A DNA stretch of 64,000 bases from Cyanophora paradoxa CCMP329. Its lineage: Eukaryota; Plantae; Glaucophyta. Position 1 is the stretch's first letter. Each line of letters opens with the position of its first letter. The notes beneath the pieces were generated by a model. It saw only the letters and a program-made list of their open reading frames with translations. It did no database searches and was not told the origin of the DNA. The translations under genes were made by a program, and so were the position numbers. Shown here in pieces: positions 1-64,000 of the stretch. The stretch is taken from assembly GCA_004431415.1 (NCBI GenBank), contig QPMI01000712.1, forward strand, positions 1-64,000, in the 5' to 3' direction.

Positions 1-479
1 AGCGGGAGCGGGAGCTCGAGGCGGAGCTGGAGGACCTGGTGCGCGGCGTGTACCCCCCGGCGGACAGCAAGGGGCGGGCCCCCGTGGCGCACCGCTCGGT
101 GCGGGGCGGCCTCCCGCTGGGCGCCGGCGCCGGGGGCGGCTTCTCGAGCATCCCCCTGGGGGCGCTGGGCTCCGCCGCCCGGGGCCGGGGCCGGGGCCCG
201 GGGCGGTGCGGGGGACGAGCCGGGGCTGGGGGCGGGGGAGCTGCTGCTCGACGACCTCGCCGACGACGCTGCCCTCGCCTACCTCCCCGTCCCCAGCCCC
301 CGCCCCGCCCCGCGCCCCACTCCCCGACCACGCCCCGACGCCCCCGCCCCGGGCCCCCGCGAGCCCCCCGCCTTCCCCGTCTCCTCCTCCGCCGGGCCCC
401 GCCGCCCCTGGACCGCCGTCGGGTGACCCCGCCCGCCGGCCGCCTCGCTACCCCGCCTCCGATCGACGCTAGTGCGTAG
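1..479 (+). CDS. 3' part of an unidentified host gene (partial, low complexity)
   Basis: Reads REREL EAELEDLVRGVYPPADSKG... with host-like GC3; composition drops to UTR-like after ~480. Exon structure not resolved. Confidence 0.35.
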   Translation, partial: RERELEAELEDLVRGVYPPADSKGRAPVAHRSVRGGLPLGAGAGGGFSSIPLGALGSAARGRGRGPGRCGGRAGAGGGGAAARRPRRRRCPRLPPRPQPPPRPAPHSPTTPRRPRPGPPRAPRLPRLLLRRAPPPLDRRRVTPPAGRLATPPPIDASA

Positions 480-1468
480 CTGCAGCCACGCTTGCGCTGT
501 GTATGCGTTTAGGTGATGATTGCTAGTCCTAGATCCAGGCCCAAGCCCCGTGCTTGCTGTGCAGTTCTCCTGTTCACGTTCGCTCGCTGGCTAGACGCAC
601 GGTCTGTGTCCCTTAGTCGACCTCAGTCATGAGTTCCAGCACAATTAGTTGTAGTCAGTCCGGCTAGTCCTTAGACTCTTAGTCGCTGCTGGGCGTGTGT
701 ACATGTAGTCGTTGATTGATCTAAACAGCGCTAGCTATGCCTAGCTATAGGCTCTATGATCATTGCCAGCTGCTTCAAATCACCGCTTCAAGCCAAGGCG
801 CCGGCTGCGCGGCGCCGGCGGCGTCCGGCTTCGCCCAAGAGAGTCGCGCGTTTTACATGGGAGGGGGGACCGGACCCGGGCCCGGGCCGGGAACCGAAGC
901 GGCCCGCGGATCGACGTCGACGTCGACCGGATCCGGAGAGCGCGCCGCGCCGGCCGGCGCCGGGCGCCGCGGCGCGCGGCGCCGCATGTATATGCCTGCG
1001 CCGCGCGTACTGCGGCAGCCGATCGCTAGCTATAGCTACGTATACATATACGTGCACGTGCACGCCACGCGTACGTATACGCGTATACGTACGCGTGCGG
1101 TCTCCACTGCTTCTCTCCGCTCGCTGCATTTTGCGCCAGCTACGTGCACACCGCACGCTCAGTGCGCTAGCGCTGCTGTGCACGTACGCGTGGGCCGGGC
1201 CCCGGCCCGGCCCCCCGCATGCGCAGACTCAGCAGCGCAGTGTGCTGTGCACGGGGGGTCTGGGGCCCAGGGGGGTATGAGATCGGGAAACCAACTAACG
1301 AAACGCCCCTGCGACAGCACTGATCACGACACCCCTGCGGCTAGTGACCCCCGCTGACGTGAGACCAGCTCGTGCTCCTCGGGGCCATCGCATTATACGT
1401 TCGTTAGCTATCTGCAGCCCAGAAATCCCCAGAAGCGGCAACACCAGCGAGCACGTGCAGGCGGCGCA

Positions 1469-2986
1469 ATGATGGCCAGTACGACGTCCAGGTCCAACGT
1501 GGCTGTGGTCGATGTCTTCGTGCGTTCTTTTACTGGGCTCTCTTAGGCGTTGCGACCGTTTCTGGGCGCGCCGCGCGCACTGCGCGGCGGCCCGGGGCCG
1601 AAAGAACACAGGCCGCCTGCGCATCCGCGCGCGCGGCTTCCCGGCGCCTCTGACCATTCCTGCGCACTCATTGATCTTATTAACGCCTGTGGCGCAGGAG
1701 AAAGAGGGCGGGGGCCATGGGAACAACGGGCACGTGCCGGCGCTGCCGGACGCGACGAAGCGCTCGCTCCGCATCTGGAACACCGTCGCGGCCGTCGTGC
1801 AGCTGATTACGTCTCTGGCGTGCTTCGGCCTCACTCGGGCGAGGCAGCTGGACAAGCCCTGGCCCATCGTCGGGTGCGCCGGCGCCGCCTCGAGCTTCGA
1901 GATGCGCACGCGCGATCGCGAGCCGACGGGGCGGGGCCAGGACCTTCACGAAGGAATTTTCGCGCAACCGCGCGGAGCTCGTGGCCAAGGGCCTGCAGTT
2001 CGGCCTCCCCGAAGCTAAGAAGGTCACCGACGTTCATGTTGGTGCGAGGCGCTGAGCTTCGATCCGGGGCCCCCGCGCCCTCGCCTGCGCCTCGATTCTA
2101 GCCCTGCTATGAGACCCCCTCGCCCGGCCGGCCTCACCGGGCCGCGCAGGCTACATGAGCGGCCTCTTCCTGCTGCTCTCCTTCCTGAACCACGCGCTCT
2201 GCGCCGCGCCCATCTCCAACGAGCACTACAACCGGTTCGTTCCTGCGCCGCCGGCCGCGTTGCGAGGGCTCACGCGCTCGCCTTCAGCATGATCGCCGGC
2301 GGCGCCAACTACTGGCGGTGCGCATGCGCGAAAACCCTCGCCGGCGCATACCGACAGTTTCCCTGACACACTGTGGGCTGCACGCAGGTGGATCGAGTAC
2401 AGCTTCTCGGCGTCGCTGATGCACGTGATGATCGGCATCCTCTGCGGCATCGCCGACGTCCACACGCTCTTCCTCATCTTCGGCCTTACGCACGTCACGA
2501 TGATCTACGGGGCGACGTTCGAGCGCGACAACGCGGGGCGCTTCGGCATGGGGCCGCGCGTGGCCTGGCTGCACTTCTGGCTCGGCTTCATCCCGCACGC
2601 CTTCAATTGGCTCGTCATCGCGTGCCACTTCTTCCGCAACGTGCGCGTCGGGTCGCCCCCGGGCTTCGTTTGGGCCATCATCTTCATCGGTGCCCCTCCC
2701 CCCCCCCTCACCCACCCCCCCGCGCCACCCGGCGGGGCCCGCGGCCGACGGGGCGGGGGCGGGGGACAGAGTTCATCCTCGACCTCTCCTTCGCCGTCAA
2801 CCTCTGGCTCCAGTGGAAGGGTCCGCCCCCGCCGCCCCCGCCTCGCCGGCGCCCCGGCTCACGGCGGGGCGGGCAGGGGTGGGGAGGTACCGGGAGTACG
2901 CCTTCGGGGAGCTCATGTTCACCGTCCTGAGCCTCAGCGCCAAGCAGCTCCTCGCCTGGATCGCCTTCGGCGGCGCCAACGTCTGA
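1469..2986 (+). CDS. Heliorhodopsin (7TM retinal-binding protein), about 8 exons
   Basis: Spliced exons give LRIWNTVAAVVQL (TM1), LSFLNHAL (TM2), GANYWRWIEYSFSASLM...CGIAD (TM3 with counterion Glu), PPGFVWAII (TM6) and GELMFTVLSLSAKQLLAW (TM7, SLxAK retinal lysine); stop at 2984-2986. Start inferred from ATG 1469 spliced to the acceptor at ~1697. Confidence 0.93.
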
Positions 2987-3501
2987 CCGCCCCGCCCCCG
3001 CACCCGGCCCCGGCCCCGGGCCCGGGCCCCAGCCGGCCCGGCGTAGCTTCCAGGCACCTAGACTATGCGCCGCCGGGCGGCCGCCGGCGTGCATACGTAG
3101 CCCCGGCGTCGCCCCCCCGGCGACCCCGTAGCTTCAGTTACGATTCGCTTATTCGCATTTGTCCGCGCTTTTCACCTTTCATTTCCAAGACAGTTTCACA
3201 AGTACTAGACACCTCTCTATTCACAAACATAGCTAAACTAAGCTTAAACGTAGCTGTCTATGGCTATCTTATGCATACTATACTTCTCTATAGCTGTACA
3301 TGTGCAAGGGTACTTGTACGAAATGTAGCAACAGCGAATGCAGGAATGATGTAGCGGTTAGGAAAGTGGCGTCACTGGGCGCAGTATAAGAGGATCACGG
3401 GGTACGGTTAGCGGCAGGCGCAGGGGCAGTGGCGGAGATCGATCGTAGGAGGGGAGGGCGATTGCGGGGGCGGGCCTTGGGGCGCGGGCCTGGGGGCGGG
3501 G

Positions 3502-5529
3502 CTAGGGGAGGGCGTGCTGCTGGAAGAAGCGCCAGATGTCGGGCTCGCGGGCGGCCTCGTAGCGGTGCGCCACGCCCGGCGCCAGCACAAACTCCACCTC
3601 CCACCCCGCCCCCTTCAACACACGCTCCGCCGCCCTGCGCCCCCGCCCGCCCCCCGCGCCTCAGCGGACGGCTCGGGGGTGCGGGGTGGAAGAAGAGGGG
3701 CGGGCCGGCAGTAGCCCATCATGCCGCGGTCCTGGTCGCCGATGACGATGAGGGTCGGCACCTTCCGCGCCGCCGCCTCCGGCACGAAGTTCCCCTCTGC
3801 ACCCCCCCGCCCCCTCGTCACCGGCCGGGGGGGGAAGGGGGTGGGGGTGGGGCAGGAGGGTGGGAGGGGGGAGGGGGAGGGATGCGGAGGCGGGTGGGAC
3901 CTCAGTACCCCTGCGCACGTCTCACGGCCGGGAGGGGTTTCGCGGCCGGCGCCCCTCTTTGGGGATGCGCTCGGCCCCCCTCGCGGCTCCGTGCGGGTCT
4001 CTCGTCACAGGTCCCCCACCGCCCACGGCCCGGCCTCCGGCTATCTTGCCCCGGCCCCGGGCCCCGCCCCGGCCCCGGCAGACGGGGCACCTTCCATCCA
4101 GCCGCCTGAATCGGGCGTCAGGGGCCGCCGAGCTCGAGCAGGCCGCCGGGGCGGAAGCCCAGGGCGGCCGGGGGCGCACCCATGTAGTTGCAGACGGCGG
4201 CGAAGCGCTGCGAGAAGTAGACCGCCACCTGCGCCCGCCCCCGAATGGCCCGCCTCAGGGCGCAGCGGAGGGCGGGCGGGGCGGGGCGGGCGCGCGTTGG
4301 AGACGAAGAGGCCGCCGTTGGAGATGCCGACGGCGAAGGTGCGGCGGGGGTCCGCAACGCGCCCCGAGGGCCGCAGCGCCGCGTCGACGTCGGCGAGCAC
4401 CGCGTGCACGTAGTGCAGGTCCGCCATCGACCAGAAGTCCCAGTGCGTCGCGAAGAACATCGTCTGCGAGGGCGTCAGGCGGCGGCCGGGCGGGGCGAGG
4501 GCGGGGCGAGGGGGGGGCTGGGGCGGGGCTGGCGTGCCTGGGACTGGGGGAAGGCGGCGACGAGGCCGTGCGTCTCCGCCATCGCGCACCACGTCGTCTC
4601 GTTCAGCGCCTGCCCCCGCGCCAGCCCGCCCCGCGCCCCGCTCACGCCGCCGCCCCGCGCGCCGCCGGGGCGGGGCGGGGCGGGGCGGGGCCGGCGCACC
4701 GCCCAGTACATGTCGACGTTCATCTGCGGCGGAACAGGCTCGGTGGGCCGGGGCCGGGCCGGGCGGGGCGGTGCCGGGCGGGGCGGGGCGCGGATTGGGC
4801 GCACGCCGTGAAAGACGAGGACGAGGGGCACCGGCTCCAGCTTCTCGGCCCCCGCCTTCCCCTCCTTCGCCCCCGCCGCCCCCTCCTTCCCCACCGCCGG
4901 CATCTCCCCCATCTGCCCGCCCTCGCTGAGCCCCGCGCGACGGGGCGCCGACGCGGCGGGGCGGCGGGAGAGGGGCGGCGGGCGCACGGCCTGGGGGAGG
5001 TAGAGCAGGTACTCGCGCTCGTACTCGCTCGTACGCAGCGCAAGCCGCGACGTGGACGCCGCCTTCAGCCCTGCCCGCCCCACCCCGCCCCGCCCGGCTC
5101 CGCGTCGGGGACCCGGTTCACCGTGCGCCGTGGAGCGCGCTGCTTCGCACCTGTGCCTTGCGGCATGGGTCGGGCGGCCATGTCCGGCTCCAGCGGCGCG
5201 CTGAAGAAGCTCATCACGGGCTTCTCGGGGATGGGCTCAAGCGCCGGCGGCTTCGGCCGCTCCCGCTCGGCCCTTGGCGGCGGCCCGGGCTCGCGCTGGG
5301 GCGACTTCTTCGACCCGTCGTCCGCTGGCGCCATCGGCGGGAGCTTGGGGCCTTGCTGCCCATCGGGCGCGGCGACGAGGCTCGGATCAGGCCCCGCGGC
5401 CTCGGCGCGGCGGGATCGGAGGAGGTAGAGCAGCACCAGCGATCCCGCGACGAGCAGCGACGAAATCGCAACCGTCCGCGGCGAAGAACGCCGCGGCCCG
5501 TGCGCGTGCCCGCGCGCCGTGTGCTGCAT
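3502..5529 (-). CDS. Alpha/beta-hydrolase, LpqC / PHB-depolymerase-like esterase with N-terminal membrane anchor; intron-containing
   Basis: Exons give REYLLYLP, PLVLVFHG, WCAMAETHGLVAAFPQS, DPRRTFAVGISNGG (GxSxG nucleophile), PTLIVIGDQD, GVAH and DIWRFFQQHALP*; hydrophobic ISSLLVAGSLVLLYLL near the N-terminus. Confidence 0.85.
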
Positions 5530-5660
5530 CGCTGGGGGCGAGGGGCACTGCTGGCCGCTATCGCATCGTAGAATCGTGTAGCCCCCCAGAAGCAGGTTTC
5601 CCGCGGCGGTCCTCTGCGATGGTGCGGCACCACCGAAGGCGTCTCCGCTCTGTCGACGCG

Positions 5661-8600
5661 ATGTGGATACGAGCTGATGCCGTTCCGCAGTACGAGCCCG
5701 GCGGGGAGAGGTCCGGCAGCCTGCGCGAGTCGCGCGAGAGGCTCGAGCGCGACTTGATGGACATACGTGCTGCAACGCGCGCGACCTCCTATTCGCCGCT
5801 GAGGTTTGCCCGCGCGCCTCAATTCGTCGTTGGACGCCACGCGGCTACGAAGTTTGAACTTGGGTCGGCCCTCCTGCCGCAGGCGGGCCGAGGAGTCCGG
5901 TATTCGGCCCTCGTCTTTCGATCTTGGCGGGTTGCGTGCCTCTACGTCGTCAGACACCGGCGCCTGGGTCACGCTGGAAGAGGGCACCGCTTTCCGACCC
6001 GTGCGCAAGCGCCCAGCCCTCGGCGCGGATGGCGCTGTTTTCCTGGGCCGCTTGAAGGATTGGTTGCATCTCTGAGCCGGCGGCGTGCAGCGGGATCTCT
6101 CCTCCGGAGTCAGTCGGAGCCTCGGGGCCTTGCCCGTGCCGGCCGTGGAGGACCCCGGGCGCAATGATCATATCGGGGACGTGCTGTGCGTCCAATTTTC
6201 TTTTTTGTCTCTTAAGGCGCTCACGGGGGCGGGCAGGCTGATCAACGAGATCCGGGCGCTGCGGAGCAAGCTGGAGGAGCAGGCGGTGAACAACGCGAAC
6301 CGGCTGGCGCGGCAGGAGGAGGAGCACGCGCGCGTCGTGCAGCAGCTCTGCCGCGACCACCAGGAGCGCGAGCGCGCCATCCGCGAGGCCGCCAGGGCCG
6401 ACATCGAGGCCGTGCGCCGCAGCCAGGCGCGCCCCGGCGTGCGGGGGCCGACGCGGGGCGGGGCAGATGGAGGCGCGGTTCAAGGAGGACCGGGCGCGGA
6501 TGGAGCGGATGGTGCGGGAGACGGAGGGCGCGCTGCGCTCCTCCACAGAGGACCGCGAGACGTTTCGCGCCGCCATCGAGTCGCGCCACGCCGAGAGCAC
6601 CGCCCGCCTCCTCAAGGCGCGCCGCTTCCCGCCCCGCGAACCCGGCGTGGCTGACGGGGCGGGCAGGACGCGGAGGCTGAGATCTCCGAGCTGCGGACGC
6701 GCCTCGCGGAGGCGGAGTCGGCGCGCTCGCGGGAGAAGTCCAACTACTCGGCCCAGCTCCAGCTCCTCGAGTCCCGCCTCTCGGACATGTGCGGCGCCGC
6801 GCGCGGCCCCGCGCGGGGGGCCGGGGGCGAGCGGGCGGGGTGGGGCGCAGGCGGCTGCAGGTGGAGCGGCTGCAGTCGAGCGAGGCGGCGTGGGAGGCGT
6901 CGCGGGCGGCGGAACGCGAGCGGGAGCGGAGCGAGGCGCGGGCGATCGAGGGGGACCTCTCGCGGGCCGTCGACACGCTCTCGAAGGAGGCGGAGCTGCG
7001 GCGCGAGCTCGAAGCGGCCAACGCGTCGCTCGCGGAGAAGCTCGCGTCGGAGCGGCAGGCGCGGGCGCGGGCGGAGCAGCGGGCCGGGGACCTGCTGGAC
7101 GCGGCGGCGCGGGACCGCGAGGCCTCCGCCACGTCGGAGCGCGAGCGCAAGCGCCTCGCCGAGGAGCTCCACGCCGCCGAGGCCGCCCGCCGCCTCCTCG
7201 AGGTCCGCGGGGCCCGCCCCGGCCGGGCCGGGCACCCGGGGGCCGACGCGCGGGGCCGGCAGGTGCAGCTGCGGGACGCGACGGACGCGGCGCGGCAGGC
7301 GCAGGTCGAGTCGCGGGTCGCGGAGGAGGAGCGCCGCGCCGCCTCGCAGCGCGCGCGCGAGCTCGAGGGCGGCGCCGCCGAGCTGCTGGCGGTGCGGCGC
7401 GAGGCGGCGCAGCTGACGGCGGCCGTCGCCGCGGAGCGGGAGATGCGGCAGCAGGCCGAGCAGTTGCTCGCCGAGGCCCGCGGGGCCCTCGCCGGCGAGC
7501 GCGAGTCCGGCCGCGCGCAGAGCGGCAAGCTCCAGGAGCAGCTGCAGAGCGTCCAGGACGAGACCTCGCGGTGCGGGGCCTCGCCCCCACCTCGCCCCGC
7601 CCCGCCCCGCGCCGCCGGCCGAGCCGCCGGGCAGGCTGCTGCGGGAGGCGAACGCGCGGGCGGAGCGGGAGGCGGTGCGGGCGCGGGAGGCGTCGGAGCG
7701 GCTGGCGGCGCAGGCGGGGGCGGCGGAGGCGCTGCGCGTGCAGCTGGACATCCTGCAGCAGGACCTCGCGAACATGAAGGCGCAGCGCGAGCTCGAGCGC
7801 ATCAAGCTCGAGCAGAGCGAGGCCCTCGAGCGCGAGCTCGCCAAGCTCAAGGCCGACTACGCGCGCCTCGTGGAGAGCCTGCAGGGCGACCGGGAGAGCT
7901 ACAAGGCGAGCCTGCTCGTCTACCAGCGGCAGCTCGACGAGCAGCTCACCGACATGAGCGCCAAGATCCGCGCCGCGGAGGAGGCGGTGCGCGCCCGCCG
8001 CCCCTCGCGCCGCGCCGCGCGCCGCCGACGGGGCGGGGCCGGTGGCAGCACGCGCGGGAGGCGGCGTCGCGGCAGGAGCGGGAGCGGCTGGCGGAGGAGC
8101 AGGAGCAGCAGCTGGCGGAGGCCGTGCAGCGGCTCGCGCGCGCCGAGGAGGCCCTCGAGGCGGCCGAGCGGCGCGCCCGCCACGCCGACGCCGAGCGCGG
8201 CTCGCTCGCCCGCGAGCTCGACGCCATCCGCCGCGAGCGCGAGGCCGCCGTCTCCGACCGGTCCGCCCGCCCCGCCCCGCCCCGCGGCTGGCCCCTCTGA
8301 GGGGCGGGGCGCGCAGGGACGCGGCGCTGGCGCGGACGGCGGGGCGGGCGAGCGCGCTGGAGGCGGAGCTCGAGGCGCTGCGGCGCGAGAAGGAGCGCCT
8401 CGCGATGGACGCCGCCGTCACCGAGGCGCAGCGCATGCGCATGAGCCAGAGCGAGACGGAGCTCGCCACGCTGCGCGCCGAGCGCGAGCGCTTCAGCGCC
8501 GACCGCGCCGCCATCGCGGCCGAGCTGCGGCGGCAGCTCGAGGAGGTCGAGGCGGCGCTGGCGGAGGTGCGCGCCGAGAACGAGCGCTTGGCGGCGGAGC

Positions 8601-11394
8601 GCGACGAGGTCGCCGGGGAGCTGCGCCGGGAGCGCGAGCGCGGCTCGGGGCGGGCGGACGAGTTCGTGGCGGCGCGGCAGGAGGCGCGGCGCGAGGTGGA
8701 GACGCTGCAGGCGCGGCTCGACAACGAGCGCGCGCAGCTCGCCCAGCTCCTCGCCGAGGCCCGCGACACCGCCGCCGCCGCCGCCCAGCGCGCCGACCGC
8801 GCCGAGGACCTCCTCGCCGCCCTCCGCGCCGAGATGGGCGGTGCGCGCCGCCCCGGGCCCCGCCCTTCCCGCGCCGCGCCGCGCCGGGCCGGGCGGGGGC
8901 GAGCGGGGCGGGGCGGGGCGCAGAGACGCGGGAGGCGCACGAGCGGCTGGCGGAGCTGGAGGGGACGGTGCGGGCGCTGGGGCAGGAGAAGGCCGCCCTC
9001 GCCGAGCGCTTCGCCCGCGAGCAGGCCCTCTGGACGGTGCCCCGCCCCCGCCCCCAGCGCCGGCGCCCCGGACCGGAAGCCGAGGGGCGGGGGCGGCAGA
9101 GCGCGAAGGAGGACCTGACGAAGATCGCGGACAACTACCGGCAGCTGCTGGACAAGGAGGCGGAGAAGGGGAAGCGGCTGCAGGGGGAGGCGCTGGCCCT
9201 CGAGGAGCGCGCCGCCCGCGCCGACGAGGAGGCCCGCGAGGCCCGCGGCCGCGCCGCCGCGCTGCAGGAGGAGCTGCGGCGGCGCGAGGCGAGCGGGGAG
9301 GAGTACAAGCGCGAGGTGGAGCGCGAGGTGGCGGCCATCGACGCGCACCTGAAGCTCGAGGCGGAGCAGCGGCGCCTCGTCGAGGAGGCGCACCGGCGGC
9401 AGGTGGAGGAGCTGCAGGAGCAGCTGCGGGGCCAGGCGGAGGCGATCCGGGGGGCGTACGGGCGGGAGGTGGCGGCGCTGGGGGAGCAGCTGGAGCGGGA
9501 GCGGGGCCACGGGCGGGCGATCGAGCGGGCGCACACGGAGCAGGTCCGCGAGCTCCAGCACCAGCTCCGCCTCCTCCGCGACCAGGCCCGCCCCGCCCCG
9601 CCCGCCCCGCCCCGCGGCGGCTGACGCGGCGGGTCGGGGCGCAGGCGGCGGGGATGTCGGCGGCGGACCGCACGGCCTCCCTCGCCGCCTCCGCCGCCGC
9701 CTCCCTCCGCCACTCCCTCGACGCTGGCACCGGCGCCGCTGCGAGCGGGGCGGCGGGCGGGGCGGCGGGCGGGGCGGAGGCGGGGCTGGGGCGATGCGGG
9801 TGGCGTACCAGCAGGAGGTGGAGGGCCTGCGGCGGGCGCTGCAGCTGCAGCGGGACCACAACGAGCGCCTCACCGAAGAGCTCCGCTCCCTCTGCGACGA
9901 GGTCGCCGCCGCTCCGCCGCCCCGCCGCCCGCCCCGACCCCGTACCCGGCCCTCCGGCGCCTCCTCCGCGCCCCGCGCCGCCTCCCGGCCCTCGTCCCGC
10001 CCTCGCGGCCTCCTCGGCCGGCGCGGCGGCGCAGGCGGCGAGCTCGCCGGAGGGCCCGACGCCGCGGGGCGGGGCGGGCTCGGCGGGGGCGAGCCCGACG
10101 CTGCACCGGACGCGGGAGTTCGCGACGCTGCCGGCGGCGGGGGGCCGCGGCGGGGCCCGAGCGAGGCGGGGGAGATCTACTCGGACCGCGCCACGCGGGC
10201 CCCCGAGGAGAGCGCCCTCGCCGACGACGACGACGAGGACGAGGAGGACGAGGAGGGGTACACCACGGAGGGCAGCTACGGCCCCGGCGGCGCGTCGGGG
10301 GCGGGCGGGGCGGGCCGGCGGGGCCTCCGTGTGGGCGGGGTGGAGCCGGAGGACCTGCGCTGGCCCTCCGCCCCGCCGCCTCCAACCCCGCCTCGGACGC
10401 CCGGCGGCGGCGGCGGCGGCGGAGTCGGGGCCGGAGGCGGCGGGCCCGGCGCGGGCCCGCTGGCGGCGGCGGCGGGTGACGTGCTGGCGGCGCTGCGGTC
10501 GATGCGGGAGGAGATCGACGCGCTGCGGCGGAGCGGGGCGGCGCGGGAGGCGGTGCTGCGGCGGGCGTACGAGGAGGAGCTGGCGGGGGCGGCGGCGGCT
10601 CGGACGGAGCTGGAGGAGCGGCTGCAGCAGCAGGCGGAGCGGTACGAGCTCGTGAAGGACATCGCCCTGCGCCGCGGGCAGCAGGCCGCCGACCTCAACG
10701 CCATGCTCGTGCGGCCCCCGCCCCGCCCCAGCCCCGCCCCGGCCCCCGCCCGACCCAGGCCCCGCCAGCTCTCTCGCGCCGAGCACGAGGCCCTGGGCGA
10801 CGAGAGGCGCTCCTACAGCCCGCCCGCCACCCGCCCGCGCCCGCCGCGGCGCCCTCCTCGCCGGGCACGGGCGCGCGGCGGCCGGCGGCGGGGCGGGCGC
10901 AGGGCGCGCGGATCGTGGTGGAGGTGCCGACGGGGGCGGCGGGGGCGGCGGGGCGGGCGGGGCGGGCGACCCCGAGGCGCTGCGGGCCTTCCTCGCCCGC
11001 CTCGAGGCAGAGGGGCGCCTTCCCGGCGCCCCGAGGCCGCCCCGCCCCGCCCGGCCCACGCCGGCCCCGCCGCCCCCGCTCCGCCCACAAGGGCACCCCG
11101 CGCCGGCCCCGTCGCCGGCCGCGGCGGCGGCCCCGAGCTCCCGGGCCCGGCCGAGCGCAAGGCGCGCCGCCCGGAGAAGGCGGCGGCGGCGGGGGCCAAG
11201 GAGGCCGGCGTGGCGGCGGGAACGGCGCGGTGCGCGGCGGGGCGTGCGCGCGGGGCCGGCAGCGCTCGCTCTCGGTGGGCGGCGGCGCCGAGGCGGCGTC
11301 GCCGAAGAAGAAGGGCAAGGCGGGGGCGGGGGGCACCCCCGCCCCCGCCGCCGCCTCCAAGAAGCCGGCAGCCAAGGCCCGCAAGGCCCTGTGA
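5661..11394 (+). CDS. Large coiled-coil protein of unknown function (>1,400 aa, more than 12 short introns)
   Basis: E/R/A/L/Q-rich heptad exons join in frame across 40-90-bp introns (e.g. RRSQ|MEARF, RLLK|DAEAEI); acidic DDDDEDEEDEE tract; basic tail ending KARKAL*. Divergent from the esterase gene across ~130 bp. Confidence 0.8.
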
Positions 11395-12914
11395 GTCTCT
11401 GTCCGCCTTGCAAGTGTGCACATGTGGCTTGCGGGACGGGTGCAATTGCGCATGCGGCGCTGGAATTTGAATGCGTACGTGATTAAGCGGCCTTACTCAC
11501 TACTCGTATACTCCGGTCAGATGCATCCGGGTAGCTGCGGCTAGCTAGCAACGTACACGTACGTATATGTACCGCGGGCCCGGGGCCGCGGCCGGTAGCG
11601 CCTATAGCTAGCAGTCCCTTGAGCTTTGAAATTCGATTCGCTTCAAGTGCACACGTATATACGGGGTACGTAGACCCGGTGCACGTGATCGAGTACCCCG
11701 GTCTGATCGCTTGAGTACCCCGGGCCCAGTCTGAACTCGGAATTACTAGCACGCAGCGGCCTCGAGCTCTGCTCGAGCTCTGACTGGTCCGGCCGCCGGT
11801 TGGAAACGGGGTAGCCTACTAGGCTAGCAGAAAGCGACTCGGCGAGGCCCTGAGGGGCGCCCCCGGGCGCCGGCCCGCGCCCGGGCCGGGCCGGGGCGGC
11901 CTGCGCCGCGGCCGGCGCCGGCAGTGCGCATGCGCACTGCGCATGCGGCACTGCGGCATATCATCATCATCGGCATACATTGCCATACAATTCATATGCA
12001 TGCCGCGGCCGGCGCCGCGCCTGCACTGCCGCCGGCCGGGCCGGCGCCGCGCCTGCACTGCATGCGCACCTGCAGGCTAGCGCGCTAGCGCGCCGCGGCG
12101 CTGGCGCGGCGACGCCACGTGCACGCGCGCCATGGCCCGGCGGCCAAGTCCAGCAAGCCGCTAGCCCGACCTCAGCTATAGCTAGCTTCGCGCGCTGGCC
12201 AGCTAGCGCGGCTGTCGGCTAGCTCGCCGGCTAAATCATGCGCTTGTACCCAGCAATTGGCTCCATTCCCCCCCCTGCTCGAGTCTCGATAAATCGAAAC
12301 TCGCAGGAGCTCTTTTTTTCGCATTCGGTACAACAGGTACTTGATGCGGCCTAGCGCGCTACGCGCTGCTTCCCGAGCATTTGCATGTATGACAAGCTTT
12401 GCTGAGCATCGCAAGAGCTTTCTTATGCACTTGGTCCGGCCCCTATACGACCACAGGATCAGGCGCTGCAAGGGATAGTCCAGGAAAGGGTCCGGTCCTT
12501 TTTTCCGCGCAGCATTCCGCTCTTTCCAGGTTCTGACAACGAATTCCGGGCTCTCGTGCATGCACTAACACTCGGTTAAGAGCTCGGAGCTGGATCGGGA
12601 GATGAACAGACTCGTCATTTTGCAAGTTACCGAAAACGGGGGCCCTACGTACCCCGTTTCCAATAATTATTGAATTCGAACTTCGGAAATTCGAAAGCCC
12701 AAGCACCTACTTTTCACTTATATAATTAAGCTTTGCTTCGCGCTGCTACGCATCTGCGAGCAGCGCAATGATCTGGGAGCGATGTACATGTAGAAGCATT
12801 CCTAGCGCTAGCTGTTTCGGGGATGTTGTGGGCCGAACCTGTCACAGTGTGGCAGCGCCTGGAGACGTTGTCGACGTTGCATTTGGTACCCCTCTGCAAG
12901 GGACGGGTCATGAT

Positions 12915-13468
12915 TAGGGCTGGGCCGGTGGCGGCCGGTGGCAGTGGCGGCCTCCCACCGACCGACCGGGTGGATGGTCTAGATCTGGTCCACCGCCATA
13001 TATACAACGCCCGGTACCATACAAATAAAAATTTTAGGGGGGGGTAGGCTCGCGAAAAATTCATATTCTCGCGCGCGAAAGTTACATATTCCGTGCACCC
13101 AGGCCAGGAAAGTCCTGCTTAGTTCATCTTCCTGCTCTCCTGCGCTCCTGTGCTCTTCAATCCGACGGAGCCCAAGGGAGCTGACGCCATCGATCGCGAT
13201 ATCCCGTACCCCTCCTGAGCATATGCATCAACCACCCCGGCCTCCCCCTCAACTGGCTTGAACTCGCCCCAAAGCACTTGCTTTAGACAGTTGGGAACAG
13301 AGTAGGCGCGTAGCGCCTTGAAGCTGTGCGGAATTAAGCGTATTTCCTGCCAATTTTCACGCACTGCAGCAAGTACCCCCCCTCTACCGACCGCCACCGG
13401 CGGGTAACAGTCAGCGGGCCCACCGACCGGGTGGGGGTTCAGGTCGACGTCGACTGTGCCCAGCCCTA
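12915..13468. mobile_element. Non-autonomous hAT-type MITE
   Basis: 11-bp TIRs TAGGGCTGGGC (12915) / GCCCAGCCCTA (13458-13468) with a perfect 8-bp TSD GTCATGAT (12907-12914, 13469-13476); subterminal ACCGACCGGGTGG at both ends. Confidence 0.85.
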
Positions 13469-13533
13469 GTCATGATCACGGGCCCGGGGTCTTATTTCAT
13501 CATGGCATGCAAGCTTTAACTTAGTAAGCAGTA

Positions 13534-13797
13534 CTACCGTATAACACAATATTAATGCGCTCAATATTAATGCGTTTTTGGACCCGGACCCCCAGTACGG
13601 CTAATAATGCGTCCCCAATTTAATGCGTTTTTACGCTTCGTCGCCTGCATTAGGGGGGTACTGAGGTCTACTGACAGCAGTTTCTTAGCAATCTGTTATT
13701 AATGCGCCCCCAAATTAATGCGTTTTGACGGCAGAAAACGCATTAAATTGGGGGCGCATTAATATTATGCGCGCACTAATATTCTGTTATACGGTAG
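13534..13797. mobile_element. AT-rich MITE, Tc1/mariner-pogo type
   Basis: Ends TACTACCGTATAACACAATATTAATGCGC and GCGCACTAATATTCTGTTATACGGTAGTA match as inverted repeats at 27/29; TA on both flanks; internal repeats of TTAATGCG. Confidence 0.8.
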
Positions 13798-14681
13798 TAA
13801 GCATGCGCAGTGCCATGCACTCGTTCGAATTCATGCTGTGCCATGGCCCATGGCCACGGTGAGTCGGTGACTGCTTTATTAAATTGGAGTGTTTTTCTAC
13901 ACCATCTTCCACCGAAAATTAAAAGGCCCTCGAGCTCAAACGCGCGCCCTCAAATTAAACTGCCTTGCCAAGTTGAACGGGTTTGTATCAAATTGTATGG
14001 GACGTTATAATTATTAATAACGTTATTAATATTAGTAGCATATTATATTAACGTTAATTATAACGTCATTAAATTAGTAACATGCATTATATAAATAGTC
14101 CATTTTCCAGGTTACTAAAGTTATTAGTATAATTCCATCACTGCATACGTACTGCAGGAACGCTGAGGAACCTACTAAGAGGTTCTTGAGTTGTTTTTTT
14201 GGAAAAACATTCATGTTACCGTACCCCCGGCACGCTCCGCCGGCTCCGCGCGCGCGCGCGAGTCCGCGGTTGCAATATTTAATCGATCATGATCATGAAT
14301 CATGATCTCCGGCCGGCGGCCGGGCGCGGCGCGGCCGGCCGCGGCCCGCGAGTCCGCGTCGCTCTCCGCGACTCCCGCCGCGAGTCCCGCGAGTCCCGCG
14401 GGATCCGGCCGCGGCTGCGCATGCCGCATGCGCAGTGCGCATGCGCATGCGGACTCCCGGGTCCGGGCCGGGACTCCGCGGCCGGAGCGGCGATCCCTCA
14501 TGATCATCATCGCGATCGACATCCCTGTCGGGCCAGTATCGGCTGTTACAACAAGGCGCCATCGCCAGCTGCAGCCAGGTGCAGGAAGTCGAAGTTTCGG
14601 CCCGGGTGCGTGCTACGGTACGCGTTAGTTGCAATTGTAACTGCCGCGCCTGACCGTGGGACGGCCTGCCGGCACACAGCG

Positions 14682-17600
14682 ATGGCGCGGTTGCACAGCT
14701 CGCACGGCGCGCCGGTCGCGCTGGCGGTCGCCGCCCTTCTGGGCCTCCTCGCGGTCGCCCTCGCCTCGACAAACGACGGATGCCGCGCGAGCCTCGCGAA
14801 CCCGCACAGGGTGCGAGTCTCGCATACCTGCATGCCCACATATGCATGCATATGATCACGCATGTATACGTATACGTACCGTCCGGGATCCCGCATCCGT
14901 GCACATAATAATATAATGTATACGTACACGTACACATATACAGATTTCGAATTTTGAAGCCACAGCCGGCGCCCGCCCTAGGCCATGGCCAGTCTGCACT
15001 GCGGCAACGAGCGTAACGGTTACTCCGTCCGAATCCGCGCAGATCTGCTTCGCGAACGGCCTGTCGGTCGACACGCACGCCCAGCCGGCCCTCGCGCACC
15101 ACGCGAAGCTCCGGGCCCGCCAGTCGTCGCAGGGCCCCCGCGACCACCACCGCGGCCAGCCGCAGCACGACGTCTACGACCAGCCGCGTGTCTACCTGGT
15201 GCGCACCGCACAAGCCAGTCGCCACCGGTACCCGGCCAGCACTGATGCGGGATGGTCGATGCTCCGGTCGTGATCAGGTCCACGTCGGAGCCCCGCTGAC
15301 GGTCCAGGCTCGGGCCGCGATCGAGTCGCACGCGGGCGTCGCTCTGGGCGGCTACATCCCGCACCACTCCTACTTCGTCACCGCCACGCCCAGCCAGGCC
15401 GAGCGCTTGCGGTGAGCAGTCGATCGAAATGGTATAAAAATTCGAAATTATCTTTCTCGGCTAGTGCTGCTCATGCAAGCGAATCTCGCCTAGTGCTGCT
15501 CAAGCGAACTCGAATCTTGATTAAAAATTCAAATATTGATTACTTCAAACGATTATTCCTGCTTTAATTTTTCAACTTCGCGTGTGCACACAGATCGGCC
15601 CCCGGCGTGCAGTGGGTCGACGCGCACCGCCCCGAGCACAAGGCGCGGCCTCGTACCCCCCACTGACTGAGTTTGTCCTTGCATTTGATCGCCCCGTACT
15701 AAACCCCGTCCCAGATTTCCCGGACGGTCGCCTCGTTTTCCGCCCAGACGAACGAGCTCTACGCCAGTGTTCGTACCCAAGGCGACCTCACTGCGTACGC
15801 CGGTGCGCTAGCGCTTCCGAAGATCCATTTGCTATAGCTAGAATTCGAAATCATCCGTGCACGCATGCGTTCGGAAGTCTGCCTTCAAATTTCTGCTGAT
15901 CCACGCGCTCGTGTACATGTGCAGCCACTTTGGAGAAGGCGCTCCGGGACGAGTTCCCCGGAGCTGCGATTTCCGTCAGCCCCTCGCGCGTGGCGGTTCA
16001 CGTCACCTGCGGGAGTGCCGACCCCCGTCGCGTTGCCGAGCGCCTCGCGGACGAGGTGTCATGAATTTCCTTTGTTAAATTCGTTGGAATTTGTCCACAG
16101 TTGAGCTCGAATCGCCGACCAGCCACTCGTGTCCTGGATCGACGGAGTGTCCCGCTCTACGCTCCGCAACAGACACGCGGCGACGCTGCTGACATCCGGT
16201 GCCGCCTCGACCGCCAGCGCTAGCTGCAGAAGCATCTGAGGCTCATGATCGCTCGTGGCGCGCTATTTTCTCCGCATCTGCAGGACTGGGAGACGGCTTG
16301 CCAGAGAGCAACCCCCTCTGGAAAAAGGGAATTCACGGAGAAAACCAGATCGTTGCGGTGAGCTCGAGCGCGCATCGCCAGATATCGTAGAATTGTTTCA
16401 AGCGCGCACCAACTACAGCTAAAAACCTCTCAAAGAACTAAATTGATATGATATTAACGTTCATATTGATCATCATGAGTTGCCTCGAAGACATTGAGAC
16501 CTTTTGAACGCGATCGGTTGTTTTGCTCAGGTCGCAGACGGTTCTCTCGATTTCGATCACTGCTCATTCCTCGAGGACGGAAGCGACACGGCCAGGTGCG
16601 CATCCGGGTTTGATTCATGATCAGACAACACTCGCGCCTGCGGGCGGCGGCTCACTTACACTGAATTTGAAATCGTCGCATGCGCAGTGCCTTCGCGGCT
16701 GCGCTGGCGGATTCGGCTCTTAAGGACACGAAAGATACGGTTGCGGCCGCCAACCGCAAAAAGGTGCTCCGCCGTCTTTGAATTTTGAACACGTTACGTA
16801 GCAGCTTCTTTGACACGGACGAGCAATCGGCAGCTGCTCCGGTACTGGATTTCACCGAAGCCCGGCGCGATATTCAACGAGACTACATCAAATTCACAGC
16901 ACGGCACTCACGTCGCAGGAACGGTTCTGGTGAATTCGAATCTTCAGACTTGCCTGAGTCACGATAAATAGTACGCGCGCTCTGAGCTGATGCCTGGCGT
17001 GTCCAGGGCAAAGTCCCGACGGACTGGGCGAACGCCACCGAGGCCGCAGAGGTGCGCCGCTGTATCGCTCTCCCCTTGCAATTGAAGTCGTCGACGACTC
17101 TGCTGAGCGCGGGCCGTCAGATGTCGAAGTACAACGGGCTCGCGTACGAGGCGAAGCTCTTCTTCCAGGTCCGCTTAACGTCGATCGATATCGTGGATCG
17201 CTATAGCTAGCGATTGGGGGACCACCTTTAGCGATTGGGGGATTGGGGGGGAAATTGAGATCGGGGGCTGCCTTGCAATTGAGTGCATCTGATTAGGACT
17301 GACGGCACCGTCTGTCGCAGCACCTTTCCGGTGGCGGTGGCTCGATGTTGGCCCCCACCAACCTCTTCGACCTCTTCCAGCCGGCATACGAGGTGAAACC
17401 GAATTCCGGGCTCGCAAGAATTTCGAATCCTCGCGCCAACATTCCGGGACCGGCAGCTCGGGGCCCGCGTCCACACGAACTCGGTGAGCGCCTCGGGTTC
17501 CGGCGCCCGCCCCCGCGCCCCGCCCCGACGTCGGCTGCGCTCCGGGATGTTTCAACTGACATGCGCATTTCGCTCCCCATCAGTGGGGCTGCAGCGTCGA

Positions 17601-20600
17601 CCCTGACACAGATAAGAACAAAACCAGGTACGCGTTGCGCCGCGCCTTTGCAATATTGATTGCAATTGCGCGATGCTATTTTCACACGCGCTACAATTTA
17701 TACAATTTCAATTTTTCTACAATTTTTGCACGTGGTCCCCGTCTAAGAAAAAGGGGTACCGCGCGAACAGCTGCAACAAGTACGGTATGAATGCGAGGGA
17801 TGTCGACGAGTTCGCCTTTACCAAGCAGGTGCGCCGGCATGCGCCCTGCCCGCTGCGCGTGGACGTTGCCTCCCGCGGCCGCGGCCGGCACCCTCCTAAA
17901 ATTCTGCCTTCAGGACATGCTGGTGCTCATCGCGGCCGGGAACGACGTGCGACCCCGCTCTGGACACACACCCCTCTTCGCTCACTCGCGCGTGGCCTGC
18001 AGGGAGACGGGGGCGCCGCCGAGGGCACCCTCGGAGACGTGCGCGAGCTTGAAATTGCAATCATTTCATTCTCGCCGCGCCGTCCGGGAATATTATAGAA
18101 AATCGAATTCGAGTGAACAGCTGCAGGCGCGATTTCTCGAAAGTTTTGCAATTGTGTGATGCCCGCGCCGCAGCCCGCCACGTGCAAGAACTGCATCGCC
18201 GTCGGCGCTTCCCACAACTCCGTGGAGGCGTGGAAGACCCTCGGCCAGTTCGACGATAAGTACTGTGCGTCCTCTCATCCTCGCGATCGCCCACCATTTT
18301 GTTCATTCTCAGCCTTCTAAGCTTATAATTTCTTCGTTTTGAGCAGATGCGAAATGCGTCAATGAGACCGTCGACTGCTCGACCACTACTCTGACGGGAT
18401 TTGATAAAGGTGTGGCGTGATCATGATATCGAATTCAAAAAGGATGCAGTCCAGTTGCGATATCCCCCTCGGCGACTCACGCACCGGGGCGCAGTCCGGT
18501 GTTGCGGGGGCCAGTTTGACACAAACGCGTTCAACGAGAGCAATATGGCTTGTGCGCGAACTCCCTATCGCCGCAATGTCGTGCAGCATTGTTTGCTGCA
18601 GCTTAAAATCAATAAGCTTTTTTTTTGTGGGTGTGGCACTGATCATGATTGTTTTCGATGCAGCGTTCTCATCTCGCGGTCCCGCTCACGATGGGCGCAT
18701 CAAGGTTCGCGATTTCATTGATCATGATCGTGCCTTGCACTCTTTGTGTATGTCAAACTGAAATTTACTTATAATCACGCAGCCGGATTTGGTGGTCTGT
18801 ATAATTTATAAGTATCTATATATTTCTGCGGCTCAATCAGCTCAATCACACGTTTGAACGCGGCTCGCGATCGGTGCGCGTGCGCAGGCGCCGGGCTTCA
18901 AGATCGTGTCGGCGGGCTCGGACCGGAACTGGAAGTGCGTCTCGCCGGCTCCTTCTAATCGCGCGTCGCAAAACTGCAATCGGCATCATTCTTATCGTCT
19001 CTTCATTTTCGCATTTTCGCCGCAGGTCGAATCAGTGCTCGCCATGTGCGCGCCCGAGGGCTTGTGTTCACGTTGCGCTCATTGGATCGAGACTCATTCT
19101 GAAGCTTGCAACGTTCTGCAGATGGCGCGGGCACGCCAGGCGTCAAACCGGCTCTAATGGCGATGGATGGAACATCGATGGCAACCCCGGCGGTGAGCCT
19201 TTTTAAAACAGACATGTCGCTTGTTAATCGAACCGGCCTCGAATTCTTTGCAGATGGCGGGCCTCGCCACTCTTGTCCGCCAGTACTTTGTTGAGGGGTG
19301 CGTGCTGCGCGTGCGTTCGAAGCATCACCACTCATGATAGCATCACCACTCATGATATGACACTGCATCATGATCAGATATTACCCAACGGGCTCCAAGG
19401 TTCGATTTTCAGAGTCATTTTCGAGCAGATGCACACCGCGCCGTTTAGGCTTTGCGCATGCTATTTCGGGCGATGACATATACATCTGCAGACGGCCTCG
19501 AACGGATTCTCCCCTTCGAGCACGCTCATCCGCGCGGTCCTGACGAACGGGGCCCGCATGCTCGGGGGAGTGGTCACCGAGGGCGAGGAGAACTCCGTGC
19601 CCATCCCGCTGCAGACCCAGAAACCCGACAAGTGCGCCCGGCGCGCCTCGCGCTCTGCCCGGGGGCGCGCTCAAGTGCACCGCTCGTGCGCCAGGTACCA
19701 GGGGTGGGGGCAGCCCACCGTGGCGCACTCGCTGCGCTTCGCCGATTCCAACTTCTCGTGCGCTCGCGACTTTCGAGCCGTTTAGGCAATTGCGAATCGC
19801 CTGACCACGCCCTCGAATGCCCACGTTTTCCCCCCAGGATGTGGTTCCACGAGAGGAACGTGACGGCCGCGAACCTCGGGGCCGCCTTCGAGTTCTGCGT
19901 CGACCTGACGGGGCAGGACGGCGGGGCCGCCCCCTTCCGCACCACCCTCGTGCGCTCTTCGAGCTGCGTACTTCTAGCTAGTATAGAGTGCTGGCGCTCG
20001 AGATCTGATCATAGCCATGATCATGACCTCGCGATCGAATGCAGATCTACCTGGACCCCGCCGCTGAAGTGGCAGCAGCGCTGACGCTGATCAACAACAT
20101 GGACCTCACCGTCGAGGTCCGCTGTCCGATCGCCCTCCCCATCCCGCGTTCGCGAATGCACGTAACCTCTTTCCCATGACTAGGAGCTGCACACGGGCAA
20201 GAAGCACTACCCGAACGGCCTGACCGTGCATTCGGATCATGATTTGACCTCTCGGTGCCTCGCAGCTCGATTGATGGCCGGCGGGTCGCCGCGCGCAGGG
20301 GCCTGACAATCTGAACGTCATGGAGCGCATCGGGCTCCCCGCGTCGGCGCGGGGCAAGCACACCGTCGCCGTCAACGTGACGGCCTTCAACTCCGACCCC
20401 GAAGACGGGCCCGCCCTCTTCACCCTCTTCGCCACCGGCAACTTCCCGACCCCCACGGCCGGCCGCTGCGTCGCCACCCCGTCCCCCTCGCCGTCCCCCT
20501 CGCCGTCGCCCATGGCCAGCGGGACCACGCCCTCGCCGAGCCCGAGCCCGAGCCCCTCGCCCTCGCCCCCCGGCGGCGCCGGCACCGGCACCGGCGGCGC

Positions 20601-21548
20601 CGGCACCGGCGGCGCCGGCGGCGCCACCCCCACACCGGCGGCCCCGATCCCGAGTGAGCCCGCGGCCGCCCGGCCCGCTGCGAGCGCCGCGCGCGCGACG
20701 GCTGACCCCGCGGGGCGCGGCAGCCGCGAAGCCGAAGGCGACGCCGGCGCCGAACGTGGCGCCGGGCGTCAACGCCGTCGAGTTCGTCGTCACCCTCTTC
20801 GAGCTCCCCGGCGGCAAGAACGCCACCGCCGAGAACTTCGACGAGGAAACCGAGGCGCGCGCCCGAGCAGCGCGGCCCCCGGCCCCGGGCGTCGCTCGCT
20901 CCTGCGGCGCCCGCGCTGCCTCAACCGCGCTGCGCAGGAGAACTACATCTCGGGGATGGCGGCCGTGCTGAGCTACCCGCCGCCGCCCGTCGACAAGGAC
21001 CGCATCTTCGTGACGGACGTGAAGGAGAAGAGCTCGCGGCGGCGCGGCCTGCGGGCGACCTCCCTCGAGATCACCACCCTCATCATCGAGGCGCTCGGCG
21101 GAAGCACCGCCGGTCCGCGCCCCGCCCCGCCTCGCGCGCGCCTCGCCGCCATCTCGCCTCCTCGGGGCCTGATCGGGGTCGGGGTCGGCGGGCGGCGGGC
21201 AGCGTCCAAGTCGCTGGCGGCGATCGAGGCGCAGCTGCGGACGCTGGCGGCCTCGGGCGGCCTCGACATCCCCGGCTTCAACGTCACCGCCTCCACCATC
21301 ACCCGCGCCCTCGCCCGTGCGCCCCCGGCCGTCGCCACCCCCGGCCCCTCCCTCCCGTCCCCCCCCAGGCCCTCCCCAGTGCCGCGCGGCCCGCGCCCCC
21401 TCTAATTTGCCCGCCAGCGTCCACGGTGGGGTCGGCCGTGCCGTACTGGCCCGCGATGGGAGCAGCGGCGGCGCAGCAGGCGAGCCCGCTCCTCGCCGGC
21501 CTCGCCGCCTTCCTCGCCGCGGCGGCGGCCTTTGCGCTCGGAATGTGA
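14682..21548 (+). CDS. Secreted subtilisin-family S8 serine protease (KP-43/TagC-like), many introns, S/P-rich linker, hydrophobic (GPI-like) C-terminus
   Basis: Signal peptide MARLHSSHGAPVALAVAALLGLLAVALA; GIHGENQIVA-VADG (Asp), HGTHVAGT (His), VHTNS-WG, LIAAGND, TCKNCIAVGAS, FSSRGPAHDGRIK-PD, MDGTSMATP (Ser), YQGWG, LINNMDL; tail LLAGLAAFLAAAAAFALGM*. Confidence 0.92.
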
Positions 21549-22266
21549 GGCCACGTGCACTGCACTCCGGCTTGACCGCGCGCGGCGACCCCAGCTTCGC
21601 GGTCACCGGTACCCCTCCGGGGGGGCGCGGGGCGCGGGGATACGTATACATCTTTCGATTTCGATTCCGCTAAAATGTGATTGAGTACTAGTTGGCATTT
21701 ACAGATTCAGCAATAATGTAGACAGGTAGTAAATGCGAGTGGCGTACTCGTTACGCAATTAAATTCTATCTTGTGCACATGTATCGATTATCTTTTACGT
21801 GTTTCGAATTTGAATAAATCAGTGGCACGATCTCTATAGCTAGACGTCGACACACTAGCTGCAGCTGCAGGCCGGGGGCACCAGCGCTAGCATGCATATG
21901 CGCACTGCGGGGGCACCAGGAAGAGCCAAGACAAAAATAATAAACGAAGAGAACAATACGAGCTCGAGAGAGCAAGTAGAGACGCTAGATCTGAGACGAC
22001 GAGCGCTAGCAAGAAGACAATCTGAGAGGCACGAGAGCCGCTGAGCGAACTTGAGCTTGGGAACCGTTGAATTTCGGAACATCATGGCATCGACACCCGG
22101 TGACCAAAACTCGAGTTCGAAGGGTACCGTTAGAGACACGGATTTCGCCGAGTCGGGATCCGGAGCCTCGAGCTCCGAGGCTCCGAGCTCCGAGCTGATC
22201 CGATGATCATGATCATGCCATGATGAGGAAGATATAGATAGAGCTATCATAGTGTAGCTGACCACA

Positions 22267-22811
22267 TGACCGTCACGGCGTCGGACGTCGACGAACCTAA
22301 GGCGAAGAGGAACTTGGAACTTCGGAATTCGAACGACTCGGCGATGCGAATGCTACATAGTAGATTAACCCATGTTCCCCTTGGAAGAAAATTCCGTTTA
22401 GTACTACGGCAGACTCAAACTGCCAGCATTGAGAGCGGTGCGAACAGTCAAAGTCACTGACTGGACTGTGCTCCATGGGTGGTCCAGCCTGGGCTGCCAA
22501 CAGTCGTGCCAGCATGTTTGGTAAGTGGGGAACTTGTGAATCGCAGGCCAGTGGTTGAGTTGTCGCTCTCATTGGTATACTCAATTCGATATGCACTTGA
22601 AGGCTGCCAGTGCTGCCTTGACTCACTGTGGTCACTGAGACAGGCTCCACATGAGAAGGAAAAGTCACTGAGTGATGTATGACTCTGTGACTTCTTAAAA
22701 AAAAGTAGCGGCAGCCGCTGCCCTTGCCAGTGAGCTTGGAAGTATGAAGTGGGAAGATCTGCCACAGAGTGGAGTTTTGTGGCTGAAATTGGGTATCCGG
22801 CAGTTCTGTCA
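22267..22811 (-). repeat. Putative 3' LTR of the Gypsy-like element
   Basis: On the minus strand it starts TGAC just after a polypurine tract (GGAAGAAAAAAGGAAAAAAAGGGA, ~22820-22843) and ends GTCA at 22267 where host-style sequence resumes. The second LTR is not in the window, so this is unverified. Confidence 0.45.
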
Positions 22812-23612
22812 ATGGAAAGTCCCTTTTTTTCCTTTTTTCTTCCTGAAGTGCTGTGGTGCACTTGATTGCTCAGTGCCGATTCAGAACCGGTTCGATTCTT
22901 GGCAAACAATAAATAATACATTAAACATCTTGGCATGTACAACAAAAAGAAAAGCATATGTTCCACAATGTACAAACAACAAAACAAGACAAAAAACAAA
23001 AAAACACAACACTAACACAACGTTCACACATTCACAACAAACAAAACAGAAACTTGCCAAATTGAAATTGAAGAGATTGTACTTGCATTGTTTGTTTAAC
23101 ATCTAGTGTTTTAGGAGGTTTTATACGTCCCAGTAGACCTTAGCAACCTTCCCGTAGCGTACCAGCAGCAGGCGAGCAGGCTGTCACGTTGCAAGAGAAA
23201 GCTGCTAATCACAGACTACTGTGTACCCTAGGACACGGCTACCGGAAAGTATCAAGCTAGAGTCAGAAAAAGTAGCTAGGGTCGCATCTTCGTACAGGGG
23301 TACAGTGACTCAGGAAATCGCGAGAAACCGCGGGTCAAGTCACGGTACTACTGCGAACGAAGTGCGAACGAAGCACTAACGGCTAGGAAACCCTATCGGC
23401 AACAGCTCTCCAGGTCCTCACAGACGCTTCCACGCGGCTGGATCAGAAGAGATGTAGAGCTGCGCATTTGGTTGAGGGCAAACCAGGCAGCGGTGATCAG
23501 CCGCTGACCCAGCGCCAAGAGAGAATTCCCGAAACTCGCAAGCCACATCCCAGTGAAGGGCACGTCATCGACAACGGAAGTGAATCCGGTAAACCGCAGT
23601 ACGGGCCGTGAT

Positions 23613-24900
23613 TCAAGACTCGTCATCCGTCGTGTCATCATCGGAAAGTGAATCGGGATCAACGGCAGGTGGCGGAGGCACGGGGACCTCATGATCGGGC
23701 GGCACAGGCACGGGGGCCTTGCGAGGGCGACCGGCTTTGCGGGGAGCGAGAACATTGGCAGGACGCTCGTGAAAAGCGATCATGAGATCAACGTGCATGA
23801 GAACCTCGCGCGAGCGATACACCAGTGAAGTGTCATCGCCTCGGACAGTGTACAAAAGACCGTGAGAGTGAACCTCAGTGACAGTGTAAGGGCCAGTCCA
23901 ACCATTGCGAGGCCCAGTGCGCTTGACGTTACTGGTCTTCGCGCTGATAATCCAGCACAACACTTTGTCACCAGGCTTGAAAACACGATGCGGCTCACGG
24001 CCAGTCACTGCTGAGTGCCATAGCGAAGCAACTTCTTGTTGTAAAGTTTGCGGTGTTCTCGGACGGCAGAGATTTGGTCGCGGGCGGCTCGAGCGACCGA
24101 CAAAGCGTAATCGTAGAGAGAAACGGGATCTTCGTGAGGTTCGCGCAGGGTGAGGTCGAGACGAAGATCGCCAGGCAACATCAATTCTCGTCCAAAGTGC
24201 AGAGCGGCGGGTGAAAAACCAGTGGCAGCGTGAATCGTGGTCCGGAGAGCGAAGAGCACGCGATAATGATAGAAAGGCCAATGGGAATTGTCCTCCCCGT
24301 TCTCATCGCAAAGAGCATACACCAAGCGCTTGTAAATGCCACCAAGCCGCTCAGCACCGCCGTTCGTGGACTGGTGGGACGTGGGAGCGTAAATCAACCG
24401 AGTACCCTGGCGAGTCCAGAATTTGCCCCAGAGACTAGTAGGCGTGAAGACCTTGGCGTTATCCGTGAGATACCGCTTGCAAGGGCCGTGATTCGCGTAC
24501 ACAGTTTGTGCAGCCCACTCACAGGCACGACCATCAGCCTCCGTCAGCATCAAAATCTCAGGGTACTTGGTAAAAGCGTCGACGTCAATGTGCACAAGTG
24601 TGAAACGGTGAAGTCGACCGTTCTCAGAGGGCGCCATAGGGAAGTGATCGGCTTGACGCAAGTCGCCAGGATGCTCAGACTCGATCACAGTGAATTGTGA
24701 CTTCGGCTTCTTGTGAGCCTTGGCAAACTGACAGTGTCGGCACGTCTTCACGTAGCGATGGACAGCAGTCGTCATGCCCGGCCACCAAAACCGTGAGGCG
24801 ATGCGCCGAGCAACAATGGGGGCACCACGGTGAGCCCAGTCATCGTGGTAAGCGTGAACAATCTTCTCCCGCCACTCTGGGGTACAACGATCTGAGGCCG
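23613..24900 (-). CDS. Gypsy integrase (H2C2 zinc finger, DDE core, GPY/F module, AT-hook tail); frameshifted
   Basis: HDDWAH...CRHCQ; QADHFP, YLTDNA, TNGGAER; TTIHAATGFSPA; FKPGDKV...WTGPYTV; KAGRPRK. Confidence 0.92.
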
Positions 24901-26589
24901 CATAGTGGGGAGCAAGGGCAACCGCAGTACGGTATCTTGCTCATCGATCGTGTACTGAGTAGCTTCACGAGCGAAGCGATCGCGTGCAGACTTGCAGAGA
25001 ATGCAGCTCCCAAGCACCTCCGGGTCACGTTCACCAGCAGTGTAGTGGGAGTGACAGCGCGCCAGGTTCTCCTTCTCGCGAAGAAGTGCGAACACCATCT
25101 GGCAAAGAGGGTCACGAGCCTGAGCCATGATGACCGCGGTCCCATCGGAAACAAGTTCACGGATCGTCGGTGGCGGAGGAACGTCAACGAGGGGCGGGGG
25201 CCCTCGCTCCAGGTGTCCATGACAACGGTGCCACGCGGCAAGCGAACGTGTGTCGGCTCATTCTGGGCGCCTTCACCTTCGTCCAGCGGGGCGATAGCGC
25301 TGCTAGAAGTGGGATCAGGTCGCGGACGACCGAGGTCACGTTCTTGCTGCAGGAAGTGCATGTACTCTTCCTCGTCAGCAACGTCGAGATGCGACGGGGG
25401 CGCAATGGCATATCGAGACTGCCGTGAATTCTTGCCCTTGGGAGGCTTCACCCGCGGTACGGGGCATGCCTTGGCGTTCAGCGCCTTGCGGGATTGTCGC
25501 CGTCTGCGCCGCTCCTCCGGGGTTCGGTTCCGAACAGAGGGCAGGGTACGAGCGCGTCGATCTCAGACGGGGTACGGCCCATCTCTGCCAGTTGGCGTCG
25601 CCGTTCGAGCGTCGTCGCCGTCCTTTCCCGCGAGGCTTCGTGCAGATCTCGGGCCGCACGCGAACGTCTGTCGCGATCACTGGCGAGGCGGTCAGCGTAG
25701 TCCTTTTCAAGCCGTCGCTGGTATTGGCGCGGGACACTCCAAGCCGTGCTCCGTCTTGAGTTCGACGTTCCGTCGGACGCCGAGGACTGCGAAGATTGGC
25801 CGTCATCCGTGAGGGCCCGGCGTCGTGCCCGTTCCACAGAGTCGCGTAGCGTGCGGTCAGCTGCTTGACGATCGAAGCCTCGCAAAGATGGACGGGGTAG
25901 CGACGGCTCGCTCTCCTCGTCTGTACCCCTCCCCTCCTTCCGGTGACTGAGACCGAGGCCTCCGGGCCGAGCTCTCCCGTCCTCGAGCTTGAAGCCCGTC
26001 AGCGGAGCTCTCCTGTCCTCGAACTTGAAGTCGGCGGCGGCGACCCTCGGCCGGTAGCCAGGCCGCGCCGTCGAGTGTATGCTCGAGGTTCGTCACCCGC
26101 GGCGTCGCCGTGCAGGAGGGGCCGTCGCGCCCGCCTCGTCTGCCGCTGCGGCCGGTGCAGGCGTGTCAACTTCCATGGGTACGACGTCGGGGCAGAGAGG
26201 GCGCCGTTCTCGTGGAGCCGTTCCAGCGTGATCTGGGACTCCACGTCTTCCAGGCCGCCGTTCTCGACGATGTCACGCACTCGCTGAGTGTCGGGCGTCA
26301 ACGACCTTGGACGTCGCCGTGAAGTCTGAGGGTCGTCGCGGTCTCGGCGCGGTGGCGCCGGGCAAGGTGCTCGGGTCGCGTGGTGGCGCGGCGTCTATCC
26401 CCAGTAGGGATCCACGCCGGCCCGTCCAGAGTATGTTGCAGGGCCGAGGAGGTGCGGTGGATGGCGACGCGGTAGAGTTCGCGTGGATCGTCGTAGTCTC
26501 CCGCATCGGGCACACCGAACCCGTGAGCGCCGTCTGGTATCGAAGTCGTGATGTCAGTGCCGTCAGCGCCGCCAGGCTTGTACACTGCG

Positions 26590-27000
26590 TGCGTCTCCGC
26601 AAGGCGAGAGCAGCAGTCCGCAACGACGTTCGACCGCCCGTTGCGGTACTCGATAGTGTAGTTGTAGTGGTTGAGGGCAATGGCCGCGCGCCCAAGCGTC
26701 TTGTTGTTCGCCAGCTCCTGTGTCTTCAACCATTGCAACGCCGAATGATCCGTGCGGATCGTGAACGGGTGGCCGCAGACGAAGTAGTGGTGCCAGACCT
26801 TAACCGCCCAGAGTACCGCAATGCATTCGCCCTCCGTTGGTGATTGGTACTTGCGCTCCATGTTTGTCAGAGTACGACTGATGAATGCGATCGGGCGCTC
26901 GCGGCCGTCCTTGTCCTCCTGCATGAGCACCGCTCCCATGGCCCGTTTGCTCCAGTCCGTGTAAATGATGAACGGCTTCGTGAAGTCGGCAGCATCAGCA
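26590..27000 (-). CDS. Gypsy RNase H
   Basis: DFTKPFIIYTDWSKRAMGAVLMQ...PIAFISRTL...ECIAVLWAV...FTIRTDHSALQWL...GRSNVVAD. Confidence 0.93.
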
Positions 27001-27960
27001 CAATGTCCTCGCACATCGCCTTCTTGAGGTCGTCCAACGCAGCGAGAGCCTCGTCATTCCACACCAAGTTGAGCCGGTCGGCTCGTAGTGCGTCCGTGAG
27101 GAGGTCTCGCAGGGAAAGTTCCCGTCGCGCGTAACTCTGTACGAAGCGCCGGTAGAAGCCCGTGAGGCCGAGGAAACTGCGGAGTTGCTCGACAGTCTGG
27201 AGTTCGTTCGCCGTGATCTTGGAGATGATCTCAACCTTCTTGGGTCCATGCGAATGCCGTCGCTGCTGACACGGAATCCGAGCAGCTCGACTTCCCGCAC
27301 CATGAAACGACATTTGCTGGGCTTGAGTTTGAGGTTACCGCGGTCGATCGCAGCGAAGAAGGCCTCCAGGTCGAGAAGGTGTTGTTTGACGTTCGGCGAG
27401 TGGACCGTGAGGTCATCGACGTACGCCACGACGCAGGTGGACAAAAGGTTGCCCAAAATTGACGTCACGGCTCGACAGAACGCCGCTGGGCCGTTCGTGA
27501 TACCAAAAGGGTCACTTTCCACCTGTACATTCCCCAGGGACGATGAATGTCGTCAGGTCACGTGACTCCTCGTCGAGTTCCAACTGCCAGAAACCCGACG
27601 TTGCGTCGCCAGTCGAGAACGTGGACGCACCCTGTAGGCGCTCCAATTGGTCCTCAATGCGTGGCAACGGGAAGACATCACGTTCCGTGAGGGAATTGAG
27701 CTTCCTGTAGTCGACGCAGAATCGCATCGTGCCATCCTTCTTCGGTGCCAGCACCACGGGGCTGCCGAAACCAGCTTGCGAAGGCTCGATGAGACCGTCG
27801 CGTAGCAGCTTCTCGATTTCCGCCTTCGCAGCCTTCTCCGCAGGCGGAGAGAGCCGGCGAGGGACGGTGTACAGCGGGAGGTGCTTGGCGGGGACGCCGG
27901 GCAGAAGTCGGATGCTGTGCTTGTACTTCAGGAGCTCGCGTGGATTGATGTTCTGGGCGA
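27001..27960 (-). CDS. Gypsy reverse transcriptase; frameshifted
   Basis: SPVVLAPKKDGTMRFCVDYRKLN, FPLPRIED, GDATSGFWQ, PFGITNGPAAF, YVDD, KPSKC, LLGF. Confidence 0.95.
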
Positions 27961-28949
27961 AGCAGTGCTGGCGTTGCGTGAGAAGGTTCTGGAGTTGAGT
28001 GCGATCCTCGGGAAGGGCGTCGGGGTTCGACTCCGATGGTTTCAACAGGGCGTCCACCATCGCCTTGATGGTCTCGGGCGATGGCTTTGTAGGAGGCGCA
28101 GTGTCACTCGACGGGGGCTCCATTCGAGCGTCGGCATTGACGGACGCGATGGGCACCGTGGGGCCGACTGCGGGGCAACCAGCATCGGCTCGGAGTCGAA
28201 GCGGGCGAAGTGAGGCTCGAAGAAGCTGGCCAGCTCCATGAGCTCCTTGTCGTTGAAGTGATCGCCGGTTCGAGCAGTGTAAGGGGTGACGACACGTGCG
28301 ACGTACGACATGAGACGCTCGCTGGCCTCGTGGGATAGCGGGATGTCGGCAGCAGCATCGACGGAGCCAACATGCGCCGCCTCGCCCTCCTTGCAGTTGG
28401 GTTCGGGCGGTCGTCGGTGGTAGACCTCCGGGTAGAGGCGTCGGGCTCGGGAGATGTAGCGCCGTGGTTGCGAGCGTCGGGGTACGACAACAGGCTTGAA
28501 GTTCTCATAGATTTGCGCGGCTACGGAAGAGATCGGGAATGTCAGTTGTTGTTGAGGTGTCCAGGAGCTGTAACACCCCTTGGGTAGGTCTCGACATTCT
28601 CGTGTGGACGGAATTCGGACTCCGGCCAAGTCCCGAATTCAGTCTCCGCAATCACAGTTCCGGCTCGCAGGCGGACAGGCCGCCTGTGAGGGTTGCAGAT
28701 CTGCACGAAAAACGTGCCGTGTGCTGGGTTGCGGTGAATTTGGTATGGCACCAAGAATTCGACTTCGTCGGCTCCGTCGAAGCCGTCGTCGTCGAGGAGG
28801 AGTGGTGGCGGAGTGAGGAGGACTTCCGGTGCGCCGAGAGTCGTGTTCGAAGTCGTTTGTGGCATGTAACATCGAACGAGCGATTCACCCGGCCGTACAG
28901 TGATGTCCTTCGCCAATCGGACCAGAACGCCGCCGTCGTGCTGGCCCGC

Positions 28950-29416
28950 AGCCGAAAAGGGACGTGGAATCGTTCGCCATCCGAGGAGTCAGGCGACGTG
29001 ATCGTCATTCCCCAATTTGCTGGGTCGAGCACGATGTGAGCGTTGAGCGCCACCAGCGTTGTGAGGCCGAGTAGCATTGGAGTGTTGCCCATGAGACCAG
29101 GCGCGACGACGAGGACCTTCCGCGGAATTGTGACCGGACCAACCTTAATTGCAATGAATGCGATGCGCGCATAGGCAGTCATGTCCGTTCCAAAGCCGGT
29201 GAGGTGCACGCGCGGAGCGTTGCTGTAGCGAAGGCCTGGCAGTTTGTCGGCGATACTGCCGTCGAGTACGTCCGCAGCGGCTCCTGTATCCACCAATGCC
29301 TTGGTGAGGAGGTATTGAAGGACTTGTCGTCGGTGATCGATAGCGGCGATGTGCAAGTTGACGCAGATTCGGCCGTCGTTGATGCGCTCTCTGAGCGTGC
29401 GGTTCGTGTCCGTCAT
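28950..29416 (-). CDS. Retropepsin-like aspartic protease
   Basis: KALVDTGAAADV followed by PMLLGLTTL, upstream of RT. Confidence 0.85.
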
Positions 29417-30829
29417 TCGCGCAATGGGGTGTGGTACTGACGGGCCGCCGTCGCCGAAGAGGGGAACGTCAAGGGGTCCTCGACGTCGTCAAATCCCAAC
29501 ATGCGTGCCGCGCAGACGCGAAGCGAGGCGAGGTAGCTCTGCTCATACGGTGTGCACGGTGTCGAACCGGAGATGACGCTGGCTGGCGGGAGCGGTGCCG
29601 TCCGCTTGAGGCGAGGTCGCTTCCGCGTGGTTGTCCGCCTGTGCACGTTCATGAGGACGTCCGTCGCGGCGAATGGGCGTGCCCTGCAGGGAGCTGCCGA
29701 CAGACGCAGCGGGGGCCGGTGATTGCGCATTGTGGCTGAAAAGTATCCGACGCCAAGGATGGGCTTGCAGTCGGCGTTTGCGAGCTTGTTGAGGTGGCGG
29801 TTGCTGGGCCAGCCATAGTGAATCTCGTTGATCGCGTCAACTTCGGTCCCCGCTGCGCCATCCCGTCGTTCAGCCGGCCGGTAGCCAGGCCCTCCGGGGA
29901 TCGGAACGGGATGGCTTCGCGGTGGCGCGAGAGAGACGCCCGGAGATATTTGACGAGTTGGGGCCAAGCGTGGCGGAGGCGCGTGTCGCGTTGGAGTACG
30001 TGCCGCTCGTAGAAACGTGTCCGTTGAGCGTCATGACTACGGAAGTCATTGTGGAGGACCACGTCCCACGCCGCGAGGCCGATTGAATTGAGGATGAAGG
30101 CCGCCCGAGTGAACAAGGCGCGAGTGAAAGCGAGGTCGGCTGACAGGCCCTGAGAGGTTGTGAAATCCCACCGAAAGTTCTCGATCTCGTGGAGCGTCTC
30201 CAGGATTGCGTGGGCGTTGAGTTGGTGAGACCGCTGAAGCGGCGACCAGTCGTACAAGTGATAACTGGCAGCGAATTCAGGGTCCTCGAAGGCACGGTGT
30301 CGCGCGGACGTGATCCGCTCGTAGTCCGGTCCCCGTCCAGAGTAGAGGAGCCAGCAGCCCATCGTGAGATCCGTCGACGTCCTGGGATTAGTGAGGTCGT
30401 TGTATGCGATCGTGTACGTGTGCTGCCGTGTGAGCGGTCCAAGGAGGCCGTGGGGGCGAACGCGGACGACTGCACGCGCGAGGCTAGGCTCGGCGTCCCG
30501 GCCGACGGGGTCTCCGATGGAGCTACGGACTCGGCGGTGGAGCCACCACTGTCCGAGCTGGAGTCGTCGCCGTCAGAGGTTCCCGTCGTCTCGGTCCCCG
30601 TAGGACTACGACGCGGAGGCCTGTTACTGCCAGATGGCTTGAAGACAACACCCTGGATGTGACCGAAGCGTGCCAGTCCCGTCGGCTCGTTGGTGCGCAG
30701 ATCCTTGAAGTCGGTCGACCAGACGACGAAGGGTCGGACAAAGGGCTTGCGCGCAATCCCAGGGTTCCGACGAATGTACTCGTCCGTGCCCACGAGCTTG
30801 ATCTTGCCGTCGAGGCGCGGGTCCCAAAT
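29417..30829 (-). CDS. Distal part of the giant unknown ORF preceding Gypsy pol
   Basis: Chained ORFs 29870-30844, 29649-30362 and 29413-29967 with protein-like content, cut at the A1 repeat. Confidence 0.6.
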
Positions 30830-31144
30830 TCGGGGTTTGCGCAATTAAGCGTAAACCGAGTTTTGCGCCGACGGAATGAATAGAAGAGAAGCCAGAGCGC
30901 CAACTGCCTACCTTAGCTAGAAGGACCGAGCGACCGGACCGGCCTAAGCGACGGGTCCGGGCCTCGAGCACGGTATAGCAGAATTCGAGTTCTGCACCGA
31001 CTCCGGGGAGAACTCAGAATTTGATTCGGTCGCGCCCTGAGGCGAACGAAGGCCGGGGTACGGCCATTCCTTCGGCTGCCCTTCGGCATAACTTCGTCCT
31101 TGGTTGCCAGCTTGACCAGGCACCCAGCGGCGAAGCGAAATCGC
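30830..31144 (+). repeat. Split direct repeat A1 (315 bp), copy 1
   Basis: Matches 36176-36490 and 57026-57340; 3' part also at 63352-63483. Confidence 0.95.
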
Positions 31145-31827
31145 CACAGCCAGTTCATACCACCTGCGTTCAGCATGACGCAGCCGAACGCACCCGAATC
31201 GGCGATTCCGCCGACCGGCCACGCCAGCCTGCAGTGGAGCAAGCTAGCTCAGCGCTTCTTCTCCAAATCCCCTGCGGCGGGCGCGATCCAGCGAACCTTG
31301 CTCGATCCGTGGCCTGACGGCGTTCAGTCTTCCTGGATGATGCCCTGGCAGTCCGACGGATCCTCTCAGTCGCTCTTGGACTCTTACAACTGGGGCTTCC
31401 TAAAGCCCGGTACGCTCGTTCTCGGCCCGGCCGCCCGTCGGTTAGAAGATCTTCGACCGGCTATCTCGGGGCCGTGCCGCCAACCGCGGCCGTGCACTTA
31501 GAACCCTAGCCCGAGCACTATCTCAGAAGAGTCTCGCTCGTTTAAGTGTCTGAGCCCGACAGCCCTTCCTTTTCTTTGTTTTCCCCTTCTCGATTCCGTC
31601 GCGACGCACACTTACGCATCTCGCGCATGGCCTCGCGACGGCTGGGTCGACGCGGCGATGACGGGCGCGACGAACTCCGCCTCGAAGCCGCCCCGACCAC
31701 ACCCGCGCCGCCATGCCCTGCCTGACATGCCGGCGGCGCGGCGCAGATGACGGCGGCCACCGAGCGAGAGAGCCAAAAACGGTGGCGCTCCAGGACCTCG
31801 GCGGCCGCCATCATCATACCTTGCGCG

Positions 31828-32475
31828 GTGTCCCGGCAGAGCCCGGCGCGCACACCGGCAGGAAGGCGGAGCGGCTCGCGGCCGGCGCGCCGGCGAGCCC
31901 CGCAGAGCGTCGAGGCACGACTGCGTGCTCCGCTTTCTTCCCCTGTGCGATGTCCCGGCGGAGCCCGGCGCGTACATCGACAGGAAGGCGGCGAGACCCA
32001 CCGGCGCGCCGGGGTCTCCCGCGGGACGTCGAGGCACGGGTCGCGTGCTCCGTCCCACCTCGCGCAGTGCCCCGGCGGAGACCGGCGCGTGCACTGGCGA
32101 GAAGGCGGAGAGGCTCGCGGCCGGCGCGCCGGCGAACCCCGCAGAGCGTCCAGGCACGCCCGCGTGCTCCGCTCCCCTCCTTTTTTCCCTGTGTGATGTC
32201 CCGGCGGAGCCCGGCGCGTACATCGACAGGAAGGCGGCGCGACCCACCGGCGCGCCGGCGGGCCCCGCGGGACGTAGATGCACGGGCCGCGTGCTCCGTC
32301 CCACCTCGCGCAGTGCCCCGGCAGAGCCCGGCGCGCGCACTGGCGAGAAGGCGGAGAAGCTCGCGCCCGGCACGCCGGCGAGCCCCGCGGGACGTTGAGT
32401 CACAGTTACGTGCTCCGTCCTCTCCCGCGCGGTGCCCCGGCGGAGCCCGGCGCGCGCACCGGCGAGGCAGCGGCG
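31828..32475 (+). repeat. About 5.4 tandem units of ~120 bp in the 5' region of the YR element (second copy at ~37174-37820)
   Basis: Unit begins GTGYCCCGGCRGAGCCCGGCGCG and ends CGTGCTCCG; two variants alternate; translates as VPAEPGAxTGxKAExLAAGAPAxPAxR. Confidence 0.85.
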
Positions 32476-35400
32476 TTCCCCGTCGGCTCCGACGGCAGAC
32501 CCCGCGAGAGTCGACGCGCGCCGCACCGCGCTCCTCTATCTAGCCTCCCGCCCTCCCCCGCCACGCCGCAGCCGCAACACACCGGCTGACACGGCCCCGC
32601 GCAGATAAGGACGCCGGCAGCGGCAGCAAGGCGATGAGCGTGTCCGCCTCCATGATCATCGACTACTGGCGCCACGCGCCCGAACCGCATCGCCTCCTCT
32701 TCTGCGGCGACTGCGCGACGACGGCGGGGATCTTCCCCCCGTTCCTCTCCAGCGGCACGCTCGACGGCGGTCTCATGGTGGGCCGCCCCCGTCACGCCTG
32801 CATGACCCCCCGCTCGCTTATTAACCGACGGCCTGACAGTCTCGCCCGGCGGACGCGTCAACCATGCTGGTCACTTCTCTCGTCCCGATCATCGCTTTCG
32901 CGGTCGACGAGGCTAGTTTCTACGCCGTCGCCCCGTGTTCTTCCGACCCCACCAGCCCTGGCTACATGTCCGCATGCCCCGCCTCTCGACGTCACGCGTT
33001 AACCGCGATCGCCAGCGACTACTCGGCGGTGCGCGACTCGGTTCCGCGGGAGCTGTTCAACGAGGCGGTACTCCGCTTCGGCGAGTCGGCCGCCGTACTC
33101 CTGGCTACCTTCGGCGCCACCTGCCTCGAGGTCACGGAGTTCTACGGCTACAAGTACGGCACCATCCCTGTCGGCCTCCCGCGAGGGTTCCCGATTTACT
33201 ACGACGACATTCCGTGCCGGTACGCCACTCCTCGCTCACCGTGCCGCGCCCCTCACCCTCCACAGTGACTGGGCGGCCCTCGAACCCTGGGAAAAAGTGA
33301 CGGCGCTCGGTGCGCTCACTCAGCTCTACGCCTGGTCCCCCGAGTCAGTCCCCAAGTACTCCAAGACGGCGGTAGCCGACGCCCACGGCTGGCTCCGGCC
33401 CTTGCTTGTCACCTTCATCGAGAAAAGCAAGGCGCTCTCCCGCGATCACCGCAAGATCCTGCGCAACGACATCGTCGCCGCCTTCGGCCTGGCCCCGGTC
33501 CGGCCCGCGTCTCTCCAAAACGCGAGTGGCCGGCATCTCTTCCGGGCGGCCTGACAGTCGGCACCGTCCCCTTCGGAAAAGTCCGCCCGCCGCGCGCTCG
33601 CTGCACGCCAGCGCACTCAGCGGTCGCCCGCTTCGCAGTTCTCGTTCGCCGACTTCTCTCGCGCTTGCGGCTTCCACCCGGCCCACTGGGACGCCTCCGC
33701 GGTGCTGCGCGACTGGGACCAGCCGGCCCACAAGGCCGTCAGCCTGTACTTCCCCCACATCTTGAAGGCGGCGGAGGCCGCGCGAAAACGCCGCGGCGCC
33801 GCGGCCTCGGGCGACGCCGACGCTGCCACCGCCGCCACCGCCAGCGCACCCCCAGCGGACCCCAAGTCGGTCCGCGCACACATTACCCCCTCTCGCCTCG
33901 CCCACGCTCGCTGCCGATGCTTCTTTTTTCGCGGGCAGCGAGCACGGGCTCCGAAGGTGGCACATGGAGCGGCCGCGGCCCCCTCGGCACCCCCTCCGGC
34001 CCAGAAGCGCGCCGGTGCGCTACCCACCCCCGCTCATTTTTTACCGCCGCCCACCCCGCCGCGCAGGGGCAGCCCCGCCCACCGGCCTCGCTCCTCCGCG
34101 CCGCCCCGCGCCTGCCAAGCCGGCGGCTGCGGCCGGGAACACCGACACCGCCGACGCGGACGCGGACGACGACGTCGACCGCCCGCGCGCCTCGCGGTCG
34201 ACCCGCCCGCCTAAGCGGACCAAGGCGACCGAGGCCTCGGCCCCGAAGGCCCCCCCGGCGCCCGCAGACTCAGCCGACGAAGGCGGCGAGTCAGACGCCC
34301 CGCCTTCACCCGCCGAGGAGGCGGAAGCACAGGCCCCGCCACCCAAACCCGCCAAGAGCCGCAAGGCCAAGACCGGTCCGTCCACGCGCCCGCTGGCCTC
34401 CCCGGCGGCTCACCCCCGCCTAGGCGACCCCCTTGAGATTCGCCTGGCCCGACTTTCTGACCCGGCCCACTTCACCGCAGCCGACCGCGACAAGGCCCTG
34501 CAGTTCGCCGAGACCCGCGACCTTCCCACGCCGAACCCGGCCCCGCGGTCTCCGACCTGCCGCCCGTTCCGCCGGCCAACCCGCAGGCGCTCGCGGCGTC
34601 CATGCTGCAAGCCGGCCTCGCCAGCATGGCCGGCGGCGGCCCGCCTCCCCCGTTCTGGCCCGCGGGAGTTCCGTCCCCGTTCCTGCAGCACCAGCAGCAG
34701 CCCCGCTACTCGGCCGCTTCCACGGTCACGCCAGCGGGCTGGGTCGTCCAGGCGCCCCCGCATTTCGCGGCTCCCTGGCCCTCCTCCGGCACCGCCAACC
34801 ACGGCGCCGGCATGTTCCCGGGCTTCGGGGGCCCGCAGACCGACTGGTTCGGCCCCGCCGACCCCGGCTTCCGGATGCCGCCCGCCGGCCCGCAGCTCCC
34901 GCCCCGGCAGGCCGCTTCCCACACCGCCGCGCCACTCGCCGCCGGCCCCCGTGGGGTCCCCGCCGCCCGCTCCGGCAGCCGCGGGGCCACCCAGGCCGCG
35001 CAGAAGCTCGCCCCGCCCGCCGCCGCAGCGCCGACAGAGCAGCCCCCGACCTCATCCTCCACCCGCGCCCGACCGTTCGTCCCCAGCGACGCGGAGATGG
35101 AGGACGAGGCGGAATCCGACGCCCCCGGCGACGAACCCGCCGGCGAGGACGACTGGGCCGGCGACTGGGACTCGGACGACACCTCGACGCCGCAGGACGC
35201 CAGTCCCCACGTCGACGCTCCCTCCGAGTCCGGTACGGACTCGTGGCCGCCGCAGCCCAAACCCTCCCTCCGTCACACTGACCCGGGATCGTGCAGAATC
35301 CGCTGCCCCAGTGTACTTGTTGGACCGTTCAGATCGTGCAGAATCCGCTACCCGGGCGGCTGAAGGTCCGTTGGACTTGTGGGGCGCGGCGCGCAGGCCG

Positions 35401-36175
35401 GCCCAGGAGTTCGAGACCGGCGTCATGCGGCGCAGCGTCCGTGGCGCCGGCGTCAGCGGGGCCAGCGCTGGCGTGCACGTAGGCACTGGCGCGGAAGCTA
35501 ACTGCGAGGTACGCGGCCGTGCGCGTGGCTGGTACGCGTCCGGATCCGTACGCGGGGCTCGTACGACAGCTCTCGGCGTCATGCGGCGCGGCGTCCGCGG
35601 CCGAGCTCGAGGCACCGGCGTTGGCGGGGCTAGCACTAGCGTGGGCGCCGGAGCTAGCTGCGAAACCTGCAGTGGTAGTATCGGTGCTATAGCTAGGCGC
35701 CGGCACGCGACCGGACGCAGGGTTGGTGGTACTAGCTATAGTGCAGCTATTAAAGCGCCAATCGCGGATTGCGGAGGTATTGGGCCGCTTCGATTCCTTC
35801 GAATCATTGCCCGACTCACCGGTCGCATGAATAGAAAAAACTGTTCGCGTTGGAGTGTTTTGACGGCACGCGGCGGGGGTACCGGTAGGCGCAGTTTCGT
35901 CCGGGGCCCTGAGACGTTCCGACCGGAAGGGGAGGCTCCACCGGCCACTGCAGTAGGCGGCGGCGCTGATGTGGCTTCCGTGCTCCAGTCCAGCGATCAG
36001 GTTCTGGAGCATGCCGTAGCGCGGTCTAGCGAACGTGGTCCAGGAGGTGCTCCAGATGTAGACACGGCGACTGAGCTGCGAAAGTACTTGCGCGGCCTGC
36101 TGGATGCCGAGGCGAACAGCGCGGCGTGGAGCGGCAGCGACAGTAGCATCAGTACGGGGATTGGCCCCTCGCTGC

Positions 36176-36490
36176 TCGGGGTTTGCGCAATTAAGCGTAA
36201 ACCGAGTTTTGCGCCGACGGAATGAATAGAAGAGAAGCCAGAGCGCCAACTGCCTACCTTAGCTAGAAGGACCGAGCGACCGGACCGGCCTAAGCGACGG
36301 GTCCGGGCCTCGAGCACGGTATAGCAGAATTCGAGTTCTGCACCGACTCCGGGGAGAACTCAGAATTTGATTCGGTCGCGCCCTGAGGCGAACGAAGGCC
36401 GGGGTACGGCCATTCCTTCGGCTGCCCTTCGGCATAACTTCGTCCTTGGTTGCCAGCTTGACCAGGCACCCAGCGGCGAAGCGAAATCGC
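36176..36490 (+). repeat. Split direct repeat A1, copy 2
   Basis: Same 315-bp sequence as 30830-31144. Confidence 0.95.
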
Positions 36491-38210
36491 CACAGCCAGT
36501 TCATACCACCTGCGTTCAGCATGACGCAGCCGAACGCACCCGAATCGGTGATTCCGCCGACCGGCCACGCCAGCCTGCAGTGGAGCAAGCTAGCTCAGCG
36601 CTTCTTCTCCAAATCCCCTGCGGCGGGCGCGATCCAGCGAACCTTGCTCGATCCGTGGCCTGACGGCGTTCAGTCTTCCTGGATGATGCCCTGGCAGTCC
36701 GACGGATCCTCTCAGTCGCTCTTGGACTCTTACAACTGGGGCTTCCTAAAGCCCGGTACGCTCGTTCTCGGCCCGGCCGCCCGTCGGTTAGAAGATCTTC
36801 GACCGGCTATCTCGGGGCCGTGCCGCCAACCGCGGCCGTGCACTTAGAACCCTAGCCCGAGCACTATCTCAGAAGAGTCTCGCTCGTTTAAGTGTCTGAG
36901 CCCGACAGCCCTTCCTTTTCTTTGTTTTCCCCTTCTCGATTCCGTCGCGACGCACACTTACGCATCTCGCGCATGGCCTCGCGACGGCTGGGTCGACGCG
37001 GCGATGACGGGCGCGACGAACTCCGCCTCGAAGCCGCCCCGACCACACCCGCGCCGCCATGCCCTGCCTGACATGCCGGCGGCGCGGCGCAGATGACGGC
37101 GGCCACCGAGCGAGAGAGCCAAAAACGGTGGCGCTCCAGGACCTCGGCGGCCGCCATCATCATACCTTGCGCGGTGTCCCGGCAGAGCCCGGCGCGCACA
37201 CCGGCAGGAAGGCGGAGCGGCTCGCGGCCGGCGCGCCGGCGAGCCCCGCAGAGCGTCGAGGCACGACTGCGTGCTCCGCTTTCTTCCCCTGTGCGATGTC
37301 CCGGCGGAGCCCGGCGCGTACATCGACAGGAAGGCGGCGAGACCCACCGGCGCGCCGGGGTCTCCCGCGGGACGTCGAGGCACGGGTCGCGTGCTCCGTC
37401 CCACCTCGCGCAGTGCCCCGGCGGAGACCGGCGCGTGCACTGGCGAGAAGGCGGAGAGGCTCGCGGCCGGCGCGCCGGCGAACCCCGCAGAGCGTCCAGG
37501 CACGCCCGCGTGCTCCGCTCCCTCCTTTTTTCCCTGTGTGATGTCCCGGCGGAGCCCGGCGCGTACATCGACAGGAAGGCGGCGCGACCCACCGGCGCGC
37601 CGGCGGGCCCCGCGGGACGTAGATGCACGGGCCGCGTGCTCCGTCCCACCTCGCGCAGTGCCCCGGCAGAGCCCGGCGCGCGCACTGGCGAGAAGGCGGA
37701 GAAGCTCGCGCCCGGCACGCCGGCGAGCCCCGCGGGACGTTGAGTCACAGTTACGTGCTCCGTCCTCTCCCGCGCGGTGCCCCGGCGGAGCCCGGCGCGC
37801 GCACCGGCGAGGCAGCGGCGTTCCCCGTCGGCTCCGACGGCAGACCCCGCGAGAGTCGACGCGCGCCGCACCGCGCTCCTCTATCTAGCCTCCCCGCCCC
37901 TCCCCCGCCACGCCGCAGCCGCAACACACCGGCTGACACGGCCCCGCGCAGATAAGGACGCCGGCAGCGGCAGCAAGGCGATGAGCGTGTCCGCCTCCAT
38001 GATCATCGACTACTGGCGCCACGTGCCCGAACCGCATCGCCTCCTCTTCTGCGGCGACTGCGCGACGACGGCGGGGATCTTCCCCCCGTTCCTCTCCAGC
38101 GGCACGCTCGACGGCGGTCTCATGGTGGGCCGCCCCCGTCACGCCTGCATGACCCCCCGCTCGCTTATTAACCGACGGCCTGACAGTCTCGCCCGGCGGA
38201 CGCGTCAACC

Positions 38211-41200
38211 ATGCTGGTCACTTCTCTCGTCCCGATCATCGCTTTCGCGGTCGACGAGGCTAGTTTCTACGCCGTCGCCCCGTGTTCTTCCGACCCCACC
38301 AGCCCTGGCTACATGTCCGCATGCCCCGCCTCTCGACGTCACGCGTTAACCGCGATCGCCAGCGACTACTCGGCGGTGCGCGACTCGGTTCCGCGGGAGC
38401 TGTTCAACGAGGCGGTACTCCGCTTCGGCGAGTCGGCCGCCGTACTCCTGGCTACCTTCGGCGCCACCTGCCTCGAGGTCACGGAGTTCTACGGCTACAA
38501 GTACGGCACCATCCCTGTCGGCCTCCCGCGAGGGTTCCGATTTACTACGACGACATTCCGTGCCGGTACGCCACTCCTCGCTCACCGTGCCGCGCCCCTC
38601 ACCCTCCACAGTGACTGGGCGGCCCTCGAACCCTGGGAAAAAGTGACGGCGCTCGGTGCGCTCACTCAGCTCTACGCCTGGTCCCCCGAGTCAGTCCCCA
38701 AGTACTCCAAGACGGCGGTAGCCGACGCCCACGGCTGGCTCCGGCCCTTGCTTGTCACCTTCATCGAGAAAAGCAAGGCGCTCTCCCGCGATCACCGCAA
38801 GATCCTGCGCAACGACATCGTCGCCGCCTTCGGCCTGGCCCCGGTCCGGCCCGCGTCTCTCCAAAACGCGAGTGGCCGGCATCTCTTCCGGGCGGCCTGA
38901 CAGTCGGCACCGTCCCCTTCGGAAAAGTCCGCCCGCCGCGCGCTCGCTGCACGCCAGCGCACTCAGCGGTCGCCCGCTTCGCAGTTCTCGTTCGCCGACT
39001 TCTCTCGCGCTTGCGGCTTCCACCCGGCCCACTGGGACGCCTCCGCGGTGCTGCGCGACTGGGACCAGCCGGCCCACAAGGCCGTCAGCCTGTACTTCCC
39101 CCACATCTTGAAGGCGGCGGAGGCCGCGCGAAAACGCCGCGGCGCCGCGGCCTCGGGCGACGCCGACGCTGCCACCGCCGCCACCGCCAGCGCACCCCAG
39201 CGGACCCCAAGTCGGTCCGCGCACACATTACCCCTCTCGCCTCGCCCACGCTCGCTGCCGATGCTTCTTTTTTCGCGGGCAGCGAGCACGGGCTCCGAAG
39301 GTGGCACATGGAGCGGCCGCGGCCCCTCGGCACCCCCTCCGGCCCAGAAGCGCGCCGGTGCGCTACCCACCCCGCTCATTTTTTACCGCCGCCCACCCCG
39401 CCGCGCAGGGGCAGCCCCGCCCACCGGCCTCGCTCCTCCGCGCCGCCCGCGCCTGCCAAGCCGGCGGCTGCGGCCGGGAACACCGACACCGCCGACGCGG
39501 ACGCGGACGACGACGTCGACCGCCCGCGCGCCTCGCGGTCGACCCGCCCGCCTAAGCGGACCAAGGCGACCGAGGCCTCGGCCCCGAAGGCCCCCCGGCG
39601 CCCGCAGACTCAGCCGACGAAGGCGGCGAGTCAGACGCCCCGCCTTCACCCGCCGAGGAGGCGGAAGCACAGGCCCCGCCACCCAAACCCGCCAAGAGCC
39701 GCAAGGCCAAGACCGGTCCGTCCACGCGCCCGCTGGCCTCCCCGGCGGCTCACCCCGCCTAGGCGACCCCCTTGAGATTCGCCTGGCCCGACTTTCTGAC
39801 CCGGCCCACTTCACCGCAGCCGACCGCGACAAGGCCCTGCAGTTCGCCGAGACCCGCGACCTTCCCACGCCGAACCCGGCCCCCGCGGTCTCCGACCTGC
39901 CGCCCGTTCCGCCGGCCAACCCGCAGGCGCTCGCGGCGTCCATGCTGCAAGCCGGCCTCGCCAGCATGGCCGGCGGCGGCCCGCCTCCCCCGTTCTGGCC
40001 CGCGGGAGTTCCGTCCCCGTTCCTGCAGCACCAGCAGCAGCCCCGCTACTCGGCCGCTTCCACGGTCACGCCAGCGGGCTGGGTCGTCCAGGCGCCCCCG
40101 CATTTCGCGGCTCCCTGGCCCTCCTCCGGCACCGCCAACCACGGCGCCGGCATGTTCCCGGGCTTCGGGGGCCCGCAGACCGACTGGTTCGGCCCCGCCG
40201 ACCCCGGCTTCCGGATGCCGCCCGCCGGCCCGCAGCTCCCGCCCCGGCAGGCCGCTCCCCACACCGCCGCGCCACTCGCCGCCGGCCCCCGTGGGGTCCC
40301 CGCCGCCCGCTCCGGCAGCCGCGGGGCCACCCAGGCCGCGCAGAAGCTCGCCCCGCCCGCCGCCGCAGCGCCGACAGAGCAGCCCCCGACCTCATCCTCC
40401 ACCCGCGCCCGACCGTTCGTCCCAGCGACGCGGAGATGGAGGACGAGGCGGAATCCGACGCCCCCGGCGACGAACCCGCCGGCGAGGACGACTGGGCCGG
40501 CGACTGGGACTCGGACGACACCTCGACGCCGCAGGACGCCAGTCCCCACGTCGACGCTCCCTCCGAGTCCGGTACGGACTCGTGGCCGCCGCAGCCCAAA
40601 CCCTCCCTCCGTCACACTGACCCGGGATCGTGCAGAATCCGCTGCCCCAGTGTACAGCGGCAAGGCGACGCGCGGCCACGCCAAGGAGAAGGCTCCCCTC
40701 GGTCCGCGCTGATTGTTTTCCGCGGTCGGCCACAGCCCGGCCGACATGCCTTTTTGCAGAGGCTCCGGCCCCAAGAAGGCGCGCGGCGACGACAAGGCGA
40801 AGGGCGCCACCGCCCAGGCCAAGGCGACGGCGGCAGAGAAGGCCGCGCCACCGGCCGAGCCCCCCTCGTCTACGAGGGCCTCCCCGAGCTCACGCTGCGC
40901 GAGACGGCCTTCGCCAAGCTCAACATTCCCTCCACGGCGGTCGACAACTCCGCCCGCGTCACGGACTTGGCCGCCCGTATCAAGGAAATCGAGTCGTGCT
41001 TCGACAACGCCGTCTTCCCGGCGACAGTCAGCAGCGACCCTTCCCCGACGAGCGCATCACCACGGCTCTTGCCAAGTACGGCATCGCCTGCATGCGCGAT
41101 CTGGCGCGCTTCTCCCACGGCCTGGTGCTGCGCGACATGGGCAACTCGGAACTCCGCCAGGCCATCGCGGCGTTCGACCAGGTCGGCGACGTCATCAACC

Positions 41201-41950
41201 GCCTACCCGGCGGCCCGACCGGCCCCTCGGCCAACTCCTGACGGACTGGAACGCCCTCACCCGCCCGGTCTACAAGAAGCTTCGGGACATCGCCCAGACG
41301 TCGGCGGTGCTCCAGGCCTGCCTCGAGGACGACCCGCTCTTCAAGCGTCTCCTCAAGCGGCTGCAAGACAGCGTGAGCGCGTGGACGGAGCCACGGGAGC
41401 TACTGTCGTCCTACGGCCGGACGAGCCGCAAGCGGAGCTCCTTCTTCATGATGCCACCGCTCGCTCGCACGGAGCTTCCGCAGCCCCGCCCGGACAAGGC
41501 CCCACTCGCCCCACACTCTCCCATGCGGCGCTCTTCTCCCAGGCCTCGCAGGCCGGTCCGTCCGCCCCACCTGCTCCTCCGCCCGGACCGACCCTCGGTC
41601 AGCCCACTCCTACGGCGGCGTCGCGACCTTCTCCTACGACGACGACGGTGACGTCGAGGACCCCGGCTCCGGCGGGCCAACCCACCGCGGCCAGCAGCGC
41701 GGGCGCGCCTGGAAGCAGGCCCGGCGGCAGTACGGGACTGCCCAGCCGGCCCAGCCCCAACCCCACCACCGTCAGCGGGGCGGAGGCCGCGGCGGCGCCG
41801 TCCAGCGGCCCCCCGGCGCAAGCCGCAGCCGCCGGCCGACGGCTGAGCCGCTTCCACTCCTGGCGCGGGTGTTTGCGGCGACACCCCTCCGGCGGCTGCC
41901 GCCGACCGCAAGGGGCCCCCCGTGCCAGCCGTTCCCCCCGCCACGACCCT
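38211..41950 (+). CDS. ORF1 (Gag-equivalent) of the YR retrotransposon; frameshifted; partial copy at 32864-35316
   Basis: Chain of plus-strand ORFs between A1 and RT with globular stretches (ELFNEAVLRFG..., YEGLPELTLRETAFAKL...) and P/A-rich linkers. Assigned by position. Confidence 0.6.
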
Positions 41951-42959
41951 TCCAGTAGACTGTGACCAGTCGCGTCCGCCGCCTGTACCGCTGTCTGTAC
42001 CCTCGAGTACACCGCGTGTCTTTGTGCGCGACCCATTCGCAAAATTGCGAGCACTCGTAGCTGCACACGGGGACCCCGGCCCGTACGATTTCGCGGCGGC
42101 CGCACAGAAGTTTCGGGCGGGGCAACTCCAGCATTACGCGCATGCCTGGCGGGCTTACTTCCGGCGGGCTGACACGACGGTCCCCTCGTGGGTGGGCCTC
42201 ATCCTGCGCAAAGGCTTGCGCCTCCCACTCCAGCACGCCGACGGCACGCCGGCAGCGTCGTTAGCAGACATTCCCCGCACGCGCGCCGAGGGCCCACGCC
42301 CCTCGTGCCACCGGACCCCAGAACACGAAGCCTTCGTGGACAGCGAGGTCGCGGCGATGCTGCGCCTCGGCGTCACCCGCCTTGCCACCGAGGAAGACGA
42401 ACAGCTCGTCGTTAACGAGTCTTCGCTCTTGGTGGTCGACAAGGCCGGCCCAGACAAGTTCCGCCTGTGCCTCGACGCCACCCCCGTGAACCCGTTCATC
42501 CGCTTGCCGACGTTCCGGTACCAAACACTGGACGAGGTTGCGTCCTACCTCACCCCCGGCTGCTGGCTCGTGAAGTTCGACCTTAAAAAAGGCTACTATC
42601 ACATCGCCCTGAACAAGGACACCCAGCGCCTCCTGGCGTTCCGTTGGCGCGGCAAACTCTACATTTACCAGGCCCTTTGCTTCGGCGTGAACATCGCCTG
42701 CTTCGCCTTCACGAAGGTCACGCGCGCCTTTGCCAAGTACTGGGCAGCGCTGGGCGTGAAGCTCTGCACGTACATCGACGACGGCCTGTTCATCTGCCCG
42801 TCGCGCGAAATCGCGGAGCTCGTCTCCCAGCACCTACGTGCTTGCGCGCCCGAGCTAGGCATTACGTTCTCGGAAAAGTCCGACTTCACACCGACCCAGT
42901 GCACCGAGTACCTCGGCATCGAGATCGACGTCCGTCCGACCGCGGCGTTTTCGCGGTGA
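41922..42959 (+). CDS. DIRS/Ngaro-type reverse transcriptase
   Basis: KFRLCLDATPVN, LVKFDLKKGYYHIAL, YQALCFG, TYIDDGLF, EKSDFTPTQCTEYLGIEID. Confidence 0.93.
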   Translation: MPAVPPATTLPVDCDQSRPPPVPLSVPSSTPRVFVRDPFAKLRALVAAHGDPGPYDFAAAAQKFRAGQLQHYAHAWRAYFRRADTTVPSWVGLILRKGLRLPLQHADGTPAASLADIPRTRAEGPRPSCHRTPEHEAFVDSEVAAMLRLGVTRLATEEDEQLVVNESSLLVVDKAGPDKFRLCLDATPVNPFIRLPTFRYQTLDEVASYLTPGCWLVKFDLKKGYYHIALNKDTQRLLAFRWRGKLYIYQALCFGVNIACFAFTKVTRAFAKYWAALGVKLCTYIDDGLFICPSREIAELVSQHLRACAPELGITFSEKSDFTPTQCTEYLGIEIDVRPTAAFSR

Positions 42960-44089
42960 CCCCGAAGAAGGTCGCAAAAACGCTCGCCCGCCTCGCCGGC
43001 GTCCTCGACCGGGCGCCCGGCCCCCGCGGCCTCACGGCGTCGGCTCGCGATCTGCAAAAGCTGGCGGGCTCACTCATCGCGCTGCGCATGGCGTTCCCGG
43101 CCGTTCGTCTCATGACTCGGCCACTTTTCGGCCTCATGTCGACCTCGGACGCCCTCGCCGACCCCTTCAATCAGTCGGCCGTCACCATCGAAGGCCCAGC
43201 ACTCGACTGCCTCCGCTGGCTCCAAGCGGCCCTCCAACGCCCGGAGCGCCCGGCGCACCCCATCTGGACGCCTCGGACCTTCTTCCGGCTGTTCACGGAC
43301 GCCTCCGGCTACGGCTACGCCGCCTTCCTCGATCAGCTCGAGTCCGCCGACCCCACGGCCGTCCGCCAACGCCCCGCGTGGTCCGTCTTCGGCACCTTCC
43401 CCCCCGAACTCCGCGCGAGCGAGGGCCCCATGCGGTGCGGCGAGACCAGCAGCAACGAACGCGAGCTTCGCGCGATCGTGGCCGCCGCGGACGAGCTCTT
43501 CCCCGCCCTTCCGGTGGGTGCGCACGTTCTCATCCGCTGCGACAACCGCTCCGCCGTCGCGGCAGTCGCTCGGGGCGGCGGTTCGGCCCGCCTCTTTGAC
43601 CTGAGCGCTCGCCTCTGGCACCGCTGCGCGGCTCTCGGCGTCTCGATCTCCGCCCGCCATTTGCCCGGCGCGGCCAACGTCTTCGCCGACCGCGGTTCCC
43701 GCGACGGCGCTCGCGCCCCGTCGCTGCATCGGGCCCTCCTCTCGCGGTGCCGCACGCACCTAGACGCCCCGCTTGCCGAGCACCACCACGTCGCCTTCGA
43801 GGACGATCCGTGGCTTGGCAGCGTCCGCGCGAGCGCCCCGACCGTCCTTACGGTCGACTCCCGGCTGCGCGCGGCCCTGATCGCTTCCCTCCGACGCTTC
43901 CCAGCGTCCGGCCCTCTGGGCCTCCTGCTCCCCTCCCAGCCCAGCACCACCTGGTCGGTGGCCCTCGGGGAGCTTCGCCTCACCCCCGCCCCGCCGCCGT
44001 CACCTCTTTCCCGCTTTCTAGCCTCCCGTCCCACATCTTCTACTCTGGGCGCATCGGCCTCGGCTCCTCCCGCTGGCCCCTGGAACTGA
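42950..44089 (+). CDS. DIRS/Ngaro-type RNase H plus C-terminal extension
   Basis: LQKLAGSL, LFTDASGYGYAA, SSNERELRAI, LIRCDNRSAV, RHLPGAANVFADRGSR. Confidence 0.9.
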   Translation, partial: FAVTPKKVAKTLARLAGVLDRAPGPRGLTASARDLQKLAGSLIALRMAFPAVRLMTRPLFGLMSTSDALADPFNQSAVTIEGPALDCLRWLQAALQRPERPAHPIWTPRTFFRLFTDASGYGYAAFLDQLESADPTAVRQRPAWSVFGTFPPELRASEGPMRCGETSSNERELRAIVAAADELFPALPVGAHVLIRCDNRSAVAAVARGGGSARLFDLSARLWHRCAALGVSISARHLPGAANVFADRGSRDGARAPSLHRALLSRCRTHLDAPLAEHHHVAFEDDPWLGSVRASAPTVLTVDSRLRAALIASLRRFPASGPLGLLLPSQPSTTWSVALGELRLTPAPPPSPLSRFLASRPTSSTLGASASAPPAGPWN

Positions 44090-44099
44090 CCTTCTGGCA

Positions 44100-44985
44100 G
44101 TAACCCCGGCGCCCGCGGAGGCGGAGCTCGCGGCCTGGCAGGGGGCGGCCTTCGCCCCCGGCACGTCAGCGGGCCAACGGCGGGCGGCCCGCCGCTACTT
44201 CGAGTTCGTCGAGTGCCACGGCCTCGCGCCGGACGCAGAACGGTCCATCCTCCTCTTCCTGGCCGACGCGGCCACCCAGCGACGCCGCCATTCCGGAAAA
44301 GACCTCGCGGCGAGCACCGTTAAAGGCCTCGCCGCCCACGTGTGGCGCGAACTCAAACTTCGCGGCCTCGTCGACCCCACCAGACCCCGCTCGTTCATGT
44401 ACTCGACCGCATGGAGAGGCATGCAGGCCCGCCTGGGCCGCCCCGTAGCGCAACGCCGCGCCTTCTTGCCCGGCGACCTGCGCGCGTGGTTGACCACCCC
44501 ATCGTTCCTGTCACGCGCCCCTCCCCGGCGCCTCCGCGACGCCACCGTCCTCGCGACCGGCATCGCGGGCTTCCTCCGGGGAGCGGAGCTGGTGGCGCTG
44601 CGGGTCGACGACCTCGAATTCTCACTCCTCCCTTCCCCCGCATCGCCCTCCACATCCGGCGCTCCAAAACCGACAGGACCGCCCACGGCGCGGTGGTTTA
44701 CCTCACCCCGGGCAAATGCCCGCCTCGTGCCCCGTCCGCCTGCTGTGCGCGTACGTCGCGAGCACGGCGGTGCAGGCGGCGCCCGGGACCCCCTCTTCCC
44801 CCGCCTCTCCGATCCCGCCGCGGCCATCACCGTTGGTTTCGTCCGCCGCCTCGTGAAAGAGGCCGCGGAGGCCATCGGCTACGACCCGACCGACTTCTCG
44901 GGCCACAGCTTGCGCCGCGGTGGCGCGACGGCCGCGGCCCGCCGGGGCCTCCCGGCCACTTGGATCCGACGGCATGGCCGCTGGG
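44100..44985 (+). pseudogene. Tyrosine recombinase, 5' part, interrupted by the virus
   Basis: AFAPGT...YFEF N-terminal domain; GFLRGAELVAL (R), RRSKTD (K), FSGHSLRRGGATAA (HxxR), HGRW, then the TIR. Confidence 0.92.
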
Positions 44986-45286
44986 AAAAAATGAGAGTAC
45001 CCCCATCAGGGTGGGCCCGCCCTCTTTGCCACCCTCAACCCCCAAACCCACCCCTCACTCACCCACTCCAGCGCCTTCCCAGCCCTCATTCTTTCCCACT
45101 CTCTCGCTACGTCTACCGCCCTTCTCTCCCTCTGGTCTACCTCCCCTTCCATCCAGCAACCACTAGGTAGTATCTAGTGTCTAGGTCGATCGATATTGCA
45201 AAACGATATAGCAGTGAATTGAGGCGGGAGCGTCAGCCAGAAGGCTTCCTGCTCTTCGAGCCCCAAACGCGCCGGTCTTTGAATCA
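44986..45286 (+). repeat. Left terminal inverted repeat of the virus
   Basis: AAAAAATGAGAGTACCCCCATCAGGG... is the reverse complement of 55981-56251, apart from a few substitutions and a ~31-bp extra segment. Confidence 0.95.
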
Positions 45287-45401
45287 CCAACGGGTCACCG
45301 CAATTGAGGTTTCTCTTATTTTGTCTTAAAGAGATCCCTTTCCAATATTGCTATGTGAAGTTGCGTTTGGAACAAGCAAAAAATTGTGATATATACTTCC
45401 A

Positions 45402-48400
45402 ATGGACGTTACCCAAAATAATGCAGCGACTCGGCGCTTCCGGTTGGCCAGAATCAAAGACCAGATCGAAGCGCTCGCGATTTCATTGTATAATCGACGC
45501 GTCATACATGGAGCTTTCAAAAATAAATTGATTAGAATTTCAGCACAAGGGTCGAGAACACGGTTTGCAACTTTGGAAAAGTACGCTTCACTTTTGAACG
45601 AACTTGCAAGACTTCCTAGGTCAGCGCGTCCTGTGTCAGGTCGTCGACTAGAGCTAGCGATTGCTGAGGGCCAGGCCGACATTGTTCGAGGGTTCTCAGA
45701 ATTACCTGAGGTTGACGGTGGAGATGATGTTCAAATCAATGACAGCAATACGACTACAGCGCTTGACGGGCGATATGCGGAGTGGAAATACCAATTGCTC
45801 GCGGTTCTGGCCGCGTAACCTCGATGCAAGCCCGATTTGAGAACAACGAACTTTTCAAACAGAACGCAATAGCATTCGTTAGCGCCCAGGTAAATCTTGC
45901 AGAGGCGGTAAGAATGGGCATTGCACTACAAATCTCTGGATTAGCGGTATACAGAAAGCCAGAGACTGATACAACAATTGCAATCATTATTGAGCATCGT
46001 CGTTTCGATCGCATCGAGCCAGGGCAAGCATCGAGACTGCTCTGCGCTCACAGCTGGAAGAACTAGACATTCTTGCGACAGAGAAAAGCAGGGATTCCTC
46101 AGTTTTCGACACATGGATACATCTGGTCTTTAAAACTGTGCGATACTTCCGCCGCATGGTGGTCGTGGACGTAGGTTCATACTCCCGCGGTGGCTTGTGG
46201 AGAAGCAGGCACTCATCAATATCGATGCTCCGAACAATGAATGCTTCAAGTATGCTGTACTTGCAGCTCAGCACGCGCTACGACCGGGCCAGGATTCACG
46301 CAGTGCTTGTCATTATCGACCGTATGAGAGCTCTTTAGACTGCACTATGCTCACATTTCCCACCCCGCTAGATTCAAAGGTTTTCAAAAAGTTCGAGCAG
46401 GCTAACAACGTAAACCTATGTATTTATACGACAGCATTAGATGAACAGGACATTGTACCAATCCATATCAGCGCAGCAAAAGACGCAATACCAATCTTGT
46501 ATGTACCTGCAGGCAGCGACAATGATGTAGGGCATTATCTCTGGATCAAGAACATCTCACGTCTGTTTGGAAAACATGATTCTCCGCCAAACACTATTGT
46601 CTTGCGTGTCAAACAGGTTTTAGCTCAGGTGCTGCGTTTGAGAATCATCTTAAATATGACCGTTGCCTCGATCGAGACGAGCATGCGAGAGATGTTCTGC
46701 CTAGAAAAGGAGCCCACATCCAGAAGTTTATTAACTATGAGTACTCAATCCGGCAACGTCTGGTCGGATATGCTGATTCAGAGACGATTACAATGCCGAT
46801 TCCCTGCATTAGTGGAAAGACCGAAAAGAAAGGTGTGCATGTGATTGCTTCAGTCGGCTGTCTGGTTGTATCTTCGAAAGGTGAACAATTTTGTTTCAAA
46901 TACATGGGTTCGGAGAGCGAGGACTGCGCTGAGAAGTTCGTGCAATGGTTGGACGAAATGGAACCACAATTTCGAGAGCTCTTGCGAGAGACTGCACCAA
47001 TCCAGATGACTCAGGAAGAGGAGCAGCGTTTTCAAACGAGGACCGAGTGCTACATGTGCACGGACACGTTCAAGGATGCGAAAGACAAGCACCGCGATCA
47101 CTGCCACGATTCTGGACGATACCTCGGGCCGCCTGCAGAGCGTGCAATCGGCGTCGCGCAAAGGCAGCAGCCGTTCCAATATTCTGGCACAATGGTCGAG
47201 GATTTGACTTCCACCTGCTCGTGCGCGCTCTAGCATCTGGCTATAATCGCCGTTTAGCAGTTTGGAAGGAGTTTCAAGCACATGTCGAAAGCGAGTTTGA
47301 AAGCAAGTACGGTGGACGTGAGATGACCCCAGAGCAGAAAAAGAAGGTGAAGAAGGGGCTCGAACGCCGGCTCCGCCCGCAGAGTCTCCTTTCGATAAAA
47401 TTCGATCAGTTCTTTCAGAATAGCGAGCGAATTTCGCAGTTCAAGTATGGAATTTACGTTCTACGCGACTCGGCTCAGCACTTGAATGCAAGCTTGGACG
47501 AACTAGCAAAGGCTCTGCCCGCGGAAAAGAAGAAGATCACGCGCTCGCTGCATCTGGACGAGACTCAGTTCAAGCTGATGACAGGCAAAGGCATTTACCC
47601 TTATGATTACATGACGAGCTGGGCTCGCTTTCAAGAGACTAAACTACCTGCACGTCGTTATTTCAAAAATCAGCTTAAACAGAAGAAATGCTCGAAAGAT
47701 GAGTACGCACATGCCAAGGATGTTTGGCGAGAGCTCGGCTGCAGAATGCTATCAGACTATACAATGGAGTATATGATGACAGATATCACGTTACTAGCGA
47801 CGTGTTCGAAAACTATCGCGATACGTGTATTGAAACGTATGGCCTAGATCCTAGCTATTTTATGTCATCGCCGGATTTGCTTGGCAGGCAGCACTTAAGC
47901 ACACTGGAGTGAAGCTCGAGCTCTTTCACGAGGACAGCAGGATATGCACAGATTTATAGAATCGGGGATCAGGGCGGAATCTCAATGATCTCAAAACGCT
48001 ACGCACAAGCTGAGAACAAATATTTGAGCATAAAGTTCAACAAATACACCCACGCTGTTGAGCCTACAGTCTCACAGTCTACATGCATGTCTAACTACTA
48101 CCGAACACACAAGGAATCGTGGCTCATGTACCTCGATGCAAACAACTTGTACGGCGTCGCAATGAAGCGCAAGCTACCCACAGGAGATTTCCGCTGGATA
48201 AACTAGATCAAGACGTCGATGTAATGCAATACGTTGCAAGCCTTGACGCGGATGGAGCTCGTGGCTATGCTCTCGAAGTCGATATGTACATGCCTGAGCA
48301 TCTCCACGACGAGTTCTCAGACTATCCGCTGGCCCTGAACGGATGTGTGTGTCCAAGGAACACCTATCAAAGCGACAACAGGATATGATTAACGACGAGA

Positions 48401-49445
48401 AGCTTACCTCAGTTGAACGAACTCCAAAGCTCGTTCCGAATCTGCTTCCAAAAAAGAATTATGTTGTTGATGGACGCTTGCTTCAGCTCTATACGTCACT
48501 GGGAATGATAGTAACCAACATCCATCGGGTCCTATCGTACGAACAAAGCGCATGGCTAGGGCGTTTCATAGATCTCAATACTCAAAAACGTAAAGAATCG
48601 CAGTTCACATACCAGAAGGACCTTTACAAGTTGATGAACAACAGTGTCTTCGGAAAGACGATGGAGAACGTGAGAAAGCACTGCTTTTCAGAGCTTGTGA
48701 CTTCGGGAGACCGTCTGGTGAAGATCAACAGCGAACCAAATCCGTTGAAGCAGGTGGTGATGTACGAAGAGAACTTGTATTCGTTTCCAAGCGCAAAAGT
48801 GAGTACAATCTGAACAAACCTATCTACTGCGGGTTCGTCATCCTCGAACTTTCCAAGCTGCACATGTACCGCTTTACTACCAGGTGCTCAAGCCGCTTTG
48901 GGCCAGCGGCTGACACTATTAGGTACGGATACTGACAGTCTCATCATCGCGGTTCGCACCAAAGATATCTATGCTGATTTACGCTCAATCAAGCATGAGC
49001 TGGATGTTAGCGACTACCCAGAGACACATCGATTCTTCGATGGCATGACAGCCGATGAGGTTCGAGCTCTACGATCGATGGGGAAAACTCCGGGATTATT
49101 CAAGGATGAGCTCCATGGTCTGCAAATGACAGAGTGGATCGCTAACCGGCCGAAATCTTACTATTATTCGCGTGAAGATTGCACGGACAAGCAGGTATGC
49201 AAGGGTATTCAAAAGACGTACTACAACAGACTCACAAGGGATGTATTCCTCCGGTGCGTCTGTCCTAAAGAGGGAGAAAAGCAATCGTATGACATCAAAG
49301 GAATTCTCGGTTTCCGCTCGAAACAACATGAGATTTATTTACAACGAACCTCGCGCCAGGCTCTCCATCCCTTGATACCAAACGCTTCCTCGAGACTGAC
49401 GGGATCAACACCCGAGCGATTGGCCATTATAAAAATCGCGCCTGA
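45402..49445 (+). CDS. Protein-primed family B DNA polymerase (Maverick type, with N-terminal extension and internal EndoVII-like Zn finger); frameshifted
   Basis: INIDAPNNECFKYAVLA, HYLWIKNISRL, YADSE, CYMC...RDHCH...CRACN, HNGRGFDFH, KGIYPYDY, YLDANNLYG, KLMNNSVFGKTMEN, GTDTDS, GLFKDE, DTKRF...GHY. Confidence 0.95.
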
Positions 49446-49454
49446 TTTACAACG

Positions 49455-50340
49455 ATGTACCAGATTACTGCGCCACGGGTGCGTGGCAAATTGACGTGCT
49501 GTTCATTGGGAGATTTCGCCTGTTCGCAGCGGTCGAGATTGCAACCCGTTTCGCTGTGGTACGTAAGCTCGAGACTTTTAAGCAGCTTCCAAAAATGATC
49601 GAGCAGCTACCTGGAATATGGGGCTTTTCAGGAGACAACGGCTTCAACACAGCGGCAATTCGGGAAATGGCTGAAGAGAACTCGTTGAAAATGCATACTG
49701 ATGTGGCTAAGGATGATCACATTTCAAAAGGCTCCAAGCTGGGAATTATCGACAGGTTCGCGAGGACATTGCGAGCACTGATTCAGACTGATACAGAAGC
49801 TCGTGGCTCCCGCATTTCCTCTCACGTTTGCCGGCAATTGTCAAGGCGTACAATGAAACAGCCCACAGCTCTTTCGGCGGGGAGCACTCACCGAAGTGGA
49901 TGCGGGAAAATACACAGGTAGCCGAGCAGCTGCATCAAGTTAGACAGCGACAGAACGATATTGAACGAGACAATTCGAACATACCGCGCACAGGGACCGA
50001 AGTGCAAGTTCTCGAGCCGAAGCCAAGCGTTTTTGCGAAGGGAACCACAAAGCCAAGCAAGGAGACGTACATAGTTGCTGGCGCTGATAAGAACCGTGTT
50101 CGACTCGTTACGAAACAGGGTGTGGAAATTTCTAGACGTGTTAAACCATCGGAAATACGTCAACCGCGTGAGCTTGCACCTCAAACACGAATCGAAAAAG
50201 AAGAAGTGCAAATGCGACAGCAGAGACGATTGAGACGTGAGGGTTTGATCGAAACGAAAAAATACAGCGGCCAAAGCCGGCAGTATCGAGAGCTCAAGAA
50301 GCTTGAGATTGCAGGGGAGCCAAGCTACGAGCAGGTGCTA
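49455..50340 (+). CDS. Retroviral-like (rve) integrase; frameshifted; 3' end uncertain
   Basis: WQIDVLF, AVEIATRF, SGDNGF, LGIIDRFARTLR, IVKAYNETAHSS; consistent with the 6-bp TSD. Confidence 0.85.
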
Positions 50341-50682
50341 AAGCTGCATCACCTCGAGCTCTACAGAAGCTCCGCTCTTCGCGAGGCATCTACGCGCAAT
50401 AGCATTCCTGTGGTACTCCCGGATCCGATCAGGATTCTCAGCTCGATACTTCGCTGTGATGGCAAGCTGTTTCAAACGGTATGTTTCGTTCGTGTGGCGC
50501 AGTTTGCGATTGCGTTCAGCATTCTTTCTGCGTCGCTCTGCTAAAATCTCCGGGGTGACCTCGATCGGTTTAGGACCCTTCTTCTTCGGCTGATAAGGCT
50601 CCATTGTTAAAAGACGAACCTTAGGAGGTCGCCCACGGCCACGTTTAACCGCAGCGCAATCCGCAGTAATTGCAGAAGTCAT
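50338..50682 (-). CDS. Small basic protein with AT-hook
   Basis: KRGRGRPPK; K/R-rich helix ...KYRAENPDRIREY. Confidence 0.6.
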   Translation of the reverse strand: MTSAITADCAAVKRGRGRPPKVRLLTMEPYQPKKKGPKPIEVTPEILAERRRKNAERNRKLRHTNETYRLKQLAITAKYRAENPDRIREYHRNAIARRCLAKSGASVELEVMQL

Positions 50683-50813
50683 TGTTCGGCTTGTCTCTCA
50701 ATAATAAGAGACATAAATCCTTTTAAGACAAATTAGCGCGACTTTTGAGGCTTAAAGATAATGCAATCTGTAGATGTAACAAAAAAGTCGCAGACAAGCA
50801 GCTCGCTGCGCAG

Positions 50814-51344
50814 ATGGAGGTTATCGTTCCTGATGTACCAGAGGGCACTGCTTTGATCCCGCTGATAGGAATTCGCAATCGACGCAAAGTCATCGTCGCC
50901 TACGCTCTCGTGTCACACGATGATGCTGAGCGTGTGCTGGGATTTCGCTGGAGTTTGGACAATGGATATGCTCGAGCCAAAATCAACGGAAAGAGCGTGT
51001 ACTTGCATACATTCATCAGTGGCAATCTTGAGAATGGGTTGACGTTAGATCATATCAACAACGATCCAAAAGACAATCGTCGCGACAACCTCCGTTTAGC
51101 AACAGCTCGTCAACAGAATTTGAATCGTGGACAGCGGCGAGATAACACTTCAGGATACATTGGCGTCAGCTTCCATCAGCAACATGGTAAATGGAAAGCA
51201 TACTATAAGATAAATGACCGCCAAAAGCACATCGGTCTGTTTCAAACAGCAGAGGCTGCAGCTCGTGCTCGCGATGCATATGCATTGGAACATACCAGCG
51301 AAGAGGACAAACCATTCTTGCGGTTGAACTTCCCACAGGTTTGA
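50814..51344 (+). CDS. HNH endonuclease with C-terminal AP2 domain
   Basis: YLHTFI, DHINNDPKDNRRDNLRLAT..QNLN, NTSGYIGVS...KWKA...HIGLFQTAEAAARARD...LNFP; intact ORF. Confidence 0.93.
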   Translation: MEVIVPDVPEGTALIPLIGIRNRRKVIVAYALVSHDDAERVLGFRWSLDNGYARAKINGKSVYLHTFISGNLENGLTLDHINNDPKDNRRDNLRLATARQQNLNRGQRRDNTSGYIGVSFHQQHGKWKAYYKINDRQKHIGLFQTAEAAARARDAYALEHTSEEDKPFLRLNFPQV

Positions 51345-51405
51345 ATGAAGGGAATAACACCCCTTGGGCGCAGCCGAGGCAGCTTGTCTGCCGATTATTT
51401 TTTTA

Positions 51406-51789
51406 ATGGAACTCGAATTCGAAACGGTAGAGGAAGAGTTTAATCTCGAAGACTGCTGGCCTGGAAGAACTCACGAATCGCCTGATCATCTGATTTCGTT
51501 CGGCATTTACAAGGGCACATCGTTCCTGTGGATTGCCTCAGCGAAACCGGAATATACTAGCTGGTTGTTGCGACAGCCTTGGCTACCGACTTTTGATCGC
51601 GCTGCTTTTTTACGCGCACAAAGCGCAATAGAGCCGAAGTCGTTCCAGACGATTTGTCAACAGAATAAACGCGGTCCGCGGTCGCAGCTTCATATATCAA
51701 AACCTGATACGAATGATTCAATTCAACGAAAAGACGCATTAGATTTGCTCGAGTCGCTCCGGCGTTGTATTCGTCGAAAACGCAGTTGA
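51406..51789 (+). CDS. Small protein with FGxYKG...Y..WL motif (DUF3820 / ExoX C-terminal-like); 3' end uncertain
   Basis: ISFGIYKGTSFLWIASAKPEYTSWLL. Confidence 0.5.
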   Translation: MELEFETVEEEFNLEDCWPGRTHESPDHLISFGIYKGTSFLWIASAKPEYTSWLLRQPWLPTFDRAAFLRAQSAIEPKSFQTICQQNKRGPRSQLHISKPDTNDSIQRKDALDLLESLRRCIRRKRS

Positions 51790-52273
51790 ACTCTTTAACG
51801 TTTGAGAGAATTGATGAGAAACAGACGTACTCGCAATTCCTTCGAACTGTAGGGCTGATTCCACAAAGACGTTGAGTGGTTACAAAAAGGCTCATGTTAT
51901 AATGACGCCCACTAGTAAAAAGCTTTTGCATTAATCGGTCGCTGTGGACGTTCACAAGGTCATTATCGAGCAAATCATCTAGAACGATTGCAATCTTGCG
52001 CTCATCTTTCTTGCGTCGCCTTTCTTTTTGTTGCTCTAGAAGACTCTCAACCAAAACTGGATCCCATTCTTCGTGAATATTGTTTGAGCGAGTCGTGTCG
52101 TCCCACTGTTCTGTAAATGCTGTGGTACTAAATACGAAGATATCGTCTAGCTGCGGAGCTACTGCATTTAATACGTGTTTAACGTAGGTGCTTTTTCCCG
52201 AGTTGGTGGGGCCGACAAACAAGAACCGTTTAGGCAGTTTTATTTCTGTAGGATCAAACAGTTTGATATCCAT
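51557..52273 (-). CDS. A32/FtsK-like genome packaging ATPase
   Basis: Walker A GPTNSGKS, Walker B IVLDD, FTSGRHYNMSLFVTTQ, ISPTVRRN. Confidence 0.93.
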   Translation of the reverse strand: MDIKLFDPTEIKLPKRFLFVGPTNSGKSTYVKHVLNAVAPQLDDIFVFSTTAFTEQWDDTTRSNNIHEEWDPVLVESLLEQQKERRRKKDERKIAIVLDDLLDNDLVNVHSDRLMQKLFTSGRHYNMSLFVTTQRLCGISPTVRRNCEYVCFSSILSNVKEFNCVFDEYNAGATRANLMRLFVELNHSYQVLIYEAATADRVYSVDKSSGTTSALLRFVRVKKQRDQKSVAKAVATTS

Positions 52274-53501
52274 CTAGAAGTTACTTACCTTTAGAGTTGA
52301 CATTTGATACGAGTTAATTACGAGAACATTGTGGCGCAGGACGTGGAAGTCAACAACTGCTGGCGCTGCGTTTGTGCAGCCGGTCACAGTTAGCGAGCAG
52401 TAGCTGCTGCTGGAATTAAAGAAGTCTGTGTAGCCGAGGACAGCGTTATGCAGTGAGTCTTTGCCAGATTTCGAAAGCACAATCCATAGACATTTCCGTC
52501 CTCGAAGCCAAGGGCTGAATTGCCAGTGGTTGCACCGCGGTATTGAGTTGGAATGTGATAGCACGATGATACAAACCCAGAGATTGGCTTATTGCTGATG
52601 TCGAGAGTTCGGTTGTTGTGCATGATCTCAAACGAATCGATTTTCAGCGCATTTCCGTTGCCAGCAAATGAATTGTGATTGCGAGTGCCCAGGTGATTCG
52701 CATTACGCACTGTCATCAGGATCGCGTGCACAAGGCCGCTGACGTTGGCAAGGGAGATTTCGACTGCATTCCCCGCGTCGTCAGTCTTTAACTGCCTCGA
52801 GCGCTTTGAAATAATCTCGGTGAAAGGAATTCGAATACCACCGCTCTCGTTTGCAGATTTAAGCATAGACTCAGCCTCTTCGCTAGGGATATTCACGAAC
52901 TGGCAAACCAGGGCACAATCCGTTAGAGTTGCAACAGCACTAGCGACAGTTCCAACCACGCCAGCCGAACGGAAGTCAATTTCGACGGTTGGCATGTCAG
53001 CCAGTGCGAGCAGCGGGAAGTACGAATTGTCCAGAGCTGGGAGGGGATCTTTAGTACGTACTCGCGACTCGCATCGAGAATCTCAAGAGCCGCGTCCTTT
53101 CCAAAGCCGTAGCTGCTAGCAAAAGCCTGGGCGGACGCAACGCTATTATCAATGAGCGCGTTCACAGTGAGCCAGTCTCCAGGGATCACCATCTTGAAGG
53201 ATCCATGAACAAAGCGCACGTTTTCAATAAATGCACCAGCGCCATTAGGCAGCACCGAGGCGGCAGCTCCGCCAGCGACGCTGACCTTAAAGTATAGCGA
53301 GACACCGTTTAGAAGCTGCTTGCGCGGAAGGTCGAAAGCGGCAGTCTGCGCGAAGCCGTACGAGTTGCCTCGCGGACGGATCGTTTCAAGGAAAGGCTTG
53401 AACTTGGGGCTGACACCGACAGTGAGACCTGGGGATAAATAAAGTTCGCTTGAACCTTTGGTAGTGAGGAGCTCCTTTAGAGTTGTTCCTGCTTGCGCCA
53501 T
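52274..53501 (-). CDS. Major capsid protein (probable double jelly-roll), ~410 aa across two frameshifts
   Basis: Beta-rich; FAQTAAFDLPRKQLLNGVSLYF, AFIENVRF, YFPLLAL..PTVEIDF, ...VLRHNVLVI; abuts the ATPase gene. Confidence 0.75.
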
Positions 53502-53545
53502 TTGCTATTATAGACCAGAAAATTTTCATGCATATTGTTGTAAAG

Positions 53546-54441
53546 ATGAAGCTCCGCGTAAATGTCGATTCTAGGGACCGGTTCGAAGGCACGTCCTCGA
53601 ATTTCAAGATCAATCTCCCAAGGCCCCTCGTTAATGTAAAGTCGGTGCGAGTTGATTCGCTAGAACTGTTTCATAACATGTTCAACCTGTCCACACAAGC
53701 CGCAATTATCACCGGCACCCTTGATCCCTCTGGCGTTGAGAAAACACGTGCCAACACTTTCAAGCCCGGAGTCTATACGCCAACCTCCTTGCAAACTATC
53801 TAAGCACGCTTCTTAAAACCCAGCAGTATAGTTACGGCGGAACTACTTATCAGCGCAAGTTCGTCGTTCAGTTCGAAGAGATCTCAATGCGGCTTAGGTT
53901 CCTGTGTGAAGCGGACTTTATTTTGAGCTTCACATCGGCCGAACTATCGAACCTGCTCGGGTTTGCGAAGACTCTCAGTGACCTTTCCAGTGAGCTTGAC
54001 ACACCTGAGACAATCGATGGCGTACAATATTCGTACGAGCTGTTCAGCGATATGCCAGTTGATCTACTTTATCACACGTATTTGTTCCTGTACATTCAGC
54101 AGATCAAAGGCCCGATCTTGACACTTAACCCCTATACAACGGGCTCGATCGCAAAGATTCACATCGACTCAAAATTCGGGGAGCTCATCAAGTTCACATC
54201 TGAGGATCGTGTTCCCGTCACAGGCTTCGATCGAAACGCTGAGCTGTCTGAACTTGACATATCGCTGCGCTATCATAATGGAACAGACGCTGTCACAAAC
54301 ACAGAGTTCTCGTTCGTGCTAGAGTTCGATATCGAGGATGTCTCTTACACGTCTGCTGCTGCTAAATCCGCAATTAAGAATGCAGCCAGCGAGTACGTCC
54401 CTTCGACAGATCGTTCGCATAAGTTTTTTCCCACTGCTTAG
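53546..54441 (+). CDS. Minor capsid (penton-like) protein; one frameshift
   Basis: VNVDSRDR...SNFKINLPRPLVNVKSVRV, PGVYT, NLLGF, YLFLYI, LSELDISLRYHNG, EFSFVLEF. Confidence 0.8.
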
Positions 54442-54448
54442 TTAAAAG

Positions 54449-54856
54449 ATGCCTCCGCGAAAGAAGTCGACAGACATGCAGTCTCGGCTGCGCACTCCGC
54501 AGCTTGAAGTCGCTTCCAGCCCTACTAAGAAGAATCACATCGAGTTCTTGAGTGGTGATACTGGTGCTTACCCGCTAGTCCGTCGCGCTGGTGGCGGTGA
54601 GGGTGCATCCATCGATTACGCTCTTACCGCCGACGAGAACGCTATTCTTGATAAGATCCCGAATTCGCGGACTAAGAAGACCAAGACTAGCAAGCTAAAG
54701 GATACTGACGATGGGCCGCTGTACATCTCAGAGACGGCTAATCGTAGCAGGTATTTCATTAAAACTGTGACCGGTCTTAAGACAGTTTCAAAGAAGCGAG
54801 CTAGTGACCTTATAGCTGGCATCGCGGCTGAGACTAAGATGGAAACAAGATTTTAA
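54449..54856 (+). CDS. Hypothetical basic viral protein
   Basis: 135-aa ORF starting 7 bp after the mCP stop; K/R/S/T-rich. Confidence 0.5.
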   Translation: MPPRKKSTDMQSRLRTPQLEVASSPTKKNHIEFLSGDTGAYPLVRRAGGGEGASIDYALTADENAILDKIPNSRTKKTKTSKLKDTDDGPLYISETANRSRYFIKTVTGLKTVSKKRASDLIAGIAAETKMETRF

Positions 54857-55147
54857 ATGAACCGATCACGAAGACAAAGATCGAGAAGAAGGTTGCCCCT
54901 CCTGCAGCTGCTGTTCTGCCAAGACGATCGTTGCGATCCCTGAGGTCGATGAGAATGCTAGCGAGCTGCCTGTAGCTAACGCATCGATCTGCGCATCGCC
55001 TCTAGCAGTGCTGATCCTGTCGGGCCGGCGATCGAGTACAAGCCAATGCTGAGCGGCTTCACTAAGCTAGGGCTCCGGCATCGCTGGGAGTGACCGAGTG
55101 GCGCAGAGAAAGTCTTACCCGAAAAATGGTCGAATTACAGTAAGCTA

Positions 55148-55500
55148 GCATAAAAGTGAAGTATTAGTTTCTAAACTTCTATGCTGGCATAAAAGTGAAG
55201 TATTAGTTTCTAAACTTCTATGCTGGCATAAAAGTGAAATATTAGTTTCTAAACTTCTATGCTGGCAATGTCCAGAAGTATTAATATATATTAAGTAACT
55301 TCTGGGCAATGCCCAAAGGTAATATCTATTCTTTTAATACTTCTGGGCAATGCCCAAAGGTAATATCTATTCTTTTAATACTTCTGGGCAATGCCCATAG
55401 GTGATATCTATTCTTTTAATACTTCTGGGCAATGCCTATAGGTAATATCTATTCTTTTAATACTTCTGGGCAATGCCCATAGGTTATATCTATTTTTTAA
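55148..55500. repeat. AT-rich tandem arrays: 3 x 39 bp, then about 5 x 41 bp
   Basis: GCATAAAAGTGAAGTATTAGTTTCTAAACTTCTATGCTG at 55148, 55187, 55226; GCAATGCCCAAAGGTAATATCTATTCTTTTAATACTTCTGG at 55306, 55347, 55388, 55429, 55470. Confidence 0.95.
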
Positions 55501-55525
55501 AAAACTTCGAGGCATGTCCACAAGT

Positions 55526-55936
55526 ACTTTGGACAAATGTTCACGTCCAGAGGTCGCTAAGCGACTTTGGACAAAAGTTCACGTCCAAGATCCTCAACCC
55601 TGCTGGCACATCCCAACGCATGTTTTGCACAATCCAACCTCTAGTATAGCCTCGTTTGCACTATTGGAGATGTCTGCACGAGTTGCTAGCTGACTTGGGT
55701 GTCGTTCTGGAGTTCGTGACTTTGGACAAAAGTTCACGTCCAAGATCCTCAACCCTGCTGGCACATCCCAACGCATGTTTTGCACGATCCGACCTCTAGT
55801 ATAGCCTCGTTTGCACTATAGGAGACGCCTGCACGAATTGCTAGTTTACTTGGGTGGCGTTTTGGAGTTCGTGACTTTGGACAAAAGTTCACGTCCAAGG
55901 TCGCCTAGTGACTTTGGACAAAAGTTCACGTCCAAG
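55526..55936. repeat. Five copies of the dyad motif GACTTTGGACAAAAGTTCACGTCCAAG, including a 155-bp tandem duplication
   Basis: Copies at ~55526, 55563, 55718, 55873 and 55910; TTGGAC...GTCCAA arms. Confidence 0.9.
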
Positions 55937-55980
55937 ATCTCCAAGCTTCTAGGCAACCTCACTCATAGGTGTCAGATCGC

Positions 55981-56251
55981 TGATTCACAGACCGGCGCGT
56001 TTGGGGGCCCGCCTCAATTCACTGCTATATCGTTTTGCATTATCGATCGACCTAGACACCAGATACTACCTAGCGGTTGCTGGATGGAAGGGGAGGTAGA
56101 CCAGAGGGAGAGAAGGGCGGTAGACGTAGCGAGAGAGTGGGAAAGAATGAGGGCTGGGAAGGCGCTGGAGTGGGTGAGTGAGGGGTGGGTTTGGGGGTTG
56201 AGGGTGGCAAAGAGGGCGGGCCCACCCTGATGGGGGTACTCTCATTTTTTT
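55981..56251 (-). repeat. Right terminal inverted repeat of the virus
   Basis: Reverse complement of 44986-45286. Confidence 0.95.
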
Positions 56252-56340
56252 GCTGGGCACTGTACTCTTCCGTGCCCCAAGGATATATTGAGGACTACCT
56301 CTTTCATCTGTCCTCCGACCTGGCCGACCTCGGCTTTTGA
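56252..56340 (+). pseudogene. Tyrosine recombinase, 3' remainder with the putative catalytic Tyr
   Basis: Collapsing the TSD gives HGRWALYSSVPQGYIEDYLFHLSSDLADLGF* in frame. Confidence 0.88.
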
Positions 56341-56524
56341 GCCGGCGCCGCCGGCGCCTCTCTCACCCGCGGCCGGCCCCTACATAATGTTCACTAGGAG
56401 TGTGACACCATTGTAGCCCTGACTCTTTATAATACAATTTTGTCTCTTCGAACCCGCTTGGTCTGCGCGGCACCCTCAGAGACCTTCCCGACGCTCTTTC
56501 AACTGGCTGTGACCTGACTCTTGT

Positions 56525-57941
56525 TTGGTAGGGGTACAGCACTCGTGCGATGTTTTCACGCACAATCGCCACCCCGCGCCTCGGCGGCGGTACCCGGGAC
56601 CGCTTACCGGCCCGGGTAGAATCGCGTACCCCGCGCCGGGTACAGCATTCGCCCCGCCAGGCCCCGTCAGGCGTGGCTCGAGCTGAACGCGTACCCTGCT
56701 CAGGGGTACGCCAAAACCTCCGCCTCGGCCACGAGAATCCGGTACCCGCCGCACGGGTACGGGATTACTCAGCCTTACCGCCGCTCCGGTCCGGAGCAGG
56801 GGTAGCTTTCACCCGCCTCCGGAAGGAAGCGGCCGAAAGAGCATAAGGCGACCGCCCTGGTCGGTCGCCGACGTGTTATCCCCACGTTAGGTCTCGGGAA
56901 AGCAGCATCCAGCTGCCGTACCTTCAGGGCCACTCCGATGCGCTATACCGTGCATCCCTTTAGAATAGTCGTAGGCAAGTTAGGCTAGCTAGGCTTCTCT
57001 GATTCCGAATGAAGCGAGGCGTAAATCGGGGTTTGCGCAATTAAGCGTAAACCGAGTTTTGCGCCGACGGAATGAATAGAAGAGAAGCCAGAGCGCCAAC
57101 TGCCTACCTTAGCTAGAAGGACCGAGCGACCGGACCGGCCTAAGCGACGGGTCCGGGCCTCGAGCACGGTATAGCAGAATTCGAGTTCTGCACCGACTCC
57201 GGGGAGAACTCAGAATTTGATTCGGTCGCGCCCTGAGGCGAACGAAGGCCGGGGTACGGCCATTCCTTCGGCTGCCCTTCGGCATAACTTCGTCCTTGGT
57301 TGCCAGCTTGACCAGGCACCCAGCGGCGAAGCGAAATCGCTCCCGCCCTCCTCCCCGCGTTTTCACAATCGGCTGTTTGTGGATGCGACGGCTCTATCCT
57401 TTTCCAACGCGCTACGAGTATCCGTAGAATACTCTGGCAATCTTGGTAGGGGTACAGCACTCGTGCGATGTTTTCACGCACAATCGCCACCCGCGCCTCG
57501 GCGGCGGTACCGGACCGCTTACCGGCCCGGGTAGAATCGCGTACCCGCGCCGGGGTACAGCATTCGCCCCGCCAGGCCCCGTCAGGCGTGGCTCGAGCTG
57601 AACGCGTACCCTGCTCAGGGTACGCCAAAACCTCCGCCTCGGCCACGAGAATCCGGTACCCGCCGCACGGGTACGGGATACTCAGCCTTACCGCCGCTCC
57701 GGTCCGGAGCAGGGGTAAGCTTTCACCCGCCTCCGGAAGGAAGCGGCCGAAAGAGCATAAGGCGACCCGCCCTGGTCGGTCGCCGACGTGTTATCCCCAC
57801 GTTAGGTCTCGGGAAAGCAGCATCCAGCTGCCGTACCTTCAGGGCCACTCCCGATGCGCTATACCGTGCATCCCTTTAGAATAGTCGTAGGCAAGTTAGG
57901 CTAGCTAGGCTTCTCTGATTCCGAATGAAGCGAGGCGTAAA
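56525..57941 (+). repeat. 3' terminal B1-A2-spacer-B2 block of the YR element
   Basis: B1 56525-57025 matches B2 57443-57941; A2 57026-57340 matches A1. Confidence 0.93.
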
Positions 57942-60900
57942 GTACGCGCGCGACTCCTCTGCCTTCGTCGTAGTGATGTAGTTCATGATGTTAGTGAAGC
58001 GCGTGCGGCCTTCGTACGGGTCGACAGGCGCGCCGTGGGGGCCGTGACCAATGTAAATGTGGGGGATCTGACGAAGGAGGCTGTCGTTGTCCGGATCGCC
58101 CAGGGAGTGACGCAGGGGGAGGACGTCGACGATCTGTACCGCCCGGTAGGCTTCGCGGCTAGTGAACGTGATGGGCCGCCTCGTCGCCGCGTCGACGGTG
58201 GCGTGATTGTAAACGAATTGTTCCAACCAACCGTGGAGTAGCGCCCGCGCCTGCGGTTCGCGACTGAAGATGGCGGCGCCGAATTCATTGTAGAATGGAT
58301 CGAATGTGAAGTTGCCATATTCGGCGTGACGGAATTGCTCGTGTATGTCGGCGTATCGCTGTTCGAAATCCATAATAGCGTTGCGCACTGCGCTCGCGTT
58401 GACGTCATAGACACTGGACGATGCGGGTGTGACGGATCGTTCGTGGGATCGAAGTCAGCGCCCCGGACTTGGGCGTTGAGTGCGTTGATGACTCCATCCG
58501 GGAGTCGGAATGCTACGGGCCAGCAGTGTTTCGATCCATGTCGACATCTTCGCGAGCCGCCGGGGGTGTCTCGTGCTTGATCTGGACCGCCAACCAGTCG
58601 TTGGTTGCCTTGTGCAGTAGGGATTCGAAGGCTGTGATTAAATGTGCCGGGTCGACGCGTTCGCAGTCAGGGTACTCGACCTCGTACCATTTGTCGAGTT
58701 TGGCACTGCGCGCCACTTCGCCTGAAGCCGTGAAGCGGAAGTGCAGCTCATCCTCGTGGCTACGAACGTAGTCGATGATGATGTTCCCGAGTTCCCCCGG
58801 TAGGGGCTCGAGGAAGAACGACAAGGCACCGTGCAGCTTGACTGCCGCCGCCAGGTACGCTGCGATTCCGTACACCAAGTGTGTACCGAAAGCGGGAACC
58901 CCAGGACCTGGTGGACGACGGGGGGCGTTGCAGGCGCGGTGCCCGTGGGCCCGCGACGACGCAGAGACACGACGACGCCCCCAGGGCCAGTGTAGTCATT
59001 GACGGACACCGGGAAGTACTTGGGGTCGGGGCCGCACGGGTGCGGCCCGCCGCCTCGTTTGGGGGTTTCCTCGTGCCGCGATGATCTGCTGCCAGGTGTT
59101 CCGGTTGTTCGCGTCGAAGATAGTGATGTGCGAGCGGTTCTGGATCGCGTTGGGGGCACCGCGGCTGGGTCCGGCCGGTGCAACGTGCGTGAATCGGACG
59201 ATTCGAGGGCCGCACAGGTCAGCATTGGCCGGCGTAAGAGTCATGGGCGGCGCGTTGAGGTCGTCGGGCATGGCAATCTCGTAGAAGCATCGTTCGACAT
59301 CTTGACGTGAAGCGGAGTCACGAGGTGCGCGTGGTTGTCCTCGTCGTAGATGCAGTCGAAGTAGTCGCATACTTGTTGGCCGGGTGGAACTCGTCGGCGG
59401 CCGTGATCAGGAACGATCGGAAGGGCAGGCCCGCGCGGTTGTGCTGGCTGAGTTCGCCATGGCCGGGAGCACCGGCGCGGTACGGGTAGGTGCCGGGCCG
59501 ACGCCGTAGCGTAGGACACGACTGAGTGCTCGCGAGAAGTTCGACAGCGTACGTGCATCTTCATGAGGAATGGGCGCATGTACGGGACGCGCCGGAGAAA
59601 TGCCTCGAGACCAGAGTCGCCGAGTAGCACGTATGGCATGTGGACCTCACCTAGGACGTGCATGTACTTCTTTGTCGTGGTGGCGGGATGAACTGGGGGT
59701 GGGTCCCGAGTCGGGATTCCCTCCAGCTCTTCGACCGGCGGCGGCTCCGGGAGCTCCTCCGGTCTGTGCCCGTCCTCCACAGTGAGCTCCTCGGTCAGAT
59801 CAGCCGTCTGTCCGAACGGGGCTGGGCCTCCGAGGATGTGAGCCGCGACGGCGAAGATGTGGGGCGCGTGTCGCCCATGTTCCTGGATCGTTTTGCAGTA
59901 CGCTGTGGCCAGGAAGTCCGTGTTCGTGAAGAGAAGCGGTGTCATGAAGATGTGATAGGAGGTATCCCGTCCCGGATCAGTATCCAGAGGTAGGAAGTCA
60001 CCTCCAGCTCGCGTCTCCTCGGGGCTGTATGTGCGCATGCCGTACGGAGTGGGGGCGAGGATTGTGGAGACGGATTGGGTACCAGTCGTTGATCGTTTGG
60101 GCGAATAATTCCCCGTTGATATGATTGTTGCGCCGTCCAAAACCCGCATAGAACGTGTCGCGCTCGTTCTCCGTCGAATCAGGTCGCGGTTCCCGTCGGA
60201 CCATCACGCCGCTCAGATCCGGCACACTCCGTGCTGGTAGCCAGCGCCGTCGACGACCGTGAAGCCCTTCGCCCATTCCTCGTTGAGGAAGGCCCAGAAA
60301 TAGACGTCAGAATGTCAGCGTTCTCCGAGAGTAGCACCTCCTTGAAAGAACAGTGTGGAGTTCGCTCAAAATTCTGGAGATGATGGAGTCGACCTCCTCG
60401 GGAGTGAGCCGGGCGGCCTTGCGCTCCTTCTTCTGCAACTTCTCGTCATTCGGTCGCTTCTCGCGGGGGCGCTTGCGCTCTGTTCCGTAGACCATAGCGC
60501 GGCGCGAAGCCCCAAGTACGTGTTGGAGTTCCAGAAGTGTCCTTGCTCATGTCGTCGACAAGTCCAACGAGGGAATCCCAGTCAGGAACGCGAGGCAAGA
60601 TGTCGATGCCGTCCGACGTCCACTGTGTCAGGTATCCGTACTCGTCAACGTCGCGCTCAGGGGGCCGTGGGACCGGGACGGCGAGAGGTCGGTGACGGTA
60701 CCATCGGACTGGGGAGGACAGGGAGTAGGTGATCGCGGTAGCGCGGGTAAAGCATGCAGTAGAACAGATTCAATCGATGCTCGGCGTCCAGGAGGAAGGC
60801 CCGTGTTACCGCCAAGCGCTGGGTGGTCGTAGCCTTGCTAAGTGCAGTGTCGAGTCGAGCGACGAGGCCGAAAGCAAGCTTGCTCACAGTACGAGTGCTT

Positions 60901-63351
60901 GACTCCGTCTCGAGCTTGTACGCGCGACGCATGGCCTCGAGAGTCAGCTGGAGGATATGGGAGCGCCACGCAGTTTTGCACGCCAGGAGCGCCGCCTCTT
61001 CAGGGTGCACCATTATGTAACGGTCAGAGTTGTAATAGAGCTCGACAGCTGCTCGGGCTGCTTCGGGTGAAGACGGGGCGTGCAGTCGCGATTCGAGACG
61101 GATCGGTTTGCCCTTCTTGGCGAGTTGACGCTTGTGCATGAACGTAGTGATTGACATCGCGACAACGGTGGTGTCATGTAGCTCGGCGAGCCTTGCCAGC
61201 GCAGTCGTCTCCGTGACAGACGTGGCGACGACGTTCGTGAAATTTGAGGGAGGACGCCGGAGCGGTGACGGGACAGTCCGTGCCGAAGACGTGGTGTAGG
61301 TCGGACTCGCTGACGGGGCGTGCGCAGACGATGGACATCGCGTGCCGCGACCACTGCTAACTGGCTGTTCAGCCGGATCTCCTCCGCGAGCTCGGCGGTC
61401 GCCCGCTGGTTCGTAGCCGGGTTCGCGTCGGATTTCGGGTTGAAACGGGACGTGTAGTAACGGCGCAGGAAGTTGCCGGGGCCCTCGACGTCGGCTGTGA
61501 TGTTGACGAGGCGGAGTACGTTCTCGACTTGCTCGGTGAGCATTGACAGCAACGGCGCGTGACTCGTCGGCCATGGACGGTCGGAGCTCGGTGCTGGGTC
61601 ACGAACGTCGTAGAGGTGAGCAAATCGGCTATCCCCGTAGCGGTCGCGCGTCTCGTCCCACTTGTAATGGTCGAAGTATGCAGCGATGTCCCACGCCCGC
61701 GCCAGGGCCGTCGAACGCATCGACAAGGCGATGTCGGGCGGCGGTGAACCGTGTCGAAGCGTAGACAGATAGATGTCGTCAGGTCCTGTGAGCGGGGCCG
61801 TGAACTTGACAGTTTGGACCAGTTGCCTGATTGTTGCAAGGCGCGTCGCCGTGTTCGTGATCTTGTCGAAGTTCAAGACCGTTCATCGCTCTCCGTCATC
61901 TCCACGTCGTAGTGCAGCGTCCGGAGATTGCGGGCAAGGTTGACAGCCCTGAAGGATGCACGGTACGACTGGAGTCTTGGACTGGTGTACAAGAGTGAAC
62001 TCTGTCGGTGTCAAACCAAACAGCTCCAGCATCTCTGGCCGTCCGAGGACATCGGCGAGCGGGTCGTTCGGGTGAGGCCACGTGGTCGCCGTCTCCCCAG
62101 GCGCGAAGGGCTGAGCCCGCGCGAGGCGCATGATGACGTGGATGACGGAGCGGAATTCGGTCAGATGTTGAAGGAGGTAGTGAGCCTGGTCACTCGGGCG
62201 AGTACCAGCAACGGTTGCCCAGTAGGCGTGTTGCTGCGGGCAGCTGCGAGGTGCATGCAGCTCGTGAGCTCGCTGGCGGCGAAGAGGGTCGGCGTCTCAG
62301 GGGTCTTGCGCCAATCCGTCGTCGTCGTTGTGACCATGAAGCGTCGCGGCGTGTCCAGGTACGCACGCAGCTGGTTGTGCACCACGGGCTTGAGGCGAAG
62401 GATCGTCCAGGCGTGGCGGTGTCCAAGGTCGGCGGCCACGTCCTTGATCTCGGGCTCCGAGTCGCTGGACGTGTCTTCGTCGGTGTCAGGAGGACTGTCA
62501 CGGTCGTCGTGAGGGCTCGGCAAGGTCGGCGTGTCGACGATGATCCCCCTCGAAACGCGCGGGTCGCCCATGGGCACGTCCTCGGTCCTCTCAGTGCCCG
62601 ACGAGTCGGCAGTCGTCGAGTCAGGCATCGACGCGTCGGTCGTGCAGTGTAGTCGGGTGAAGTGACGGGATCGGCAGCATCGGGGGTTGGGCCGGGCTCT
62701 GCGGCGGGGCCGCCGTCACAGTCGTGGCCGGGGCTGGCGGGGCGTCGGACGGGGCCAGTAGCTCAGGCGCAGGCGACGGGGCCGTCGAGACCGCAGCCAC
62801 GGCCGTGGGGGACGGGACGCTGTGCGGGGTCGTCAGCGAGGTCGCCATCGCCGGTGCGATGGGCGAAGCATCTCGAGCGGCCGTCGACGAGACCGGCGTC
62901 TCGAGAGCGGGCGTCGGGGCCACCGGAGTCGTCGTCACGGGTGCAACGGGCTGGGCGTCCGGAGTCGTCGTCGCGGGTGCAACGGGCTGGGCGTCCGGAG
63001 TGTCCGTCGACGAGGCCGTCACCTCGGGCGCAGGGGGTAGGTCGTTCCGCGGGGCCGGGGGCTCCGGGACGTCGGTCGGCGGTGTCACCGGTGCCGTTGG
63101 GCACGTCATGTCGTCATCGTGGTAGTGAGGGTTGCCCGGGGTCTGGGGCCGGCTGGTATGAATCGGGAGCGCGCGGCCGCGGCCCCTGACCGTTCCCCCG
63201 TGCCTCGCCGATTGGCGCGGTGGAGCCTGTGCTGCCGCAGTACGGCGACGGGCGTCCATGGTGCGGCCACGAGCAATACCACCGATTGCAGCCTGCAAGT
63301 AGGGGGCTTGCGCCGCGGCCTGCACCGGGTCCTCTCCCTTGGCAGCTTCGG
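57942..63351 (-). CDS. Proximal part of the giant unknown ORF of the Gypsy-like element; frameshifted
   Basis: Continuous chain of intronless minus-strand ORFs (~1,800 codons), open right up to both YR-element junctions; no recognisable domain. Confidence 0.65.
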
Positions 63352-64000
63352 CTCAGAATTTGATTCGGTCGCGCCCTGAGGCGAACGAAGGCCGGGGTAC
63401 GGCCATTCCTTCGGCTGCCCTTCGGCATAACTTCGTCCTTGGTTGCCAGCTTGACCAGGCACCCAGCGGCGAAGCGAAATCGCTCCCGCCCTCCTCCCCG
63501 CGTTTTCACAATCGGCTGTTTGTGGATGCGACGGCTCTATCCTTTTCCAACGCGCTACGAGTATCCGTAGAATACTCTGGCAATCTTGGTAGGGGTACAG
63601 CACTCGTGCGATGTTTTCACGCACAATCGCCACCCCGCGCCTCGGCGGCGGTACCCGGGACCGCTTACCGCCCGGGTAGAATCGCGTACCCGCGCCGGGT
63701 ACAGCATTCGCCCCGCCAGGCCCCGTCAGGCGTGGCTCGAGCTGAACGCGTACCCTGCTCAGGGGTACGCCAAAACCTCCGCCTCGGCCACGAGAATCCG
63801 GTACCCGCCGCACGGGTACGGATTACTCAGCCTTACCGCCGCTCCGGTCCGGAGCAGGGGTAAGCTTCACCCGCCTCCGGAAGGAAGCGCCGAAAGAGCA
63901 TAAGCGACCCGCCCTGGTCGGTCGCCGACGTGTTATCCCCACGTTAGGTCTCGGGAAAGCAGCATCCAGCTGCCGTACCTTCAGGGCCACTCCCGATGCG
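63352..64000 (+). mobile_element. 5'-truncated right end of a second YR element (partial A2, spacer, B2); runs off the window
   Basis: 63352-63483 matches the 3' part of A; 63484-63585 matches the spacer 57341-57442; 63586 onward matches B. Confidence 0.9.

Follow-up and report, generated by a model that had tools for sequence, protein, structure and literature searches.

The analysed window is a 64,000-nt stretch of Cyanophora paradoxa DNA in which three mobile elements are nested. From the inside out, a Polinton-like virus lies in the recombinase gene of a tyrosine recombinase (YR) retrotransposon, and the latter lies in the long first open reading frame (ORF1) of a Gypsy element (Table 1). 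A first-pass annotation of this DNA had proposed the same three layers, and they are borne out by the agreement of a 6-bp target duplication, split direct repeats and empty alleles. The search for uninterrupted copies that the annotation had suggested found both outer elements, read through at the joins, among C. paradoxa gene models, the YR element as P0003 and the Gypsy element as P0001. The window's retrotransposon ORFs have near-identical counterparts among the C. paradoxa gene models of EukProt (P0001-P0004). Exact look-ups in the protein collection retrieved none of the eight viral ORFs and one of the ten ORFs from the retrotransposon region; this entry, P0006, corresponds exactly to a reverse transcriptase (RT) ORF that ends at the window's own frameshift.

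Table 1. Features of the nested locus (positions in the 64,000-nt window)
Feature	Position	Strand	Basis or remark
Candidate Gypsy 3' LTR, 545 bp, TGAC...GTCA ends	22267-22811	-	Candidate; single copy within the window
Polypurine tract candidate, 25 nt	22820-22844	-	8 nt from candidate LTR
Gypsy pol pieces: protease, RT, RNase H, integrase (H2C2 zinc finger)	23613-29488	-	Pfam; many single-base frameshifts
Gypsy ORF1, 3' part	29413-30829	-	P0001; resumes from 57942 after YR removal
First copy of YR 5' 4,487 bp	30830-35316	+	Compared with 36176-40655; ends abruptly at 35316
YR repeat A1, left terminus within Gypsy ORF1	30830-31144	+	Identical to A2
Captured DNA, 859 bp, flank of another YR insertion	35317-36175		Begins with filler
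YR second A copy, tandem repeats, ORF1 region, RT (42357-42959), RNase H, recombinase to HGRW	36176-44985	+	Profile searches
Target-site duplication, left copy GCTGGG	44980-44985	+	Exact match
Viral terminal inverted repeat, left	44986-45228	+	Repeat comparison
Protein-primed DNA polymerase B (pPolB), frameshifted pieces	46134-49494	+	Pfam DNA_pol_B_2 E 9.6e-4, below curated cut-off; motifs by eye
Probable rve-type integrase, two frames	49433-50544	+	Weak profile, rve E 0.073; no chromodomain match
HNH-AP2 endonuclease	50814-51344	+	Profile matches
A32-type packaging ATPase	51557-52273	-	Pfam Pox_A32 E 1.3e-11
Major capsid protein (MCP), three frames	52274-53501	-	Atlas score 0.97 to capsid N-terminus clusters, recognition score under the tool's strong threshold; identical by eye to MCP row, Bellas 2023 Table S2
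Possible minor capsid protein	53528-54441	+	Position and look; no Pfam or PHROG match
Viral terminal inverted repeat, right	56008-56251	-	Repeat comparison; one extra T at 56251
Target-site duplication, right copy GCTGGG	56252-56257	+	Exact match
YR recombinase gene end, with presumed catalytic tyrosine	56258-56340	+	P0003 residues 395-421
YR 3' repeats: B1 56525-57025, A2 57026-57340, spacer, B2 57443-57941	56525-57941	+	Repeat comparison
Gypsy ORF1, 5' part	57942-63351	-	First ATG 63259; P0001, P0002
Second YR end: part of A, spacer, most of B	63352-64000	+	Repeat comparison

The viral insertion

The virus spans positions 44986-56251 (11,266 bp) and forms a block at 48% GC. Its inverted repeats, compared over 243 bp (44986-45228 and 56008-56250), differ by 3 substitutions and are thus 98.8% identical. 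The 6-mers on either side of the virus match exactly, an identity that arose by chance in 155 of 200,000 draws from YR DNA, and integration by rve-type enzymes is described as yielding a target duplication of about 6 bp (PMC12220804). The terminal inverted repeats, the double jelly-roll major capsid protein, the A32-type packaging ATPase and the probable integrase with its 6-bp duplication are features of a Polinton-like virus. The pair typical of classical Polinton/Maverick elements, pPolB and rve integrase, is also present, both as weak matches and both frameshifted. An adenovirus-type maturation protease is a further classical feature of these elements; it had no match among the scanned viral ORFs of at least 100 aa, where frameshifts could hide one.

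A single-sequence structure prediction of the capsid piece gave no usable fold (pLDDT 34.7). Table S2 of Bellas 2023 (PMC10120064) lists a C. paradoxa capsid protein on a different named contig, HHpred-confirmed as MCP (96.9%). Over the shared length, this protein is identical by eye to the capsid protein of the window and is free of the window's two frameshifts, which are therefore probably consensus errors. In one row of Table S4 of the same study, the C. paradoxa hits fall outside the virophage columns, a placement that comes from column count and not from direct sequence comparison. Searches for viral relatives returned none for the capsid piece (among proteins of 339-2000 aa) or the ATPase (130-417 aa), none in viral contigs and metagenome contigs, and only weak matches among PDB sequences. 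Judged by its gene content and its capsid, the virus is a Polinton-like virus from a family already catalogued. Adintovirus-like PolB and integrase sequences have also been reported from C. paradoxa (Starrett et al., 2021, PMC8502044). At 11.3 kb, the window virus falls below the range of 14-40 kb quoted in this literature (PMC10120064; PMC8502044), and the portions of these two papers covered here hold no description of the flanks of this insertion.

It had been predicted that the recombinase would read HGRW-ALYSS once the virus was removed. Excision on paper of the virus and one GCTGGG copy does restore this frame, and P0003 reads through at the same point. P0003 is exact against the window from residue 148 to 421, save three one-base offsets, and its alignment jumps by +11,272 nt at the viral site, which equals 11,266 + 6. 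On this alignment, P0003 is an independent empty allele for the virus insertion.

The YR retrotransposon and its Gypsy host

The YR element extends from 30830 to 57941 (27,112 bp) and has the layout A1 ... B1 A2 B2, with 0 substitutions between A1 and A2 and 0 between B1 and B2. This is more than a single clean 10.5-kb unit plus virus, because the element also contains a 4.5-kb duplication and 859 bp of captured DNA. The repeats, together with an RT (RVT_1, E 5.6e-16), an RNase H (E 0.0011) and a tyrosine recombinase (Phage_integrase, E 3.2e-5, on P0003), identify a split-direct-repeat YR element of the DIRS order. Ngaro-like, PAT-like and VIPER-like elements resemble it in the A1 ... B1 A2 B2 arrangement, the RT/RNase H, the tyrosine recombinase and the near-identity of repeats in young copies; these subgroups have a common layout and are distinguished by phylogeny (PMC6681497). 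Two distant relatives from metagenomes, L001 (31%) and L002 (29%), showed no split repeats and were dropped from the comparison.

The outer element has the protease-RT-RNase H-integrase order of Ty3/Gypsy LTR retrotransposons and a Gypsy-type RT, for which the nearest solved structure is the Ty3 RT (E 9e-25). Unlike these elements, it carries an ORF1 region of about 6.8 kb without a recognisable domain and is at least 14 kb long. ORF1 matched no Pfam or PHROG family, the atlas gave no usable match for residues 240-760 of P0001, and a HMMER search with a 171-residue piece found no relative beyond C. paradoxa. The element had been called giant; the 13,973 bp present in the window are a lower bound only, as the 5' end, the second LTR and the target duplication fall outside. 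The window's first 21.5 kb consist of GC-rich genes with short introns, among them one for heliorhodopsin, and a search for tRNA genes found none.

Excision of the YR element gives the Gypsy frame announced in the first-pass annotation, and P0001 crosses the site without the YR element. Of its 1,285 residues, 1,271 fall in segments exact against the window, and it passes the site as GVARVHLDPRLDGKIK, as would a flush join in which a G run is shorter by one base. Third-position GC in the restored frame is 0.74 and 0.75 on the two sides of the YR site. An open frame across a join is weak evidence, because 331 of 976 100-codon frames picked arbitrarily from this Gypsy DNA contain no stop. P0001, on its match to both sides, is an independent empty allele for the YR insertion, and it is the empty alleles that decide the reality of both joins. 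We also considered P0003 and P0001 as splice products of this locus, with each insert as an intron; this was rejected, as splice sites are lacking at the ends of the inserts and indels separate the models from the window. Split-direct-repeat YR elements are not known to duplicate their target on insertion. The junction in the Gypsy element is duplication-free, P0001 fitting a flush join barring the one base in the G run, and insertion without target duplication is reported for YR integrases (PMC12220804). The sequence AAAT at the Gypsy insertion site occurs also at the B-A join of the YR element, one base off the crossover.

Duplication, captured DNA and a second YR end

Three features escaped the first-pass annotation: the internal duplication of the YR element with its capture, a further YR end from 63352 onwards, and another assembled sequence with the YR-virus junction. 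The two copies of the YR 5' portion (30830-35316 and 36176-40655) differ by 3 substitutions in 4.48 kb and by 13 homopolymer indels. Together with the absence of substitutions between A1 and A2 and between B1 and B2, this indicates that the families are young. The second copy begins precisely at the YR terminus and is flanked by other DNA than the first, and therefore comes from another insertion. The flank itself, 35317-36175, matched neither the Gypsy DNA of the window nor P0001-P0005, and the filler at the 35317 junction repeats 18 nt from 35287 (30-45 bp upstream). Two other origins of the 859-bp piece were rejected: it is not the true continuation of the Gypsy element, since P0001 continues at 30829 and does not match the piece, nor a transposon end, since its start repeats the 18 nt from just upstream. 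The simplest reading is a one-sided invasion, in which a break was repaired by copying from another YR locus onwards into the flank of that locus, and the free end was then end-joined.

The YR sequence that starts at 63352 lacks the first 183 bp of the A repeat and lies 93 bp upstream of the point (63259) where Gypsy ORF1 has its first ATG. It may represent a second insertion, a solo repeat or a 6.1-kb tandem duplication of 57209-63351, and the window ends about 85 bp before the point that distinguishes a second insertion from the tandem duplication.

A second assembled YR-virus junction

P0004, a gene model on another named contig, has YR sequence running into the left viral inverted repeat just as it does here. 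Its C-terminal 31 residues are encoded by the left viral repeat, including a stop codon present only in the left copy, and its indels relative to the window differ in both directions. In P0004 the YR-virus junction has probably been assembled a second time, either as an assembly duplicate or as a real second copy. Because P0004 carries this junction, the left virus junction is supported. Because P0004 is probably a second place in the assembly, the insertion order at this locus is not simply readable, and any recurrence counts must collapse identical junctions. The order Gypsy, YR, virus had been read directly from the joins. Gypsy before YR is secure. Virus after YR holds for the lineage of the YR element but need not hold here, given P0004 and the DNA captured from another YR site.

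The virus could have entered a YR copy elsewhere, and the composite could have been copied here by ectopic repair, by segmental duplication or, least likely, by retrotransposition as a 21.8-kb unit; the nest would be real and the order of events different. The occurrence of the junction on another contig with a different indel pattern is what such copying would leave, as are the DNA captured from another YR site by this YR copy and the differences at 3 of 243 sites between the viral repeats when the YR repeats differ at none. We nevertheless consider it improbable, as the RNase H part of P0004 has many single-base losses, as in a poorly covered duplicate assembly of one locus, one-sided copying accounts for the duplication while the virus-bearing right half stays put, and viral ends need not match at integration.

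That near-identical repeats of different loci were joined in the assembly, making the nest a partial artefact, we regard as highly improbable. The window does contain many homopolymer indels and two local duplications, and its 21.8-kb repeat-rich stretch exceeds the inserts of about 15 kb reported for the long-read data of the species (PMC6704402). However, the empty alleles keep exact register with both outer flanks, the two copies of the 6-bp duplication match perfectly, the sequence at the filler junction is templated, and a second assembled sequence has the left virus junction.

Discussion

We find it likely that the nest reflects successive, recent insertions that piled up in a repeat island, and not recognition of one element by the next. 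In such a history, the YR element would have entered the Gypsy element through recombination of a circular intermediate, and the virus would have used its own rve-type integrase to enter the YR recombinase gene. Later, the YR copy may have broken 4,487 bp from its start and been repaired by copying from another YR insertion together with the flank of that insertion, filler then linking the free end. Each of the two inner insertions would abolish the function of the element that received it. Insertions may persist here because they leave the genes of a haploid, densely coding genome untouched, or because repeat chromatin draws them in non-specifically.

How far chance can account for the nest may be gauged from 366 capsid hits in C. 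paradoxa (Bellas 2023 supplement, PMC10120064) and an LTR-class DNA content of 1.77% (PMC6704402). If 366 viral insertions were placed uniformly, about 6.5 would be expected in LTR-class DNA, with a 3.8% chance per YR copy, and a genome with an assumed 10-100 YR copies would be expected to contain only 0.007-0.07 full three-tier nests. An assumed fivefold enrichment at each step raises the expectation to 0.15-1.6 nests. A three-tier nest is therefore hard to reconcile with strictly uniform insertion and calls for some clustering in repeat islands. Such clustering would follow from survival bias, the genome being haploid and rich in genes, from a non-specific preference for methylated repeats, or from targeting of the Gypsy element by the YR element. 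Repeats are methylated in C. paradoxa (PMC12344493), and integration of mavirus-like elements is described as not sequence-specific, with 18 of 29 sites near repeats (PMC8547959).

The last of these sources would require one targeted step, the YR family preferring this Gypsy family, for example through its ORF1 protein, with the virus landing without family specificity. This appears unlikely to us, even though the uniform model is weakest at this step. The second YR end adjoins the same Gypsy element at 63352, but it starts 183 bp into A, as a tandem duplication of 57209-63351 would, so that a second insertion is not required. One contig bears both a YR and a Gypsy gene model, P0003 and P0001, 27 gene numbers apart; against this, the other YR flank (35317-36175) matches neither the window's Gypsy DNA nor P0001-P0005. 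Ngaro ORF1 correlates with target choice in Cafeteria (PMC8547959), while the two YR left flanks, which are two sites only, share no target motif.

Several observations do count against plain accumulation. Of the three YR junction sites that the window contains, two abut one and the same copy of the Gypsy element; moreover, P0001 and P0003 share a contig, and the uniform expectation is low. There is also a precedent for family-level targeting, 91% of type 1 Ngaro elements being found inside EMALEs (PMC8547959).

The first-pass annotation had raised the idea of hierarchical targeting, in which the YR element homes to the Gypsy element and the virus to the YR element. The nest exists and is poorly explained by uniform placement. 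Nevertheless, we judge such homing very unlikely. The virus event is single, the YR left flanks differ, and neither integrase has a Pfam chromodomain match, although targeting through chromatin or ORF1 would escape this test; as far as the sequences tell, hierarchical targeting is without positive support. Related viruses are without reported site specificity in the material covered from PMC8547959, and Bellas 2023 (PMC10120064) lists the capsid gene of this virus once more, on a different contig.

A bolder scheme would have the YR family home to the large Gypsy family while the 21.8-kb YR-plus-virus composite is itself copied between loci, a retrotransposon carrying a DNA virus as cargo into a third element. 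The P0004 junction and the second YR end beside the same Gypsy element would then be its traces. We give this scheme a small chance, and retain successive insertion into a repeat island as the preferred account.

The nest had been presented as an inversion of the relationship in Cafeteria, where Ngaro elements insert into endogenous virophages. This was wrong: Hackl et al. (2021, PMC8547959) describe an EMALE03 that lies inside an Ngaro4 and has itself received two Ngaro1 copies, and thus a three-tier nest with a virus inside a YR element. The EMALE-Ngaro nests of Cafeteria burkhardae resemble the present one in combining an rve-integrating, capsid-encoding DNA virus with an A1-ORFs-B1A2B2 YR retrotransposon. 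The present nest differs in its outer layer, a Gypsy element, in its virus, which is Polinton-like where theirs is a mavirus-type virophage, in its glaucophyte host, and in its YR unit of 10.5 kb compared to about 6 kb (PMC8547959). In Halocafeteria seosinensis, viruses (PLV and virophage) are frequently nested in transposons; there the host elements are MULE and LINE, and Ngaro is absent (bioRxiv 10.64898/2026.07.28.741278). Nesting of this sort is thus already described in bicosoecids, and the inversion is not new. Gypsy elements are often near viral insertions (Bellas 2023, PMC10120064), and retrotransposons have been found inside PLVs (PMC12220804). The literature searched, in which subscription journals are thinly covered, contains no description of this locus or specifically of the virus-in-YR-in-Gypsy order.

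The locus represents a cleanly resolved glaucophyte nest with three very young families and both empty alleles, on which the YR crossover and the viral target duplication can be mapped. C. paradoxa, for which methylome data exist alongside the 366 capsid hits, offers a genome in which the targeting question can be tested directly. If the flanks showed family-level targeting, or if the YR-virus composite were mobile, this would provide a route for retrotransposons to steer or spread endogenous viruses.

Host boundary and Gypsy ORF1

The repeat island begins directly next to a many-exon host gene, which by eye resembles a secreted subtilisin-type protease and stops about 700 bp short of the candidate Gypsy LTR. 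The Gypsy ORF1 region had no match in Pfam, PHROG or the atlas, and a HMMER search of 1.84 billion representatives with a 171-residue piece of it returned two C. paradoxa gene models only. This first ORF is unusually long and of no recognised family.

Features of the island and the adjacent host DNA
Feature	Window position	Strand	Remarks
Heliorhodopsin gene, intron-rich	about 1700-2990	+	Pfam E 2.1e-25; host DNA
Many-exon host gene	about 14680-21550	+	judged by eye
Captured piece	35317-36175		859 bp; filler junction
Gypsy ORF1 region	57942-63351 + 29413-30829	-	~6.8 kb
Partial YR end	63352-64000		adjoins start of Gypsy ORF1

Virus

The virus (44986-56251) measures only 11.3 kb, less than the usually quoted 14-40 kb, and a Pfam scan of its ORFs of 100 aa or more detected no protease. 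Its ends start with a run of A followed by TGAGAG. Directly inside the right end lie three AT-rich tandem arrays (55144-55939; units of 39, 41 and 155 bp), possibly a replication or packaging region.

YR element

Copies of a 119-bp unit, about 5.4 at each of 31818-32466 and 37164-37811, occupy the YR 5' region and account in part for the YR unit length of 10.5 kb. The right part of the captured piece holds an open frame on the minus strand that looks coding and matched neither Pfam nor PHROG. AAAT is found at the Gypsy target (30826-30833) and at the YR B-A join (57023-57029), one base off the crossover; it is not present at the other YR left flank. The partial YR end could represent a second insertion, a solo repeat or a tandem duplication of 57209-63351.

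A second assembled sequence, the tig00021746 gene model P0004, carries the same junction between YR sequence and left viral end as the window. Residues 1-147, the N-terminal part of P0003 (a model with an uninterrupted YR recombinase), have no counterpart in the window's YR element, suggesting that this copy may be truncated or interrupted farther upstream. Past the YR RNase H, a stretch of about 130 residues (43700-44089) gave no Pfam match at E 10; going by its pattern, it might be a degenerate methyltransferase-like domain. Such a domain, if real, would bear on whether the element is placed with Ngaro or is PAT-like.
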